Below are positions 1 through 51,349 of a DNA stretch of 51,349 nt, piece after piece. The stretch is from positions 343,087 to 394,435 of the forward strand of contig JBFXLE010000001.1 of the NCBI GenBank assembly GCA_050173015.1, given 5' to 3'. Origin of the DNA: Calditrichaceae bacterium. GTDB taxonomy: Bacteria; Calditrichota; Calditrichia; Calditrichales; JBFXGD01. Every line of letters begins with the position of its first letter. Within the stretch, counting starts at the first letter, position 1. Both the position numbers and the translations under genes were made by a program. A model generated the notes under the pieces. The model had not been told where the DNA came from and did no database searches. It saw only the letters and a list, made by a program, of their open reading frames with translations.

Positions 1-1
1 T

Positions 2-3000
2 TATATAGCGGATCAGTTGGCGGACTGGACGACGACGGGCAGTCTTGACGCCGCCGGCAGTCTTGGAGCATCGAGTTTTACGTTTAATCCGACGACGGCG
101 CCCACTTCGGGAACGATCGAAGCGACGGTTGGCAGCATTAAGGACGCGACAGGCACGATCACAGTGAGCGTGGGAGCGGTCAATTATGTTAAAATAAGAG
201 ATGCCGCGAATAACAACGGAACCGAGATTGGCGCGGTCAATCTAACCGTCGGCCAAATCCTTTACCTATACGCCGCTGGATATGACAGTGAAGACAACTA
301 TAATTCTGACGTTGCTGTGGACTGGCATGTGACAGGTACATTACAAGGTCTTGGAGACAGCATCGGTACATCGTCGACAACACTGACACCACTCACGGCC
401 GGATCCGGTGAAATCAATATTACAAATGGCAGCGGTTGGACAAACGATGCCACAGGTACGATTACTGTCCAATCCGGAGCGTTAAAAAGCATCAAAATTA
501 GAACGGCCACAAATAACGGTGGATCAGAGCTTGGGAATTATTCCGGGCAGGCGGGAAGCACACTTGATCTTTTTGCGGCCGGATACGATAGTTACGAAAA
601 TTATCTTGGTGATCAAACAGTAGCATGGACTGTGGATGGAGATTCGATAGGATTTTTCAGCCAGACAGATTCATCTACCAGCAATACAATCAATTTTACA
701 ACGGTAAATGCGTCTCAGATTAAAATATCCCGGGGCGTCCTGAATGATTATAGCGGAATTGTAAAAGTAAGGGCCGGTGCGGCATTTGCCGCCGCGAGAA
801 TCTCACCGGAAACGGTAAGCGGTAAAGTAAATGATTTTATATCGGATTCTCTTGGGGTGGTGGTTACCGACGCGTACGGAAATTTGGTACCAACAGTCAA
901 TGTAGCCTGGTCCACTCCCTCAGATGGCTCGTTGAACCCGGTTAATGATGTCACGGACAGTCAGGGAATATCCAGAAGTAAATGGCATTTAATGACCACC
1001 GTCGGAACGGATACGGCGCGGGCGCAGGTAACGGGTATCGGAACTCCTGTGGAATTTTATGCCAGTACTCTTACTTCCACTGCCGATAGTCTAAAATATT
1101 ATTCAGGAGATGGTCAGACAGATACAGTAGCTCAACTGTTATCACAGCCATTAACTGTACAGGTTATAGACAGCTTGGGGAATCCGGTCAGTGGTGTATC
1201 GGTTACATTTTCCGTCACTTCTCATCCTGCTGCCGGCGGACATGATTTTGTATTGAATCCGGTCTCCGCATCTTCTGATGGCGGCGGCTTTGTAAGCACC
1301 AATTTCACTCTCGGTTCAAAGGTTGGTGATTATGTGATTGCCGCCTACAACAGTCAGCTGCTAAACAGTCCTGTCAGTTTTACAGTCAGCGCGACCGCGG
1401 ATGTAGCAGATCGGTTAGTAATTGTATCGGGTGATAATCAGACCGGGACTGCCGGTGTCGCCCTTTCACAACCCAATAAACTACGTGCCGTTGATGCCTA
1501 TGACAACCCTGTACAGGGTGTAACCATCAACTGGACACCCTCTGCTGATGGGTCAGTAAACCATACCGGTTTGACTACTAATGCAAGTGGTCTGGATTCT
1601 GTCACCTGGACATTGCAGTCTGCTGCTGGTAGTGATTTACTGACCGCGTCAAGCCCGGGATTAACTTCAGTGGATTTTAGCGCGACGGTAAATCCGGCAT
1701 CCGGTGATCATTTTGTCATTCTTTCCAGTCAGGATTCCATCAAAGTCGGAACATCGCGTTTGCTGGAAGTGGCACTGGAAGACGCTTTTGATAATCGTGT
1801 TTCTTCAGGACAATCCGTCACTTTTAACCGGCTGCATGGGAACGGGTTATTCAGTAATGGTTCCGGTTTAATCACAAAAACAACAGATAATACCGGTGTC
1901 GCCTCCGCGTTATATACTGTCAGTGATTCCTTACTCTATATTCGAGACAGTGTCGAAGTTGTTTTTGGTGGTGTTAGGGACACAATTGTGCTGCCGTTAA
2001 AAGCGGGAAACGTGAGTTATTATACGTTTACACCTTCAGGAAATAATTCAATAGCTGCCGGCGGAAGCGTCAATTATACATTGACCGCTCACGATCAGTT
2101 TGGAAATCCGGTTGTAAATAGTGATCAGATTACACTATCGGCAATAGGCAGCGCGACCGCTGTTTTTTCCGGTGGTCCTTTCCAGTTCAGTAACAGCAGC
2201 GCGCTTAATTTTAGTGTAAGCGATAATACAAAGGGCAGTTTTACGGTAAGAGCGGCCAAATCCACAAATACGGAAATTAAGGGAGAGAGCGGACTTATTA
2301 CGGTGAACGCTGCCGTGGCGGAACACTTTGTCATCATTTCCAGTCAGGATGCTATTACCACAGATACTGAACGTCTTCTGCAGGTTGGGCTGGAAGATGT
2401 CCATAATAACCGGTTACCCGCTTCACAGACGGTTACGTTCCGGCGTTTTAACGGTAACGGATTGTTCAGCAACGGATTGGATAATATCAATGACGATACC
2501 GATGCGAGCGGAATAGCGGAGGCCCGCTACACCGCAAGCGATTCGCTTTATTATTTAAGAGACAGTGTTGAAGTTTCATTCGGTGGAATTCTTGATACCA
2601 TCGTTCTTCCCTTAAAAGCGGGAAAAGTCAGCTATTATACCTTTACACCTTCCGGAGATAATACCATAACGGCCGGTGGAAGCGTCAATTTCACACTGAC
2701 CGCGCGCGATCAGAACGGTAATGAAGTCGTGAACAGTGATCAGGTGACATTAAGCGCGGTGGGCAGCGCGACCGCGGTATTTGCCGGCGGACCGTTTGTT
2801 TTTAGTTCGAGCAGCACGCTTAACTTTAGCGTAAGTGAGACAAAAAAAGGCAGCTTTACTGTTCGCGCCGTTAAATCAACAAATACGGAAGTCAAGGGGG
2901 AAAGCGGTCTTATTACCGTCAATCCGGCAGCCTTAAACTATGTCTTAGTGCGAACAGAAGCCAATAACGGTGGTATTGAATTTGCGGATTCTACTTTCAC

Positions 3001-6000
3001 CGCAGATAATCTTGTCAATTTTTTCTCCGCGGGCTATGATCAATATGATAACTACCGCTCAGATGTCGTGGTAAACTGGACAAGTCTCGGAGGCCTTGAT
3101 CCTGTGACTTCCACAGGGTCAAAATTTGCGTTCAACCCGATATTGGCAGGCGTGACAGGTCAGATCGTGGCCACACATTCAACATATCCCGCGGTTGACG
3201 CGGATACATCGGGGATCATTACGATTAATCCGGGGAACCTGGCTTCGTTGCGCGTGCAGATAAACGACCTGAATGGCGGACCGGAATTAAGTGATTCAAC
3301 CATCACGGCGGATGATTTTATAGATGTCTATGCCGTCGGTTATGACGCGGACGGTAATTACAGGGGACGTGTTTCATCAAGCTGGACACGCAGCGGTGTA
3401 ATATCTTCAATTTCACCGGCAAATCCTACTGACAGTCTGCATATCGAGGGGACACTAAAAGGTACAGGAAGTGTACGAGCTACAGCGGTATCCAACACAT
3501 CGGTTTATGATAATACCGGTTTGATAACAGTCAACCCGGGCGCGGTTTCGTATGTTAAGATCCGCAGTGAATCAAACGGAGGCGGAATTGAGATTGCTGA
3601 TTCAACGCTTGCAGTTGGTCAGGTTCTCAATCTGTATTCGGCAGGGTATGATAGTGATAATAATTTTAGTCAAAATGCTCCCGTCAACTGGAACGTAACC
3701 GGTGGACTGACCGGGCTTGGAAATAGCACAAATGTTTATGTTACTACTCTCACGCCCACATCACCAGGCTCAGGAGCAGTGCAGGTTACAAACATCAACG
3801 GTTGGACAAATGATGCGACCGGTACAATCACGGTTCAGACGGGTGAGTTGGCATCTATCAGAATACAGACCGCTACCGGCGCCGGTGGAGCTGAGTTAGG
3901 CGCGTACAATGCCACAGCGGGTGGGTCCTTGGATTTATACGCTGAGGGATATGATATTAAGGGAAATTATATCTCACCGATCAATGTTTTTTGGACAGTC
4001 GATGGTGATTCGATTGGCGCGTTTACCCAAACGGATTCGGCTACGACGAACACGATTAACTTCACTCTGGCAAATTCAGCTCAGCTGAAAATCATCCGTG
4101 GTTCTTTGAATGATTATTCGGGAATTATCAAAGTCAGACCCGGAGCGGCATTTGCGATCACAAAAATTACGCCTGATACGGTCAGCGGAAAGGTCAATGA
4201 TTTCATCAGCGATTCACTGGGAATCAGAGTTGTTGACGCCTATAATAATTTGGTGCCTGGCGCCAGTGTCACCTGGAGCATCAATAGTGACGGAACATTG
4301 AATCCTTTGTCGGATGTCACTGACAGTCAGGGCGTTTCAAGAAGTAAATGGCGTCTGAAAACAACGGTCGGACTGGACTCGGCTTCTGCCGCTGTTGCAG
4401 GAATTACCTCACCGGTCACTTTTTACGCGAATGCTTTAAGTTCATCGGCAAACACTCTGGTGTATGTTTCCGGTGACTCACTGACGGGTACGGTTCAGGA
4501 TACTCTTGCGCAACCATTTGTGGTGAGGGTCGAAGATAATTTCGGGAATCCCGTTTCAGGGGTTTCGGTTACATTTTCCGTAACAGATCACCCGGTAAAC
4601 GCGGAGCATAATTTTAATTTTACTCAGGAATCCGGCTTATCAGACGCTTCAGGTAATGTACAAACATTCTTCCAGTTGGGAAGTAAGGCTGGGCAGTACC
4701 AGATTTCAGCATTTAACAGTCAGTTAAATAACAGCCCGATTAAGTTTACCTCGTTTGCTGTGCCGGATACAGCTGATCAAATACTCATTGTCTCCGGAAA
4801 TAATCAAACCGGTACGGTTGGACAGCCGCTTGTTCAATATCTTAAAGTACGATCTGTTGACGCTTATAACAACCCGGTCCAGGGTGTGACTATTGACTGG
4901 ACGCCGTCATTAGACGGATCGGTTGACCACTCAGGCTTAGTCACTAACTCAAGTGGTCTGGATTCAGTGATTTGGACAATGAGAACGGCTTCGGGAAAAG
5001 ATACTCTAACGGTGAGCAGCCCGGGAAAAACACCTGTTGTATTTTATGCCCAGGCAAACGCGGACGTGGCGAATACAATCATCGCCTATGCAGGAAATAA
5101 TAGAACAAGTATCGCGGGCGGCAATCAGCAAATTATCGCACAGGTTCAGGACCAATACGGAAACTTCGTAAAGGATCAGACCGTCCAATTTATTCCGACA
5201 CAATATATCTCAAACCTGACGGATAAATCGGATGAAAATGGTTTGGCGCGTTCACTCTATACAACGCCCAAAAAAGCTGATTCCTCTTTCGCAAAAGCAT
5301 ATATAACCGGATTGGTAGATACAGCGGCCTTTAAAATATACGGCATCCGTTATGTGTCAAATTCTCTGGAACCAAAAGTTGTAATGCCCGGGGATACAAC
5401 CACATTTTATGTTAAAGTTTCCAATCCCGGGGTAGACATCGTTCCATTGGATACATCCCGAAGCGAGTTTATTATAAACGATACTGATTATAGCATTACC
5501 ACCAAGCTTGACTCACCTCTGACGTTGCCGGCCCGCAGCCTGGAAAATATGTTAAAGTTTAAGCCGACGGTTATCAACGGAGGATTCCTAAGCGGAAAAT
5601 ATACGCCAGAAATTCATCTTGTGGGCAGAGATGCATACAGCGGGATGAACGGCACACTGACTACGGACGCGGTCGAACTCTCGATCGAACCACTGAGAAT
5701 TGTAGCTATAACGATTCTTGATCCGGCTTCCAAAATTGTTCGTAAGGGTGATTCGATAAATAAAATTCAGATGAGAATCAGAAATACCAGCATGTATACG
5801 ATTCGTAGTCTCAGCGCAGATCTGACTTTCACGCCTGATTATGGATTTAGTGAAGTTCAAATTTCAGGCCCGGACTCTCTCTTGAGCGATTCGGATGGTA
5901 TCTATGAGTTTTCGCTTGACATTCCATTTGGCGCCAATCCCGATACAATAACAGTGGATGGTATTGTGATGGGCCGGTATTCCGGAACCGGAGATTTGAT

Positions 6001-9000
6001 CTCTGATACAGAATCTTCGATTACGGATCAGTTTGTTGTCGCGAATGCGGCGGTCCTGACTTTTGTAGATTATTCTCCGAAAACAATATCAGCCGGGCAG
6101 AATGTTCAGTTTACGGCTCAGGTCAAAAATGACGGCGTTTATGATGTTCTATTGAATAAATTATCCACAAATATAGATTTTGGAAGCCAAAAATTTAACT
6201 TGTCTGCTAATCAGGCGCTGGCCGGGGCCGGAACAACCACCACGCTGAATTTCACCGCGGCGGATCTGACCATTCCGGGAGGCGCAAAGTATGAAGGGCT
6301 TCTTGTATTAAACGGTACTGAAAACGGGGCGATCTTTAATGATTCTTTAATCACCGGTGACAGTCTGAACGTTCAAAATCCGGCGGTGATACAAATTAAT
6401 TCTATTATCGCATCAGGAACCGATATCAGTCAGGGTGCCGATACTCTGGTTACCATTGACGTAACCAACACCGGGCAGGCTTCGTTAAGAGTTGATTCTC
6501 TTATCGTCATACCATATGGCGTACCGGTTTCAATCGCGCCGGTTCTTCCTAACACTCTTACCGGTGGTGAAACCAGGCAGTTTGATGCCAGAGTGACTGT
6601 GCCCACAGGACCCGATACAGGATTAGTCACGATAGACGCGAGGGGAAAGGGGATCGATGTCAATAGCGGAAGCGTGATAACAGCTGCATCAGCAGCCGCG
6701 ACAGATTCTTGGAATGTTTTCACGCCTCCGGTCATATCGATTACACAAATTGCTCATGTGAATCCTGAAGACAGTCTGGTCAGTCAGGGGCAAGCCAAAA
6801 TACCGGTTTCGGTCACGATAAAGAATAATGGCGGGACTTCGGTTTCCATAAATAATTTGAATCTTGTCGCCAAAATCGGTCTTTATTCTCATAAATGGCC
6901 GGCATTGCCGATCCCGTTGGCCGGACATTCTGAAATCACGATCACAGATTCAGTTTTAGTGCAGACAAATTCCGCAACCGGACACGATACCTTGTACGCG
7001 AGCGTAGGCTATCAAAACAATTATTCCGGAAAGTCATCAAACCTTACGAGCGCTACATTTATGGCTTGGGAAGTAACAGGAAAACCGCTGGTCGAAATTA
7101 TAAGCGTATCCGCTGTAAAGGATTTCGTCTCACAAGGCCAAACCGCTGTCAATGTGAATGTCAGAGTGAAAAATGTCGGAACATCTCCTGCCAGAGTTGA
7201 GACGCTGGCGCTTAATTATAAAAACGGTAATGGAAATTATACATTTAATCCAGTCAGTCCTGTTCTGCCCAGAACAATTGACAGCGGATTATCCCAGGTG
7301 TTTACGGTTCCGGTTAATGTTAATTTTGACGCGCAAACCGGACCGGATACCATGTATGCCAGTATTAATTTAACGGAATTGTTGTCACAGCAGAATTTTG
7401 ACATCACTGACACAACGGTCACGGATACCTGGCAGGTACAACAGCGGCCTCAGGTGGTGATCGACAGCGTGACAGTTACTCCGCAGCTGGTCTCAACCAG
7501 TCAGACCAATCTCCGGGCAACGGTTTATATGCGGAATGCGGCCGGTACATATCGCGCGGACGCGCAGGTAGATTCTGTCCGGTTAAAATTAATGACAAGC
7601 GGGGCGGTTGAAAGGAATGATTTATTTACGATTACACGAAATTCATCCCCTTCAATTCCATTAATATTAAAACCCGGATCATCAACACGGTTTGATTATA
7701 ACCTGGCAACCCTGGGCAGCACTTTATCAGATAATTATAGTGTTGACGGTTACACAGGGACCCGAGATATAAATGACGGAATGCTGACGATTCAGGACGG
7801 AGCGGTGGTACCCGGTAGCTTAACCGTTGAGCAGGCTGCTCTTCTGGCCGTTAATTCAGTCGCAATCAACCCCGATACACTAAGTCAGGGGCAGAGCCAT
7901 GGCCGGTTGTCGATAAGTGTCACTAATTCCGGAGAAGCTGACGCTGTTATTAACTCCAATCAATTGTCAGTGTCACCGCCGATAAATCTTGGACCGGTAC
8001 TTATCAGCCACTCGACACCGTTTAACCTGGCCGGCGGAATAACGGATACTCTCATTTACTCACTCGTCATTCCTTCGGGATATACAGGTACGGTCGGCGT
8101 AAATAATACGATTTTCGGAAAAGATTCAAACTCCGGAGCGGATTTAAGCGCGAGTTCCGGCAGTCCGGGTCAGTTTTTCGTCGAGACACCGGCAGCTCTT
8201 TCAGTATTTGAGACTACTCCAAACGCTTCTCCGGGAGACACGACAATTCAATTCCGGGTAAAAGTCGTAAATACCGGTGAAGCGACAGTCGAGCTTGACT
8301 CCAATCTTACCACCATCGAGATACAGGGCACGTCGTATCTGATTGGATTGGCGGGAACAAGTCCACAGACCATCAGAGCATTTCCTGATACCACAGAGCT
8401 TGTGTTCCGAAGTACTTTGATCACCGGTATTCAATCTCAGGAATATCCGTTACGACTGCATGTGAGAGGAACATCAAACAAAGCGGCATATCAGAGTGAT
8501 CATGATGCCGGTATTTTTGCCTACGGCGCAGGTCTGGTTTCAATAACGTCAGTCGGCATTGTCGGTGATAACCGGGTTATTCCGGGACAAACCGGGATTC
8601 AGGTGATAATGACGGTATCAAACAGCGGAATTCCGTTGCAGATTGATCCGGCGGGGACTACTCTAATCCTAAAATCTGCCGCCGACGGCAGTATTCGCAA
8701 TGTCAATAATTTGAATCGTACTGATACACTGACCGTGCTAAAAACGAGCAGTAATAACCGGCTTCAATTTGTCTTTGATTTACCGGATCCTTTCCCGTTG
8801 GGACAAACGAATATTTTTGGTCAAATCAGTCTGGATAACGGCAATCTGGTTAAAGAATCCGCCACTTTTGAAGACATGATTGTATTATCAAAAGCGAATA
8901 TAAGCTATGTGTCGGGAAGTATGAATCCTGATACACTGATAAGAAGACAAACAGATTCCTTTGCGTTTACATTCTATAACGCGGGTTCGGCTGATTTGGC

Positions 9001-12000
9001 GCTCAATCCTGATTCTTCCTATATGGAAATTCTTTCTTCGCCTATCTCCCGGAAATATCTTGCCGGTAAATTTACACTGGGCGGGCTTGATTCGACTGAG
9101 ATCTTATTCAACAGCCTCACGGTTCCTGTTACAATGGATACGGTTATTTATAATGTGAAATGGCGTCTAAAAGGAATATTGCTAAACGGGTCTGATTATG
9201 AAAAAGAAGAAATTATTTTCGGAGTTCTCAAAATTATTCCTGAGGCCAGACTCATATTCACCCAGATTAATATTTTACCCGAAACGGTAAGACAGGGACA
9301 AAATGATATCTCGATCAACTATACTTTGGCTAACATTGGGAAGTCATCGGCGGCCATCAGCAAGATTGATTATATATTCAACGCCGGAGCTACAAATGTC
9401 TCAACACAATGGCTCCCATCTACTATCAATCTGTTCCCGGACACACTCATCGCCGGACAAAGTCGAACCTATTCAATAAATTACAATTTATCGCAATCGG
9501 CAACGACCGGTATTGTCAAACCAAAACCGATTGTTTCCTACAGAGATCTACGGACATCGACTTTCACCGATACATCAAAAACTATCGTTTTCGGTGATTC
9601 TGTACTCGTGATACGTCCGGCCCTTGTGGGAATTGATTCATTAAAGATTATAAAAGATGCGCTTGCGCCGAATGCGCCTAATGTCAATCAGAATGAACCG
9701 TTTAACCTGTTGCTGAGACTTGTAAACAACGGTGCGGACACGATCCGGACCGCATATGTTTCGTTATCAAGAGATGATAATTTCCTGCAACAGCTTGTGA
9801 TGACCGATATCGCTCCATTTAATTACAAAACGTTGATTTACAGCTCTCCGGGATTGGCAATAGACGGATCGACGATATACAAAGTGAAGATTGATTCGGC
9901 GATTGAATTGACAGGAAATCTTGTGACGATTCAACAACCGGTTGATAATTTGGAAACGGTAGTCGTTCAGACCGCCAGCAGTTTAGCGCTCAACGCGGCG
10001 ATTGTTTCACCGGTCGGAGCGGTTGACGGAATTATATCAGTCGGGACAAAATTTAAACTACGCGCGGATGTAACCAGGGTGAGCGGCATTTCACCGTATG
10101 GGAACGGCAGGATGACATTGAGTCTGCCGGATACGGTCCATTACAAATTTGACAGTGATGTCGCGGAAAAAATATTTACACAGTCGCAGGCATATGCTGA
10201 ATGGAATTTGGAAGCGCTTGCAGTAAGTTCCGGTGGCATTTTTGACAGCCTGCGCATTCAGATGAATGAAATTCCGATTGATCTCAATACGGGAAGCGCT
10301 GTGACAACTGTAAAAACGATGGATACGGTTCTGGTCAGGACTGATGAGGCCGGTCTGGTTACCGCGGACATAAGCATTGCCTCACCCGAGGGCGCCCGGG
10401 ACAGCGTCATATCAACCGGACAGGAATTTGTACTTCATACGGAGATAGCTTTCAATCAGTCCGTTCGTGATACCGGCAGAGTAGCGCAGATTGTTCTGCC
10501 ATCCGGTTTCTCTGTAAAAACGAGTTCAATTATAGATTTACCAACTACGCCTACGGCTGCCGTTGATTGGGAAATAGTTGCTCCCGCTTCACCAACACAG
10601 GGAACAGTAAATATAAGTGTCCGGATAAACGGCTATGATAATAACAGTGGAGTTCCGGTTCAGACCACATCAAATCTTCTGCCTGTGCGGGTCGTGTTGA
10701 AATCATCACTGGTTCTGGGATTGAAGATTGTTGAACCCGCGGGCGCGACGGATGACACGGTGTCCGTTGGTCAGACGTTGAAGCTTGAAGGCTTAGTGAC
10801 GCTTCAACCGGGAACAGCTGCCATATCGGGAACCGGTAAGGCATCCATTCTTCTGAGCCCCGAATTTACTTTGATGGATCCGGATACACAAAGGACTTTC
10901 ACTGTAGGCATTCCTTTCTACTGGTGGGTTAGAGTGGATGGCGCATCCACAAAAAGCGCCGCATCGATGGCCGAATTAAAAAGTATTTTGAACGGCATGA
11001 ATAATAAAGACAGTTCACCCGATCTTTACGATGGTGGTGTTGAGCGTCTGGACGGTCCGGTCAATAATGTTGATTTACGGAAAGTGGTTAAAGAGGCGCT
11101 TATGGTAACCGCGGCAGCGAAAGATGCCTACCAGATTACCGTAAAAGTTGACAGTATTCCGCTTGATGTAAATACTCAGCTACCGGCGACCATCAATGAA
11201 ACACAAACAAAAACAATTTATACTGAAGACAGCGCTACTCTTAGTATTGTATCGACAGAAGCACCGGATACTGTCTCAAGCGGACAAACATTTACCTATG
11301 GCGTAACCGGTGCGATTAGTTCAAATCTGGCTAATCCGGTTGCCTATCTCTTAATGCCTGAAAAATTTGGCGGCGCGGTGATCGCCAGGGCTCTTGATAT
11401 TAACAATCAGGCCACTTGGGATATCGCGGTTCCGGCAAATTATACAGGAACTGGGAAAGACACCATTGAAGTGTTTTTAACGGGTATTGACAGAAACAGC
11501 GGTGAAGCGACAGATCCGACTCCGCTTGTGGCCAATCCTTTGACGGTGCAGTTGAGACCAAAACTTTCATTAAAACATACACTCCTATCACCGGTTTCCT
11601 CACAGGCCGGATTACTGTCGTTCGGACAGGAAGTAATAGTTGAGCTTTGGGCTGAATATGCCGAAAATACTTCAGGACTTGATTATGCTTCGGTTCAGGG
11701 TTCGGGAGCGATAAGTCTGGATTCTGCTCTTGTTATACAAAATGGATTTACGCTTGTCGAAGGTGAAACGTTTAAGAAGACATTTACGCAATTAGGTCAA
11801 AAACTGGTATGGCGCATCAAAGCTCCGTTATCAGAACGTACCGTGAGTATAAACTTTAGTTTTGCGGGACTTCCTATAGATAAGAACAGCGGTTTATCTG
11901 CCGAAATCGATATCATGACAGGCCTTGTTTCGCTTCCTGTCAGAGTCAGACAGAAAAATATCACAGTTCTCATGCTAAATGAACTTATTGTTGATAAGAG

Positions 12001-12829
12001 TTTCCTGCGTGGAATGACAGACAGGGCCATTCTCGCATTTTCAATTTCCAATCAGGGATATGAGGATAATTTAAATGTGAATGCGGTCGAGATTGGATTA
12101 CATTCAACTTTCGGCGTACCTTCGCCGGATAACCTCCTCAACCAGCTGGCGTTAGCTAATATGATGAAGAGTCTGAAAGTTGTGAACTATGAGCAGTACA
12201 AAAACGGATTGTCTAAAAATACCGCGGTTCAGCGGCCAAAGGTTTTTGCTGAATATCAGATCGATGAATCTTCGGATAATCCCGTTTGGATGGATTTCGC
12301 ATTAGTGGATACGCTTGAAGCCGGTGCGGTGGATACGATAATTGTTCTGGCGGAATTACAGACCGAAGCGGAAAACAGGAGTTTTAGGACAGTGTTGAAA
12401 CATGTAAATGCCTATGATGTGGATCCATCTGTTCCGCTGGCGATTAAGGATGCTCAGGGTGTGGATATTAATGAAAGCCAAAGTTATACGTCGGAAGCTT
12501 TTACGGTGATTTCCTCAAATCCACAAGAAGCATTCAGAAATTATCCGAATCCCTTCGGCCGGAATGAAGAGTTTACAACGATCGTATTTCAACTTGATCA
12601 TGATTCAGATGTGGAAATCAGGATTTTCACTCTGCTTGGTGAACTGGTTTGGACGAAAATACTGCCAAATCAGATTGCCGGTCTGCACTATGACGACGTC
12701 CGGTGGAATGGCAAAAATGACCGTGGTTATGTTGTTTTGAATGGGGTTTATCTCTGCGCTATTGATATTAAGCCTAAAGGTGGCGGATCGAGGCAGAAAT
12801 TTATTACAAAAATTGCTTATATAAAATAA
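2..12829 (+). CDS. Giant multi-Ig-domain surface protein/adhesin (>4270 aa, 5'-truncated) with invasin/intimin Big_1-like repeats, other beta-sandwich repeats and a C-terminal T9SS type-A/FlgD-Ig-like sorting domain
   Basis: The frame is open from position 2 (YIADQLADW...), so the true start lies upstream of the window. The protein is S/T/G/V/D/N-rich and beta-strand-like. Big_1-like motifs recur (GDGQTDTV..L..PL.VQV.DS.GNPV.GV.V.F). The C-terminus NYPNPF...VEIRIFTLLGELV...WNGKNDRG..V.NGVY...KIAYIK is the typical FCB secretion CTD/FlgD-Ig pattern. Confidence 0.9.
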   Translation, partial: YIADQLADWTTTGSLDAAGSLGASSFTFNPTTAPTSGTIEATVGSIKDATGTITVSVGAVNYVKIRDAANNNGTEIGAVNLTVGQILYLYAAGYDSEDNYNSDVAVDWHVTGTLQGLGDSIGTSSTTLTPLTAGSGEINITNGSGWTNDATGTITVQSGALKSIKIRTATNNGGSELGNYSGQAGSTLDLFAAGYDSYENYLGDQTVAWTVDGDSIGFFSQTDSSTSNTINFTTVNASQIKISRGVLNDYSGIVKVRAGAAFAAARISPETVSGKVNDFISDSLGVVVTDAYGNLVPTVNVAWSTPSDGSLNPVNDVTDSQGISRSKWHLMTTVGTDTARAQVTGIGTPVEFYASTLTSTADSLKYYSGDGQTDTVAQLLSQPLTVQVIDSLGNPVSGVSVTFSVTSHPAAGGHDFVLNPVSASSDGGGFVSTNFTLGSKVGDYVIAAYNSQLLNSPVSFTVSATADVADRLVIVSGDNQTGTAGVALSQPNKLRAVDAYDNPVQGVTINWTPSADGSVNHTGLTTNASGLDSVTWTLQSAAGSDLLTASSPGLTSVDFSATVNPASGDHFVILSSQDSIKVGTSRLLEVALEDAFDNRVSSGQSVTFNRLHGNGLFSNGSGLITKTTDNTGVASALYTVSDSLLYIRDSVEVVFGGVRDTIVLPLKAGNVSYYTFTPSGNNSIAAGGSVNYTLTAHDQFGNPVVNSDQITLSAIGSATAVFSGGPFQFSNSSALNFSVSDNTKGSFTVRAAKSTNTEIKGESGLITVNAAVAEHFVIISSQDAITTDTERLLQVGLEDVHNNRLPASQTVTFRRFNGNGLFSNGLDNINDDTDASGIAEARYTASDSLYYLRDSVEVSFGGILDTIVLPLKAGKVSYYTFTPSGDNTITAGGSVNFTLTARDQNGNEVVNSDQVTLSAVGSATAVFAGGPFVFSSSSTLNFSVSETKKGSFTVRAVKSTNTEVKGESGLITVNPAALNYVLVRTEANNGGIEFADSTFTADNLVNFFSAGYDQYDNYRSDVVVNWTSLGGLDPVTSTGSKFAFNPILAGVTGQIVATHSTYPAVDADTSGIITINPGNLASLRVQINDLNGGPELSDSTITADDFIDVYAVGYDADGNYRGRVSSSWTRSGVISSISPANPTDSLHIEGTLKGTGSVRATAVSNTSVYDNTGLITVNPGAVSYVKIRSESNGGGIEIADSTLAVGQVLNLYSAGYDSDNNFSQNAPVNWNVTGGLTGLGNSTNVYVTTLTPTSPGSGAVQVTNINGWTNDATGTITVQTGELASIRIQTATGAGGAELGAYNATAGGSLDLYAEGYDIKGNYISPINVFWTVDGDSIGAFTQTDSATTNTINFTLANSAQLKIIRGSLNDYSGIIKVRPGAAFAITKITPDTVSGKVNDFISDSLGIRVVDAYNNLVPGASVTWSINSDGTLNPLSDVTDSQGVSRSKWRLKTTVGLDSASAAVAGITSPVTFYANALSSSANTLVYVSGDSLTGTVQDTLAQPFVVRVEDNFGNPVSGVSVTFSVTDHPVNAEHNFNFTQESGLSDASGNVQTFFQLGSKAGQYQISAFNSQLNNSPIKFTSFAVPDTADQILIVSGNNQTGTVGQPLVQYLKVRSVDAYNNPVQGVTIDWTPSLDGSVDHSGLVTNSSGLDSVIWTMRTASGKDTLTVSSPGKTPVVFYAQANADVANTIIAYAGNNRTSIAGGNQQIIAQVQDQYGNFVKDQTVQFIPTQYISNLTDKSDENGLARSLYTTPKKADSSFAKAYITGLVDTAAFKIYGIRYVSNSLEPKVVMPGDTTTFYVKVSNPGVDIVPLDTSRSEFIINDTDYSITTKLDSPLTLPARSLENMLKFKPTVINGGFLSGKYTPEIHLVGRDAYSGMNGTLTTDAVELSIEPLRIVAITILDPASKIVRKGDSINKIQMRIRNTSMYTIRSLSADLTFTPDYGFSEVQISGPDSLLSDSDGIYEFSLDIPFGANPDTITVDGIVMGRYSGTGDLISDTESSITDQFVVANAAVLTFVDYSPKTISAGQNVQFTAQVKNDGVYDVLLNKLSTNIDFGSQKFNLSANQALAGAGTTTTLNFTAADLTIPGGAKYEGLLVLNGTENGAIFNDSLITGDSLNVQNPAVIQINSIIASGTDISQGADTLVTIDVTNTGQASLRVDSLIVIPYGVPVSIAPVLPNTLTGGETRQFDARVTVPTGPDTGLVTIDARGKGIDVNSGSVITAASAAATDSWNVFTPPVISITQIAHVNPEDSLVSQGQAKIPVSVTIKNNGGTSVSINNLNLVAKIGLYSHKWPALPIPLAGHSEITITDSVLVQTNSATGHDTLYASVGYQNNYSGKSSNLTSATFMAWEVTGKPLVEIISVSAVKDFVSQGQTAVNVNVRVKNVGTSPARVETLALNYKNGNGNYTFNPVSPVLPRTIDSGLSQVFTVPVNVNFDAQTGPDTMYASINLTELLSQQNFDITDTTVTDTWQVQQRPQVVIDSVTVTPQLVSTSQTNLRATVYMRNAAGTYRADAQVDSVRLKLMTSGAVERNDLFTITRNSSPSIPLILKPGSSTRFDYNLATLGSTLSDNYSVDGYTGTRDINDGMLTIQDGAVVPGSLTVEQAALLAVNSVAINPDTLSQGQSHGRLSISVTNSGEADAVINSNQLSVSPPINLGPVLISHSTPFNLAGGITDTLIYSLVIPSGYTGTVGVNNTIFGKDSNSGADLSASSGSPGQFFVETPAALSVFETTPNASPGDTTIQFRVKVVNTGEATVELDSNLTTIEIQGTSYLIGLAGTSPQTIRAFPDTTELVFRSTLITGIQSQEYPLRLHVRGTSNKAAYQSDHDAGIFAYGAGLVSITSVGIVGDNRVIPGQTGIQVIMTVSNSGIPLQIDPAGTTLILKSAADGSIRNVNNLNRTDTLTVLKTSSNNRLQFVFDLPDPFPLGQTNIFGQISLDNGNLVKESATFEDMIVLSKANISYVSGSMNPDTLIRRQTDSFAFTFYNAGSADLALNPDSSYMEILSSPISRKYLAGKFTLGGLDSTEILFNSLTVPVTMDTVIYNVKWRLKGILLNGSDYEKEEIIFGVLKIIPEARLIFTQINILPETVRQGQNDISINYTLANIGKSSAAISKIDYIFNAGATNVSTQWLPSTINLFPDTLIAGQSRTYSINYNLSQSATTGIVKPKPIVSYRDLRTSTFTDTSKTIVFGDSVLVIRPALVGIDSLKIIKDALAPNAPNVNQNEPFNLLLRLVNNGADTIRTAYVSLSRDDNFLQQLVMTDIAPFNYKTLIYSSPGLAIDGSTIYKVKIDSAIELTGNLVTIQQPVDNLETVVVQTASSLALNAAIVSPVGAVDGIISVGTKFKLRADVTRVSGISPYGNGRMTLSLPDTVHYKFDSDVAEKIFTQSQAYAEWNLEALAVSSGGIFDSLRIQMNEIPIDLNTGSAVTTVKTMDTVLVRTDEAGLVTADISIASPEGARDSVISTGQEFVLHTEIAFNQSVRDTGRVAQIVLPSGFSVKTSSIIDLPTTPTAAVDWEIVAPASPTQGTVNISVRINGYDNNSGVPVQTTSNLLPVRVVLKSSLVLGLKIVEPAGATDDTVSVGQTLKLEGLVTLQPGTAAISGTGKASILLSPEFTLMDPDTQRTFTVGIPFYWWVRVDGASTKSAASMAELKSILNGMNNKDSSPDLYDGGVERLDGPVNNVDLRKVVKEALMVTAAAKDAYQITVKVDSIPLDVNTQLPATINETQTKTIYTEDSATLSIVSTEAPDTVSSGQTFTYGVTGAISSNLANPVAYLLMPEKFGGAVIARALDINNQATWDIAVPANYTGTGKDTIEVFLTGIDRNSGEATDPTPLVANPLTVQLRPKLSLKHTLLSPVSSQAGLLSFGQEVIVELWAEYAENTSGLDYASVQGSGAISLDSALVIQNGFTLVEGETFKKTFTQLGQKLVWRIKAPLSERTVSINFSFAGLPIDKNSGLSAEIDIMTGLVSLPVRVRQKNITVLMLNELIVDKSFLRGMTDRAILAFSISNQGYEDNLNVNAVEIGLHSTFGVPSPDNLLNQLALANMMKSLKVVNYEQYKNGLSKNTAVQRPKVFAEYQIDESSDNPVWMDFALVDTLEAGAVDTIIVLAELQTEAENRSFRTVLKHVNAYDVDPSVPLAIKDAQGVDINESQSYTSEAFTVISSNPQEAFRNYPNPFGRNEEFTTIVFQLDHDSDVEIRIFTLLGELVWTKILPNQIAGLHYDDVRWNGKNDRGYVVLNGVYLCAIDIKPKGGGSRQKFITKIAYIK
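170..5060 (+). repeat. Intragenic long duplication: about 170-1700 repeated at about 3536-5060 (offset 3366 nt), plus about 101-aa 'x(A/S)xGYD..xNY' domains
   Basis: GYD motifs occur at nt 269, 572, 3023, 3329, 3635 and 3938 (spacing 303-306 nt). Segments such as GWTNDATGTITVQ, SGKVNDFISDSLG and DVTDSQG.SRSKW occur in both copies. Confidence 0.9.
1706..2925 (+). repeat. Tandem intragenic duplication, 2 x 615 nt (205 aa)
   Basis: HFV(I)(L/I)SSQD begins at 1709 and 2324. Both copies share LPLKAG.VSYYTFTPSG.N.I.AGGSVN.TLTA.DQ.GN.VVNSDQ and KGSFTVRA.KSTNTE.KGESGLITVN, with visible nucleotide similarity. Confidence 0.92.
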
Positions 12830-12843
12830 GTGAGATAGCGAGT

Positions 12844-14769
12844 ATGCAAATATTAAAAAAAATATTTAATAGAACAGAAGGCTTATTCGTCACTGTTTTC
12901 GCAATTTTGATATTTTCTTCCGGAGCGGTTGCCCAGGATGGACAGGGTGGGACGGAGAGCAACCTGAGTTTTGGTTATGGCGCCCGCTCGATGGGCATGG
13001 GTCATGCCTTTACAGCCATTGCGGATGATCCGACCGCTGTTTTCTGGAATCCTGCCGGCCTGGAATATATTTATCAACAAAGTGTTACTCTCTTTCACAT
13101 GTCTTTGTTTGAAGGCACGAATTATGATTTTCTCGGCTATGCATTCCCTACTCTTGGGTTGGGGACTTTTGGACTGGGTATTGGACGTATTGGAGTCGGT
13201 GAAATTTTACAGACGGACAGGGATAATGTTTATTTAGGAGAATTTTCTCAGGAAGATTATGAGTTTTATTTCTCATATGCCAAAAAATTGCCATGGGATT
13301 TATCATCAGGGGCAACGATTAGGGTTGTAAGGCGCTCGTGGAGTAACCTGTATGATGAAGGAAGTTTAAATGATATGGGTGTCGGTCTCGATTTAGGTAT
13401 CATGTATCGGCCGGGCTGGTTTACAAACAGATGGCTTCAGGATTGGTCTTTCGGGTTAAATATTCATAACTTATTTCCTCCGCAAGTTAAAGAAGGCATC
13501 GGTGTTGACGATTATCCGATGACCGTCCGCTTGGGTCTTAACAAAATAATCAGATTTGCCGGTGGAGGAGCATTAAACCTGGCCTTTGATTTTGATTATT
13601 CTGAAAAAAGAGATTTAAAACTGAATATGGGGACGGAGTATAGTTTTAGAGACATGGGAATGCTCAGACTGGGTATGGATACCAACGGGTTGACATACGG
13701 CGCCGGAGTTGAATATCGTTTCTTCCAGATAGATTATGGATTTGGCTCTACCGAGTACAGTGATTATTTCTCAGCGGTTCACCGAATTTCGCTGACGTTC
13801 AATTTCGGTTTGACCAGGGACGATCTTTTTACTATTGCCGAGGCCAAACGACAGGAAGAGGAAGATCGTATCATCGCCGAAATACGCGAGGCGGACAGGC
13901 AGCAGTCAATTGTCACACACCTGAAACTGGCGGATGAGTATTTTAACACTGAGAAATATCTGGATGCGATTGTTGAATATCAGCAGGTTATCGGACAGGA
14001 TCCGTTCCATTTCAGGGCAAAAGTGATGCTGGATTCTTCGAATACCATGCTACAGAAAGGTTTTGAATCACAACAGGCTCTCGCGGTCAAAGACGCCCTG
14101 GATAAAGACCGGGCTGAGAATGACAGACGCTATGTGAATGAGCATTTTGAGAAAGGTCGTTTATTCCTTGATAAAAAACAGTTTACAGAAGCATTAATCG
14201 AGTTTAATATATCTCTCGAACGCGATCCGAAGAATGAAACATTGTTGAATGCTATTTCTACTACAAAAAGAAGGCTTTCGGAGGAGATTAACAGCCTTGT
14301 TCGTAAGAGCAGGGAAGAATTTAAAAACCAGAATTATTCCGAAGCGTTGCGACTTCTTGCCGACGCAAGATTGCTTGGTGGGCAGAATGCCGAGTTACAG
14401 ACGGAAATCGAAGCTTTGGCTCAAAGAATAAAATTACAGGAAAATATTCAACAAGGCTTGCTTTTGTACGATATAGGAGAGTATAGTAAAGCATTACAGC
14501 TATTTGAAGGCGTTTTGGATATGGATCCTGAAAATCCGTTGGTTAAACAGTATGTTGAACGGTCGAAAGTCGAAACCATAGGCAAAGAAGATGAAATGGA
14601 TCCGGATGCGGAACGACTTTATCACGAAGGTGTAGAAAAATTTCTCATCGGTAAATATCAGGATGCGATCGGTCTATGGGAAGAAATTTTAATCAAACAT
14701 CCTTATAATAAGAAGGTCCTGGCGGCAATAAAAGGCGCAAAAGAACGTCTTAAGAGCACAGGCAAATAA
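12844..14769 (+). CDS. PorV/PorQ (UPF0164)-family outer-membrane beta-barrel fused to a C-terminal coiled-coil/TPR region
   Basis: Signal peptide ending AVA-QD. Signature GARSMGMGHAFTAIADDPTAVFWNPAGL. The barrel ends ...VHRISLTFNFG (about nt 13809) and is followed by TPR-like repeats (YLDAIVEYQQVIGQDP, FTEALIEFNISLERDPKN, YSKALQLFEGVLDMDPEN, YQDAIGLWEEILIKHP). Confidence 0.85.
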   Translation: MQILKKIFNRTEGLFVTVFAILIFSSGAVAQDGQGGTESNLSFGYGARSMGMGHAFTAIADDPTAVFWNPAGLEYIYQQSVTLFHMSLFEGTNYDFLGYAFPTLGLGTFGLGIGRIGVGEILQTDRDNVYLGEFSQEDYEFYFSYAKKLPWDLSSGATIRVVRRSWSNLYDEGSLNDMGVGLDLGIMYRPGWFTNRWLQDWSFGLNIHNLFPPQVKEGIGVDDYPMTVRLGLNKIIRFAGGGALNLAFDFDYSEKRDLKLNMGTEYSFRDMGMLRLGMDTNGLTYGAGVEYRFFQIDYGFGSTEYSDYFSAVHRISLTFNFGLTRDDLFTIAEAKRQEEEDRIIAEIREADRQQSIVTHLKLADEYFNTEKYLDAIVEYQQVIGQDPFHFRAKVMLDSSNTMLQKGFESQQALAVKDALDKDRAENDRRYVNEHFEKGRLFLDKKQFTEALIEFNISLERDPKNETLLNAISTTKRRLSEEINSLVRKSREEFKNQNYSEALRLLADARLLGGQNAELQTEIEALAQRIKLQENIQQGLLLYDIGEYSKALQLFEGVLDMDPENPLVKQYVERSKVETIGKEDEMDPDAERLYHEGVEKFLIGKYQDAIGLWEEILIKHPYNKKVLAAIKGAKERLKSTGK

Positions 14770-14790
14770 TAATCATGGATATGATCTTAC

Positions 14791-17700
14791 ATGTTTAAAA
14801 ATGTAAAAAAAGAAGAAATCACAATTCCGGCTCAGATGAGCTATCTGGTTCAGATACGGGATTTTGTTGAACATATCGGCAAAAAGTACCGATATGATGA
14901 AAAACTGATCAACTCTTTTAAGCTCGTTATTGATGAAGCATGTACAAATGTTATTCGCCATGGTTACAGAGATATCAAAAATGGTGAAATCACTGTTAAG
15001 GCCATTGCCCGCAGATTAAGCCTGACAATCGTCATTATCGATCAGGGACACACATACGATCCGAGACAAGCCAATACGCCCGATCTCGCGAAATATGTGG
15101 ATATCGGTAAAAAAGGCGGTTTGGGAATCATGATGATGCGAAAGCTCATGGATGATTTGCAGTACGCAGTTACCGAACGGGGCAATGAATTCAGGCTTAC
15201 CAAAAAACAGGAACCGCCTGAAGAATCTAAATTTATCAGCAAATGGCGGGCTTTTTCCTTAAGGGCCAAATACTCCCTGGTCGCATCACTTATACTCACT
15301 ATCATCACTACTTTTATTTTTTCCATATTTATTTTTGATGTCAGAAATGATGTTGACGAAGAAGTTTTTGCCCAGGCGGCATCCAATTGTCGTTCCCTCG
15401 CGGATAACGCGATTGACGATCTTCTGAATGAAAATACGCTGGGTTTATTTGAAAAGGCGCGTTCTGTAAAAAACAACAATGAAAAAATAATCCTGGAAGC
15501 ATTTGTTGTACTGCCTGATAACAGAATTGAGGCAAGAAGCACGCCGCTTAAAATGGATGGCCCCGGAAATTATTCAATTCCGGAGAATGCCGTTCAGCTG
15601 GATAGTTTACCTAATGTGAGAGTAATGAGCTATAGTTTAGGCGATAGTAGTCATATTTTTGACCTGTCAACAAATATTCGTCAGTCTTTGTCAGGTGAAG
15701 GCCCGACACTTGGAGAAGTTCATATTTGGGTTGATGAGCGGTCATTAATCGACCTTGCTTCCGCTAAGCGCCTTCGTTTAATCCTTTATTTATTTGTAAT
15801 AATAGCTATTGGTTATGTGGGTGCATTCTTTTTGATCCACCGCATCCTCACACCATTCCAGAATCTTGCTGAATGGGTGCGGCAGGTTGTACATGATAAA
15901 GTTGATCAGGATGAAATTGATATTGATACATCGGATGAACTTGGTGAAATTGCTCAGGCCATTAATGACATGAATTTTAAATTCCGTGAAGCCCAGGTAA
16001 ATCTGATGGAGCAGCAAAAATTGCAGAAGGAATTGCAGGTTGCTCAGGAAATACAGCAGATGCTTCTCCCGAGCGATTTCCCAAAAGTTGAAGGATTTGA
16101 GATTTCATCTTACTATGAAGCGGCAAAGGAAGTGGGCGGTGATTTATTCGATTTTGTTGAAGTCGATGAAGATACTATCGGGATAATTGTCGCTGACGTG
16201 TCCGGAAAAGGGGTTCCCGGATCACTTATCATGACCATGATACGTACCGCTCTGCGTCTGGAGTCACGTGGAAATAAAAATCCGGCGGATGTACTGGCTA
16301 AAGTAAACCGGTTTGTAACGGATGATATGAAACGAGGCATGTTTGTTACCATGTTTTATATCATTCTTGACTCGAGAAATAGAATCATTCATTATGCGAG
16401 CGCCGGACATAATCCGATGATTTTATACCGGGGATCAGCTAAAAAGACATACTACCTTAATCCATCCGGATTTCCCGTAGGAATTCAACTGCCCGATATT
16501 ACCCTGTTCGACAGGAAGATCGAGACAGATTCCATACGGTTAAGAGAAGATGATATTCTTGTGCTCTACACCGATGGAATTACAGAAGCAATGAATTCCA
16601 AAAGGGAATTGTACAGGGAAGAACGATTCCTGGACGCCATTCGTAATAACGGTCATCTTGATGTCGCGGAATTTGTAAGAAGTGTCAAAGATGATCTGAA
16701 AACATTTACCGGAGGCGCCCCTCAAAATGACGATATCACTTTCGTTTCGGTGAAAGAAAAATTAATGCCGGGCGAGGTGATTTACAAAATTCATAAGGAA
16801 TTACTTGATTTAATATCAAATGGAACCCGGGTGAAGGATGCATGTGATCAGATGCGGGTCTCTCAATATCATTATTACAAATATAAGAGCATTGTTGAAG
16901 AAGGCGGGTTAGACGCCCTGAGAGAATATCTCGAAGGGCAGGATTATGTTGAGAAAAAACATTTATCGGTGGAAGTTAAAGCCAAGGTCTTTGATATCAT
17001 TCGCAAACATCCGGAATATGGCGCGAATCGTATTTCTAATGATCTGAATACAGAGCTTTATGGTTTTGAAAAAGTTGATCCGCAGAGACTTTACAATGAA
17101 TTAGTTAAGTTAAAATTAAACACAAAGGAACAGCGGGTTAAATTTGTTAAGAAAGGTGATAAGAGGGCGCTTAAACAACCTGGCACGCCATTATTAACGC
17201 TTGATGGTAAAGTAATTATGAATTTTCAGTCCTCTGAAAGTGAGATCGCTAAGCGTAAAGGCGAACCTACCCAGAAACTGACAAGTCTGCCGATCGAATC
17301 GAAAAAAGCCGTTGTAAGGGAATTTAATACCGATAAAGCCTCAAAAACTGAAAAACAGGGCTCAGAAAGCGTATCTCCCCTTTTCCAGCATCAGACGGAA
17401 AAGCCTGCTGAGCCAGTTAAAGAACCTGATAAAGAGAAATTATCTGAAAAGGTTCCTCCGGCTGAGCACAAAACACCTGAACCAAAACAAGAACCTGAGG
17501 CGGTTCCAGGTCAGGAAAATGATAACAAAGAAACCATCACGGTCAATCAGGATGAGATATTATTTAAGCCAAAAGAACAAAGTGAAAAAAACAGAGAAGA
17601 CCGCGCTGATCGAGCTAAAGAAAAAAGTGATCAGATAGAAAGATTAGCCAGAAAACAGACAAGAGAAGATTTGTTAGCCACGGTGACTATAGAGACCGAT

Positions 17701-18192
17701 TCAGCGGAATTGGCGCACTTTTTTAATTCCATCGCCGACGATCTTGCAGGTATCTCATCTCTTATTAAGGGGATTGATGCCAGTGCCGATGGCGCCCAGG
17801 AGATGAAAAAAATTAATTTAATATTAAAAATTATGTTAAAGAATCCGATATTAAGAAAGCTGCCGGATGTCCAAAGGATTTATAAGCAGGCTCAGGAATC
17901 GGTCGCTCTTCTAGAGTCTAAGTTTAAGGATTTGGGTAAAGAATTTGCTTATTCCAAATTAAAAGACTTATTGAAATATGTCGAAAAAGATTATATATTG
18001 AGTGCTCAATCATCATTAACTGAAGTTAATAATAAAATCGGTATCATTCGCCGTCACATAACTGCAAAATTATCTGCAGCAAAAACTAAACAATCAAGTG
18101 AAATGGATCTTGCCCGGAAAAAGTTGGCTCAGAAAAAAATAGTCAGCAATGCTTCATTGCTGGAATCGTTAGTAAAGAATGACAAGAATTAA
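14791..18192 (+). CDS. Membrane-bound partner-switching regulator: RsbW-type Ser kinase (HATPase_c_2), TM, periplasmic domain, TM, HAMP, SpoIIE/PP2C phosphatase, HTH region, charged linker and helical C-terminal domain
   Basis: N-terminal kinase motifs LVIDEACTNVIRHGY, DQG..YDP and GGLGIMMMRKLMDD. Two hydrophobic helices. HAMP motif DELGEIAQAINDM. PP2C motifs AAKEVGGDLFD, ADVSGKGVP, SAGHNP, LYTDGITEA and QNDDIT. Confidence 0.9.
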   Translation: MFKNVKKEEITIPAQMSYLVQIRDFVEHIGKKYRYDEKLINSFKLVIDEACTNVIRHGYRDIKNGEITVKAIARRLSLTIVIIDQGHTYDPRQANTPDLAKYVDIGKKGGLGIMMMRKLMDDLQYAVTERGNEFRLTKKQEPPEESKFISKWRAFSLRAKYSLVASLILTIITTFIFSIFIFDVRNDVDEEVFAQAASNCRSLADNAIDDLLNENTLGLFEKARSVKNNNEKIILEAFVVLPDNRIEARSTPLKMDGPGNYSIPENAVQLDSLPNVRVMSYSLGDSSHIFDLSTNIRQSLSGEGPTLGEVHIWVDERSLIDLASAKRLRLILYLFVIIAIGYVGAFFLIHRILTPFQNLAEWVRQVVHDKVDQDEIDIDTSDELGEIAQAINDMNFKFREAQVNLMEQQKLQKELQVAQEIQQMLLPSDFPKVEGFEISSYYEAAKEVGGDLFDFVEVDEDTIGIIVADVSGKGVPGSLIMTMIRTALRLESRGNKNPADVLAKVNRFVTDDMKRGMFVTMFYIILDSRNRIIHYASAGHNPMILYRGSAKKTYYLNPSGFPVGIQLPDITLFDRKIETDSIRLREDDILVLYTDGITEAMNSKRELYREERFLDAIRNNGHLDVAEFVRSVKDDLKTFTGGAPQNDDITFVSVKEKLMPGEVIYKIHKELLDLISNGTRVKDACDQMRVSQYHYYKYKSIVEEGGLDALREYLEGQDYVEKKHLSVEVKAKVFDIIRKHPEYGANRISNDLNTELYGFEKVDPQRLYNELVKLKLNTKEQRVKFVKKGDKRALKQPGTPLLTLDGKVIMNFQSSESEIAKRKGEPTQKLTSLPIESKKAVVREFNTDKASKTEKQGSESVSPLFQHQTEKPAEPVKEPDKEKLSEKVPPAEHKTPEPKQEPEAVPGQENDNKETITVNQDEILFKPKEQSEKNREDRADRAKEKSDQIERLARKQTREDLLATVTIETDSAELAHFFNSIADDLAGISSLIKGIDASADGAQEMKKINLILKIMLKNPILRKLPDVQRIYKQAQESVALLESKFKDLGKEFAYSKLKDLLKYVEKDYILSAQSSLTEVNNKIGIIRRHITAKLSAAKTKQSSEMDLARKKLAQKKIVSNASLLESLVKNDKN

Positions 18193-18253
18193 ATCCGCAA
18201 CATTAAGCGGAATGAGAATTGCATAAATAAATTCCCGTAGAAGGAGGATTTGA

Positions 18254-18946
18254 ATGGAAGGAATTCAAGTCTCTACTGAGATTGCAGGTAGTCGGAATCA
18301 TATCTCCATTATAAAAGTTGGTGGATACATCGACACTACAACGTCATCTGAACTGGAGCGAGCACTGGATTCTCTTTTGAGACAAGGGCGGTTCTTCATT
18401 ATTGTTGATCTTGGTAATGTCGATTACATCAGTAGCGCGGGATGGGGGATATTTATCAGTGAGATCAAATCAATCAGAGAAAATGGCGGTGATTTAAAAT
18501 TAGTTCGCATGGTTCCTGATGTTTACGAAATATTTGAACTTCTGGAATTTCATCACATCCTTGATGTATATGATACTGTGGATGAAGCAATAAACAAATT
18601 TGAAATGCTGGAAGCCGCCGGAAAGTCGGTTGCAAAAGAAATCACACTTCCCAAAGCGCCTCAGCCGGCTCCAGCGCCACCAGCTCAAAGAACTGATGAC
18701 AGACGCGCGGAAAAGGTAGGCGTCGCCGAAGAACTTAATGAGATGAATCCGGCAGATCTGAGTATTTCGAGAAAGATACAACTCATTGTTAAGGAACAAC
18801 CTGGTTTTGGGGCGTATAAAATAAAAAAAGCCCTCAATACAGCAAAATTCGGTTATACCCGTATTGGCTGGTTTGAAGTACGCGCTGAGCTTGCGAAGAT
18901 GAGATTAAATAGCAAGTCGCGCAGATACGATTTTGCGACTTCCTGA
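18254..18946 (+). CDS. STAS anti-sigma-factor antagonist (RsbV/SpoIIAA-like) with Pro/Ala linker and C-terminal HTH-like domain
   Basis: Strong RBS AAGGAGG. STAS motifs GYIDTTT and IIVDLGNVDYISSAGWG, with Ser at the phospho-acceptor position. The C-terminal ~60 aa resemble part of the upstream protein. Confidence 0.9.
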   Translation: MEGIQVSTEIAGSRNHISIIKVGGYIDTTTSSELERALDSLLRQGRFFIIVDLGNVDYISSAGWGIFISEIKSIRENGGDLKLVRMVPDVYEIFELLEFHHILDVYDTVDEAINKFEMLEAAGKSVAKEITLPKAPQPAPAPPAQRTDDRRAEKVGVAEELNEMNPADLSISRKIQLIVKEQPGFGAYKIKKALNTAKFGYTRIGWFEVRAELAKMRLNSKSRRYDFATS

Positions 18947-18963
18947 GGAGAACGTGAATAAGT

Positions 18964-19464
18964 ATGATAACTATTATGGATGTTGGTCTGGTCATGACCA
19001 TCCTAATTTCAATTTTATCTAATTTTTATGGTTTGCCGGGAAATTCACTGCTTGCCGGGAGCAGCCTTGTTTATGGTATTTTTACCGGATTTGAATCTTT
19101 TTCGATAACATTTGTTCTGACCCTGTTTGCCATTGTTGTTCTTATTGAATTTCTGGAATTTCTGATTATCTCTCTGACCGCTAAAAAATACGGTGCGTCA
19201 AAGTGGGGAATAAGCGGCGGGATTGTTGGAGGGATACTGGGCGCGATAAGCGGTGCTTTTATAACACCGGTTCTTGGGGCGATTATAGGATCCATTGCAG
19301 GAGTATTTTTGGGCGCGTTTGCACTTGAATTTATCAGAACGACTAATTTAAGAGGCAGTTTGTATTCGGGTCTTGGAGCATTTTTAGGCAAACTCGGCGG
19401 GCTGTCAATAAAAGTTATAGGAACCGTTACCATGGCAATCATGGTCGTCTCAAAAATAATTTAA
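18964..19464 (+). CDS. DUF456-family membrane protein
   Basis: Hydrophobic and Gly-rich, with LPG, AKKYGASKWG..GGIVG.ILG and G..AGVFLGAFALE motifs typical of DUF456/YqgC. Confidence 0.85.
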   Translation: MITIMDVGLVMTILISILSNFYGLPGNSLLAGSSLVYGIFTGFESFSITFVLTLFAIVVLIEFLEFLIISLTAKKYGASKWGISGGIVGGILGAISGAFITPVLGAIIGSIAGVFLGAFALEFIRTTNLRGSLYSGLGAFLGKLGGLSIKVIGTVTMAIMVVSKII

Positions 19465-19527
19465 TTGTAAATAAAAGTTTAAAAGGTTAATTTTCCCGGA
19501 ATGAATGCTCATTTCGGGTTTTTTTTT

Positions 19528-20178
19528 ATGAATATAAAAATCGTCTACTTTTGTACATTTCTTTTCTGGTCTGTATCCTTAAGTCAATCTGTTACACCCG
19601 TGCGGATTCAGTACGGCGGGGGTGGGGACTGGTATGGTAACAAGACCACCTGGGTGAATATTCTCGAAAAGGTTAAGAATGATTATAGCCTTTCTGTCGG
19701 CGGCAGAGAGGTTTCTTTCCGAATTACCGATCCTGAATTCAGACAATACCCCATTGCCTACATCGCCGGTCATGGTAATATATTTTTCACAGACCAGGAA
19801 GCGGCCGCTCTTCGAATATATCTTACAGAGGGCGGATTCCTCTTTGCTGATGATGATTATGGGATGGACAGATCTTTTCGCAGAGAGATGAAAAAGGTAT
19901 TCCCAGAACTGAATTTTGTAAAATTACCTTTCTCGCACCCCATATATCACTTAAAATATCAGTTTGAAAATGGTTTGCCTAAAATTCATGAGCATGCGGG
20001 AGGTCCGCCCGCCGGCTATGGGTTGCTATATGAGGACAGACTGGTTTGTTTCTACAGCTTTAATACGGATCTCAGCGACGGTTGCGAAGATCCGGAAATT
20101 CATAATGATCCTCCGGAAATAAGGGCGAAGGCGCTCGAAATGGCGGTGAACATATTTATCTATGCTTTGTTAAATTAA
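19528..20178 (+). CDS. DUF4159 domain-containing exported protein
   Basis: Motifs YGGGGDWY, GHGNI.F, YL..GGFLFADDDYGMD, LPKIHEH and DLSDGCEDPEIHNDP. The ATG at 19528 gives a signal peptide (the ORF track starts at 19501). Confidence 0.85.
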   Translation: MNIKIVYFCTFLFWSVSLSQSVTPVRIQYGGGGDWYGNKTTWVNILEKVKNDYSLSVGGREVSFRITDPEFRQYPIAYIAGHGNIFFTDQEAAALRIYLTEGGFLFADDDYGMDRSFRREMKKVFPELNFVKLPFSHPIYHLKYQFENGLPKIHEHAGGPPAGYGLLYEDRLVCFYSFNTDLSDGCEDPEIHNDPPEIRAKALEMAVNIFIYALLN

Positions 20179-20182
20179 TCTA

Positions 20183-23100
20183 ATGACTAAAGAACAAAAA
20201 CTTCTTGAGGAAATATACCGGTTTGGAAAGAGAGCGCTGCTCTTTGAGTTAGCGGGTAAAGTGCTGTATATGTTCATCCTGCTGCTTGTATTCTGGATCA
20301 GTATCAGTCTTGCCGATAACGCATTCTATTTCTCGGCGATTACGCGTTGGGGATTATTGATTATCAATATTACCGTATTGGTATTTCTCGGTTATTCCTT
20401 CGTTTATAAACCGCTAAACAACTGGATGTCCCTGACATCATCATCGAATCTAACTCCGGTTGCAAAAATGCTGGGGAAGACATATCCGATGATTGCGGAT
20501 AAACTTGTCAATACCTATCAACTGATAACAAAGCCTGATGAATGGACATCAGAATCTCTGCGCAATGCCGCCATTGACAACTTTTTGAAGCGCTCGGAAA
20601 ATATTGATTTCAGCTCAAAGCTTAAATTGAAATCATATCTTCCTGGCCTAAGATTAGTTATTTCTATTTTGTTCAGCGCTTCTACAATTATTGGGTTTCA
20701 TTTTCATGATGTTAGCCGTTCAACCTTACGCTTGTTAAATCCCTCGAATGAGTATAAAGAAATCCCTCTATACAATTTTAATATAAAACCCGGGGATGTG
20801 AGTGTTGAAAAGGGGAATTCCATTGAAATCGAAGCAAACTATTCAGGACCGCCGCTTAAGGATCTGAGTCTTGTTCTGATGGAGCCGGGAGGAAGAAAAA
20901 TCGTGCGGTCTCTCCCTATGGTCATGGAAAACCATGTTTACCGCGCCGCATTACCGGATGTTAAACTACCTTTTGAATACAGGCTTGAAGGTGTTCCGGA
21001 AAATGAACGTCAATGGAGTGACCGTCTCATCTCGGAAAATTATTCCGTTGAAGTATTAGTGCCTCCGGAAATTTCCAGAATAGATATCCTTCTGACGCCT
21101 CCGGCATACAGCGGTCTCGATAAACAGTATATCGACAGAAACGTCGGTGATATATACGCTCTCGCAGGAACTATCGCAGAGATAAGCCTGGTGACTCAAA
21201 ACCCTGTTCTGGAAGGAAAGATTTATTTTAATTCAGGAGATTCCGTAAATCTTCGGGTGAGGGGAAATCATCTTGAAGGAAAATTTTTCGTAAATAAAAA
21301 TGACCGTTATTCGATCCGGTTAAAAGACAATCAGCATCTTTCCAATATTAATCCCATTGAATACACGGTAAAAATTATGCCCGATAATCCGCCCTGGGTT
21401 GAACTTGTTGAACCCGGAAAAGATATCGAGAGTCCTCTTGACGCCAGAATTCAATTGAAAATCGAAGCATCGGATGATTATGGAATTGGATACGCGTCTT
21501 TATTGTTTCGCTTTGTAAGAAATAATGATTCGTCTGCCGATACCCTCTGGTCAGAAATAAAGCTAAATTCAATAGATGGTAATCGCACCAATAAAGAATA
21601 TTACTACATTTGGGATTTTAATACGCTTCATCTCACATTTAATGACGGTATAAAATATTACGCTCTTGTAAAAGACAACAATGTTGTACGGGGCCCGGGA
21701 CTGGGCAAAAGTAAAATATATTACGTCAGATTTCCCTCGCTTGATGAACTATTTGACTCATTCGCTAAAACTGAACAGGAGAAAGTTGAAGATCTGGAAG
21801 AAGTTGCCAAAAAATCCGAAGATTTAAAAAAGACCCTTGAAGAAATTCACCGTGATCTTAAACGCGAGCAGAAAATGGACTGGGAGACAAAAGCGCAGAT
21901 TGAGAAGACATTAGCTGAGCAACAAAAATTACAAAAGAAACTTGAAGATATCCGGAATGAACTCGAAAAGATGATCGAAAAACTGGATCAAAACAATCTG
22001 ATCAGCCAGGATGTGCTTGAGAAATATATGGAATTGCAGGAATTATTCCGCGAGATAGCAACTCCGGAAATGATGGAGGCCATGCAGGAACTTCAGAAAG
22101 CGCTGGATCAGGCGAATCCAAACGAAATCCAAAGGGCCATGGAAAAATTTAATTTAAACCAGGAAGCCTTTAAGCAAAATGTGGAAAGAACCATTGAGTT
22201 ACTGAAACAGGTGCAATTGGAACAGAAAATGGATCAACTGGTTCAGCAGGCAAAAAATCTTTCTGAACAACAGGAAAAAATTAGCAAAGCATTGAATGAA
22301 GAGGAATTAAACCGTGATGCAATGGATCAATTAGAGACACAGCAGGCACAGCAGGAGGCCAGCTCCGAAGTGCTGGAACAGGGACTGGAAAAACTGGCCC
22401 GGGATCCGTCACTAAATCCTTTTCCGGAATTGATGGAAAATTTAGATTCGGCCGCGGATTTACTGAATGATCCGTCATTTAACAACAGCATGAATGAGAT
22501 GAAACAGAATCTGAGTCAGGGAGATCAGAACGCCGCTTCAGAAAAATCGAAAGATCTTCAGCAAACATTTCAACAGCTTCAGCATAGGTTGAGTTCTGCC
22601 AAAGACCAAATGCAAAACAAGCATAAAAATCAGATTATGAAGAAAATGTCAACGACAATAAGCAGAATGCTTCAACTTTCGCATGAGCAGGAAATTCTTA
22701 AACAACAGACAGAATCCGCGTCAAATCTGGGGACTGAAACACAGAATATCGCGCGCGAACAGGGACGGGTTTTGGAGAATTTTCAAAAAGTCATACACGA
22801 TATTATTCAGCTGTCCAAAGAAACCTTCTTTATCGGACCGGAATTGATTAAACCAATCGGAAACGCGCAATCCAGCATGCACAGAAGCCTGGACGCGCTG
22901 AGCGAAATGAGAAACAGCCAGGCGTCGGGTCAACAGCAGCAGGCAATGGCCGGGTTAAATGAAGGCATTGCTCAAATGCAGATGGCAATGTCACAACTGT
23001 CTAATTCGCAATCGGGAACAGGACTCGAGCAGTTTTTGGAGCAACTTCAACAAATGGCGGGCGCCCAGGGTCAGATCAATCAGGGATCGATGGGTTTGAT

Positions 23101-23578
23101 TCAGGGGCAGGGAAATCAGGGACAGTTCACTCCCGGACAACAGGCTGAAATGAGAAGACTTGCGGGCCAACAGCAGGCGCTTCGGGACGCATTGCAAAAA
23201 ATGAATGAGGAAACGGGTTCGCGCGGAGATGTTCTAGGCCGAATTGGCGAATTGGGTCAACAAATGGAAGAAGTCGTAAGGGATTTGTTAAAAGGAAACG
23301 CAGATAGAAAAACGATTGAACGCCAGCGTCAAATTTTATCGCGTCTTTTAGACGCCCAAAAATCCGTTCAGGAGCGTGAATATTCAAAGCAGCGAAAAGC
23401 AGAAAAGGCAAAAGACTATATAGCGAAAGATCCGCGGGAAATTGAGAATCAGGAAGATAAAAATCGAAAAGAAATCCTTGACGCGATGCGAAGAGCTTTA
23501 AATGAAGGGTATAATCCTGATTTTCAGAAACTCATCGAGGCGTATTTTAAATCCCTGAGTACAGCAGAAACAAAATAA
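20183..23578 (+). CDS. DUF4175-family membrane-anchored protein with Ig-like domains and long Gln/Glu-rich coiled coil
   Basis: Three N-terminal TM segments. Motifs PPAYSGL, PDNPP.V.L..P, ASDDYGI and YYALVKDNN. The QQ-rich helical C-terminus ends YQ/FQKLIEAYFKSL-type. Confidence 0.8.
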   Translation: MTKEQKLLEEIYRFGKRALLFELAGKVLYMFILLLVFWISISLADNAFYFSAITRWGLLIINITVLVFLGYSFVYKPLNNWMSLTSSSNLTPVAKMLGKTYPMIADKLVNTYQLITKPDEWTSESLRNAAIDNFLKRSENIDFSSKLKLKSYLPGLRLVISILFSASTIIGFHFHDVSRSTLRLLNPSNEYKEIPLYNFNIKPGDVSVEKGNSIEIEANYSGPPLKDLSLVLMEPGGRKIVRSLPMVMENHVYRAALPDVKLPFEYRLEGVPENERQWSDRLISENYSVEVLVPPEISRIDILLTPPAYSGLDKQYIDRNVGDIYALAGTIAEISLVTQNPVLEGKIYFNSGDSVNLRVRGNHLEGKFFVNKNDRYSIRLKDNQHLSNINPIEYTVKIMPDNPPWVELVEPGKDIESPLDARIQLKIEASDDYGIGYASLLFRFVRNNDSSADTLWSEIKLNSIDGNRTNKEYYYIWDFNTLHLTFNDGIKYYALVKDNNVVRGPGLGKSKIYYVRFPSLDELFDSFAKTEQEKVEDLEEVAKKSEDLKKTLEEIHRDLKREQKMDWETKAQIEKTLAEQQKLQKKLEDIRNELEKMIEKLDQNNLISQDVLEKYMELQELFREIATPEMMEAMQELQKALDQANPNEIQRAMEKFNLNQEAFKQNVERTIELLKQVQLEQKMDQLVQQAKNLSEQQEKISKALNEEELNRDAMDQLETQQAQQEASSEVLEQGLEKLARDPSLNPFPELMENLDSAADLLNDPSFNNSMNEMKQNLSQGDQNAASEKSKDLQQTFQQLQHRLSSAKDQMQNKHKNQIMKKMSTTISRMLQLSHEQEILKQQTESASNLGTETQNIAREQGRVLENFQKVIHDIIQLSKETFFIGPELIKPIGNAQSSMHRSLDALSEMRNSQASGQQQQAMAGLNEGIAQMQMAMSQLSNSQSGTGLEQFLEQLQQMAGAQGQINQGSMGLIQGQGNQGQFTPGQQAEMRRLAGQQQALRDALQKMNEETGSRGDVLGRIGELGQQMEEVVRDLLKGNADRKTIERQRQILSRLLDAQKSVQEREYSKQRKAEKAKDYIAKDPREIENQEDKNRKEILDAMRRALNEGYNPDFQKLIEAYFKSLSTAETK

Positions 23579-23647
23579 TTCACTAATTAACCGATCCTAT
23601 CTTTTCTCTTGGTTGTATCATACCATATTTTTAAATAAATTGTTTTT

Positions 23648-26308
23648 ATGAAGTTAGCTCATTATAACCGACTCATAATTCTGTTTTTGTTTTTTTCCCT
23701 GATTGTACCGGAAATATCCAATTCATCCGGGGCGGATGAGTATATCTCAAAAAAGATAGAATTTTATAATAATAATCTAAAAATCGAATCATCAGGTAAT
23801 TACGAAAGAAGACTCAAAGTTGGTCTTGTTCTTAGCGGAGGCGGGGCAAGAGGTATAGCGCATATTGGTGTGCTCAAAGTCCTGGAGCAAAATAATATTC
23901 CCGTTGATTTAATCGTAGGAACCAGTATCGGCAGTGTGATTGGCGGTTTGTATGCGGCAGGATATTCACCCGACCAGATCGAGAGCATAACAAAGAAAAT
24001 TGACTGGCAGGATATCTATCGTGATGAAACTCAGAGATCCACACTTTTTCTGGGTCAAAAAGGAGAACAGGACAGGTATCTGATGTCGGTGCGTTTTAAA
24101 AACTACAGGCCATTCATTCCGACATCATTGTCACCCGGACAAAAAGTATTGAGCATCCTTTCGGATATATTTCTTAAAGCCCAATATCAGGCAAGAAATG
24201 ATTATAATAATTTACGGGTACCATTCCGGACGGTGGCAACAGATCTTATCAGCGGTGAACAGGTCGTTTTACGCAGCGGAAACCTCGCGGAGAGTATAAA
24301 TGCCTCGCTTGCCGTTCCTTTATTGTTCTCCCCTGTCATTAGGGACTCAATGCTGCTCGTCGATGGTGGGTTAAGATCAAATTTACCCGTCGATGTGGCA
24401 AAAGAAGCGGGTATGGATCTGGTGATTGCCGTTGACATCTCCGCGAAATTAAGATCTCCCGATCAAATGAAAGCCCCCTGGGAAATTGCAGATCAGGTTA
24501 CGACTATTATGACGGTGCTCGCAAAAAATCAGCAGAGGAAACAGGCCGATATCCTTATACAGCCGGCCCTCGATAATATAGCAAATACAGACTTTCTTAA
24601 TCTGGAAGATCTGATAAAAGCCGGCGCGGACGCCGCGGAATCTAAATTGCCGGAAATAAGAGCCCGGCTGGATAAAAATAGCGGTGAGAACGATCATTTC
24701 CTTATTGACAGTATAAAATTTGATTCTGAAGATAAAGCTATCCCCGTAAATATTTATGATAAATTAAAAATATATAAGAATCTGCCAATTTCCCGCGCGG
24801 ACATAGCGGCAGACATGGATTTATTGCTTCATACAGGCAGATATTGCCAGGCGACTGCCCAGCTGGACACATCTTTGCCGGAATATAAACTTCAGATTGA
24901 TTTTAAAAACTATTCGATTTTATCGGCAATAGAATTTAAAGGAAATTACCAAATCCCATCTGATGAGTTAAAGACTGTGATGCTTTTGAAAGCGGGCGTT
25001 CAACTCAATGCAATCATTCTCCAGGAGGATTTAAGCAGGATTGTTCAGCGTTACCGCGATAAAGGTTTCTCATTGATGAATATAAAAAAGACAATATTTG
25101 AAAGCGAAACAGGGCTTCTGCATATCGAAATTGACGAAGGATATATAAATAAAATACTGATAGAAGGTAATAAAAAGACAAAAAATTATGTAATACGCCG
25201 CGAATTTACGTTTAAAGAAGGTGATATATTTAACTGGGTTGTTATCCAAAGAGGCATTCAAAATGTATATGCTACCGGACTTTATGATAGGGTAAGTGTA
25301 GATATTGCCGGCACTCAGGGGCAAAATAATCTTATAATAAAAGTTGAAGAAAAAACATCGATCAGAATGCGTTTCGGCGGCAAATTTGATACCGAGCGAA
25401 AATCTCAGGCCTATGTAGAGTTCGGGGATGAAAATTTTTTTGGAGGCGGCATCAAGGCGAATCTGCTTTCGCGGATCGGCATGAGAGACGGATTGGTTGC
25501 TTTAAATATCAGAAATGACCGGATTTTTACCACATATCTCACTTTTACCCTGCAGGGTTACCATAGCTGGGAAATTAATCCAATAAATAACGAGACCAGT
25601 TTTGAGGGAAAATACAGAGAGGAAAGAACAGGAGTAAGATTTCAGATAGGTCAACAGCTCCGAAGGCTCGGCCAGCTTATTGCCGATTTACGAATAGAAA
25701 CCGCTACGGATGAGAGATATTCGGGAGTATTTAATCTGGATCAAACACTCGAATTAAGGACATTTGCAATCCGCTCAATCACAGACAAACGTGACCGGAT
25801 CAATTTTCCGACGAAGGGCATTTATAATCAATGGCTCTGGGAAACGGGAAGTAAAAAACTTCTGGACAGCGAAGAATCATATACTAAAGCGGCGGTCAAT
25901 CTGGAGAATTATTCTACCATATTAAAACGAAATACGTTTCATATGAAATTTATGATTGGTATCGGAGATGAGAGCACCCCGTTTTCTGAGAATTACCGAC
26001 TTGGCGGTTTGCATAGTTTTTACGGACTTCAGGAGAATGAATTTTACGGGAAACAAATTCTGCTTCTCAATCTTGAATACCGGTATAAAGCGCCCTTCAA
26101 AATATTAACAGATACCTATTTCTCGGTCAGATATGATTTTGGAGGGGTCTGGAGAGAAACAGATCTGATCTTCAGTTCCGATGATTTTTTCTCGGGTATC
26201 GGCAGCTATATCGCATTCGATACAGTATTGGGACCGCTTTATTTTGGCTGGGGGCAAATGAGTGAAGGCCGCTCGCAGGGGTATGTATCTTTAGGATTTG
26301 ATTTTTAA
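23648..26308 (+). CDS. Patatin-like phospholipase with POTRA domains and Omp85/BamA-type barrel (PlpD/type Vd-like)
   Basis: Patatin motifs LSGGGARGIAHIGV, GTSIG and DGG. POTRA motifs I.F.GN and IEGNKKTKNYVIRRE. The C-terminal barrel ends ...GYVSLGFDF. Confidence 0.9.
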   Translation: MKLAHYNRLIILFLFFSLIVPEISNSSGADEYISKKIEFYNNNLKIESSGNYERRLKVGLVLSGGGARGIAHIGVLKVLEQNNIPVDLIVGTSIGSVIGGLYAAGYSPDQIESITKKIDWQDIYRDETQRSTLFLGQKGEQDRYLMSVRFKNYRPFIPTSLSPGQKVLSILSDIFLKAQYQARNDYNNLRVPFRTVATDLISGEQVVLRSGNLAESINASLAVPLLFSPVIRDSMLLVDGGLRSNLPVDVAKEAGMDLVIAVDISAKLRSPDQMKAPWEIADQVTTIMTVLAKNQQRKQADILIQPALDNIANTDFLNLEDLIKAGADAAESKLPEIRARLDKNSGENDHFLIDSIKFDSEDKAIPVNIYDKLKIYKNLPISRADIAADMDLLLHTGRYCQATAQLDTSLPEYKLQIDFKNYSILSAIEFKGNYQIPSDELKTVMLLKAGVQLNAIILQEDLSRIVQRYRDKGFSLMNIKKTIFESETGLLHIEIDEGYINKILIEGNKKTKNYVIRREFTFKEGDIFNWVVIQRGIQNVYATGLYDRVSVDIAGTQGQNNLIIKVEEKTSIRMRFGGKFDTERKSQAYVEFGDENFFGGGIKANLLSRIGMRDGLVALNIRNDRIFTTYLTFTLQGYHSWEINPINNETSFEGKYREERTGVRFQIGQQLRRLGQLIADLRIETATDERYSGVFNLDQTLELRTFAIRSITDKRDRINFPTKGIYNQWLWETGSKKLLDSEESYTKAAVNLENYSTILKRNTFHMKFMIGIGDESTPFSENYRLGGLHSFYGLQENEFYGKQILLLNLEYRYKAPFKILTDTYFSVRYDFGGVWRETDLIFSSDDFFSGIGSYIAFDTVLGPLYFGWGQMSEGRSQGYVSLGFDF

Positions 26309-27373
26309 ATATCCAAATATCTTTTTATGCGCGTTATGGATAGGATAATTTTTTAAATTGACCCTTTTTTCCCATCTCCACTCCACATAATCATTTAATA
26401 ATGGTTCAGGTGACTCCGTTTTTATTGTCACAGGTACATACTTCAGCAAAATGTGGGTGTAAACATGCTGCAATTGTTCATGAATTTCTACTCTACTCCC
26501 GCGAATGCCATATTTTTTCATCAATATTTCCAGCATTCCGGATGAATTTAGATCGAATGAATTAACCGGGAGAATAGGCAGTTCCCACATGGATGCCAGC
26601 AAGCCCGTCGGTTTGCGTTTCATGATGAGGAGAGAACCATTGTTGACTATCAGAAAAACATATTGGAAGTGATTTTTTTTGCCGGTTCTCTTTGATTTAT
26701 AGGGAATATGACCGGTTGAACTGTTTTGATTGGCCAGACAAACAGATTGCAACGGGCAACTGCCGCAAGCGGGTGATACCGGCCTGCAAACTAAAGCTCC
26801 CAATTCCATCATCGCTTCATTGAATTTACCCGGGAATTGCGGATCAAGCAGCTGCCTGGAAATGGAATGGATCAACTTTTCAGTTGACGACTGACGAATA
26901 TCCCCGGTGATTTCAAAAAGACGTGAGATCACTCGTGTTACATTTCCGTCAACCACGGCGCGTGGCTGGTTGAATGCCAGTGATAGAATGGAGGAAGCTG
27001 TATAGGGACCGATTCCCGGAAGGGATAGAGCCTCATCGTAATGCATTGGAAAATTATCATTATGATTTTCATGTATTGAACGGGCGGCTTTAAGTAAGTT
27101 TTTTGCCCGAGCGTAATAGCCGAGTCCGGCCCACATGGTTAAAATCTCATGCTCGGTTGCCTCCGCAAGCGCTGTGATATCCGGAAATCGACCATAAAAT
27201 CTGTCATAATATGGCAGCGCCTGTTCGACCTGAGTTTGCTGTAGTAAAAATTCTGATAAGAAGGTTTTGTACCAGCTGTTATCTTTCCGCCACGGGAGTG
27301 GGCGGCCGTATTCATTAAACCATTTAATCAGGTTTAAGCGGATGGATTTTACGGTATTAAAATCTAAATTCAT
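26291..27373 (-). CDS. mutY: A/G-specific adenine DNA glycosylase
   Basis: Motifs LPWR, SEFLLQQTQV, WAGLGYYARA, LPGIGPYTA, VVDGNVTRV and the Fe-S motif CRPVSPACGSCPLQSVC. ATG at 27373 is preferred over TTG at 27394. Confidence 0.95.
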   Translation of the reverse strand: MNLDFNTVKSIRLNLIKWFNEYGRPLPWRKDNSWYKTFLSEFLLQQTQVEQALPYYDRFYGRFPDITALAEATEHEILTMWAGLGYYARAKNLLKAARSIHENHNDNFPMHYDEALSLPGIGPYTASSILSLAFNQPRAVVDGNVTRVISRLFEITGDIRQSSTEKLIHSISRQLLDPQFPGKFNEAMMELGALVCRPVSPACGSCPLQSVCLANQNSSTGHIPYKSKRTGKKNHFQYVFLIVNNGSLLIMKRKPTGLLASMWELPILPVNSFDLNSSGMLEILMKKYGIRGSRVEIHEQLQHVYTHILLKYVPVTIKTESPEPLLNDYVEWRWEKRVNLKNYPIHNAHKKIFGYLKIKS

Positions 27374-27456
27374 TGTTAGTTTAATTTTATACAATAAACC
27401 GGGTATAATTAAACGGGCAATGCCCCCGGTTTTTTCCGGTTTCTTGTTTCGCTAAT

Positions 27457-28890
27457 TTATTTAGAATACACCTTGATAGCGTCCATGGTGTCTTCAAACC
27501 ATTTAGAAGTGTGAGACCGTACCATTTGAACAAGACAGATCTGCGCGATAAATGGTTGAGGATTTTTTACGGATGTTTCATACAAATTGATAAGCGCATT
27601 GCTGTACTTGTCAAGATAAATACTATCAATCTGAGTTGGATCGCCCAGAACAATCAGCTTTGTGTCCTCGCCAAGTCGTGTACCAAGTGTTCTCATTTGA
27701 AAAGGATTCGCGTTTTGCGCTTCATCGAAAATTACGAAGGAGTTCGCGAGATCAGCGCCCCGAACATCAGCCAGATTTAACATTTCAATGACACCTGAAT
27801 CAAGAAGCTTTTTGTAGCCCTCTTCCGAGTCGATATCCTTGGTAAACATGCGGAGTTTATCAACAAAAGGCCTCATCTTTGGGAGTAGTTTTCTTTTTAC
27901 GGAACCCGGAAGAAAGCCGATATCTTCTCCCAGACGGCTTTTTGTGACAATCGGTTTGATCAGTTTTATAGAATCATATTTTCGTTCTTTAAAAACTTTC
28001 TCAAGGGCGGCTGCCATGGCGATATGTGTTTTACCCGTACCGGCGCGGCCTATTATAATTTGGACTTTTATTGAATCATCCAACGCCTGCTGCATGCAGA
28101 CAGCTTGTTCAAAATTGGTTTCAAAATTTGTGTTGTCAAGTACTTTGGGAGACGTACCAAGCACTTTGATAGTGTGATAGTCAAAATAATTAATGCGGTC
28201 TCCCTTTCTGATTCCCAGCCCGAAGAATTGATTGGAAGGATCCATTAAGGCAATGCCCTCATTCTCACGCAAGTGCCATTTTTTTCTGTAGGGAATAGTC
28301 CAGTCAACCGACACTTTTGACGTAAATACCTGATTTATTTCTTCTTCTTCGAGCGTAATTGTTGTAATTGGCTGAAAAAAACTGGCCAGGTACTCTTCAG
28401 ATATCTTATCGTGCTGGTAATCTTCCGCATTGATGCCGAGCGCGGCGCATTTCACACGAAGATTCCTGTCTTTTGAAATCATTACAAAGTTACGGTTGGG
28501 AAATGCTTCTTTCAGACCGATAATCTGAGAAAGCATCGCATTGTCTTTGTAGCTCAATGCCAGTTCACTCGGGAAATTCCTGGATAAATAACCCCGGATA
28601 AATAGAAGAATACCGTTCTTGCCGTTAGGAATAGTTACCCCTGTACCTTGTGAATCTTCCCTTCCAAGCAAATTCTCCAGTTTCTGACCAATATCACGCG
28701 CGTTATATCCAATGACCGGATCACCTTTTTTAGCATCGATTTCTTCAAGTGTCAATAATGACAAAAGTACGATGTTTTCTTCAAATCTGAAGATGGCCGA
28801 AGGGTCATGCAATAGCACATTGGTATCGATAATATATGCATGCCGGTTATCGGGTTTGCTTAAAATGCTGAGATTATCAATTGTGTTCAT
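27457..28890 (-). CDS. PIN-domain PhoH-family ATPase (PhoH2/YlaK-like)
   Basis: N-terminal PIN motif IIDTNVLLHDP and SKDRNLRVK. Walker A GRAGTGKT, plus IGFLPG, RG, DEAQN and GDPTQID. Confidence 0.92.
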   Translation of the reverse strand: MNTIDNLSILSKPDNRHAYIIDTNVLLHDPSAIFRFEENIVLLSLLTLEEIDAKKGDPVIGYNARDIGQKLENLLGREDSQGTGVTIPNGKNGILLFIRGYLSRNFPSELALSYKDNAMLSQIIGLKEAFPNRNFVMISKDRNLRVKCAALGINAEDYQHDKISEEYLASFFQPITTITLEEEEINQVFTSKVSVDWTIPYRKKWHLRENEGIALMDPSNQFFGLGIRKGDRINYFDYHTIKVLGTSPKVLDNTNFETNFEQAVCMQQALDDSIKVQIIIGRAGTGKTHIAMAAALEKVFKERKYDSIKLIKPIVTKSRLGEDIGFLPGSVKRKLLPKMRPFVDKLRMFTKDIDSEEGYKKLLDSGVIEMLNLADVRGADLANSFVIFDEAQNANPFQMRTLGTRLGEDTKLIVLGDPTQIDSIYLDKYSNALINLYETSVKNPQPFIAQICLVQMVRSHTSKWFEDTMDAIKVYSK

Positions 28891-29392
28891 AGGGTATGCT
28901 TCCGGGATTGTGAATATCGTTTTATTTTTATCGAAACAAAATCAAAATGAATATTGATCCCTGAAAAATTGGAAATAAGCAGTCTGATCACAATAAAAGA
29001 ACTGATATAACTGTTAGAACGAACAAAAAACAAAATGAGAGAGAGCCTTAAGTCATTGAATGAAACATCTGCCGGGAATAACATCTTTTATAAAATATAA
29101 TACTTTATTTTGTATAAATCACCAATTTTTACATACAAAATAATTCGAAAATCTCTAAATAGATCCTAACTATTGCGGGAATGGGAATCACTTGATTTAA
29201 GTTTAGAGCTAAAAACTAAGCATTCGCGGCATTTTCTCTAAATATTCTTTGAGATGGCCAGGTATTTTAAATGGTCATGAAAGCCGGGTTTAAAAAGACA
29301 GTGAGCGATAAAAACAACTGTCCTTCTTTATCGTTTGAATTCCCCGCCGTGGAATTGTAAATTCAGCATTCATTAAGAAAAGGATTCATAAA

Positions 29393-30700
29393 ATGAATAA
29401 TGTGGAATTACTCGTTCCGGCGGGAACCATAGATAAAATGAAATTTGCTCTGTCATACGGTGCTGACGCGGTGTATGCCGGAGTCCCGAGATATTCACTG
29501 CGTGCCCGGGAAAACGATTTTACGATGGAGAACATGCAAGATGCCATCCGTTTTTCACACGGACTTGGGAAAAAATTTTACTTAACCATGAACATATTTC
29601 CCCACAACAGAAAAGTTGATTCATTTACACGTGTTTTAGATGACGTCGCCGGTCTGAAGCCGGACGGTTTAATTATGGCTGATCCGGGAATGATCATGCT
29701 TGCAAGAGAAAAATATCCGGAACTCGATATTCATCTTTCGACTCAGGCAAACACGGTGAATTGGGCGACGGTTAAATTCTGGCATAATTTAGGTGTCCGG
29801 CGTATTATTTTGAGCCGGGAATTATCCATTGAAGAAATTAGTGAGATAAAACAACGGGTGCCTGAAATTGAGCTTGAAGCTTTTGTCCATGGCGCGATAT
29901 GCATCGCATATTCAGGGCGATGCCTGTTGTCAAATTATTTCAATCACCGGGACGCGAACCAAGGCACCTGCACCAATGCCTGTCGATGGGAGTACAATAT
30001 GTACACTGAAAATCCTGAGTCGCGGGATGAAGGTAGCGCATATATACCCCTAAAAGGCAGTTTTTATCTCGAGGAAAAAGACCGCCCCGGATCATTAATG
30101 CAAATTGATGAAGATGAACACGGTACATATATTATGAACGCGAAAGATTTATCGGCCATCGAATTACTGGATCAGATGATAAAGGCCGGTATTGACAGTT
30201 TTAAGGTGGAAGGAAGAACAAAGTCGGTTTATTATGTGAGCACCATAACACGCGCCTACAGAAATGCCCTCGACCATTACCTGAGATCTGAACCGGTTCC
30301 TGAAAATATCCTGAATGAGGTCAACGCGGTCGCGAATAGAGGATATATCACCGGTTTTCTTGAAAAAAATCCGCTAGACAAGGGGCAGAATTATGAATCA
30401 GGTCATTCGGGGAATCATTCTCATGTATTCACCGGCATCGTTGATCATTGGGATCAACAAAACGAAATGGCCAGGATCCGTGTAAGAAACCGTTTCAAAA
30501 CAGGGGAACGGCTTGAGCTTATCACCCCGAATGAGACCATACCATTCCGGGTAGAGAGAATGACCGATATAAATGGCAAAATTATAGATATTGCCCATGG
30601 CGGCGGGACAGATGTATATATAAATATGCCGAAAGTGCCCGGAGAATACGCGCTTCTTCGCAAACCGGTCGCGGTTGCCGAGGCTGTAAGTCAAATATAA
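29393..30700 (+). CDS. trhP: U32-family tRNA 5-hydroxyuridine synthase (YegQ/TrhP)
   Basis: Motifs ELLVPAG, YGADAVYAG.PRYSLRAR, FVHGAICIAYSGRCLLSNY..RDANQGTCTNACRWEY, EDEHGTYIMN.KDL and KVEGRTKS.YY, as recalled for YegQ. Confidence 0.85.
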   Translation: MNNVELLVPAGTIDKMKFALSYGADAVYAGVPRYSLRARENDFTMENMQDAIRFSHGLGKKFYLTMNIFPHNRKVDSFTRVLDDVAGLKPDGLIMADPGMIMLAREKYPELDIHLSTQANTVNWATVKFWHNLGVRRIILSRELSIEEISEIKQRVPEIELEAFVHGAICIAYSGRCLLSNYFNHRDANQGTCTNACRWEYNMYTENPESRDEGSAYIPLKGSFYLEEKDRPGSLMQIDEDEHGTYIMNAKDLSAIELLDQMIKAGIDSFKVEGRTKSVYYVSTITRAYRNALDHYLRSEPVPENILNEVNAVANRGYITGFLEKNPLDKGQNYESGHSGNHSHVFTGIVDHWDQQNEMARIRVRNRFKTGERLELITPNETIPFRVERMTDINGKIIDIAHGGGTDVYINMPKVPGEYALLRKPVAVAEAVSQI

Positions 30701-30801
30701 ATCAGGCCCAGCTTTGTTGTTTTTTGTTTCAATAAAGATGAATTAAAAAATTTCATGCGGGAATCCGGTTTGAAATGAATTGTTTATAAGGATAAAAGAT
30801 A

Positions 30802-31560
30802 GTGGTTAATATTCACCAGTATAAAGAATTGACGACGTTCGAATTAGACAGAATGAATCGGGAAACCACGGTGTTTATTTTCCCGGTTAGCTTGCTGGAG
30901 GAACACGGGAATCATTTACCGCTGGGGGTCGATATTTACGTGGCGGAATTTATGGCCGGTAGATTGGCCGCGAGGATACCCGCAAAATTTGGATTTGATG
31001 AAATTGTTATCCTGCCTGCCTTGAATATGGGGGTTGGGGGAATACCTATGACAGGCACAATTGAGTCCGGTTATGACACGCTTGTTCAGGTTTTATTTGA
31101 ATATGGGAAAAGCCTGGCCAGGAGCGGATTTAAATATTGTCTGATCAGTAACGGTCATGCGGGAAGCCGTCATTTATCAGCATTGGAAACCGCAAAAATC
31201 CGGTTAATGAATGAGCTGCAATTTGAAATGATTCCCGCGGGAAATCGTGTAACGGAGATGTTCTTTTCGGGTGAGTTGTTAGAAGAGATCATCAAACGAT
31301 TACCGGAACAACTTTCAGCGAAAGCGGTAAAATACTTTTCCAGAGACGGGCATGCGGGATGGTGGGAGACATCCATGATGCTCCTGATAAGGCCGGAACT
31401 CGTTCGGTCTAATTACGGAGAATTGCAATATTCGGAAGATATCGGTGAAGTCGGATACAAGGGATATCCTGCATTCGCGGATCCAGGATTCGCGGAAATT
31501 ACGGTGGAGGTGATTCTTGATCATACCATTCTGCATCTTGAAGAATATTTTTCGAAATAA
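30802..31560 (+). CDS. Creatininase/creatinine amidohydrolase family protein
   Basis: Metal-binding motifs EEHGNHLPLGVD, NGHAG and GHAG.WETS. GTG start. Confidence 0.88.
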   Translation: MVNIHQYKELTTFELDRMNRETTVFIFPVSLLEEHGNHLPLGVDIYVAEFMAGRLAARIPAKFGFDEIVILPALNMGVGGIPMTGTIESGYDTLVQVLFEYGKSLARSGFKYCLISNGHAGSRHLSALETAKIRLMNELQFEMIPAGNRVTEMFFSGELLEEIIKRLPEQLSAKAVKYFSRDGHAGWWETSMMLLIRPELVRSNYGELQYSEDIGEVGYKGYPAFADPGFAEITVEVILDHTILHLEEYFSK

Positions 31561-31630
31561 AATAAAAGTATTTATCGATTCATATAAAAGTATTAATTTA
31601 GTGTAAATTAAATTGATCATACAGGATAAT

Positions 31631-32692
31631 ATGATAAACGGAAAAGATAAATTAATTCTCGAAAAACAATACTGTCTTGAGATGCTCCCCAAGGTATCGA
31701 GGACATTCGCTCCGACTATTAAGATGCTTCCGGTCGGACTCAATGTGCCCGTTACAGTGGCGTACCTTCTTTGCCGGATCGCGGATACGGTTGAAGACAA
31801 CGCGGAGCTTTCGATAGATCAGAAAAAAAAGATGCTCGATGCCTATGCCCGGATTTTTGATGATTCTAATTTGAGCGCGCAACCAAAATTTATGAAACTT
31901 GTTCCGTCTTTGTCCAGAGTGACTCCGGATGATGATTTGCTTTATAACCTGCCCACTATCCTTGATGTGTATTTTAGCTTCTCAGAAGGTGTGAGACGGC
32001 AAATAGGGAAGTGGGTGACGGAAATGTCGATGGGAATGCGAAAGTATGCCCAGTCGTCCAAAAAGAGAAGATTCACATTTTTGCGAACGATGAAAGAGTT
32101 GGATGAATATACATATTATGTTGCGGGAACCGTCGGCTATTTACTGACGGAGCTTTTTTCACATTACTCCAGAAAAATCACTCCGGCAGTGCGCGGAAAA
32201 CTTGAGCAGCTTGCTGAATCGTTTGGAAAAGGATTGCAATTGGTAAATATCATCCGTGATATGACCGTGGATTTAAGAAGAGGTCAATCATATATTCCGG
32301 ACGAATTACTAAAAAAATATCGTCTCACAAGACAATCAATTTTTAAAGAAGAAAATGCGGATCAGGCTGTAATGATGTTCAATGAATTAATCCAAAATGC
32401 CGTATTTCATCTTGATAAAGCGTTGGATTATATATTATTGATTCCGAAGGAAGAAAAAAGAATCCGGTTGTTCTGCATGCTGCCGCTGTTTTGGGCATTG
32501 CGGACGCTTCAAAAAATACATGAAAATACGTTGTCCCTGCTTGGCGAAGAAAAAGTAAAGGTCTCCCGAAAAATGATCCGCAGGGAGCTGTTTCTCGCAT
32601 TTATAAACATGTATTCCAATACACTAATGCGCAGGCATTATCGTCAAATACGAAAACAATTTGACGGACTGATCGTTTCATCTGCATCGTAA
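31631..32692 (+). CDS. Squalene/phytoene synthase family, single-enzyme squalene synthase type
   Basis: Motifs LPKVSRTF, YLLCRIADTVED, YTYYVAGTVG and LQLVNIIRD...DL.RG.SYIP. ATG at 31631 follows AGGA (the ORF track starts at TTG 31613). Confidence 0.85.
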   Translation: MINGKDKLILEKQYCLEMLPKVSRTFAPTIKMLPVGLNVPVTVAYLLCRIADTVEDNAELSIDQKKKMLDAYARIFDDSNLSAQPKFMKLVPSLSRVTPDDDLLYNLPTILDVYFSFSEGVRRQIGKWVTEMSMGMRKYAQSSKKRRFTFLRTMKELDEYTYYVAGTVGYLLTELFSHYSRKITPAVRGKLEQLAESFGKGLQLVNIIRDMTVDLRRGQSYIPDELLKKYRLTRQSIFKEENADQAVMMFNELIQNAVFHLDKALDYILLIPKEEKRIRLFCMLPLFWALRTLQKIHENTLSLLGEEKVKVSRKMIRRELFLAFINMYSNTLMRRHYRQIRKQFDGLIVSSAS

Positions 32693-32720
32693 TGGCCAAA
32701 TAATAAAGAACGTGTTGCCG

Positions 32721-32847
32721 TTATTCGGTAAATTTGTTACGCGTTCCGTCGCAAAAAGATTTATTCGCCGAATGTTTGCGCGTCCACCGGGCAGACGCCA
32801 AAATCTCTATCCGCAATGGCATGTTTTTTTTTGGGAAAGTTTTCCAT
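32721..32847 (-). pseudogene. Decayed CDGSH iron-sulfur domain gene
   Basis: The minus strand has GGAGGAG then ATG at 32847. With one A removed from an A9 run it reads MENFPKKNMPLRIEILASARWTRKHSANKSFCDGTRNKFTE*. Single-base changes restore AWCTCKHSANKPFCDGTHNK, the CDGSH consensus. Confidence 0.65.
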
Positions 32848-32997
32848 TTCTCCTCCCGCTGGTTCTTTTAACTAATAAGTTTGCAAATAAAAATAGTTGA
32901 CTTTAATTTACTCATTCCAGCAACTTAACCAAATGAAGTTTAATTGGTAGAAATTCTGCATAAGAATGGAATAAGAATTTCTGTTTGAATCCGGATT

Positions 32998-34404
32998 GTG
33001 ATAATGGATAATGTCAGTCTGAGTAAATACCTGAAGGATCTGTTTGGCGGTCAATTTACTGATTTTATGAGGGCGCGCCCTGAACCAAAAGCCGTCAGAG
33101 TAAATACGATCAAAACCACGGTCAGCGAGTTTGAGAATAAACTACTTCACTGGGATGTGGATTTTCATAGGTCCGGTATCAATGATTTGGGGATTATTAT
33201 AAATGATGATACTCTGCCCTTAAGCCACACACTTGAATTCTTTAGAGGGAATATTCAGTATCAGGGACTTTCGTCTCAGATACCGTCAATTGTTCTTAAT
33301 CCCCGGCCGGGAGAAAGGATACTTGATCTGGCAGCCGCGCCCGGTTCAAAATCCACTCAAATTGCCGCGATGATGCAAAATCAGGGTCAACTGGTTGTAA
33401 ATGATGCTTCGAGATCACGGCACCAACCACTGAATACCAATCTTCAAAAAGCAGGCGCGATGATTCAGTATATCTATAATCTGCCGGGGGAACGTCTGGG
33501 AAAAATTTTCCCGGACTACTTTGACAAAGTTCTGGTGGACGCTCCCTGCACCGCTTTGGGCACTCTCGCCACAAATCCTGAAATAATAAAATGGTGGACT
33601 CCGGAAAAGCTGGAGAAGCTGAACAGCTTGCAGGGTCAATTGCTCATTTCGGCAGTGAAGGCAGCCAGGACAGGCGGCGAAATTGTGTATTCCACATGCT
33701 CGGTTACTCCGGAAGAGAATGAGCTGGTCATTCAGAGTATCCTGGAAAAGTATCCCGTAGAAGTAGTTGAAATTAATATAAAAAAACTTGCGGGTTTTTC
33801 CGGTGGAATAACGGAGTACAAGGGACGAAAAATTAATCAGGAGCTCAACAGGGCCATTCGTATTATGCCGCATCTTCACGACATGGAAGGCTTTTTTGTT
33901 GTCCGGCTTATAAAGACAGGGGGAGTTAAATCAAATCGTCTGTCCGCCGGACAGGGCAAAAAATTGACGGTTGATCATAATCATGAGTCGGTGAAAAAGG
34001 GTCTGGAAAGTATTTCTGAAACATGGGGTATATCATCATCGTATTGGAGACAGCGGAGATATTTGCGCACGCGTAATCGTATTTGGATGTTTAACAATAA
34101 TGTTGAATCGTTTCCCGATGAGGGATTTACCAATGGAGGTATTTTACTGGGTGAAGAGAAATTGCGAATGTGGAAACTTACAAATCAAAGCGTTCAGTTA
34201 CTAAGCAATTTAATAACGCGGAGAAGGTTAGAATTGACAGACGCGCAATTGATTGAATTATTTAGTTCAGGAAAATTAAAAACTGACGATATAGAAGATG
34301 ACTATTTTGTGTTGGAAAGACATGGGAATCCGTTTGCGTCCGTTTATAATGATTCGGGAGAAATGCGAATACGTCTTCCGCATAAATTTAGTTTAGTGTT
34401 GTAG
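32998..34404 (+). CDS. rsmF: RsmF/NOL1/NOP2/Sun-family RNA m5C methyltransferase
   Basis: Motifs RVNTIK, ILDLAAAPGSKSTQIA, FDKVLVDAPCT, VYSTCS..PEENE and PH..DMEGFFV, plus an RsmF-like C-terminal extension. The start may be ATG 33004. Confidence 0.8.
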   Translation: MIMDNVSLSKYLKDLFGGQFTDFMRARPEPKAVRVNTIKTTVSEFENKLLHWDVDFHRSGINDLGIIINDDTLPLSHTLEFFRGNIQYQGLSSQIPSIVLNPRPGERILDLAAAPGSKSTQIAAMMQNQGQLVVNDASRSRHQPLNTNLQKAGAMIQYIYNLPGERLGKIFPDYFDKVLVDAPCTALGTLATNPEIIKWWTPEKLEKLNSLQGQLLISAVKAARTGGEIVYSTCSVTPEENELVIQSILEKYPVEVVEINIKKLAGFSGGITEYKGRKINQELNRAIRIMPHLHDMEGFFVVRLIKTGGVKSNRLSAGQGKKLTVDHNHESVKKGLESISETWGISSSYWRQRRYLRTRNRIWMFNNNVESFPDEGFTNGGILLGEEKLRMWKLTNQSVQLLSNLITRRRLELTDAQLIELFSSGKLKTDDIEDDYFVLERHGNPFASVYNDSGEMRIRLPHKFSLVL

Positions 34405-34508
34405 AGCGGGTATCGATTCGTTTATATTTGAATATGTTCAAACAGTGCCGGTTGATTGAAATGTAGCGATTTAATTAAATATTTTTCCAGAAGAATCCGT
34501 AAAAAGAC

Positions 34509-35660
34509 GTGAAAAATTTAAAAAAAATATTTGAACTAAGAAAACATCCCGCCTTCAGCGCCTTAATGACGTTATTGATTATTGCGATTGTGGCATCTTT
34601 TTTAATTAAGTTGTTTGAGGAAGGGATCAATAATCAGTTCAAAACTTTTTGGGACTCAGTCTGGTGGGTTTTTGTGACCATATCGACCGTTGGCTACGGT
34701 GATAAAGTACCTGTCACTCCTGTCGGCAAAGTTCTTGGTGTTATCCTGATGTTCTTTGGTGTCGCGATGCTCTCCGTAGTCACAGCAACAATTTCTTCCA
34801 TATTTGTTTCCCGTATGATAAGAGAGGGTAAAGGCTTGCAGAATGTAAAAATGGAAAATCATGTCCTTTTATGCGGCTGGAATGTTCAGGCTGAACAAAT
34901 ACTGGCTACTCTGGACAAAGAAAAGGAAAGAGCCGCTCCGATAGTATTGATCAATCAATTGTCCGAAGAGGATATTGATGTCGTATTATCGAAGTTCAGC
35001 AATCTGAAACTGAAATTTGTCCGCGGAGATTTCACAAGGGAAAATATTCTGACCCGGGCAAATGTCCGAAATGCGGTTTCCGCCATCATTTTGCCGGATA
35101 ATAGTTCGGCACTTGTAAAATCGGGTGATGAGCGAACAATCCTTGCCACGTTGTCTTTAAAAACACTTAATCCCAAAATTAAGGTGTATGCCCATATTCT
35201 TGATCGTGATAACATTTCTCACCTTCGGAAGGCAAAGGCAGACGAAGTAATCGTCAGTGATGCCTACACGGGATTTCTGCTTGCAAACTATGTTTCAGCC
35301 CCGGGGGTGCCGCAGCTTATCGAACAGATATTTTCGGCCAACGCGTCTAATAAAATCATCAGACGCCAGATTCCGGGCGAGCTTACCGGTCATAAATATT
35401 CTGAGTTGTCCGCTTATTATTCGGATCGTCATAAAGGAATTTTAATAGGGCTTGGACAGATTACAGAGCCGTTTAATCTGACGGAAATTCTGAGTGACGA
35501 TTATTCTTACCTCGATTCCTATATCATGCAAAAATTTAAAGAAGCCGGGCGTGGTATGGATGGGGATGAACAAATCAAAATCATGGTTAATCCTTCCCCG
35601 GATCTCGAGTTAAAGAGATCGGATTTTTATTTATCAATAGAGAGCAGTCAGCATGAGTAA
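34509..35660 (+). CDS. Two-TM potassium channel with C-terminal RCK (TrkA-N) domain
   Basis: Pore helix and filter WWVFVTISTVGYGD. RCK motifs HVLLCGWN, FVRGD and ADEVI. Confidence 0.92.
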   Translation: MKNLKKIFELRKHPAFSALMTLLIIAIVASFLIKLFEEGINNQFKTFWDSVWWVFVTISTVGYGDKVPVTPVGKVLGVILMFFGVAMLSVVTATISSIFVSRMIREGKGLQNVKMENHVLLCGWNVQAEQILATLDKEKERAAPIVLINQLSEEDIDVVLSKFSNLKLKFVRGDFTRENILTRANVRNAVSAIILPDNSSALVKSGDERTILATLSLKTLNPKIKVYAHILDRDNISHLRKAKADEVIVSDAYTGFLLANYVSAPGVPQLIEQIFSANASNKIIRRQIPGELTGHKYSELSAYYSDRHKGILIGLGQITEPFNLTEILSDDYSYLDSYIMQKFKEAGRGMDGDEQIKIMVNPSPDLELKRSDFYLSIESSQHE

Positions 35661-36186
35661 AAATATTCCAAAAGAATTATTATCAAAGATGGATTATCTC
35701 AAGGATGTTTCTCTTTTCAGGGACTTGGAGGAGAATGAGATAAATACTGTTGTTACCGAAATGAAAGTAAGAGAGATAGAAGCCGGACAGTTCTTTATTA
35801 AGGAAGGTGATTCAGATAATACCATTTACATTCTGCTGGAAGGCGAAGTGGAAATCTCAAAGTCGCTGGTGCTTCCTCAATGGATTCAATCCAGTCAGAA
35901 ACAGGAAAAATCACTTTTACATCTCTCGGAAAAACATCATCCGTTTTTTGGAGAAATGGCTATGTTTGACGACATCGCTGAACGTTCCGCGTCTGTAAAA
36001 ACCGTAAAAACCTGTTTGATGGCGATGCTTACAAAGAAAGACCTCCTAAGCATTTGTGAGAAAGATGCACGTATCGGGATGTTGATTTATCGTAATATCG
36101 CGTCTGAGCTTGTCGTTCGTTTACGCAAAGCCAACCGTGATATATTAAAGCTTACAACCGCGTTTACTCTAGCTCTGGAGGGGTGA
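35653..36186 (+). CDS. Stand-alone cyclic-nucleotide-binding domain protein
   Basis: Motifs LF.DL, IKEGD...IYILLEGEVEI and the phosphate-binding cassette FFGEMAMFD...RSASV. No HTH. Overlaps the channel gene by 8 nt. Confidence 0.9.
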   Translation: MSKNIPKELLSKMDYLKDVSLFRDLEENEINTVVTEMKVREIEAGQFFIKEGDSDNTIYILLEGEVEISKSLVLPQWIQSSQKQEKSLLHLSEKHHPFFGEMAMFDDIAERSASVKTVKTCLMAMLTKKDLLSICEKDARIGMLIYRNIASELVVRLRKANRDILKLTTAFTLALEG

Positions 36187-36187
36187 T

Positions 36188-38008
36188 TTGTCGATCAAGG
36201 CAGAACGAGGCTCATTCAAAAATTTTCTGGAATATTACAATTACGTCATGGATAAATATTTCAGGAAGGCGCCACCGGTTGCGTCCAACATCTATATCAG
36301 CGGCGAATTGCTTGAAAATGAACATCAGCGGGCAAAGGTGGCGCGCATCTGTCACTTTCCTTCTATAATAAATATTTTGGCGAATGATGAGAGCGATCTT
36401 GTACGCAACGCCGCCCGTAAAAATGAGTTTTGGAACCTCGTGGGACAGTATCAGGATATCATGGGGTTTGATAAGCGTGAGCGTAAAGAATTCGCGATGA
36501 ATGAAGGACAAACAAACGTACTTGTCCTGCTGATGTATGAGGATGATCTTGATATTATAAATGAGCTGCTCAGAAATCCGGTCGTCTCTGTTCAGATGTT
36601 GGTAAAGTATATGAATCTTCTCAAAGCGAGAGGCAACGGGAAAAAAGATGAGCAGATAGCCGAAATGTGCATCCAGGCTCTTAAGGACAAGAAGGAACGT
36701 ATTGTCAGAATTTCTGAAATTAATAAAGTCGCGGAAAATCTGAATAACGAAAAAAATTTAATATTGTTTTTAAATCATTTTGCGGATGAAGATAAGAGTG
36801 TCCGCAAGGCATTATACAATATTCTGATCGATACAAGCCCGCTTCAGCTGAAAAGAATTGTATTCACCAGTCTTGAAAGTAAACATTTTGAGTCGTCACT
36901 TCTGCATTTTGAAATTCTGGCGGAACTTGTTTTTGTGATTCAGAAGAGAGAAGATTTAAAGCGAGCCAATATTTCGGACCTGAATATCAGTGATAATGTG
37001 GTTGCAGACGGTAAATTTCTGACGATTGCTGATTTTTTTCTGCAAATGCTTATCAGAAAACAGGCCATTCTTGTCAAAGCCTGTTCCGATGATTTGACAA
37101 ATTTTGACAATGTGATACTTCTGTCGCACAGTCATTTAAGCGCCAGCCCGGGACTGCGGTCATTAGCCGCGAAACAGCTTTCGCTGGAAGATATTTTTAA
37201 CCTGGTCAATGATGTTTCCACTCCCAGAAAAGTCTTCAACCGTGTCCTGGATATTCTGAGTTATCATTTTGACGAATCTGTAACCAAGCAGGTAAGCGAT
37301 TCTTTTGAAAATGAAAGCCACAGGCTGAGAGAGAATCTAAAAGAACTCGAAATGAGTGTTCAGGCGTATTTTGATATTGTTTTTCAGTCTTTCGGATATA
37401 ACCAGATCAACGAATATCATGATGCCATAAAATCAATTGCCGCCGCGGAGAAGCAATTGCAAAAATTCAGTCATGTATTAAAAAAGAATTTTGGTGAAAA
37501 GCAAAATGAAATGAATCATTTCTTTCTGGAATCCAGAATGTTGTTAAATAATACCGCCCATCAGATTTATTACGATACCAGCCCGAAAATAATTCATGAG
37601 CTGGAATATGTCCGGTCATTAATCGATGAGATTTTTGAGTTGAAGGAAAGAGGGCTTATGACGCTTCGCCCGGGAACGCCGGAAGACATCGAATCAGAAA
37701 TCATGACGCGCGCCCGGACAATATGGAGAAGCGCCATCAGCGCGTATCTCGGCAGGATAAAAGATCTTTCGGAAATGGTTAAGAAAAAAATTATGAAACT
37801 GGCCATGGAGAATGAATCAAGCCAGGAGTTTACCAAAGAGTTGGATAAAGCGGTAGCTGATCTGGAATTTTCCTATAAGCAAAAGGTTGACTGCCATTTG
37901 ACAATTCTCTGCCAGTCATGTAACCGCCGTGGATGTTCGGCGGAAAGATTTCTTTCGGAGACAAGTTTTTTTATCGGAGAGATACTGGATAATTTTGTGA
38001 ATGAATAA
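36188..38008 (+). CDS. Hypothetical all-helical protein with HEAT/LRV-like repeats and a C-terminal four-Cys motif
   Basis: 606-aa ORF with TTG start after GGAGG. Repeat-like LANDESDLVRNAA, LLRNP and DEDKSVRKA. C-terminal CHLTILCQSCNRRGC. Confidence 0.7.
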   Translation: MSIKAERGSFKNFLEYYNYVMDKYFRKAPPVASNIYISGELLENEHQRAKVARICHFPSIINILANDESDLVRNAARKNEFWNLVGQYQDIMGFDKRERKEFAMNEGQTNVLVLLMYEDDLDIINELLRNPVVSVQMLVKYMNLLKARGNGKKDEQIAEMCIQALKDKKERIVRISEINKVAENLNNEKNLILFLNHFADEDKSVRKALYNILIDTSPLQLKRIVFTSLESKHFESSLLHFEILAELVFVIQKREDLKRANISDLNISDNVVADGKFLTIADFFLQMLIRKQAILVKACSDDLTNFDNVILLSHSHLSASPGLRSLAAKQLSLEDIFNLVNDVSTPRKVFNRVLDILSYHFDESVTKQVSDSFENESHRLRENLKELEMSVQAYFDIVFQSFGYNQINEYHDAIKSIAAAEKQLQKFSHVLKKNFGEKQNEMNHFFLESRMLLNNTAHQIYYDTSPKIIHELEYVRSLIDEIFELKERGLMTLRPGTPEDIESEIMTRARTIWRSAISAYLGRIKDLSEMVKKKIMKLAMENESSQEFTKELDKAVADLEFSYKQKVDCHLTILCQSCNRRGCSAERFLSETSFFIGEILDNFVNE

Positions 38009-38188
38009 ATCAGGCCCCATTCTTAAATATTTTATTTAATTATCTAATTATTGTATATTTGAGTTTAAACATTTCCATTTAACGAATAACAATATTGAAC
38101 TATGAATTATTTAATATAGTTAGAACTATTCAATAGTACTTCCTGATTGATATGTCAGGTGTAGTGAAAATTCCGAGGAGCGTTATTA

Positions 38189-40834
38189 ATGCGAAAAGAG
38201 ATTGCTAAAATTTATGATCCGAAAACAGTTGAAGATAAATGGTATCAGTACTGGCTTGAAAAAGAATATTTCAATGCTGATGTTAACAACGAAAAAAATC
38301 CATATGTCATAGTGATTCCTCCTCCCAATGTGACCGCCATGCTGCACATAGGACATGCTTTCAATAATACCATTCAGGATATTCTTATTCGCTACAAGCG
38401 GAAACAGGGTTTTGAAGCCTTGTGGCTCCCGGGAACCGATCATGCCGGTATCGCGACACAAAATGTCGTCGAAAAACAGCTTGCCAAAGAGAATTTGACA
38501 AGACATGACCTGGGTAGGGAAGAGTTCCTTGAGCGGGTTTGGGAGTGGAAAGCAAAACACGGCTCGACAATCATACGGCAGTTAAAAAAACTGGGATCAT
38601 CCTGTGACTGGCGCAGGGAACGGTTTACGATGGATGAGGGATTATCCAACGCGGTAAAGGAAATATTTATCAGGTTATATGAAAAAGGGCTGATTTATAA
38701 GGGTAAATACATTATTAACTGGTGCCCGCGGTGCGCGACGGCCTTGTCCGATGAGGAAGTCGAGCATAAAGATAGTCACGGCCATTTGTGGTATATTAAA
38801 TACCGGGTTAAAGGCGAAAAAAACAAATATGTGATTGTTGCTACCACGCGTCCCGAAACAATGCTGGGTGATACGGCGGTAGCTGTAAATCCTAAAGATG
38901 AACGTTTTAAAGATCTGATCGGGAAAAAATTGATTTTACCCCTGATGGATCGGGAAATACCGGTAATCGCGGATGATTTTGTGGATAAGGAATTCGGAAC
39001 GGGCTGTGTAAAAGTTACGCCCGCGCATGATCCGAACGATTTTATGATGGGGCAGAGACACCGCTTACCACAGATAATTATCATGAATTCTGATGGTACA
39101 ATGAGTGAAAAAGCCGGGAAATATGCGGGTCTAGACCGGTTTACGGCCCGGAATCAGATCGTGCAGGATTTGACCAAGCTGGATCTTCTTGAGAAAATAG
39201 AAAAACACCGTCACAATGTGGGACATTGTCAGAGATGCGGGACCGTTATCGAGCCGTATCTGTCCGAACAGTGGTTTGTAAAAGTCAAACCACTTGCCGA
39301 GAGAGCGCTCAAAGTGGTTGAAGATGGTGAAATTCGTCTGCATCCGCATGAAAGATGGTTTAAGACCTATAAACACTGGATGGAAAACGCCCGTGACTGG
39401 TGTATCTCAAGACAGTTGTGGTGGGGGCATCGGATTCCGGTTTATTACTGCAATGACTGTGATGAAATGATTGTCGCCCGCGAAATGCCGAAATCCTGCC
39501 CGAAATGCGGAAAAACATCATTCCGGCAGGAAGAAGATGTGCTTGACACATGGTTTTCATCATGGCTTTGGCCTTTCTCAACTCTGGGATGGCCGGAAGA
39601 AAAAGCGGAGCTGAAATATTTTTATCCCACTAATACTCTGGTCACCGCCCCGGATATCATTTTCTTCTGGGTCGCAAGGATGATCATGGCCGGTCTGGAA
39701 GTGATGGGCGAAGTTCCGTTCAAAGAAGTGGTTTTTAACGGAATTGTAAGGGATGCCAACGGCCGTAAAATGTCAAAATCTTTAGGAAACGGTGTAGATC
39801 CTCTGGAGATGATTGATTTGTATAGCGCTGACGCGGTGAGGTTCACACTGATCATGCTCAGTTCAGAAGGTCAGGATATCAATCTTGACCGCAAAAACTT
39901 TGAAATGGGCAGGAATTTCTCCAATAAAATCTGGAACGCGTTTCGTTTCCTTGATATGAATATCGATAAGCCGGACACAAATGTATCCGCTTATCAGGAT
40001 GGTTTTGAACTTGCCGACAAATGGGTTCTGAGCCGATTTTATCAGGCAGTGGAAAATACTTCAAGGAATCTGGATCAGTTCCGTATTAATGACGCGTTGA
40101 ATTCGATCTATCATTTCTTCTGGCATGACTTCTGTGACTGGTATCTTGAAATGATCAAACCGCGGCTTTATAATGCGGATGCCGTAAAGGAGAAAAATAC
40201 GGCTCTGGCGGTTGCTTCGTTTGTAATGAAGGGCAGTATGGAGCTTCTTCATCCTTTTGTACCGTTTATTACTGAAGAAATCTGGCAGAAATTTAGCAAT
40301 GATGAACAAAGTATCGTCATTTCACCATGGCCTGAATCGGTTGCTCAAATGAGAGATGTCCATGCTGAAGAGCAAATGGATATCATTCAGGAAGCGATTG
40401 GTTCTATACGCAACCTGAGAGCAGAAATGAATGTGCTGCTCGGCAAGACAATTCATCTGTTTCTGAATGGAACGGAGGATGCATGGAAGATTATAAAAGA
40501 AAACGAGCAGTACTTCAATTCGCTGGCGAAGGTTGAAGCTATCGAAAAAATCCCGGATAATTTTGATAAGAACGACGCGGGGACAGTTGTTGTTAAAGGG
40601 ATCGAATTTTTCATCCCCATGGCGGATTTGATCGACAGGGAAAAAGAGAAAATAAGACTTGAGAAGGAATTAGTCCGGCTGACAGGACTTGAGAAGGCTC
40701 TTAACGGCAAGCTTCAGAACAAAAATTTTCTTGAAAAAGCGCCGGAAAAAGTAGTGCTTGCCGAAAAAGAAAAGCTAAAAAATATTCAGGAAAACTTAGC
40801 AAAGGTAAAAGCAAATTATGAAAAATTTAATTAG
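38189..40834 (+). CDS. valS: Valine--tRNA ligase
   Basis: Motifs PPPNVT..LHIGHA, DHAGIATQ, ATTRPETMLGD, DWCISRQLWWGHRIP and KMSKS, with a C-terminal coiled coil. RBS GAGGAG. Confidence 0.98.
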   Translation: MRKEIAKIYDPKTVEDKWYQYWLEKEYFNADVNNEKNPYVIVIPPPNVTAMLHIGHAFNNTIQDILIRYKRKQGFEALWLPGTDHAGIATQNVVEKQLAKENLTRHDLGREEFLERVWEWKAKHGSTIIRQLKKLGSSCDWRRERFTMDEGLSNAVKEIFIRLYEKGLIYKGKYIINWCPRCATALSDEEVEHKDSHGHLWYIKYRVKGEKNKYVIVATTRPETMLGDTAVAVNPKDERFKDLIGKKLILPLMDREIPVIADDFVDKEFGTGCVKVTPAHDPNDFMMGQRHRLPQIIIMNSDGTMSEKAGKYAGLDRFTARNQIVQDLTKLDLLEKIEKHRHNVGHCQRCGTVIEPYLSEQWFVKVKPLAERALKVVEDGEIRLHPHERWFKTYKHWMENARDWCISRQLWWGHRIPVYYCNDCDEMIVAREMPKSCPKCGKTSFRQEEDVLDTWFSSWLWPFSTLGWPEEKAELKYFYPTNTLVTAPDIIFFWVARMIMAGLEVMGEVPFKEVVFNGIVRDANGRKMSKSLGNGVDPLEMIDLYSADAVRFTLIMLSSEGQDINLDRKNFEMGRNFSNKIWNAFRFLDMNIDKPDTNVSAYQDGFELADKWVLSRFYQAVENTSRNLDQFRINDALNSIYHFFWHDFCDWYLEMIKPRLYNADAVKEKNTALAVASFVMKGSMELLHPFVPFITEEIWQKFSNDEQSIVISPWPESVAQMRDVHAEEQMDIIQEAIGSIRNLRAEMNVLLGKTIHLFLNGTEDAWKIIKENEQYFNSLAKVEAIEKIPDNFDKNDAGTVVVKGIEFFIPMADLIDREKEKIRLEKELVRLTGLEKALNGKLQNKNFLEKAPEKVVLAEKEKLKNIQENLAKVKANYEKFN

Positions 40835-42179
40835 CATTTCACTTCTGCTTATTCTGACTATCATGCTGCCGGTTTTATCCATTGCTCAGGATGAAATCGC
40901 GATAACAGTTACAAATTCAAACCTGGGGCTTATACGCGAAGTAAGAGCGGTGCCCATGGACAAAGGGCTTCAAACCATATATCTGGAAGATATTCCAACG
41001 GGGATAAATCCGGGGTCCGTCCTGATAGAAAGCGCGAATCAGTCTTTCAGCGTTCTTGAACAGAATTATGAATATGATTTGATAAGCGTCGATAAAATTC
41101 TTGATAAGTCGCTTAATCAGGAAATAAGAATTATCCACCCGGATCAGGGGGTAATTGACGGTAAGCTGCTTTCGGCAAATCCCGCGAACATGATTCTTGT
41201 CGACAGTGACGGTCAGATGCAGATTATTCCCCGGAACGGTGAACAAAAGATTTTTCTAAAAGAGTATTCCAAAACAAAAACAAATTTCATAACGCGCCCC
41301 ACACTTGTGTGGAAAGTGAGTTCGGAGAGTAAGGGAGAGAAGAAAGCGCTGCTTTCATACCTGAGTACCGGGCTGGACTGGCAAGCGGACTATGTGGCAA
41401 AATTGAATGAAAATGACACGGAGATCATGCTGGCTTCCTGGGTGACTATCAATAATACTTCAGGGAAAGCATACAAAAATGCCCGGCTTAAATTGATGGC
41501 GGGAGATATTAATCTTGTTAGTGATCGCCGTATATTTCCTGAGCGGTCAATGGTGAAAATGATGGCTAAGGAAACTGACGGGTTTTCAGAGAAGGAATTT
41601 TTTGAATATCATCTTTATTCGCTGCAACGTCTAACCGATCTTGAGCAGAACCAGATAAAGCAAATACAGCTTTTTCCCGAAACAAAAACTAAAGTGCAAA
41701 AAATTTACCGTGTGGACAGCGCCGGTGAGATCCGCGTCTCCGTATTTGTGGTTCTGAAAAATTCTAAGGAGAATAATCTGGGCTTTGCACTTCCCGCAGG
41801 GATTATTCGTTTATATAAAGCAGACGGAAATGAACTGGAGTTTGTCGGCGAAAATAGAATTAAACACACACCAAAGGATGAAAAACTGGAAATTGAGGTG
41901 GGTAAAGCCTTTGATGTTGTGGCGGAGCGGGAACTTCTTGAAACACAGCGAAGAGAAAAACGTTCACAGACACAAAAAATAAGTTATACGCTTCGAAATC
42001 ACAAGAATACGGACATTGAATTAGAAATTATGGAACGTGTAAATCCGTATCAGGAAGTTGAGCTGACTTCGTCCAATTACAAACTCGTCGAGAAAAAAGC
42101 GGATTTTCTGAAATTTAAAGTACCCGTTAAAGCGGATGGAGAGAGTTCTTTAACGATAGAGTATATCAGCAGGTGGTAA
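40818..42179 (+). CDS. DUF4139 domain-containing exported protein
   Basis: Signal peptide. Motifs LEQNYEYDL, PTLVW, LSYL..GL.W.ADY, FEYHLY.L and LPAG..RLY. Overlaps the valS end by 17 nt. Confidence 0.85.
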   Translation: MKNLISISLLLILTIMLPVLSIAQDEIAITVTNSNLGLIREVRAVPMDKGLQTIYLEDIPTGINPGSVLIESANQSFSVLEQNYEYDLISVDKILDKSLNQEIRIIHPDQGVIDGKLLSANPANMILVDSDGQMQIIPRNGEQKIFLKEYSKTKTNFITRPTLVWKVSSESKGEKKALLSYLSTGLDWQADYVAKLNENDTEIMLASWVTINNTSGKAYKNARLKLMAGDINLVSDRRIFPERSMVKMMAKETDGFSEKEFFEYHLYSLQRLTDLEQNQIKQIQLFPETKTKVQKIYRVDSAGEIRVSVFVVLKNSKENNLGFALPAGIIRLYKADGNELEFVGENRIKHTPKDEKLEIEVGKAFDVVAERELLETQRREKRSQTQKISYTLRNHKNTDIELEIMERVNPYQEVELTSSNYKLVEKKADFLKFKVPVKADGESSLTIEYISRW

Positions 42180-42186
42180 TATAATT

Positions 42187-44370
42187 ATGGCTTCTAATGA
42201 TAAAAAATTCAATGAAAAGGAACTGAGAAGCAAAATTCGTAAAGAACTTGAGAAAGAACACGAGACGGATGCTGATCAGAAGTCTGATAAAACGGATGAG
42301 GAAACACGGAAGATAAGGGCGTTTCGCGCTAAGGAAAATTCTTATTTTATGGAGCATTTCTTAAGGAGTGAAATTGAGGAAAAAATTTACTCAAAGTATC
42401 CGGATTTCATTCGTTGCGGCAATCATCTCCAGGAAGTAAAATGGCTTACGCCGCTGGAATTGGAGGATGAATTTGAATTTTACCCTTTCGATGAAACCTT
42501 TTGGGAAAGGTTGACCGGAAAATTCAGGAAAGTAAAACACCCAAAAATTCCGGAATCATCGGAATTGCGGCAGTTAATGAGTGAGTATGCCGAAAAGATT
42601 GAAAAGGAAGCTCAGGAGAGAGTTGAACTTTATCGGGAAAAACTGAAAAAAAATGAACGCAGGCTAACAGGCCGGGCTCATGATAAAATCGTTGAAGATG
42701 AGCAGAATAAATTTTATAAAAAGCGTGGCGGCTATAAAAAATATCAAAACCATATCGGTGAATATCGATGGCTGACGAAAGAAGAGTTTGAGAGTCAGGA
42801 TGAGTTTTTTGAAGAGGTAGAGTCCAAAGGCCGGATACTGTTGAAACGTGTACTCATTGTAATTGCATTGATTCTTGTCGCAGGCATCATCTGGTCTATA
42901 CAAATACTTTCATCTCCCAATGATAATCCCAAAGCATATTTGGTGGTGAGTCTTAATGAAAATCGTGGCCATTTATACATCGATCAGAATCTGGCCGTAG
43001 GATTTAAGGCAAATTCTCCTTATCCGATTGAAACGGGAGAACATGAAATATCACTTATCCGCGCCGGATATATAATCCAGCCAAAGATGTTGCGTATTGA
43101 TGCCGGCAAGGGTGACACGGTGCGAATCGCCTTCGAACTCATTCCTCGTGGAGAAAAGGAAAGCGGTGCCGTTCGTATTCACGCGCCTTATTCAGAAGCA
43201 GCGGTTTTTGTGGACGGTGAATTTCAGGGTACCGTAGGAAATAATCCCATTGTGCATCTTCCCGAAGGGCAGCACACGATTTCCCTGAATAAAGAAAAAT
43301 ATATCTCTTCACCGCGACAACACACGTTCAAGTTGAGTCCCGGCGACACGCTTGATTTGTCCTTTAGTCTGTCCTTGGTCAGATCCATGGGAACCGCCGC
43401 TGTCAGTACATCACCCCAGGCCGTCGGATTAATTGAAATTCATTCGAATATAAAAAATGCCGTCATATTTCTTGATGGCCATGAAACCGATTTCCAGACT
43501 GATTATGTTTTACAAAAAATACCGCTGGGTCAGCACATCATAAAGGTGTATAAAGACGGATATAAATCATATCCTGAAGAAAAAGTGGTAAAGCTAAGTG
43601 AAGATCAAAAACGTGTTAGTGTGGATTTCACGCTTACAAGTACGGCAAAGCCAATCACGATTAGAACTTTTCCGGTGGATGGGGCCATATTTGTAGATGG
43701 TAAATTGGCGGGGACCGGGACTTTCTCAGCGACTTTAACCATGGGTGAACACCGGATTTCATTCGGAGATCTGGAATATTATCAAAAACCTGAGGAACAG
43801 ACCATTGACATTACACCTGATGGCGATGATCATTTTGAATTTTATTATACCAGTGAGTATTATGTCAGTTTTAGTAACAAAGAAGTGGAGCCGGCGTCCG
43901 CTCTCGCAAATATAAATGTGGGATATATGCAGGAAGATGAAAAATTCACTACAAGCCGAAATAATGGCCCCGACATCATGATGAACAATGTTCTCGGAGA
44001 GAGAATCTGGCGTCTTGGGTACGCGTTCCAGTACCGAAACCCACCGGGCACAGACGCGGTTTTATTACGCTTTAAAATTCCGACAACACTTGATCTGAAG
44101 GAGCCGTTACAATTAAAACTCTGGGTGTATAAAACAGGTGAAAACTATCCGCTGGCGATAAGCGGAAAGCCATATTACCGGATATTTATCAATCACACCA
44201 TATTTAAAGATGAAATAATGCCGCGGTACGATGAAAAGGAAGCGGGAGAAAGCAAGTTTGAAGTTTACCGGATCAATAGTTTCCTTAAGCCGGGTTATAA
44301 TACGATCATTATCGCGACATCGGAAAAAGCGTCAGGATTTTTAAATTTATGGAAAGCCCGGATTGAATAA
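42187..44370 (+). CDS. Single-TM protein with charged cytoplasmic N-terminus and about 4 periplasmic PEGA domains
   Basis: TM at about aa 222-240. PEGA-like repeats (A.VFVDG...G......LPEGQHTI.L.K..Y; A.IFLDG....IPLGQHIIKVYKDGY). Confidence 0.82.
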   Translation: MASNDKKFNEKELRSKIRKELEKEHETDADQKSDKTDEETRKIRAFRAKENSYFMEHFLRSEIEEKIYSKYPDFIRCGNHLQEVKWLTPLELEDEFEFYPFDETFWERLTGKFRKVKHPKIPESSELRQLMSEYAEKIEKEAQERVELYREKLKKNERRLTGRAHDKIVEDEQNKFYKKRGGYKKYQNHIGEYRWLTKEEFESQDEFFEEVESKGRILLKRVLIVIALILVAGIIWSIQILSSPNDNPKAYLVVSLNENRGHLYIDQNLAVGFKANSPYPIETGEHEISLIRAGYIIQPKMLRIDAGKGDTVRIAFELIPRGEKESGAVRIHAPYSEAAVFVDGEFQGTVGNNPIVHLPEGQHTISLNKEKYISSPRQHTFKLSPGDTLDLSFSLSLVRSMGTAAVSTSPQAVGLIEIHSNIKNAVIFLDGHETDFQTDYVLQKIPLGQHIIKVYKDGYKSYPEEKVVKLSEDQKRVSVDFTLTSTAKPITIRTFPVDGAIFVDGKLAGTGTFSATLTMGEHRISFGDLEYYQKPEEQTIDITPDGDDHFEFYYTSEYYVSFSNKEVEPASALANINVGYMQEDEKFTTSRNNGPDIMMNNVLGERIWRLGYAFQYRNPPGTDAVLLRFKIPTTLDLKEPLQLKLWVYKTGENYPLAISGKPYYRIFINHTIFKDEIMPRYDEKEAGESKFEVYRINSFLKPGYNTIIIATSEKASGFLNLWKARIE

Positions 44371-44399
44371 TAAATCTTAGAGTATCCAAAAAGCAAATG

Positions 44400-44428
44400 A
44401 AACGCTCTTAACAGAGCGTTTTGTTTTT
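44400..44428 (+). terminator. Probable intrinsic terminator
   Basis: AAACGCTCT-TAAC-AGAGCGTTT is a 9-bp perfect stem followed by TGTTTTT, about 30 nt after the PEGA gene stop. Confidence 0.7.
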
Positions 44429-44452
44429 ATTTGGAATACCCGGTCAGAAAAA

Positions 44453-45784
44453 ATGAAAAAAACGAACACTCTGTTTGAGCAAAATTTTGAGAATTCCCTA
44501 AACCGTCCTCTCGCTGAAAGGTGCCGGCCTGAAAAACTGTCTGAAATCATAGGACACGGGGCACTTATCTCCGAGGATGGAGGGTTGTACAAGCAGATTA
44601 AATCGGGATATCTGCCGTCTTTGATACTCTGGGGGCCTCCCGGAGTGGGGAAAACAACTCTGGCCAGAGTATTGGCATCCGAAATGAATTACTTGTATGA
44701 ACCGATCTCAGCGGTTACTTCGGGTGTCAAAGATGTCAAGGATATCATTGAAGAAGCAAGAAAGCAGATCGGATATTATAATAAGAATACGGTTCTTTTT
44801 ATAGATGAAATTCACCGGTTTAACAAAGCTCAGCAGGACGCGCTATTACATGCTGTGGAAGACGGAACCATCGTTTTGATCGGCGCGACGACTGAAAATC
44901 CCTCGTTTGAAATAAACAGCGCGTTACTTTCAAGGTGTCAGGTTTTAAAGCTTGAACCTCTTGAAAAAGAAGATCTGCTTCATATTATCCAAAATGCCTT
45001 GGCGGGTGATTCAGTTTTGTCGCGATATAAAATAGTTATTGATGGCATGGATGATTTGCTCTATTACGGATCCGGAGATGCCCGACGGACGTTAAATCTG
45101 CTTGAAATAGCCTTTTATATGTCCGACAAAACCGGTGACAAACTGAGCATTAGTGATGAACTCATAAAAAAAGCGGCCAGTCAGAATCCACTTTATTATG
45201 ATAAAAAGGGCGATTATCATTATGACACCATTTCGGCTTTTATAAAAAGTGTCCGCGGCAGCGACCCTGACGGGGCTGTGTACTGGCTGGCCCGGATGCT
45301 TGAATCCGGGGAAGATCCTGTATTTATCGCCAGGCGTTTGATCATCCTGGCTTCGGAGGACATCGGTAATGCCGAACCCTACGCGTTGTCTCTGGCGAAC
45401 GCGGGATTTGAAGCTGTAAAAAATATCGGGATGCCGGAAGCGAGGATTGTTCTATCACAAGTTTGTACTTATCTTGCGTCAGTTCCAAAAAGTAACGCGG
45501 CTTATCTGGCGATTGACAGCGCCATCCGGGAAGTTAAAAATGGAGGTGTTCAATCCGTTCCATTACATTTGAGAAATGCTCCGACTAATCTGATGAAAGA
45601 CCTGGATTATGGAAAAGATTACCGGTATCCGCATGATCATCCCGGGCATTTTATCGGGCAGGACTATCTGCCGAAAAACTTAAAGGGAAAGCGTTTTTAT
45701 TTCCCTACCGATCAGGGAAGAGAAAGCAATTTAAAGGCATATATCGAAGGCAAATGGCCTGATAAAAGGGAGAAAAAGAAGTGA
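44453..45784 (+). CDS. rarA: Replication-associated recombination protein A (MgsA/RarA AAA+ ATPase)
   Basis: Motifs PLAER.RP, LWGPPGVGKTTLA, LFIDEIHRFNKAQQD, GATTENPSF, ISAFIKSVRGSDPD, SEDIGNA and VPLHLRNAPT. Confidence 0.96.
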   Translation: MKKTNTLFEQNFENSLNRPLAERCRPEKLSEIIGHGALISEDGGLYKQIKSGYLPSLILWGPPGVGKTTLARVLASEMNYLYEPISAVTSGVKDVKDIIEEARKQIGYYNKNTVLFIDEIHRFNKAQQDALLHAVEDGTIVLIGATTENPSFEINSALLSRCQVLKLEPLEKEDLLHIIQNALAGDSVLSRYKIVIDGMDDLLYYGSGDARRTLNLLEIAFYMSDKTGDKLSISDELIKKAASQNPLYYDKKGDYHYDTISAFIKSVRGSDPDGAVYWLARMLESGEDPVFIARRLIILASEDIGNAEPYALSLANAGFEAVKNIGMPEARIVLSQVCTYLASVPKSNAAYLAIDSAIREVKNGGVQSVPLHLRNAPTNLMKDLDYGKDYRYPHDHPGHFIGQDYLPKNLKGKRFYFPTDQGRESNLKAYIEGKWPDKREKKK

Positions 45785-46290
45785 TCGAGCATGTAAAAAG
45801 TCTCATTCTGGAAAAATATCTGGAATTTCGCTTCAGAAAAATCAAGAACAGCGACGAGTTGTATGACTTTCCGAAAATGATTCAAAATGTGACACATATC
45901 TTTGTCATACTCTCCGCCGAAAGAGATCTGGAAAAAGAGAATCAGGAGTTTTTGTCAAGTCTGTATAAAATTTTTAGCGAAGCCCGGATATCCACCTTTG
46001 AGCGAAGCAGCCTGAGAAAAGAAGATATGAATCGGCTCGGTGTACCGAATGATCAGTATCTGAAAAATATTCAGGATGAAAAATTTGACCTCGTCATAGA
46101 TTTAAATGTAAAACAGGATAAAATTTGTTCATATCTGACGGCGCTGAGCGGAGCGTCCATGCGCCTGAACCTGACATCCGGAAGATACGATCATATATAC
46201 AACCTCCATATCCGGGGAGGAAGAGAAAATACACCGACCCGTCAATTTGGTAATATTTTAACCTATCTCAAATCACTTAGACAGAAGTAA
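45781..46290 (+). CDS. Hypothetical protein (DUF6913-like; Rossmann-like fragment with FDLVIDL)
   Basis: 169-aa ORF coupled to rarA by a GTGA overlap. Confidence 0.6.
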   Translation: MIEHVKSLILEKYLEFRFRKIKNSDELYDFPKMIQNVTHIFVILSAERDLEKENQEFLSSLYKIFSEARISTFERSSLRKEDMNRLGVPNDQYLKNIQDEKFDLVIDLNVKQDKICSYLTALSGASMRLNLTSGRYDHIYNLHIRGGRENTPTRQFGNILTYLKSLRQK

Positions 46291-46402
46291 TGTAGGAAAT
46301 TCGCAGCCCGATTAAATCTATTCGACATTACAATTTTTTTGAATTTAGTAGAGATGAATACGACATCTCTTGACGGACTTCTTAGAACTGCACTTCTTTT
46401 TG

Positions 46403-46457
46403 TTGATATGGGTATCATGCTTATTTATATTAATGAAACATTACACACTAGTATGTA
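46403..46457 (+). promoter_or_regulatory. Sigma70-type promoter and palindromic operator of hicAB
   Basis: TTGATA (46403-46408), 17 nt, TATATT (46426-46431). Near-perfect palindrome TACACACTAGTATGTA (46442-46457) just before the hicA ATG. Confidence 0.6.
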
Positions 46458-46462
46458 GTTAG

Positions 46463-46636
46463 ATGACTAAACGCGAAATTGAAAAAATTTTGAAAAATGC
46501 CGGTTTTAAAAACGAACCGGTGGAAAACATGATATTTGGATAATAAACGGAAGTCCTCCAATACCGGTTCCAGGCACAAAGGTGACATCCAATAGGGACA
46601 GCCAAAAAAATCATGAAAGCAGCAGGATTGGAGTAA
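46463..46636 (+). pseudogene. hicA: HicA toxin, triple-frameshifted
   Basis: Adding one base at each of about 46508-46512 (A5), 46570-46571 and 46589-46590 gives MTKREIEKILKNAGFKKRTGGKHDIWIINGSPPIPVPRHKGDIPIGTAKKIMKAAGLE*, a canonical 58-aa HicA. It ends 4 nt before hicB. Confidence 0.85.
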
Positions 46637-46640
46637 TAAA

Positions 46641-47051
46641 ATGAAATACTATTATGGAATTTTTAAACAAAACAATAAAATTGTGGAAGTTGAATTTCCG
46701 GATTTAATCAGTTGTGTTACATTTGGTGATGACTGGGATGATGCATTGGAAAACGCAACTGATGTATTGGCCGCATGGTTGGCAAATGCAGATGAGCAAT
46801 TTATTAAAACTCCAAGTTCATATATGGAATTAAAGAGAAAATACAAAAATGCTAATCTGGTTCCTATTGCCCTGGACGAAAAGATCTTTGAATCATACGA
46901 AGATTTAAAACGATTTAATGTAATATTTCCTTCACGACTGCTGAAAAAGGTTGATCATCTCAGAAAGGAAACAGGACTGAAGAGATCAACATTATTAAAA
47001 ATTGCCACGGAAGAGTACCTGGAAAAACATAAGTCGTCATCCACTGACTGA
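46641..47051 (+). CDS. hicB: HicB antitoxin with C-terminal ribbon-helix-helix domain
   Basis: HicB motif VEFPDL.SCVTFGD...DALENA.DVL. RHH motif KRFNVIFP..LL..VD....TGLKRS.LL..A..EYL. Confidence 0.9.
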   Translation: MKYYYGIFKQNNKIVEVEFPDLISCVTFGDDWDDALENATDVLAAWLANADEQFIKTPSSYMELKRKYKNANLVPIALDEKIFESYEDLKRFNVIFPSRLLKKVDHLRKETGLKRSTLLKIATEEYLEKHKSSSTD

Positions 47052-47114
47052 TCCGTCAGGTATTTCACAAAGTAATTAACCTGTAAGAACCTGAGAATTA
47101 AATAAATTTAAGAT

Positions 47115-48038
47115 TCATCCTTTTTTATGAAAAACAGCATATTCATGCATGATTTCGGCAATCAGGTCATCCTTTTCCTGCCAAATTGTATTGACCCATT
47201 GTCGTATTTTTTCCCTAAAACCGGTGTCTTCCTCATAATTCTTTCCCGCCACATCTTCAGGAATGGGCAGACTTCTGATGCGTACGATGATACGGGGAAT
47301 ATTTCCTGACAACAAATCCCAAAAATGCACGGGAGGCTGATTTTCGGGATAAACGATTGTAACGTCCAAAACATTTGATAAATAATCACCCATACTGGAA
47401 AGAACTAAGGAAACTCCGCCTGCTTTCGGCAACAGAAGATGACGGTATGGAGAGTTTTGATTTTTATGTTTTTGATAATTAAACCGCGTACCCTCTAAAA
47501 AATTCATGACGGAGACCGGAATGTTTTTGAATTTTTCACAGCTTTTTCGGGTTGCTTCCATATCTTTTCCCCGTAGTTCGGGGTGTTTTTCCAGAAACTG
47601 GCGGGAATATCGTTTTAAAAATGGAAAATCCAGTGCCCACCAGGCCATTCCCAGAATGGGAACCCAGATCAGCTCTTTCTTTAAAAAAAACTTTAGAAAG
47701 GGGATACGATGCTTAAAAATATGTTGAAGCACAAAGATATCTGTCCACGAAATATGGTTGCTGATCACTAAAAAGGATTTTCTGTCATTGAAATTTTCAA
47801 TCCCCTGAACATCCCAGTCGATTTTATGAACAATCTTAAAAATGAAACTATTGCAATCGATCCAGAACATTGCGATGATGGTCAGCAGCTGCGACAATTG
47901 GTTTCTAATGCCCGGATGGGGTATGATTAATTTTATGAAGACAACCGGGAATAAAATGGCGCACCACAAAAGTGTGTTGAAAACGAATAAAGACAGAGAA
48001 ATTATCCCAATAATTATCGAAGGTAAAAAACTTAACAT
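47115..48038 (-). CDS. yihG: Acyltransferase, YihG/PlsC-like
   Basis: Motifs NHISWTDI, KFFLKKELIWVP.LG.AWWALDFPF.KRYSR, NFLEGTRF and LL.PKAGG. Confidence 0.85.
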   Translation of the reverse strand: MLSFLPSIIIGIISLSLFVFNTLLWCAILFPVVFIKLIIPHPGIRNQLSQLLTIIAMFWIDCNSFIFKIVHKIDWDVQGIENFNDRKSFLVISNHISWTDIFVLQHIFKHRIPFLKFFLKKELIWVPILGMAWWALDFPFLKRYSRQFLEKHPELRGKDMEATRKSCEKFKNIPVSVMNFLEGTRFNYQKHKNQNSPYRHLLLPKAGGVSLVLSSMGDYLSNVLDVTIVYPENQPPVHFWDLLSGNIPRIIVRIRSLPIPEDVAGKNYEEDTGFREKIRQWVNTIWQEKDDLIAEIMHEYAVFHKKG

Positions 48039-48265
48039 GGTAACTTTTTCCTGTAGAATGAAGCTGAACGTCAGCGATACACCGCCAAAAATTATTATTG
48101 ATTTTCATTAATTGCAAACGCATCTCTTGTCATGATGGATTGCTTTGTCGCGAATATTCTTAATCTCTTAAACAGGGATTAGTGTAATTGATTAAAAAAA
48201 CTAAACACAGGCGATAAATAATTCCCAAATTTCCGCTTACGTCTGAAACAAATCCCAGATGGATA

Positions 48266-48724
48266 TCAGCCGCGGTATTTAATCTGCATACCTTTTAAAA
48301 AATTACGCAAAATCTGATCCTTACACGCTCTGTAGTGCTTATTATCCGGCTTCCGGAAAAACGCGCTTAGTTCATGTTTACTGATTCTCATATCGGCCAG
48401 GGCCAGAATATCCAATACGTCTTCAGCTTTTAGATTTAACGCGATTTTCAATTTTTTAAAAACGATATTATTGTCTATTTTTTTCTCCGGCTCAGGTTGC
48501 GGGCCTTCCTTTTTGCCGCGCTTATCGTTGATCAATCCATTTAGGAAAATCGCCAGCTGGGTATTGCTGCATTTCTGAAACGCGGGATCCTCATCTTTTT
48601 TTAACCAATCGCTTATCTGTTCCCGGGTTACCGGATAGTCCGCGAGTCCAAATAGCGCAATCATTTTTGAATCGCTAAAATCAAAGGCATAGCGTATGCG
48701 ACGTAAAATATCGTTATTAGTCAA
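48266..48724 (-). CDS. DUF1456 family protein (YehS-like)
   Basis: Motifs MTNNDILRRIRY, FLNGLI..KRG, NN...KKLKIALNL and ELSAFFRK..NKHYR.C.DQ.LRNFL.G. TTG start with GGAG RBS. Confidence 0.9.
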   Translation of the reverse strand: MTNNDILRRIRYAFDFSDSKMIALFGLADYPVTREQISDWLKKDEDPAFQKCSNTQLAIFLNGLINDKRGKKEGPQPEPEKKIDNNIVFKKLKIALNLKAEDVLDILALADMRISKHELSAFFRKPDNKHYRACKDQILRNFLKGMQIKYRG

Positions 48725-49205
48725 AATTATGCTCCGATCTAAACTTTAGTTAAGTCATAATAAGTATTGAATTGATATGTTGGAAACTTGCGCAATTTTT
48801 TAAGTAAATTCAAGTTGATTTGCCATCATTATACCATGATGGATGCAGTTCAGAAGAATCAGGCTTCAAAAAGTAAGATTTCTCCACATACACTTTTCAA
48901 TAATAGCCGATGCCGAAAAATGAACCGGTCGATCTGAATTGAAAATATTGAGAATAGAGGGTACGATGATTAAAAACAAGAATTGGCGGGATGCGGAGAT
49001 AAGCATTGAGCGCGGACTTGTGAGCATGATTAGACCGTAGTCGAGCTATGTACTTTCCGATCAAAAAAGCTCTTGTTCTCTGAAGAACACTGCACTGGTC
49101 ATCGGTCCCGGAAGAAAACCGGAGTTTTTCATTCCGGTTTTCAAATTTCGTTTAAAGTTCTGTTGCTTTTTTCGTACCCCGCCTATGACTTACTTCAACA
49201 AAAAA

Positions 49206-50141
49206 CTATTGAATTGTCAACACCATTAAATCGGATGTGCCGACATTTCCGGCGGCATCATAAGCTTTTACGTATAATGTATGCTGCTGTGAATCAGCCA
49301 GAGACGCGGTATTCCATGCGAATCCATACGGGGGCTGTGTGTCCGTAAACGCCGACTGCAGTATTCCGTCCACATAGAATTCTACTCTGGTGACGCCAAA
49401 ATTATCATTGGCATCGACCGCCACATTGACTGTTCCGGTAATGGTAGCCCCGGAAACGGGATATAGAATTCTTACAACCGGAGGGAGCAGGTCTCTGCTG
49501 GGATAAACCGTAACGGTTACACCATCTGAGTACGCGGAATTATTTCCGCCATCAAAGGCTTTTGCGTAAATCGTATGATCGGTGGAGTCCGCGTAAGGTT
49601 CCGTATTCCATGTGTAATTATACGGATAGGCTGAATTTTCACCGACCGAATCGCCGTCAATAAAAAAGGCGACTTTTTGAATTGACCGTTCATCATCGGC
49701 GATGGCAGATATCCTGACAATACCTTCGACGATCTGACCATCCTGCGGATTCACGATAGTGACTGTCGGGTCAACGATATCCGGCGAATCGGAAATGACA
49801 AAAGTGACCAGAGGCGAATACCCGATATTTTCACTCTTATCCATGGCCGCGGCCTGTATTACATGAGCGAGATTGTCCTGATATGGCGCAATATTTAAGG
49901 GGATTTGATAAGGCCTTTTTGTAACTTCACCGATAAGATTTCCGTCGAGATAAATCCAAACCTTGTGCATTTCCACATCATCATACGCTTCAACTATGAC
50001 GTTTATATTATCAGAAATGACAGCTCCCTCATACGGATAAATCAGTAAGGGAACCGGTGGCTCGACGTCGTCCGCTTCAGGAAGGGTGCAACGGAGAATA
50101 AAACCAAAGATGAATACAAATAAAAGCACTTTCTTAAACAT
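49206..50141 (-). CDS. Lipoprotein with three tandem bacterial Ig-like (Big_7-type) domains
   Basis: Likely start MFKKVLLFVFIFGFILRC (lipobox-like) after GGGAG. Three ~98-aa repeats D..PP.V.I..P..G..I.G.V...A.D...V.KV.F.IDG....PY...WNT...A.D..GN. Confidence 0.82.
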   Translation of the reverse strand: MFKKVLLFVFIFGFILRCTLPEADDVEPPVPLLIYPYEGAVISDNINVIVEAYDDVEMHKVWIYLDGNLIGEVTKRPYQIPLNIAPYQDNLAHVIQAAAMDKSENIGYSPLVTFVISDSPDIVDPTVTIVNPQDGQIVEGIVRISAIADDERSIQKVAFFIDGDSVGENSAYPYNYTWNTEPYADSTDHTIYAKAFDGGNNSAYSDGVTVTVYPSRDLLPPVVRILYPVSGATITGTVNVAVDANDNFGVTRVEFYVDGILQSAFTDTQPPYGFAWNTASLADSQQHTLYVKAYDAAGNVGTSDLMVLTIQ

Positions 50142-51016
50142 TGATAGGTCTCCCGCTTGATCAGAGTGATCGTCAATAAAACCAGATTGAAAAATGTTAA
50201 ATACGATACAATTTATCCAAGTCACCGGTTAGCATTGTGATGCAGGTCATACCGGAACCATTTTCACCGGGAGATTAGTAATTATTAATGCCGAATGGGA
50301 GAAAATCGCATTTGGTGAAGTTTCTGCTGATCTGATTCCGCTTATTCGATTTCAGCTTCAGTAGAAAACTGGCTACGGCGAAATAGTCCTAAGAATTTTA
50401 TTTTTATTTCCTGTTTTAACAGTATTTGTAAAAAATGCCAAAATTGCTCCGATAAAACATTTTCTTATTCCTGTATGTTCTGTCTCAGATATTGTTAGAA
50501 TTTTAGTTAAAAATTTAGATTTAGAAAATTATTATCAGCCAGCCGGCTTCAAATTCTCTAAATGACATTCTTGGTTTGCCCCCTGTCCTCTTAAAGGTGA
50601 AAATAAGGTATTTAATATAAAAGGAAGCTGTAAAGATAGACATTTCAGAAACTCTAATACCTAGTAATGCAGAACATAGCGTACCATGTATTTCCGCTTC
50701 AGACGGCCCAATCGTTATGTATACATCAGCGAAAGAATGAATATCAAATTGACAGTAAGTTTTCATTCTGATAAAGATTTTACTATGTTGAATATTGTGA
50801 TTTTGAAAAAAAAATATTTAAGTATTGACATTTATCGTTTTTTTTTTTTCTTATAAATAAGCACGGCTTACTCTTTAGTCGTTATGTAGTTTTTGCCAGA
50901 CAGGAACTTACACGCTTTCTCATTACAGGTAAATGATTTTTAAGTCATACAATAATGCAGTAAAATCTTAAAACAAGATTTATTGGTATTCGAAATAGGA
51001 TTCGAGGCCATTATAT

Positions 51017-51253
51017 ATGGATGAATGGTATGATATAAGTGAATTGAATCGAGTGTTCTGTGACCTCAATTATGATAAATTGAAAATATCGGGTCATCAA
51101 GCAAAACTTTCAAAAATTACTATTGCAAGAGCCTATTGCAATATATTTAGATATTACAAAAACAAAAGACTATCTCGCAGTATCTTAAAAAAAAGCTTGT
51201 ATTTTATAAAAGAAATTGAAAATGTATTGGTTCAGTCAAAATTGGAATTTTAA
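51017..51253 (+). CDS. Possible small hypothetical protein
   Basis: 78-aa AT-rich ORF with GAGG 9 nt upstream. No recognisable motif. Confidence 0.3.
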   Translation: MDEWYDISELNRVFCDLNYDKLKISGHQAKLSKITIARAYCNIFRYYKNKRLSRSILKKSLYFIKEIENVLVQSKLEF

Positions 51254-51299
51254 AAAGATTTAGTGCTATGATTTAAACCTTGTTATAAGGAGTAATATC

Positions 51300-51349
51300 A
51301 TGGCAAGAAAATCAGTTAGACGCATCACCCCGGAACAGAAATTAAAGAT
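51300..51349 (+). CDS. 5' end of a gene resembling a transposase-type HTH (IS3 OrfA/HTH_Tnp_1-like), truncated by the window
   Basis: AAGGAG RBS, then MARKSVRRITPEQKLK, which resembles the 'RR(Y/F)(S/T)PEFK' start of IS OrfA proteins. Only 16 codons are visible. Confidence 0.4.
   Translation, partial: MARKSVRRITPEQKLK

Follow-up and report, generated by a model that had tools for sequence, protein, structure and literature searches.

The locus described here places a giant secreted surface protein (g1), an outer-membrane barrel with a TPR arm (g2), a membrane kinase/phosphatase (g3), a STAS protein (g4) and a DUF456 membrane protein (g5) in one close run of genes, and it raises the question of whether a barrel of the T9SS and a partner switch can act as one signalling device. 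The known T9SS regulatory cascade is PorY-PorX-SigP (PMC4800418), and we know of no described signal that reaches the cytoplasm from a T9SS shuttle or anchor barrel. Partner switches are mostly cytoplasmic regulators of stress responses or biofilms. A first-pass annotation, made from the sequence alone, had proposed a physical chain across the envelope, from surface filament through barrel, TPR tail and the periplasmic domain of the kinase/phosphatase to the STAS protein. The locus lies at the start of the window, i.e., the whole stretch of 51,349 nucleotides from a Calditrichaceae bacterium that was analysed.

Gene block and conservation of its order

Five co-directional open reading frames (ORFs) are present on the + strand at 2..12829, 12844..14769, 14791..18192, 18254..18946 and 18964..19464. 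They encode g1 (4275 aa, open at the 5′ end), g2 (641 aa), g3 (1133 aa), g4 (230 aa) and g5 (166 aa) and are separated by 14, 21, 61 and 17 nt. The features are as follows.

2..12829, + strand: g1, giant secreted surface protein, last 4275 aa in the window; Big_1 Ig repeats with large internal duplications
12464..12817, + strand: g1 C-terminus, probable T9SS-type sorting domain (CTD); aligns with the CTD portion of PorU model NF033707, E = 5.9e-12
12844..13818, + strand: g2 N-part, residues 1-325; Sec signal peptide and PorV/PorQ-family outer-membrane barrel (NF033709)
13819..14769, + strand: g2 C-part, residues 326-641; coiled stretch and TPR arm (TPR_2 and related families)
14791..15225, + strand: g3 N-terminal RsbW-type serine kinase domain, cytoplasmic; HATPase_c_2, E = 2e-26, residues 12-138
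15277..15840, + strand: g3 TM1, periplasmic sensor domain (residues 185-327) and TM2, from hydrophobic segments
15829..16755, + strand: g3 HAMP, linker and PP2C/SpoIIE phosphatase; HAMP, E = 2.9e-7; SpoIIE, E = 1.9e-50
16756..17235, + strand: g3 two-lobed helical HTH-like region (656-790) and conserved 25-residue motif (791-815); sub-threshold matches
17236..18192, + strand: g3 charged, poorly conserved C-terminal tail; column identity 0.24
18254..18946, + strand: g4, STAS (residues 1-121), disordered linker and helical tail (166-230); STAS, E = 3.7e-20, residues 14-112
18964..19464, + strand: g5, DUF456 membrane protein, a variable passenger; DUF456, E = 1e-26
19495..19527, + strand: terminator-like 10-bp hairpin followed by nine T, just 3′ of g5; consensus match and the region's strongest site

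A consensus scan found no terminator-like site in the four intergenic gaps. Within the block, + strand sites were only intragenic (17696-17713 and 19048-19064), and the total of 18 terminator-like sites was at chance level (16.7, sd 4.8, in shuffles). An AGGAGG sequence sits just 5′ of the g4 ATG, inside the 61-nt gap. The hairpin 3′ of g5 (consensus site at 19495-19518; centroid, −13.9 kcal/mol; z of −1.98 over a 76-nt stretch) probably marks the 3′ end of the transcription unit, an interpretation resting on a consensus match only, as function has not been shown. The first-pass annotation had reported five co-directional genes with these gaps, no obvious terminator inside the block and no sigma factor in the window. 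The spacing held exactly, the absence of a terminator held in the scan of the four gaps, and Pfam found no sigma-factor families in the 25 window ORFs scanned (ORFs of <100 aa were left out).

Downstream of g5 the co-directional run goes on with DUF4159, DUF4175 and patatin-POTRA-Omp85 genes, which are kept there throughout the phylum. They were rejected as parts of the module, because they are absent from the loci of the other phylum described below and because the terminator-like hairpin lies between.

Within the order, g2 and g3 are adjacent in all 29 loci and g4 is present in 28, the remaining locus stopping inside g3. The g1-to-g4 order recurs in 9 of 10 loci from the wider phylum (families f2, f3, f5, f6, f7 and f8), pieces of g1 being found in 9 of the 10 phylum-wide loci, and a g3 orthologue is present in every genome of the phylum (86/86). 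In one genome (G082), g3, g4 and the genes downstream are retained, g2 has no orthologue at any position and g3 is missing most of its kinase domain; barring an assembly fault in this 92%-complete, single-contig genome, the switch can therefore persist in the absence of the barrel. The DUF456 gene is present in 16 of the 29 order-level loci, while 8 have the DUF4159 gene directly after the STAS gene and 5 end too early, and none of the other-phylum loci examined has it. It is dispensable and was rejected as a core part; of the "four or five genes" first proposed, a core of four held.

Outside the phylum, full-architecture relatives of g3 (28-45% identity) are numerous among the best 150 of 98,609 matches. 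The search for distant g3 homologues returned 80 loci, and wherever a full-architecture locus included upstream sequence, the barrel-TPR gene lay directly upstream (6/6); large CTD-ended ORFs are found upstream in L069, L070, L074, L077 and L143. Seventy-one of the 80 loci were excluded as tests of the module, having no barrel beside the PP2C gene: they match the PP2C part only or are ordinary pp2c-stas-rsbw-pp2c clusters, one of them (L073) showing just a weak barrel-like ORF ∼4 kb downstream. Further long barrel paralogues in four genomes (G086-G089) have the same order in 4/4 cases. In the second phylum, to which G086 belongs, a search from the barrel side gave 30 barrel loci from as many genomes, with a kinase or phosphatase gene next downstream in all 30 (PP2C in 17 and RsbW in 13, of which 6 had flanks long enough to show a PP2C domain in the same ORF) and a CTD-ended ORF upstream in 29. 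Two diverged paralogues of the core occur there, with a fused kinase in one and a split-off kinase in the other, and both hold the order CTD protein, barrel-TPR, phosphatase/kinase.

Modules of the other phylum are often without HTH tails, and a gene for a GAF histidine kinase or a GAF-GGDEF diguanylate cyclase comes next. L069 has three STAS domains fused to the g3 homologue, and in L070 a GAF-GGDEF gene follows the STAS gene. No sigma factor was found among the named module neighbours in these loci.

The locus counts overstate independence, because genomes within one phylum are kin. Gene order, domains and linkage across phyla show that g1 to g4 make up an envelope module of four genes, conserved in Calditrichota and in at least one further phylum. 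The Rsb pair remains beside the PorV-TPR and giant genes, and the linkage underlying the original proposal held.

Encoded proteins and a predicted periplasmic contact

The host has a T9SS, as shown by sequence matches to translocon (SprA, 868 bits in total), sortase (PorU, 833 bits against a cut-off of 420) and CTD cargo (60 CTD matches). The GldM model TIGR03517 had no match in the genome and equally none in 14 control genomes and is hence uninformative.

Pfam Big_1 matches six stretches of g1 (E = 7.4e-32). The start of the gene lies outside the window: g1 extends upstream over a 10-N scaffold gap, located within a repeat immediately before the window, and its N-terminus, with a signal peptide, lies ∼660 aa further upstream and gives a borderline match only, to NIDO (24.8 bits; cut-off, 25). 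A gene for a small secreted protein, with no family match in a profile search, precedes g1. The CTD aligns to positions 974-1093 of NF033707; as a type A CTD its support is borderline, with 22.4 bits (E = 3.5e-4) against TIGR04183, or 23.2 with neighbours (cut-off, 23), and its match to Pfam FlgD_ig (E = 6e-4) is under the cut-off. Its identity to other CTDs of this genome reaches 37%. CTD likeness was rejected as proof that the giants upstream in the other phylum are g1 orthologues: same-genome CTDs score as high (up to 65.5 bits, versus 55-74 bits for the other-phylum ORFs), and those ORFs are therefore claimed merely as ending in a T9SS-type CTD.

The second protein, g2, passes NF033709 (144.9 bits; cut-off, 90; residues 41-321) and fails the equivalog cut-offs for PorV (56.8 versus 250), PorQ (82.6 versus 220) and PorV2 (77.2 versus 325); it is therefore a family member and not an orthologue of any named protein. 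Its N-terminus is hydrophobic, its family profile matches PorV chain 6h3i_F (E = 2.3e-10), and its match to Pfam UPF0164 is weak (21.7 bits; cut-off, 21.4). The C-part has a mean pairwise column identity of 0.51, and the TPR arm is likely periplasmic, this being the expected location and an inference. Like g3, g2 has a single full-length match in the genome. The 17 further PorV/PorQ-like matches there are limited to the barrel region of g2, and at least 3 of these immediately follow an ORF that ends in a CTD. In the protein search all relatives of g2 had ≥53% identity and none came from outside the phylum, close homologues being labelled by source as Caldithrix abyssi DSM 13497 and two Calditrichota isolates.

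The architecture of g3 is an RsbW-TM-sensor-TM-HAMP-PP2C-HTH fusion. Its kinase domain matches RsbW models (E = 5e-19) and solved RsbW chains, and residues E49, N53, D84, G86 and G109-G112, which we take to be the ATP-binding (N and G) boxes, are invariant in 38/38 alignment rows. Hydrophobic helices at ∼163-183 and ∼328-350 bracket a domain of ∼140 aa that has no Pfam family and is the least conserved folded part of the protein (column identity of 0.29, versus 0.76-0.81 in the catalytic domains). The HAMP (residues 347-394) to PP2C (SpoIIE/PP2C, residues 460-655) part has a column identity of 0.78-0.81 and retains invariant aspartates D451, D469, D595, D647 and D648 in the same 38-row alignment, which are taken to be the metal-binding residues of PP2C. 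The length of the C-terminal tail differs between orthologues.

The STAS domain of g4 matches antagonist models and solved RsbV and SpoIIAA chains. The g4 gene contains a single A7 run, and its reading frame is intact. Both S60 and S61 are invariant in 38/38 rows, and S61 (18434-18436) aligns with the serine of the DS(S/T)GLG stretch in 1th8_B, 6m36_B and 1sbo_A. That serine is the phospho-acceptor of solved antagonists. Conservation and alignment make Ser61 the likely acceptor of g4, an inference without phosphorylation data. The alignments show that catalytic and acceptor residues are intact, and g3 and g4 resemble, by inference from sequence, a working partner switch with an unidentified output, no sigma-factor family having been found in the 25 window ORFs scanned.

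The g4 tail, which has no Pfam family, is 30% identical (E = 3e-10) to g3 residues 727-786, the second lobe of the HTH-like region. That region of g3 matches the N-terminal part of the IS481-transposase model NF033577 (E = 5.8e-8; 32.6 bits; cut-off, 224) and, under their cut-offs, Pfam HTH_23, HTH_28, HTH_29 and HTH_Tnp_1 (E = 0.01-0.07). Its structure model has a pLDDT of 81.7; Foldseek returned 0 matches at E ≤ 0.001, the best weak ones being TnsB and MuA transposases and Pax paired domains. The initial assignments of barrel-TPR, RsbW/PP2C and STAS domains held, those of HTH-like tails resting on sub-threshold matches. A further suggestion, that the output may be direct DNA binding, applies at most to one lineage, because other-phylum modules often lack the HTH tails and have a gene for a GAF histidine kinase or diguanylate cyclase next in line.

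A complex model of the TPR-sensor pair, in which the last TPR of g2 (residues 584-632, the predicted contact site) meets the periplasmic domain of g3, scored 0.70 (runs of 0.68, 0.72 and 0.70), compared with 0.01 for the best control. Of 80 solved complexes, 58 attained the 0.70 mark, as did 2 of 110 mismatched pairs; these counts are only approximate here because our own alignments were used. The contacts agreed to ≥93% between runs, with partner pLDDT of ≥82. Predicted contact residues of g3 are 214-224 and 252-258, including the best-conserved sensor residues, F220 (30/38 rows) and E221 (31/38), and on the TPR side they include g2 G596, V597 and F600. The 11 predicted interface residues are no better conserved than the rest of the sensor domain (0.42 versus 0.45), and to our knowledge no complex of this TPR-arm/sensor-domain kind has been solved. 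The predicted interface is a computed result; that the last TPR touches the sensor domain is the model's prediction, without binding data. The TPR-sensor interaction implied by the trans-envelope chain was thus predicted and the claim survived.

Proposed mechanism and competing explanations

The explanation that we narrowly prefer, on computational grounds and without experiment, is that the state of the barrel or its cargo is signalled across the envelope to the STAS protein. The CTD of g1 would be held by the g2 barrel, inferred by analogy with PorQ holding PorZ and with cognate shuttles serving their cargo. The long periplasmic TPR arm of g2 would contact, through its last repeat, the periplasmic domain of g3, which at the inner membrane has an RsbW-type serine kinase at one cytoplasmic end and a HAMP-PP2C phosphatase at the other. 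Barrel or cargo state may be relayed through the HAMP to the balance between kinase and phosphatase and hence to the phosphorylation level of g4 Ser61, an inferred step for which there is no assay. In this lineage, g4 may act via its HTH-like tail, by DNA binding or by pairing with the homologous g3 lobe; the putative output would need no sigma factor. The trans-envelope chain first proposed is supported in its linkage and in the predicted contact, while g1-g2 binding, the signalling direction and the output rest on inference alone. A bolder version, toward which we remain slightly sceptical, is that a giant T9SS fibre is held by a dedicated PorV-like barrel whose periplasmic TPR arm directly gates the kinase/phosphatase, so that surface contact, fibre load or barrel occupancy would set Ser phosphorylation of a STAS-HTH protein without sigma.

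A rival that overlaps with this explanation is inside-out control, which remains possible and in which the four genes are a functional unit whose switch governs the surface protein instead of reporting on it. The sensor would read a periplasmic or membrane cue, the STAS-HTH protein would tune transcription of the operon or the secretion or anchoring of g1, and the TPR arm would dock the barrel to T9SS rings or peptidoglycan. The linkage evidence fits this equally well, the sensor domain is poorly conserved, as is often the case for ligand-sensing domains, and the GAF histidine kinase or GAF-GGDEF cyclase that comes next in the other phylum is a typical surface or biofilm regulator. A scaffold role would also suit the TPR part, which has weak matches to BamD, YbgF and PilW models. 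Against it, in the complex model the last TPR sits on the sensor domain, at 0.70 compared with 0.01 for the best control; the contact leaves the direction of signalling unfixed, however, and it is for this reason that the two explanations overlap.

An ordinary sigma partner switch, in which a sigma factor from another locus is sequestered by the g3 RsbW domain and freed by unphosphorylated STAS, the HTH-like tails serving only in docking, is supported by matches of the RsbW and STAS domains to anti-sigma and antagonist models and to solved RsbW, RsbV and SpoIIAA chains, and by further PP2C and RsbW genes in the genome. We consider it unlikely: no sigma family was found in the window ORFs scanned or among the named other-phylum neighbours, the kinase is membrane tethered and shares one protein with the phosphatase that opposes it, an arrangement also seen in SypE, whose action on SypA has no known sigma partner (PMC3610818), and both g3 and g4 keep a homologous helical tail. 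Least credible, and in our judgement very improbable, is that the barrel/cargo pair and the switch are unrelated units, neighbours by common descent alone. Most of the counted loci do come from two phyla with kin members, and the downstream DUF4159, DUF4175 and patatin-Omp85 genes, also kept across the phylum, indicate that gene order here is generally stable. Those downstream genes are absent from the loci of the other phylum, however, where the four-gene core is kept and two diverged paralogous versions both hold the order; in addition, the gaps are merely 14-61 nt, and a g2-g3 interface is predicted.

Significance and comparison with known systems

No description of the g1-g4 module was found in the literature searched. 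In the module a T9SS barrel and a partner switch are joined by a gene order conserved across two phyla and by a contact predicted in the periplasm. Should that contact be real, bacteria with giant fibres would have a concrete way to sense their own surface, and cultivated Calditrichota exist; a function would also be provided for a widespread, unstudied family of RsbW-TM-HAMP-PP2C receptors. If the bolder version, which we regard as the more doubtful, proved true, it would be the first known signalling output of a T9SS shuttle or anchor protein and a surface-sensing device common to several little-studied FCB-group phyla.

On the envelope side, g2 belongs to the same barrel family as the PorV/PorQ attachment complex (PMC5562754; PDB 6h3i), and, as cognate PorP/SprF shuttles adjoin their cargo genes (PMC12618676), it lies beside a large CTD-bearing surface protein. 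Unlike PorV/PorQ, it carries a C-terminal TPR arm of ∼315 residues and is followed by kinase/phosphatase and STAS genes, and whereas the described cognate shuttles are PorP/SprF-like and serve type B CTDs, g2 is PorV/PorQ-like. Barrels of the FadL/UPF0164 type with TPR tails occur in Treponema. These spirochaete proteins (Atlas clusters) share the barrel-plus-TPR architecture of g2 and are not known to be linked to a partner switch. FecA-FecR-FecI and RcsF-IgaA share the logic proposed for the module: part of an outer-membrane protein extends into the periplasm and there touches the periplasmic domain of a regulator in the inner membrane. Their protein families are unrelated to those of the module, and they act through an ECF sigma factor or a phosphorelay instead of a STAS protein phosphorylated on Ser.

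On the switch side, Rv1364c of Mycobacterium tuberculosis (PDB 3ke6) fuses phosphatase, RsbW-type kinase and antagonist functions, and its PP2C domain matches g3 (E = 3.8e-15); unlike g3, it is cytoplasmic, sensor linked and tied to sigma F, with no membrane receptor or envelope partners. The SiaABCD and HsbR/HsbA systems of Pseudomonas (10.1101/674879, PMC6482189, 10.1101/2024.11.25.625174) pair a membrane HAMP-PP2C phosphatase, or a fused phosphatase-kinase, with a small switch protein that controls a diguanylate cyclase; the PDB entry of this comparison, 6k4e, matches g3 (E = 2.5e-8), and the GAF-GGDEF gene of L070 parallels the cyclase output. Unlike the module, these systems include no outer-membrane barrel or secreted giant protein. 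SypE/SypA of Vibrio fischeri (PMC3610818, PMC10120452) resembles g3/g4 in having an N-terminal RsbW-type kinase, a central input, a C-terminal PP2C phosphatase and a STAS target, and, as in our proposal for g3/g4, no sigma factor is involved. A conserved kinase asparagine is needed in SypE (PMC3610818), and N53 of g3 is invariant. The input of g3 is a TM-periplasmic-TM-HAMP receptor whereas that of SypE is a receiver domain, SypE and SypA are without the HTH-like tails of g3 and g4, and g3/g4 stand behind T9SS cargo and a PorV-like barrel whereas SypE/SypA belong to a polysaccharide locus.

Gene organization and domain architecture

The first-pass annotation proposed a trans-envelope signalling operon running from a surface protein through a barrel and its TPR tail to a kinase/phosphatase and a STAS protein. 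The ORF coordinates confirmed the five co-directional genes and their spacing: the ORFs lie on the + strand at window positions 2-19464, with intergenic gaps of 14, 21, 61 and 17 nt. These genes (g1 to g5) and the three that follow (g6 to g8) are as follows.

Features of the module and adjoining genes
2-12829, +, g1: 3' part of a giant gene
12844-14769, +, g2: Sec signal peptide, PorV/PorQ-family barrel, TPR tail
14791-18192, +, g3: RsbW-type kinase, TM1, sensor domain, TM2, HAMP, PP2C/SpoIIE, HTH-like region, motif, tail
g3 residues 12-138: RsbW-type kinase
g3 between TM1 and TM2: periplasmic sensor domain of 143 residues, matching no known family
g3 residues 460-655: PP2C/SpoIIE phosphatase, C-terminal to HAMP
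g3 after PP2C: two-lobed helical region with sub-threshold transposase-type HTH matches
g3 residues 791-815 (window 17161-17235): strongly conserved 25-residue motif after the HTH-like region
g3 C-terminus: charged, variable tail
18254-18946, +, g4: STAS domain, disordered linker, 65-residue helical tail
After g4, +, g5: DUF456 membrane protein
19501-26308, after the module, g6 to g8: DUF4159, DUF4175, patatin-POTRA-Omp85 fusion

Six stretches of g1 match the Big_1 Ig-like family (Pfam; E 7.4e-32), and the gene contains long internal duplications. At the C-terminus, it matches the part of the PorU model that corresponds to the C-terminal sorting domain (CTD) of type IX secretion system (T9SS) cargo (E 5.9e-12), and the TIGR04183 match there is borderline (22.4 bits, or 23.2 with neighbours; cut-off, 23). 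The region just upstream of window position 1 (contig C1:340579-343086) contains a 10-N scaffold gap, which interrupts a tandem repeat of g1 directly before the window; beyond this gap, g1 continues upstream for ∼660 aa and begins with a signal peptide. This gives a minimum protein length of ∼4,900 aa, the amount lost in the gap being unknown. A small secreted-protein gene (167 aa) and an AT-rich spacer precede g1; this gene slightly overlaps g1 and has weak homologues (25 to 26% identity) at the equivalent position in three related genomes.

Membership of g2 in the PorV/PorQ family is supported by NF033709 (144.9 bits; cut-off, 90), with scores too low to meet the PorV, PorQ or PorV2 orthologue cut-offs. 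The TPR-rich tail, or arm, comprises ∼315 residues C-terminal to the barrel. Even-stranded outer-membrane barrels have both termini on the periplasmic side, and the arm is therefore expected in the periplasm. The genome also encodes SprA (868 bits), PorU (833 bits), 60 CTD matches and 17 further PorV/PorQ-like barrels, and g2 alone among such barrels has a TPR arm. Judged by coordinates, at least three of the other 17 lie immediately 3' of a CTD-ended ORF, so that the pairing of a cargo gene with its own barrel gene downstream recurs in this genome.

Large CTD-ended ORFs of this genome with an armless (no TPR) PorV/PorQ-like barrel directly after them
C6:147554-152202
C6:209553-210912
C1:108068-109029

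One of these three CTD-ended ORFs is a PorU-like paralogue (1694 aa; 243.9 bits, under the PorU cut-off).

The fused architecture of g3 is found in only one protein of the genome. In a 38-row alignment drawn from the phylum and beyond, kinase residues E49, N53, D84, G86 and G109-G112 and PP2C aspartates D451, D469, D595, D647 and D648 are invariant. The motif at residues 791-815 is nearly invariant (column identity, 0.71) and was modelled with low confidence. S60 and S61 of the g4 STAS domain are also invariant, and in alignments with solved SpoIIAA, RsbV and TM1442, S61 corresponds to the serine of their DS(S/T)GLG stretch. The helical tail of g4, modelled with a pLDDT of >90, is homologous to the second lobe of the g3 HTH-like region (30% identity; E 3e-10). 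A 10-bp hairpin with nine T directly after it lies just 3' of g5, and the next gene probably starts at ATG 19528.

Elsewhere in the window, a 606-aa ORF (36188-38008) located after genes for a potassium channel and a cNMP-binding protein matches no Pfam family at E ≤ 1e-5. A HicB-like antitoxin gene (46641-47051) has no potential HicA partner beside it among ORFs of ≥100 aa, the size class covered.

Conservation of the module in two phyla

Close g2 homologues carry source labels of Calditrichota, which assigns the window to this phylum. A g3 orthologue is present in 86/86 Calditrichota genomes, all of one class. Among 29 order-level loci, the g2 tail adjoins g3 with order kept in every case and g4 follows g3 in 28, the remaining locus stopping inside g3; DUF456 (g5) is present in 16, clearly absent from 8 and unresolved in 5, where the sequence ends too early. 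Stretches of 32 kb from ten genomes, representing six families, show the order g1-g2-g3-g4-(g5)-g6-g7, with g8 next in all nine stretches that are long enough. DUF4159 and DUF4175 hold position in 10/10 phylum-wide loci, as does the patatin fusion in all 9 that reach it. This patatin-Omp85 fusion is unusual in itself.

Both g1 and g2 are present in nine of the ten wide stretches. The exception, genome G082, has no g2 (barrel-TPR) orthologue anywhere and keeps g3 to g8 (loci L050 and L051), and its g3 is without most of the kinase domain. Either the barrel gene and the kinase domain were naturally lost together or the assembly is faulty. Stop codons were also observed inside many matches in this genome.

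Exhaustive searching with g3 recovered many full-architecture relatives (28 to 45% identity), and an alignment of 16 of them was used to fetch 80 loci. The barrel-TPR gene is directly upstream in all six whole-architecture loci with upstream sequence (L066 to L070 and L086). Loci L074, L077 and L143 (and also L148) carry a split version consisting of TM-PP2C, a STAS-RsbW fusion, STAS and a GAF histidine kinase, which in the first three begins with a barrel-TPR gene. In all five non-Calditrichia loci with upstream sequence, the barrel is immediately preceded by a long ORF that has a CTD-like end and, where intact, encodes 1,440 aa to at least 2,662 aa. The remaining 71 of the 80 loci contain plain PP2C genes or ordinary pp2c-stas-rsbw-pp2c clusters, with no barrel adjoining. 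At one locus, the g3 homologue is a 1444-aa fusion that includes three STAS domains (L069:9881-14212).

Four further long barrel paralogues (genomes G086 to G089) all show the order CTD-ORF, barrel-TPR, RsbW/PP2C, and a STAS gene is next in the three loci extending far enough. G086 and G087 (loci L077 and L074) were placed in one phylum despite the submitter titles Zixibacteria and Ignavibacteriales, respectively, and were counted as one other phylum; submitter titles cannot be relied on in this case. Of 61 genomes sampled from this phylum, 42 carry a barrel-TPR match with E ≤ 1e-30. In 30 loci, one per genome (21 further barrel matches are outside this count), the gene directly 3' of the barrel encodes PP2C (17 loci) or RsbW (13 loci), and a PP2C domain is visible in the same ORF for 6 of the 13 RsbW loci, where the flank was long enough; a CTD-ended ORF is upstream of the barrel in 29/30. 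Genes for DUF4159, DUF4175 and patatin-Omp85 are absent from the other-phylum loci examined, and the conserved core is therefore exactly g1 to g4. The module is real and is conserved across two phyla, and the proposed linkage of the Rsb pair to the adhesin and PorV-TPR genes held in both, for the first four genes and not for DUF456.

Predicted arm-sensor contact and output of the switch

The g2 arm (residues 326-641) and the g3 periplasmic domain (residues 184-328) were modelled as a complex using a 38-row alignment per chain, giving a score of 0.70 (runs, 0.68, 0.72 and 0.70), versus 0.01 for the best control. The benchmark for this score, approximate with our own alignments, was met by 58/80 solved complexes and 2/110 mismatched pairs. 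Contacts agree by ≥93% between runs, with a partner pLDDT of ≥82. The predicted interface involves the last TPR of g2 (residues 584-601 and 624-632) and sensor residues 214-224 and 252-258, taking in the best-conserved sensor residues, F220 and E221, and the conserved G596, V597 and F600 on the TPR side. Two observations count against this reading: the sensor domain is poorly conserved (column identity, 0.29; arm, 0.51; catalytic domains, ∼0.8), and the interface residues show, on average, no better conservation than other positions in that domain. Binding of the TPR arm to the sensor domain, as the first-pass annotation anticipated, is therefore supported as a model prediction, without binding data, and the direction of signalling is likewise inferred on computational evidence only.

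The absence of a sigma factor also held, no such family being found among the 25 window ORFs scanned. The claim of HTH-like domains on both cytoplasmic components was only partly upheld, by sub-threshold matches and a helical model. The g3 region has an IS481-type N-terminal match (E 5.8e-8, far under the model cut-off), and Pfam HTH families match it at E 0.01 to 0.07, whereas no Pfam family matches the g4 tail. The two-lobed helical model of the g3 region is confident, and a fold search with it gave TnsB and MuA transposases and Pax paired domains as best matches, none significant. The split version, in which the module is followed by a GAF histidine kinase, lacks the g3 and g4 tails, and L070, with a GAF-GGDEF cyclase gene after STAS (L070:14283-16019), keeps them; the output, itself inferred computationally, therefore seems lineage-dependent. 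Lineage-dependent output is usual for partner switches.

Comparison with known systems

No description of a PorV-type barrel joined with partner-switching, or of the Caldithrix T9SS, was found in the open-access literature searched (supplements and most subscription journals were outside its scope). Within that literature, the suggestion that no system of this composition has been described held, and the union of a barrel/cargo pair with a switch is likely to be new. Each half has known counterparts. The g3/g4 pair would work like SypE/SypA: SypE carries its kinase at the N-terminus and its phosphatase at the C-terminus, with the input domain between them, and its substrate is a STAS protein (PMC3610818). 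There is also likeness to HsbR/HsbA, SiaABCD and Rv1364c. The g1/g2 pair, for which cargo-barrel binding is inferred from computational evidence alone, resembles PorQ-PorZ anchoring and PorV shuttling (PMC5562754) and cognate shuttle/cargo gene pairs (PMC12618676).

Follow-up and report, generated by a model that had tools for sequence, protein, structure and literature searches.

A transposase-type helix-turn-helix module on a membrane-bound kinase/phosphatase, and its copy on the neighbouring STAS protein, hint at a phosphorylation switch acting directly on DNA

Partner switching acts by protein-protein exchange, usually on sigma factors, and the targets of several STAS outputs, SypA among them, are to our knowledge still unidentified. 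HsbR-HsbA of Pseudomonas is a system of the SypE-SypA kind. ToxR and CadC are membrane-bound one-component transcription regulators, in which a membrane-anchored sensor carries its own DNA-binding domain. In SypE-SypA of Vibrio fischeri, a serine kinase at the N-terminus and a PP2C phosphatase at the C-terminus of the same polypeptide both act on one STAS protein, which is the downstream output (PMC10120452). From a different direction, vertebrate host-transposase fusion genes are reported to join a transposase DNA-binding domain to host domains and thereby to give rise to new regulators (10.1101/2020.05.07.082677). At the level of abstracts, our literature search found such capture of transposase DNA-binding domains documented only for eukaryotes, and among the papers that it listed we found no description of helix-turn-helix (HTH) domains on a partner-switching enzyme or on its STAS protein.

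Here we describe a locus within a stretch of 51,349 nucleotides from a Calditrichaceae bacterium (GenBank assembly GCA_050173015.1, contig JBFXLE010000001.1, positions 343,087 to 394,435 of the forward strand), the whole of which we call the window. A bipartite HTH module of the type found at the head of IS481 transposases lies directly behind the PP2C domain of a membrane-bound kinase/phosphatase, and the second half of this module recurs as the basic tail of the adjacent STAS protein (Table 1). Together, the two occurrences provide hints of a phosphorylation switch that would act directly on DNA.

Table 1. Features of the enzyme gene and of the adjacent STAS gene (positions in the window)
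Feature	Position	Strand	Basis
Gene for 1133-aa membrane kinase/phosphatase carrying the module	14791..18192	+	Intact ORF and domain search
RsbW-type serine kinase domain (HATPase_c_2, aa 12-138)	14824..15204	+	Pfam E 2e-26
Pair of hydrophobic spans (aa ~162-182 and ~330-349)	15274..15837	+	Read from the translation
HAMP domain (aa 347-394)	15829..15972	+	Pfam E 2.9e-7, 31.2 bits, cut-off 25
PP2C/SpoIIE phosphatase domain (aa 460-655)	16168..16755	+	Pfam E 1.9e-50
Module subdomain 1 (aa 663-718), first HTH, HTH_28/HTH_23 type	16777..16944	+	Profile matches
Module subdomain 2 (aa 722-785), second HTH, HTH_32/HTH_21 type	16954..17145	+	Conservation, model, hhalign
Conserved extension (aa 786-815), motif K795, P797-G-T-P800 ... 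D805-G806	17146..17235	+	Alignment
Variable tail (aa 826-1133), low-complexity linker and helical C-terminal region	17266..18189	+	Column conservation
STAS domain (aa 1-121) of adjacent 230-aa substrate protein	18254..18616	+	Pfam STAS E 3.7e-20
Basic helical tail of STAS protein (aa 165-230), paralogue of module subdomain 2	18746..18943	+	BLASTP, hhalign, model

The enzyme has 71 relatives with the same region, named in their sources as SpoIIE family phosphatase or RsbU-anti-sigma regulatory factor. Both the N-box and G-box residues of its kinase (E49, N53, H57, D84, G86, G106-G112) and the aspartate motifs of its phosphatase (G449-G450-D451, D469, T594-D595-G596, D647-D648) are conserved in at least 97% of 69 orthologues. 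Column conservation is 0.7-0.87 in the catalytic domains, as against 0.27-0.40 in the region between the two spans, which is presumably an extracytoplasmic sensor. The variable tail (conservation about 0.2, occupancy 0.3-0.8, dN/dS 0.165) has in the window enzyme a form specific to part of the phylum, its place being taken in other lineages by TPR repeats or by three STAS domains. In 72 of 80 loci the STAS gene follows downstream; where it is not adjacent, it was found elsewhere in the genome in all five genomes tested. The DYISSAGWG stretch of the STAS domain (model pLDDT 82-91) is invariant in 69 sequences and includes S60 and S61, which stand at the phospho-acceptor position of this putative cognate substrate. 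A giant surface protein and an outer-membrane barrel are encoded just upstream of the enzyme; the giant gene is itself preceded by an ORF in the same direction, and no match to a consensus promoter or terminator was found upstream of it.

Like SypE, the window enzyme would unite, in one polypeptide, a kinase and the phosphatase that opposes it on a single STAS protein. SypE is a soluble protein with a central receiver domain, whereas Pfam finds no Response_reg (REC) match in the 1133-aa protein, the position being occupied by two hydrophobic spans, with the sensor region between them, and HAMP; in addition, both the window enzyme and its STAS protein carry transposase-type HTH domains. RsbU/RsbV/RsbW and SpoIIE/SpoIIAA/SpoIIAB are built from the three domain families found at the locus, where their catalytic and phospho-acceptor motifs are conserved. 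Here, however, the kinase is fused to the phosphatase and the enzyme sits in the membrane, the cassette has no sigma factor gene (ORFs examined at 17-30700), and the proposed output is a DNA-binding STAS tail. The likeness to ToxR and CadC lies only in the proposed logic: these use an OmpR-type winged helix, whereas the window enzyme has no Trans_reg_C match and another domain order, with enzymatic domains and a separate phospho-substrate in between. Vertebrate host-transposase fusions and Pax paired domains resemble it in joining a transposase DNA-binding domain to other domains; they are, however, eukaryotic and the fusions arose by exon shuffling, as opposed to a bacterial in-frame fusion to a signalling enzyme that is conserved across phyla.

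The module spans residues 663-785 (window 16777-17145, plus strand), and the peptide quoted in an earlier note on this DNA, which had recognised there the bipartite N-terminus of an IS481-type transposase, is its exact translation. Profile comparison confirmed that this resemblance is far above chance. The NCBIfam model transpos_IS481 (NF033577, 284 positions) matches the segment along its positions 6-109 with E 3.3e-9, scoring 36.7 bits (32.6 bits for the whole protein) and not reaching the curated cut-off of 224. IS481 is matched at E<=0.01 by all 48 orthologous segments (best orthologue 5.5e-12), IS3 by 43/48, ISNCY by 28/48 and IS630 by 12/48; the HTH regions of the IS481, IS3 and IS630 families, which the note had named for checking, are thus all matched, and among curated families every best match of the module is a transposase family. 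A bona fide Calditrichota IS481 transposase shares 37% identity with the module over 82 aa (BLASTP, E 2e-10), and the module profile aligns with 21 transposase sequences, relatives of the IS481-type L140 transposase, over 111 columns at 32% identity (hhalign probability 98.1%, E 1.1e-13; L036, with its in-frame TAG, was left out of the alignments). The Pfam HTH scores of the window protein itself lie under the gathering thresholds (HTH_28, 18.1 vs 25 bits; HTH_32, 14.7 vs 33.7 bits), whereas orthologue P0132 exceeds them (HTH_32, 41.1 bits; HTH_28, 37.4 bits); at E<=0.001, HTH_28 is found in 29/70 orthologues and HTH_32 in 27/70. The nearest Atlas clusters of the module carry HTH_28/29/32 and LZ_Tnp_IS481.

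Subdomain 1 is modelled by AF2 with helices at 2-14, 19-25 and 30-55 (module numbering; pLDDT >90). Subdomain 2 begins with a near-invariant KHLSIExKxK stretch, contains the invariant residues H62, S64, E66, K68, K70, G82, L90, Y95, Y106 and R120, has modelled helices at 65-77, 83-90, 102-111 and 117-122, and is aligned by hhalign to the second HTH of IS481. The likeness to IS481 transposases (NF033577) extends to both HTH subdomains, to the order of the helices and to the serine and aromatic positions that start the first recognition helix. Structural matches were weak. Foldseek against the PDB with the module model returned nothing at E<=0.001, its top, insignificant rows being Pax paired domains and TnsB, and the best VIA-align score over 48,161 chains was Z 6.2, which lies within the tool's 'common arrangement' range, with none at 8 or above. 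Among the 50 structural matches listed by VIA-align, nearly all were DNA-binding HTH, Myb or homeodomain-like, and those to the whole model were two-part DNA-binding regions of transposases (Tc3 1u78, Z 5.9; Mu 4fcy, Z 5.6; Mos1; TnsB; IstA). For the predicted model, these matches are consistent with an HTH fold and with bipartite transposase heads, and are no evidence of membership. A PDB sequence search with the module profile gave some weak rows and otherwise nothing but short, recurrent matches to designed armadillo proteins, which are spurious.

The module is a fixed part of the enzyme. Of 86 Calditrichota genomes, 83 carry it (52/53 of those of high quality), as do 96 of 101 in a second phylum, that of G091; it always lies just behind PP2C, and the gene order around the enzyme is common to 80 loci. 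Of the two findings that the note had named as refuting it, no profile match and absence from close orthologues, neither was obtained, the segment being there in near and far orthologues alike. It is under purifying selection (dN/dS 0.063), with column conservation of 0.5-0.75 compared with 0.3-0.4 in the sensor and 0.2 in the tail. The genome of the window holds one full copy. True IS481 elements above the curated cut-off are sporadic, occurring in 3/86 Calditrichota genomes. As the earlier note had stated, the frame is intact, no integrase core follows (no rve/DDE match, PF00665, at E<=1 in the 1133-aa protein) and no IS-type terminal repeats flank the module within 15800-18300, where only two short, imperfect inverted repeats were found, one of 17 nt (88%) and one of 15 nt (87%), both inside coding sequence and not IS-like. 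The IS481 profile match ends at position 112-122 of 284, and the hhalign alignment at transposase residue 124. From IS481 transposases the module differs in having neither DDE/rve core nor terminal repeats, in its single copy, in its syntenic operon and in its fusion behind PP2C. The sequence resemblance itself, and nothing more, would speak for a recent insertion scar, that is, for what is left of an IS481 element that had inserted there and is in decay; the distribution across two phyla and the selection data refute this, and with an open frame, no IS ends and a GC content that stays flat across the segment we regard it as vanishingly improbable. That the module is a fixed, selected HTH module of transposase type, by contrast, we consider very probable.

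Where the module came from is a separate question, independent of function. The tree, built from 16/48 module sequences, 8/21 transposase rows and 12 tandem-HTH pieces, places the enzyme modules in one clade with support 100/100. The split among enzyme modules, tandem-HTH proteins and transposases has 84/82 support, the stem of the enzyme clade is long (1.93), and the source is not singled out; domestication from a transposase is therefore likely rather than proven. Of the earlier note's description as a domesticated transposase HTH, the fixed, non-mobile module of transposase type within a signalling enzyme stands, the descent is not settled by the tree, and the role that the note gave it, as output or interaction domain, is a putative one. 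The closest non-orthologous relatives, among 1.84 billion representatives, are tandem HTH modules that are not transposases: of the 52 examined, none has rve, 21 are fused to GT2 glycosyltransferases, and 18 are HTH-only, one of these being labelled Patescibacteria. Such relatives, the branching and long stem just described, and an hhalign alignment to IS481 that stops before the catalytic core, so that no vestige of a core is demonstrated, would also fit a module that was never in a mobile element, transposases and enzyme having both recruited from an ancient cellular stock of HTH_28/HTH_32 modules; 'domesticated' would then be the wrong word. We think this origin rather improbable, given that the best curated-family matches are all transposases and that the tandem-HTH proteins may themselves descend from transposases. 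In a MAFFT alignment with three true IS481 transposases, the PG of the motif behind the module falls on the PG ahead of their first core strand, which also counts against it and is only suggestive.

The earlier note had overlooked this PGTP..DG motif and also the copy of subdomain 2 on the STAS neighbour. The STAS tail matches module subdomain 2 with 31% identity over 59 aa (BLASTP, E 1e-9) and with an hhalign probability of 98.7%, and stands nearer to the module than to transposases (hhalign E 3.7e-16 vs 5.5e-5). Both share an LNTxxYG loop three residues longer than that of transposases. The tail is strongly basic (net charge +9, pI 10.4; mean charge +8.7 in 69 orthologues), is modelled as four helices at 171-229 (pLDDT 83-88), and matches Pfam HTH_21 in 29/70 orthologues. 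The PGTP..DG motif is more strongly conserved than the module, with K133, G136, T137, P138, D143 and G144 (module numbering) invariant in 70/70 split-system sequences, and stands where the core of IS481 transposases starts. That it is a relic of this strand, first catalytic Asp of the core included, is not supported and serves as a lead only: the NCBIfam match ends at profile position 112-122, and the hhalign alignment to IS481 stops ahead of the motif, at module residue 123. The strand meant is the first of the core, on which the MAFFT alignment bears.

Recurrence of the same subdomain on enzyme and substrate in two phyla, together with a pairing that persists when the two genes are unlinked, also suits the chief rival to a role in DNA binding, namely that subdomain 2 and PGTP..DG bind the free STAS protein at its homologous tail, or else a third partner common to both, and hold the substrate at the membrane enzyme without involving DNA. 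The motif, invariant in the split systems, occurs in 0/8 STAS-fused forms vs 42/60 unfused PP2C-bearing forms (a regex count, uncorrected for kinship), an absence in keeping with docking, at least as regards the motif. Yet the contrast may reflect one clade, and 18/60 unfused forms lack the motif as well. Direct pairing is not favoured by two putative partners that are both basic, at about +4 and +9, and in the studied SpoIIE and RsbU the substrate docks through loops of the PPM domain itself (PMC11418112). The HTH module, moreover, persists in forms with three STAS domains fused to the same chain, where a free substrate would not have to be docked, which is a pointer to DNA binding. On balance we judge docking to be unlikely as the module's job.

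DNA binding by the module is our own tentative assignment, which we place a little short of an even chance. Besides the persistence in STAS-fused forms, the charge of the STAS tail and the DNA-binding domains among the listed structural matches point towards it. Against it, the module of the window is no more than mildly basic (net +2; -2 in subdomain 1), the structural matches are weak, the Pfam HTH scores of the window protein stay under threshold, and the enzyme is membrane-bound, which restricts how it can reach DNA. Nor was an operator found upstream of the giant gene or in the enzyme-STAS spacers, which hold only ribosome-binding sites in Calditrichota and, in the second phylum, an added TTGACT/TATATT promoter-like pair. 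Membrane tethering and a non-basic subdomain 1 would fit in with binding of another polyanion, such as RNA or anionic membrane lipids, or with a role within the enzyme in regulating PP2C or kinase, the HTH fold serving as scaffold only; so would the location of the highest conservation at the KHLSIExKxK junction and PGTP..DG and not in the presumed recognition helices. We find this distinctly improbable, however: typical features of transposase HTHs are kept across two phyla, the strongly basic STAS tail is most simply explained by nucleic-acid binding, and nothing observed points specifically to lipids or RNA.

Most likely, then, the locus encodes a SypE-like kinase/phosphatase whose STAS output, and which itself, would bind DNA. 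Under this proposal a bipartite HTH of the IS481/IS3-type transposase lineage would have been fused once, long ago, C-terminally to PP2C, and this bifunctional partner-switching enzyme of the membrane would have retained it as a functional domain. The enzyme would set the phosphorylation state of the neighbouring STAS protein, whose basic C-terminal tail, a copy of the second HTH, would bind DNA, as the membrane enzyme would through its own bipartite module, and a further task of PGTP..DG may be to hold the STAS protein when it is free. Such a switch would have DNA as its direct target and would not work through an anti-sigma/sigma pair. In its fullest form, which we offer as a doubtful though conceivable extension, this would be a sigma-independent switch, with the STAS protein as a phosphorylation-gated DNA binder and the membrane enzyme on the same DNA via a captured transposase head, and a signal from the surface protein and barrel would be translated at the membrane into the control of genes. 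Such a system would be the bacterial equivalent, spanning phyla, of vertebrate 'transposase capture'.

If this is true, a DNA-binding STAS tail and an enzyme with a related DNA-binding head would provide partner switching with a direct output route. The locus also shows that a DNA-binding region of transposase type can become a permanent, functional domain in a signalling enzyme of bacteria, and stay so since two phyla diverged. For the cassette of surface protein, barrel and phospho-switch, the module adds a concrete, assayable part.

Judged from the Pfam domain positions and two hydrophobic stretches (read by eye at approximately aa 162-182 and 330-349, flanking a poorly conserved region), the segment begins eight residues past a PP2C domain, on the predicted cytoplasmic side of a membrane enzyme. 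The peptide quoted in the earlier note is the exact translation of this bipartite helix-turn-helix (HTH) segment, here called the module, and its frame is intact as claimed, as are the kinase and PP2C motifs of the enzyme. The rest of the protein, aa 826-1133 (window 17266-18189), comprises a low-complexity Lys/Glu/Pro-rich linker and, C-terminal to it, a helical part that Pfam assigns to no family (best E 0.78). Similarity of this tail fades beyond the nearer loci of Calditrichota; in many more distant loci, whose enzymes are shorter or end in another tail, no similarity was detected.

Features of the gene string around the module (positions in the window)
Feature	Window	Strand	Residues	Description
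Big_1/FlgD_ig surface protein gene	within 17-14769			4270 aa; first in string, upstream of enzyme
Barrel/TPR protein gene	within 17-14769			641 aa; UPF0164-like N-terminal part and TPR repeats; directly before enzyme
Membrane kinase/phosphatase gene	14791-18192	+	1-1133	intact ORF, 1133 aa
HATPase_c_2, RsbW-type serine kinase			12-138	Pfam E 2e-26
HAMP			347-394	Pfam
SpoIIE/PP2C			460-655	Pfam E 1.9e-50
Module	16777-17145	+	663-785	two HTH subdomains
STAS protein gene	18254-18946			230 aa, three parts; next gene after enzyme
DUF456, DUF4159 and DUF4175 genes	18964-23578			after STAS gene, gaps of 4-36 nt

The resemblance of the module to the N-terminus of IS481-type transposases, pointed out in the earlier note, is real and is borne out by profile searches. 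On the window protein, Pfam HTH_23/28/29/32 and HTH_Tnp_1 are sub-threshold (E 0.0016-0.046), and the NCBIfam transposase models match the module at E 3.3e-9 for IS481 (profile positions 6-109 of 284) and 1.6e-4 for IS3. Among module segments aligned from 48 Calditrichota genomes (alignment A1, leaving out locus L036 for its in-frame TAG), all 48 match IS481 (best 5.5e-12), 43 IS3, 28 ISNCY and 12 IS630. Within the phylum, L140 is a true IS481 transposase (280.7 bits against a cut-off of 224) and is 37% identical to the module over 82 aa (BLASTP E 2e-10); its relatives number at least 8000 and carry rve domains, some being named IS481 family transposase at source. Aligned by hhalign with 18 of these relatives and three other transposases, the module profile gave a probability of 98.1% (E 1.1e-13), the 111 aligned columns spanning both subdomains. 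A confident AlphaFold model (pLDDT 91.5) folds into two helical subdomains that meet at residues 57-59. Foldseek returned no match to it at E<=0.001; with VIA-align the best Z was 6.2, the listed rows being nearly all DNA-binding HTH, Myb or homeodomain-like and the whole-model rows being the bipartite heads of Tc3, Mu, Mos1, TnsB and IstA transposases (Z 5.1-5.9). These structure searches are consistent with a transposase-type HTH, without proving it.

The module is neither an element nor an insertion scar. The IS481 profile match stops at position 112 and Pfam finds no rve/DDE match in the 1133-aa enzyme, in line with the earlier note's reading that no core follows; nor do inverted repeats flank the module as element ends, the only two nearby being short, imperfect and within coding sequence. 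GC content is flat across it. In the genome from which the window comes, the module occurs as one full copy, with a weaker match in the adjacent STAS gene, and no IS481 transposase exceeds the cut-off. A small contig of the same genome (G000:C42:18401-19512) bears IS481-like fragments (best 78.2 bits, one internal TGA). Elsewhere, the TAG of L036 (G020:C37) falls within the module, and at G040:C14:18760-19123 the module is divided between two frames with a TGA; errors of sequencing, pseudogenes or recoding may account for these two cases.

Absence from orthologues would have pointed to a scar, and the module is instead matched in 83 of the 86 genomes of Calditrichota, including 52 of the 53 of high quality, and almost always lies within a frame of 750-1280 aa; the exceptions are a few short frames ending at contig ends, a gene split over contigs in G009, and G046, where the short STAS-type match alone was found. 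IS481 exceeds the cut-off in three of the same 86. When species-representative genomes were scanned, 129 of 160 pattern matches were confirmed. By the names on their records, the 80 loci kept include KSB1 and Zhuqueibacterota titles as well as MAGs assigned to Cytophagia, Bacteroidota, Cloacimonas and other taxa. The phylum to which the Zhuqueibacterota-titled genome belongs was sampled with 101 genomes, of which 96 (one positive, G180, being unpublished) carry the module with the extension described below (E<=1e-20), mostly in frames of 1000-1700 aa. Sixteen sampled modules form one clade (support 100/100). Column conservation across 69 full-length enzymes reaches 0.5-0.75 in the module, compared with 0.7-0.87 in the catalytic domains, 0.27-0.40 in the sensor and ~0.2 in the tail. 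For the module, dN/dS against a congeneric genome is 0.063; HAMP-PP2C has 0.010 and the tail 0.165.

The enzyme belongs to a tight co-directional gene string whose order recurs in the 80 loci. The upstream surface and barrel genes are separated by gaps of 15-22 nt, and most loci share synteny of the C-terminal part of the surface protein and of the barrel part; the three DUF genes keep their place in most loci of Calditrichota, unlike in KSB1-type loci. Of the 80 loci, 72 have a STAS gene downstream of the enzyme, and all five tested genomes without an adjacent copy have a full STAS-plus-tail gene elsewhere. The STAS protein of the window has a STAS domain (Pfam E 3.7e-20), in which the DYISSAGWG stretch and S60/S61, the acceptor region, are invariant in 69 sequences, a linker modelled as disordered (aa 127-164, pLDDT under 50) and a modelled four-helix tail (aa 171-229). 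By sequence comparison, this tail is a paralogue of the second HTH of the module (31% identity over 59 aa, BLASTP E 1e-9). With hhalign, it aligns to the module at a probability of 98.7% (E 3.7e-16) and to transposases at 66% (5.5e-5). Pfam HTH_21 is matched by 29 of 70 orthologous tails, the window's own tail having no Pfam match at E<=0.01. Its net charge is +9 (pI 10.4; mean +8.7 over 69 orthologues), that of the STAS domain -10. Enzyme and STAS protein both bear HTH domains of the transposase type that are related to each other and under selection. Between the enzyme and STAS genes, the 61-nt spacer (18193-18253) contains a small hairpin-capable sequence, ATCCGC..GCGGAAT; the congeneric locus L060 keeps it, with a single compensating change. 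Calditrichota spacers are mostly 25-60 nt with a ribosome-binding site only; those of KSB1/Zhuqueibacterota-type loci (L095, L097, L099, L103, L104, L124, L128, L134, L135, L139) are 90-140 nt with a conserved promoter-like TTGACT ... TATATT pair for the STAS gene.

SypE has its kinase at the N-terminus and its PP2C at the C-terminus, both acting on one STAS output (PMC10120452), and the window enzyme would likewise set a single STAS output, with a transmembrane sensor and HAMP where SypE has a receiver domain. Tentatively, DNA binding is the most likely role of the STAS tail and the enzyme module; it is favoured because the domains are homologous to transposase HTHs, because the tail is so basic, and because chains to which STAS is already covalently joined still keep the module. 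Directly behind the module, a 30-residue extension (aa 786-815) is more conserved than the HTHs, its K, PGTP and DG being invariant in 70 of 70 sequences (alignment A3, module plus extension). The module keeps its position after PP2C, and what follows varies between the helical tail of the window, TPR repeats and three fused STAS domains. The main rival, a less likely one, is docking of the free STAS protein by way of the PGTP..DG motif and the subdomain common to both proteins. By regex, and raw with respect to relatedness, this motif occurs in 0 of 8 STAS-fused forms versus 42 of 60 unfused PP2C-bearing forms with room for it. An extra docking domain would be unusual, because SpoIIE and RsbU dock through loops of the PPM domain itself (PMC11418112). 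DNA binding and docking could also both be true. P0130, P0131 and P0222 (1438-1511 aa) are all-in-one chains, which join kinase, HAMP, PP2C, module and three STAS domains in this order, and they are without the PGTP..DG, KHLSIE and LNTxxYG motifs.

As to origin, the earlier note's term "domesticated" is probably right; the tree is compatible with an enzyme clade nearer to tandem-HTH and HTH-only proteins as well as with one nearer to transposases. A module profile search of 1.84 billion representatives gave 576 matches at E<=0.001. The 52 examined that did not look like orthologues comprise 21 tandem-HTH GT2 glycosyltransferases, 18 HTH-only proteins, 11 PP2C fragments or variants and two STAS proteins, none with rve. 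GT2 glycosyltransferases are another non-transposase home for HTH_28/HTH_32-type HTHs; such fusions (e.g. P0156, P0175, P0194, P0196, P0198, P0213; 488-2949 aa) mostly carry two copies in the profile search, and the name of one refers to a Patescibacteria MAG. The extension as a vestige of the first core strand is possible by alignment and gains no support from hhalign. Among abstracts retrieved by full-text search, none describes a transposase-type HTH joined with SpoIIE/PP2C or STAS proteins, and the cases of transposase-domain capture among them are all eukaryotic; the terms "DNA-binding", "helix-turn-helix" and "transposase" are absent from the searched text of a review of STAS-only proteins (PMC8256260). 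The parts are all of known kinds, and what is new is the way they are put together, the reach of this arrangement across two phyla and the pairing of HTHs between an enzyme and its putative substrate.

What the first reader, a model, noticed from the sequence alone, without database searches (positions are those of the whole stretch)
18755..18943. The STAS protein carries a second copy of the same homeodomain-like module as its cognate enzyme
Seen: the STAS C-terminus LSISRKIQLIVKEQPGFGAYKIKKALNTAKFGYTRIGWFEVRAELAKMRLNSKSRRYDF aligns almost without gaps with LSVEVKAKVFDIIRKHPEYGANRISNDLNTELYGFEKVDPQRLYNELVKLKLNTKEQRVKF of the upstream protein. Shared features include P.(F/Y)GA..I...LNT..(F/Y)G(Y/F), EL.K..LN(S/T)K..R..F. 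The module is attached through a Pro/Ala linker. Established: RsbV/SpoIIAA proteins are normally about 110-aa stand-alone STAS domains. Inference: the paired modules could heterodimerise, bind the same DNA site, or make the STAS protein a phosphorylation-controlled transcription factor.
Basis: partly seen in the sequence, partly recalled or inferred. Interest (0 to 1): 0.75.

Follow-up and report, generated by a model that had tools for sequence, protein, structure and literature searches.

The report
Transposase-derived HTH shared by STAS and enzyme
A small DNA-binding-type domain borrowed from a transposase sits on both a signalling enzyme and the two switch proteins it probably controls, across a whole bacterial phylum, which suggests a phosphorylation switch with its own built-in output domain.

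Summary
Residues 169-227 of the 230-aa STAS protein (window 18254-18946) align without gaps to residues 727-785 of the upstream 1133-aa RsbW-kinase/HAMP/PP2C enzyme (31% identity, E 2e-8).

A second STAS protein (271 aa) in an exopolysaccharide locus on another contig carries the module too.

All 61 of 61 sampled genomes of the phylum (Calditrichota, by source names) have the module, and 47 have exactly three matches. Only 320 of 1.84 billion cluster representatives match it.

The module is the second helix-turn-helix of an IS481-type transposase DNA-binding region. It folds with high confidence as a four-helix HTH (pLDDT 94.8). It is strongly basic on the STAS proteins (+7 to +9).

My best reading is a SypE/SypA-like kinase/phosphatase switch whose STAS substrates carry their own nucleic-acid-binding output, functionally like CapS (2026). 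Binding of DNA, or of one module to another, is not shown. I class it as a new variant of a known kind, of moderate to high interest.

The parts
14791..18192 (+). Gene for the 1133-aa bifunctional membrane enzyme. Order of domains: RsbW-like Ser kinase, two TM segments flanking a sensor loop, HAMP, PP2C phosphatase, HTH_23-like HTH, shared module, low-complexity region, C-terminal helical region.
   Evidence: ORF; Pfam domains; NCBIfam RsbW, SiaA-like and IS481 partial matches. The TM segments (about residues 160-185 and 325-349) are read directly from the sequence.
14824..15204 (+). HATPase_c_2 (RsbW/SpoIIAB-type serine kinase) domain, residues 12-138
   Evidence: PF13581 E 2e-26, 92.9 bits against cut-off 27.4. 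NF003144 RsbW E 5.2e-19, below its equivalog cut-off.
15829..15972 (+). HAMP domain, residues 347-394
   Evidence: PF00672 E 2.9e-7, 31.2 bits against cut-off 25.
16168..16755 (+). SpoIIE/PP2C serine phosphatase domain, residues 460-655
   Evidence: PF07228 E 1.9e-50.
16804..16923 (+). First HTH (HTH_23/HTH_28-like), residues 672-711. Present only in the enzyme.
   Evidence: Weak in this protein (HTH_23 E 0.0025 on the fragment). Significant in orthologues (for example P0215 HTH_28 1.5e-12). Part of the IS481 N-terminal match 673-781.
16969..17145 (+). Enzyme copy of the shared module (second HTH), residues 727-785
   Evidence: BLASTP to STAS 169-227, E 2e-8. Aligned to IS481 transposase residues about 75-133.
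17173..17217 (+). Conserved post-module motif K795..P797 G798 . P800 .. T803 . D805 G806, invariant in 22 enzyme sequences
   Evidence: Invariant columns. It resembles 'KAPGYLIAMD' at the equivalent place of the IS481 transposase printed; that resemblance is inference.
18254..18946 (+). Gene for the 230-aa STAS+module protein ('STAS1')
   Evidence: ORF. Orthologues 69-100% identical at 99-100% coverage.
18293..18589 (+). STAS domain, residues 14-112; fold like SpoIIAA/RsbV
   Evidence: PF01740 72.1 bits; TIGR00377 67.7 bits against cut-off 53.45. Foldseek hits 1thn_B, 6m36 and 1vc1 at E about 1e-7, TM (target) 0.83-0.89.
18434..18436 (+). Codon of Ser61, the predicted phosphorylation site
   Evidence: HMMER aligns 'YISSAGWG' to 'YMDSAGLG' of TM1442 and 'YMDSTGLG' of RsbV. 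S61 is invariant in 12 sequences. That this Ser is the phospho-site in SpoIIAA/RsbV is recalled; for SypA S56 see PMC4517449.
18614..18748 (+). Variable Pro/Ala/charged linker, residues 121-165
   Evidence: Not conserved among orthologues; pLDDT <50 for 125-163.
18758..18943 (+). STAS1 copy of the shared module, residues 169-230: four helices (171-181, 187-194, 206-215, 221-229), net charge +9
   Evidence: for the alignment. AF2 of the module alone gives pLDDT 94.8 and pTM 0.81. Charge.

Best explanation
**What it is.** The shared roughly 60-aa module is the second helix-turn-helix of an IS481/Tc3-type transposase DNA-binding region. It was exapted long ago and is now fixed in three proteins of this lineage: a membrane-bound bifunctional RsbW-kinase/HAMP/PP2C-phosphatase, the STAS protein encoded next to it (STAS1), and a paralogous STAS protein (STAS2) inside an exopolysaccharide export locus.

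**How it most likely works.**
- Shown by homology only: the sensor enzyme sets the phosphorylation state of the conserved Ser61 of both STAS proteins, as SypE does for SypA.
- Inferred: the STAS proteins do not merely titrate an anti-sigma factor. Each carries its own output, a strongly basic HTH on a flexible linker that binds nucleic acid. The STAS phospho-state, perhaps through STAS-mediated oligomerisation or masking by the acidic STAS domain, would then switch transcription of envelope and EPS genes. This is functionally like CapS.
- Inferred: the enzyme's own HTH pair, of the same origin, places it at the same partner or site as its substrates.
For: **Homology of the three copies**
- BLASTP E 2e-8.
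- In the organism's own genome, exactly 3 matches at E<=10.
- Modules cluster by host protein into three coherent groups.

**HTH identity**
- Enzyme 673-781 against the NCBIfam IS481 transposase model, positions 7-112, E 5.8e-8.
- Enzyme 681-791 against residues 27-133 of a real IS481-family transposase from a related genome, E 1e-8. The module profile hits the same transposase at 84-126.
- Relatives reach HTH_32 at 1.4e-8, HTH_Tnp_Tc3_2 at 7.9e-7 and HTH_21.
- AF2 model pLDDT 94.8. Its best structural neighbours are DNA-binding HTH/wHTH domains: ArgR/AhrC, Lrp, the sigma-54 RpoN domain, Fur, MecI, NarL at Z 4.7-5.6; Pax paired, SETMAR and the Sleeping Beauty RED domain among weak Foldseek rows.

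**Selection**
- 61 of 61 sampled genomes have the module, and 47 of 61 have exactly 3 matches.
- The enzyme-type and a STAS-type match lie within about 2 kb on one contig in at least 46 of the 61 (coordinates).
- Both loci are syntenic in a different family of the phylum.

**Charge**
- Mean net charge is +7.2 (STAS1 group, 62 sequences) and +9.2 (STAS2 group, 73 sequences), against +2.4 (enzyme group, 38 sequences).
- In this organism's STAS1 protein the STAS domain is -11 and the module +9.

**Switch components**
- STAS fold like SpoIIAA/RsbV, with Ser61 aligned to the conserved Ser.
- Kinase and phosphatase domains sit in one upstream protein.

**Link between STAS2 and the enzyme**
- STAS2 has no kinase or phosphatase gene among its neighbours.
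- Its STAS domain is the closest paralogue of STAS1's (47% identity).
- It shares the module with only that enzyme, out of 10 SpoIIE and 5 HATPase_c_2 matches over cut-off in the genome.

**Precedents**
- CapS, a STAS-wHTH repressor released by Ser phosphorylation (PMC13373217).
- SypE/SypA, a fused kinase/phosphatase with a STAS substrate in a polysaccharide locus (PMC4517449, passages read).
Against: - No DNA binding, dimerisation or phosphorylation has been measured.
- The STAS proteins carry only one of the transposase's two HTHs, and a single HTH generally binds weakly unless oligomerised (general knowledge).
- Pfam finds nothing in this protein's C-terminal 70 aa even at E<=10. Structural matches are middling (Z<=5.6; Foldseek E>=0.9), which the tool itself says may reflect only a common helical arrangement.
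- The predicted recognition helix carries conserved Trp-Phe in the STAS1 group and is poorly conserved across the three groups. That suits a protein contact as well as it suits DNA.
- The enzyme is an integral membrane protein, an awkward place for a DNA-binding domain.
- STAS1 lies mid-operon, 61 nt after the enzyme gene, not beside an obvious promoter.
- I found no palindromic operator. The inverted repeat upstream of STAS2 behaves like a hairpin, with compensatory changes and a variable loop, rather than like a protein site.
- SypA and All4160 show that STAS proteins in polysaccharide loci can act post-transcriptionally.
Confidence: 0.45

Rival explanations
1. Docking or address tag. The module has lost DNA binding and serves as a homotypic protein-protein handle. 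The enzyme's copy binds the copies on STAS1 and STAS2, which raises local substrate concentration and insulates this pathway from the many other partner-switching modules in the cell.
For: - The module occurs in exactly the enzyme and two STAS proteins. The genome holds 11 STAS, 10 SpoIIE and 5 HATPase_c_2 (over cut-off) matches, and the others lack it.
- STAS2 is encoded far from any kinase or phosphatase gene, so it needs some way to find its enzyme.
- The three-way co-occurrence holds in 47 of 61 genomes, and the module is present in 61 of 61.
- Conserved exposed-looking aromatic residues (W206, F207) lie in the third helix of the STAS1 group.
- Substrate docking is known to set PPM phosphatase specificity, though through loops of the catalytic domain (PMC11418112, abstract read).
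Against: - I know of no example of this HTH type acting as a heterodimerisation domain (recalled, not searched).
- All three module groups carry net positive charge (+2.4 to +9.2), which does not favour module-module association.
- The strongly basic character of the STAS copies is not explained.
- Co-occurrence is explained equally well by binding to a common third partner such as DNA.
Confidence: 0.25
2. Direct, post-transcriptional regulator of the envelope or EPS machinery. Unphosphorylated STAS+module proteins bind and regulate neighbouring membrane proteins: the initiating sugar transferase, the Wza-like exporter, the Wzc-like tyrosine kinase, or the PorV/T9SS-associated proteins. The basic module would contact an acidic protein surface, the membrane or a polyanionic polymer rather than DNA.
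For: - STAS2 sits between a Bac_transf initiating glycosyltransferase and Poly_export/Wzc-like genes, in this genome and in a second family of the phylum.
- SypA, the first gene of the syp polysaccharide locus, is reported to act at a post-transcriptional level through an unknown partner (PMC4517449, passages read).
- In Anabaena a STAS domain fused to a glycosyltransferase is regulated directly by phosphorylation (PMC13555669, abstract read).
- NCBIfam gives a partial match of the enzyme to the biofilm phosphatase SiaA (E 2.7e-16, far below cut-off).
Against: - The module's nearest sequence relatives are all DNA-binding HTH regions of transposases.
- The same module is on the enzyme and on STAS1, whose neighbours are different genes.
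- Nothing here points to a specific protein target.
Confidence: 0.2
3. Canonical anti-sigma antagonist with a passive appendage. STAS1 and STAS2 work like RsbV/SpoIIAA by binding the enzyme's RsbW-like domain and freeing a sigma factor, and the module is a neutral remnant of a transposase insertion.
For: - The STAS domain and the RsbW-like domain are typical of the canonical system.
- A six-site asymmetric promoter-like motif, TGTAAnTGAsnnGGCGGAGC, precedes STAS2 and a second EPS export operon. It could mark an alternative sigma regulon.
Against: - A neutral remnant would not be kept in three proteins in 61 of 61 genomes, with group-specific conservation and a confidently folded structure.
- No sigma-factor family appeared among the Pfam hits of the genes scanned around either locus. 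This was not a dedicated search.
Confidence: 0.07

Closest known systems
CapK/CapS (EMBO J 2026, PMC13373217)
   Same: - A STAS protein with a C-terminal HTH-type domain serves as the phosphorylation-controlled output.
- The cognate anti-sigma-type kinase also carries an HTH domain.
- A conserved Ser lies in the STAS domain.
   Different: - The CapS HTH is an ArsR/MarR-like winged helix joined directly to STAS (residues 112-184). Here it is an IS481/HTH_32-type helix bundle on a disordered linker of about 45 aa.
- CapK is a soluble HTH-STAS-GHKL kinase activated by ssDNA, with no phosphatase domain. Here the enzyme is a membrane sensor with both kinase and PP2C domains.
- The HTH on CapK and the one on CapS are not reported as the same module.
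- The CapKS genes sit upstream of immune operons. Here the context is envelope and EPS genes.
- No sequence match to any solved STAS-HTH protein was found.
SypE/SypA of Vibrio fischeri (PMC4517449)
   Same: - One polypeptide combines an RsbW-like Ser kinase and a PP2C phosphatase, and both act on a STAS protein.
- A STAS gene is embedded in a polysaccharide biosynthesis and export locus.
- The output is not known to be a sigma factor.
   Different: - SypE is a soluble response regulator with a central receiver domain. Here there are two TM segments, a sensor loop and HAMP instead.
- SypA is a single-domain STAS protein.
- No HTH module occurs on either protein.
RsbU/RsbV/RsbW and SpoIIE/SpoIIAA/SpoIIAB partner-switching modules
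   Same: The STAS fold, the conserved Ser, and the kinase and PP2C domain families.
   Different: - The canonical STAS proteins are stand-alone, about 110 aa.
- Their kinase and phosphatase are separate proteins.
- Their output is release of a sigma factor.
- This genome has a canonical-looking PP2C-STAS-RsbW cluster elsewhere, on contig C19.
IS481-family transposase N-terminal DNA-binding region (Pfam HTH_23 + HTH_32; NCBIfam NF033577)
   Same: The enzyme's residues 673-791 are collinear with transposase residues 7-133, which span both HTHs. The shared module corresponds to the second HTH.
   Different: - There is no DDE (rve) catalytic domain. Only a short conserved motif remains where it would begin.
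- The region is embedded in signalling proteins, is single-copy and syntenic, and is fixed across a phylum. It is an exapted domain, not a mobile element.
HenR/All4160 of Anabaena (PMC13555669)
   Same: A phospho-switchable STAS domain is fused to its own output domain and controls a polysaccharide layer. A PP2C phosphatase acts on it.
   Different: The output domain there is a glycosyltransferase. Here it is an HTH.

Membership tests
Anti-sigma factor antagonist (STAS; SpoIIAA/RsbV type) | STAS domain above the curated cut-offs | tested here: met
   PF01740 72.1 bits against cut-off 22.6. TIGR00377 67.7 against 53.45. Foldseek to SpoIIAA/RsbV at E about 1e-7.
Anti-sigma factor antagonist (STAS; SpoIIAA/RsbV type) | Conserved phosphorylatable Ser in the D-S-x-G loop | tested here: met
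   S61 aligns with the Ser of 'MDSAG' (TM1442) and 'MDSTG' (RsbV). It is invariant in 12 sequences. The preceding Asp is replaced by Ser60.
Anti-sigma factor antagonist (STAS; SpoIIAA/RsbV type) | Cognate RsbW-type kinase and PP2C phosphatase encoded nearby | tested here: met
   Both domains are in the adjacent upstream gene. Adjacency is kept in at least 46 of 61 genomes.
Anti-sigma factor antagonist (STAS; SpoIIAA/RsbV type) | Single-domain protein of about 110 aa | tested here: not met
   The protein is 230 aa, with a linker and a folded C-terminal module.
Anti-sigma factor antagonist (STAS; SpoIIAA/RsbV type) | Acts by freeing a sigma factor from the kinase | not testable with these tools
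   No sigma-factor family appeared among the Pfam hits of neighbouring genes. No dedicated search was made.
CapS-type STAS-wHTH repressor | ArsR/MarR-like winged HTH directly following the STAS domain | tested here: not met
   The module's sequence relatives are transposase HTH_32, HTH_21 and Tc3_2 types. It is separated from STAS by a disordered linker of about 45 aa. Structural neighbours include wHTH proteins, but only at Z<=5.6.
CapS-type STAS-wHTH repressor | Partner kinase of CapK architecture (HTH-STAS-GHKL), upstream of an immune operon | tested here: not met
   The partner here is HATPase_c_2-TM-HAMP-SpoIIE-HTH-HTH. The neighbours are T9SS/envelope and EPS genes.
CapS-type STAS-wHTH repressor | Sequence-specific DNA binding released by Ser phosphorylation | not testable with these tools
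   This needs EMSA or ChIP with S61 variants.
SypE/SypA-type biofilm switch | RsbW-like kinase and PP2C phosphatase in one polypeptide | tested here: met
   HATPase_c_2 at 12-138 and SpoIIE at 460-655 in one ORF.
SypE/SypA-type biofilm switch | Central receiver (REC) domain controlling the two activities | tested here: not met
   No REC domain. Two TM segments and HAMP lie between the catalytic domains.
SypE/SypA-type biofilm switch | STAS substrate encoded in a polysaccharide locus | tested here: met
   The paralogue STAS2 lies between Bac_transf and Poly_export/Wzc-like genes in G000 and G010. That it is a substrate of this enzyme is inferred.
IS481-family transposase | N-terminal bipartite HTH region | tested here: met
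   For the enzyme: NF033577 positions 7-112, E 5.8e-8; BLASTP to a transposase scoring 233 bits on that model, E 1e-8. For STAS1 and STAS2, only the second HTH, linked through the enzyme copy and the profile.
IS481-family transposase | DDE (rve) catalytic core; whole-protein score over the cut-off | tested here: not met
   32.6 bits against a cut-off of 224. No rve domain in Pfam.
Pfam HTH_32 (PF13565, 'Homeodomain-like domain') | Score over the gathering cut-off (33.7 bits) | tested here: inconclusive
   This organism's enzyme fragment scores 13.8 bits (E 0.086), and its STAS C-terminus gets no hit. The relative P0215 reaches 35.6 bits over a region that includes the module.

The most novel reading that the evidence does not exclude
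A transposase DNA-binding domain was domesticated as a common 'address' shared by a signalling enzyme and its substrates. The membrane-anchored kinase/phosphatase, through its bipartite HTH pair, and the two STAS-HTH proteins would assemble on the same DNA sites. One candidate site is the asymmetric 20-bp element TGTAAnTGAsnnGGCGGAGC, which precedes STAS2 and a second EPS export operon. Phosphorylation and dephosphorylation of a transcription factor would then take place on the chromosome at the membrane, coupling envelope sensing directly to EPS and surface-protein gene expression without any sigma factor.
Probability: 0.12. Interest if true: 0.8.

Novelty: new variant of a known kind. Interest (0 to 1): 0.6.

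Why it matters
Partner-switching modules are among the most widespread bacterial signalling devices. Outside the sigma-factor paradigm their outputs are mostly unknown; SypA and BtrV are examples. In this case the output domain is written into the STAS protein itself, and the same domain is also on the enzyme. The arrangement is conserved in every sampled genome of a phylum.

If the module binds DNA, this is a second, independently evolved class of phosphorylation-controlled STAS transcription factors after CapS, and it points to control of exopolysaccharide and surface-protein genes. If it is a docking tag instead, it would be a new solution to the problem of keeping many parallel kinase/phosphatase/STAS systems insulated from each other.

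Either way it is a clean example of a transposase domain being exapted into a signalling pathway. It also makes a testable prediction: one enzyme serves two substrates encoded in different loci.

Tried and rejected
- **Complex prediction** of enzyme 660-812 (alignment A4) with STAS1 161-230 (alignment A1): verdict 'no answer', score 0.00 against a mark of 0.32; the controls were not run. This is neither support for nor evidence against module-module binding.
- **Pfam on this protein's C-terminal 70 aa:** no family at E<=10.
- **Foldseek of the module model against PDB:** no match at E<=0.001; the best was 3ulq_B at E 0.89. VIA-align wide search: best Z 5.6, and no row stands out.
- **Foldseek of the full STAS1 model:** found only STAS proteins. 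No STAS-HTH entry such as CapS appeared in the PDB copy, which runs to 8 April 2026. phmmer against PDB sequences likewise matched only single-domain STAS chains.
- **ESM Atlas search with residues 161-230:** no usable hit.
- **The search for related loci on genome contigs with alignment A3:** These are Caldithrix/Calditrichae/Calditrichaeota labels, 'candidate division KSB1' for enzyme homologues, and one Chlamydiales MAG protein with repeated HTH_21-like units.
- **Operator search.** The inverted repeat TTRCAG..CTGTAA upstream of STAS2 has a variable loop (3-12 nt by my script) and compensatory changes in the stem. I read it as a hairpin rather than a dimer-binding palindrome. The adjacent conserved block could not be fitted to sigma-70 (-35/-10 spacing) or sigma-54 (-24/-12) geometry by eye. 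Rfam found nothing above E 0.1. The motif is absent from the window.
- **Rejected: the module as a chance or low-complexity similarity.** This is ruled out.
- **Rejected: a live insertion sequence.** There is no DDE domain, and the position is fixed and syntenic.
Full report
**1. The observation**

The window encodes a 1133-aa protein (14791..18192, +). A 230-aa protein follows 61 nt downstream (18254..18946, +).

Pfam assigns these domains to the large protein:
- an RsbW/SpoIIAB-type kinase domain (HATPase_c_2, residues 12-138)
- HAMP (347-394)
- a PP2C phosphatase domain (SpoIIE, 460-655)
- weak HTH_23/HTH_28 matches at 672-711

It assigns a STAS domain (14-112) to the small protein. Two hydrophobic stretches, at about residues 160-185 and 325-349, flank a loop of roughly 140 aa. 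I read the enzyme as a membrane sensor with both catalytic domains in the cytoplasm; this comes from reading the sequence, not from a topology tool.

BLASTP between the two proteins gives one significant alignment: STAS 169-227 against enzyme 727-785, 31% identity, 59% positives, no gaps, E 2e-8. The quoted start coordinate is one codon early.

The linker (121-165) is Pro/Ala/charged. It varies in length and sequence between orthologues and is predicted disordered (pLDDT <50 for 125-163).

**2. A third copy, and fixation across a phylum**

A six-frame search of the organism's own 4.34-Mb assembly with the 70-aa C-terminus found exactly three matches at E<=10: the query, the enzyme (E 2.2e-6), and a 271-aa ORF on another contig (E 9e-6).

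That ORF is a second STAS protein with the module at its C-terminus (STAS2). Its STAS domain is the closest paralogue of STAS1's in the genome (47% identity). The next closest (40%) is a stand-alone 118-aa STAS in a PP2C-STAS-RsbW cluster on contig C19.

The genome holds 11 STAS matches, 10 SpoIIE matches and 5 HATPase_c_2 matches over cut-off. Only these two STAS proteins and this one enzyme carry the module.

A profile of the three copies was searched in 61 genomes sampled across the phylum:
- 61 of 61 have the module.
- 47 have exactly three matches, 11 have two, 1 has one and 2 have four.
- The matches lie in open frames of about 230-250 aa, 260-290 aa and 870-1200 aa. The tool warns that matches are not copy numbers, and many of the genomes with two matches are under 95% complete.

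From the listed coordinates, the enzyme-type match and a STAS-type match lie within about 2 kb on the same contig in at least 46 of the 61 genomes. Twenty-two matches were not listed.

Source names attached to the STAS1 orthologues are Caldithrix/Calditrichae/Calditrichaeota. The top 120 hits are 69-100% identical at 99-100% coverage. The STAS domain is almost invariant among them. The module is conserved but more variable, and the linker is free to vary.

**3. How rare the module is, and where else it occurs**

The three-sequence profile was scored against 1.84 billion cluster representatives. It found 320 at E<=1e-3 and 144 at E<=1e-10.

I scanned 44 of the listed 150 with Pfam, chosen for unusual lengths:
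- 18 are STAS+module proteins. Nine of them carry an unexplained N-terminal extension of roughly 140-290 aa.
- 21 contain SpoIIE followed by the HTH region. They come with or without the N-terminal kinase domain, often with C-terminal TPR repeats, and one has an N-terminal TIR domain.
- 2 look like C-terminal fragments of such enzymes.
- 2 had no family.
- 1 (P0173, named as a Chlamydiales MAG protein) has five tandem HTH_21-like units.

Enzyme homologues P0157 and P0192 carry NCBI names from 'candidate division KSB1'.

They fall into three groups that match the host protein: STAS1-like, STAS2-like and enzyme-like. The set is biased by the 120 close STAS1 orthologues.

The simplest history is one ancient acquisition followed by divergence of three lineages of the module.

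**4. What the module is**

This protein's C-terminal 70 aa gets no Pfam hit at E<=10, but the family can be placed.
- NCBIfam aligns enzyme residues 673-781 to positions 7-112 of the IS481 transposase model (E 5.8e-8, 32.6 bits). That is far under the whole-protein cut-off because only the N-terminal region is present.
- A transposase from a related genome scores 233 bits on that model. It aligns over its residues 27-133 to enzyme 681-791 (27% identity, E 1e-8 in a five-sequence database), and a profile of all modules hits it at 84-126.
- In relatives, the region that includes the module reaches HTH_32 at 1.4e-8 (P0215), and the module itself reaches HTH_Tnp_Tc3_2 at 7.9e-7 (P0125).

So the enzyme carries both HTHs of a transposase-type bipartite DNA-binding region, and the STAS proteins carry only the second.

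There is no DDE domain. Directly after the module, however, 22 aligned enzymes share an invariant K..PG.P..T.DG motif. It resembles the 'KAPGYLIAMD' that follows at the equivalent place in the transposase. This may be a relic of the start of the catalytic core; that is inference.

AlphaFold2 on a 31-sequence alignment of the module gives pLDDT 94.8 and pTM 0.81, with four helices.

Foldseek finds no PDB match at E<=0.001, and VIA-align gives Z of 4.7-5.6 at best. The lists are nonetheless almost entirely DNA-binding HTH or winged-HTH domains: ArgR/AhrC, Lrp/AsnC, the sigma-54 RpoN domain, Fur, MecI, PadR, NarL, Pax paired, SETMAR and the Sleeping Beauty RED domain. By the tool's own calibration these scores show only a common helical arrangement. 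I therefore rest the HTH assignment on the sequence evidence.

**5. Properties that bear on function**

Charge:
- Mean net charge is +7.2 (STAS1 group, 62 sequences after 80% redundancy filtering), +9.2 (STAS2 group, 73) and +2.4 (enzyme group, 38).
- In this organism's STAS1 protein the STAS domain is -11, the linker 0 and the module +9.

Conservation:
- Positions conserved in all three groups are mostly core-like: P23, I30, L34, G40, L53, L58 and R64 in module numbering.
- The third helix would be the recognition helix. It has a conserved G-W-F-x-V-R in the STAS1 group but differs in the other two.
- The C-terminal helix and tail are basic and aromatic. The STAS2 group has 'K.KRYRFYRS'.

Phospho-site: the STAS domain aligns with TM1442, RsbV and SpoIIAA, with Ser61 opposite their conserved Ser. 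Its fold matches SpoIIAA and RsbV (E about 1e-7).

**6. Genomic context**

*Locus 1 (this window).* Gene order on the + strand:
- a 4270-aa Big_1-repeat protein with a FlgD_ig-like C-terminus
- a PorV/PorQ-family plus TPR protein
- the enzyme
- STAS1
- DUF456
- DUF4159
- DUF4175
- a patatin-POTRA-Omp85 protein

All have short gaps between them. The order PorV-TPR, enzyme, STAS1, DUF4159, DUF4175, patatin-Omp85 recurs in a genome of another family of the phylum (G010).

*Locus 2.* The rpsB-tsf-pyrH-frr genes are followed by:
- a Bac_transf initiating sugar transferase
- STAS2
- a Poly_export (Wza-like) gene
- a Wzc-like tyrosine autokinase
- an asparagine-synthase-like amidotransferase
- an AMP-ligase
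- a glycosyltransferase

There are sub-threshold similarities to XrtA/PEP-CTERM-associated EPS genes. The core order (sugar transferase, STAS2, exporter, Wzc-like) recurs in G010.

No kinase or phosphatase gene lies near STAS2. Together with the shared module, this makes the window's enzyme its most likely modifier (inference).

**7. A candidate regulatory element (side finding)**

A core T(G/A)A(C/G)nnGGCG(A/G)AGC lies 33-46 nt upstream of the STAS2 start codon in 18 of 23 genomes examined. In 13 of the 23 it is preceded by TGTAA.

Just 5' of it, many genomes have an inverted repeat, TTRCAG..CTGTAA. Its inner stem differs between genomes but stays complementary, and its loop varies in length. 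That is hairpin-like behaviour.

This organism's genome has six sites matching the core, and all six are preceded by TGTAA. The reversed control pattern has three matches. The sites precede STAS2, a second Poly_export/chain-length operon and a few other genes. None lies in the window. Rfam has no match.

I could not assign the element to a sigma-factor geometry. It is a lead for the target of an HTH protein or an alternative sigma factor, and it is not evidence for the module's function.

**8. Mechanism**

The domain content is that of a partner-switching module in which kinase and phosphatase are fused, as in SypE (PMC4517449, passages read). Here control comes from a transmembrane sensor and HAMP rather than a receiver domain.

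The step I regard as well supported by homology is reversible phosphorylation of Ser61 of STAS1 and, by inference, of STAS2.

The output is open.
- **Nucleic-acid-binding output (0.45).** I rank this first because of the module's descent from a DNA-binding domain, its conserved strongly basic charge on the STAS proteins, STAS2's position within the EPS gene cluster directly after a conserved upstream element, and the demonstrated precedent of CapS. CapS is a STAS-wHTH repressor whose dimer and DNA binding are broken by Ser phosphorylation, and its kinase CapK also carries an HTH of unknown role (PMC13373217).
- **Docking or address function (0.25).** This explains the striking restriction of the module to one enzyme and two STAS proteins among many paralogues. 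It does not explain the charge.
- **Direct post-transcriptional action on the EPS or envelope machinery (0.2).** This is suggested by SypA and by the STAS-glycosyltransferase All4160 (PMC13555669, abstract read).
- **Passive remnant (0.07).** Conservation essentially excludes this.

The single complex prediction gave no verdict.

**9. Comparison and novelty**

What I could not find in print is a transposase-derived HTH shared between a partner-switching enzyme and its STAS substrates, or any description of this architecture in Calditrichota.
- Five full-text searches returned nothing on it.
- The 2021 review of STAS-domain-only proteins contains none of 'DNA-binding', 'helix-turn-helix' or 'fused' (PMC8256260, term search).
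- Subscription journals are not covered by that library.

I class the finding as a new variant of a known kind. It fails the defining features of CapS-type proteins (different HTH class, different partner, different context) and of SypE/SypA (no receiver domain, STAS not single-domain), while plausibly working like a hybrid of the two.

**10. Verdict**

Interest 0.6.

Noticed in passing
Own genome G000:C26:38846-38866 (-) = L015 about 9821-9900 (-); also C27:41222, C1:204271, C3, C36:25838, C37:12400: There is an asymmetric conserved element, TGTAAnTGAsnnGGCGGAGC. Its core sits 33-46 nt upstream of the STAS2 start codon in 18 of 23 genomes of the phylum (13 of 23 with TGTAA). This organism's genome has six sites, one of them before a second Poly_export/chain-length operon. 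Upstream of STAS2 it is preceded by a hairpin-like inverted repeat, TTRCAG..CTGTAA, with compensatory stem changes and a variable loop. It does not fit sigma-70 or sigma-54 spacing by eye, and Rfam has no match.
   Followed up: partly
window 17173-17217 (enzyme residues 795-809): The motif K795..P797 G798. P800 .. T803. D805 G806 is invariant in 22 aligned enzymes, directly after the module. It resembles 'KAPGYLIAMD' at the matching position of a real IS481 transposase. It may be a relic of the first strand of the lost DDE core.
   Followed up: partly
window 17-14769: A 4270-aa Big_1-repeat protein with a FlgD_ig-like C-terminus is followed by a PorV/PorQ-family barrel fused to TPR repeats (NF033709, 144.9 bits against cut-off 90). 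This suggests a type IX secretion cargo and shuttle pair in the same apparent operon as the enzyme and STAS1.
   Followed up: partly
window 18964-26308: Downstream of STAS1 lie DUF456, DUF4159, DUF4175 (1131 aa, with a long Gln/Glu-rich coiled region) and a patatin-POTRA-Omp85 fusion. The order DUF4159, DUF4175, patatin-Omp85 is conserved in G010.
   Followed up: partly
P0173 (487 aa; named a Chlamydiales MAG hypothetical protein): This protein has five tandem stretches matching the module profile, scored by Pfam as HTH_21 (E 2.9e-23). It is the only hit examined outside the STAS and PP2C architectures.
   Followed up: no
P0182 (805 aa): Its architecture is TIR - SpoIIE - HTH/module - TPR: a TIR domain replaces the kinase and sensor part of the enzyme.
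   Followed up: no
P0227, P0238, P0244, P0248, P0251, P0253, P0267, P0268, P0269 (327-486 aa): These STAS+module proteins carry an extra N-terminal region of roughly 140-290 aa that matches no Pfam family at E<=1e-3.
   Followed up: no
P0125 (386 aa) and P0141 (383 aa): Each of these STAS proteins has two stretches matching the module profile, so the HTH appears to be duplicated.
   Followed up: no
G000:C19:43154-48447: This is a canonical-looking partner-switching cluster: a PP2C, a 118-aa stand-alone STAS and a 151-aa RsbW-like kinase, plus two more PP2C genes. None carries the module, and its STAS is the next-closest paralogue of STAS1 (40% identity).
   Followed up: partly
L015 676-8225 (-) (own genome, contig C26): The EPS locus next to STAS2 has sub-threshold similarity to XrtA/PEP-CTERM-associated genes: amidotransferase TIGR03108 at 454 bits against cut-off 817, acyl-CoA ligase TIGR03098 at 427 against 592, and tyrosine autokinase TIGR03018 at 121 against 231.
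   Followed up: no
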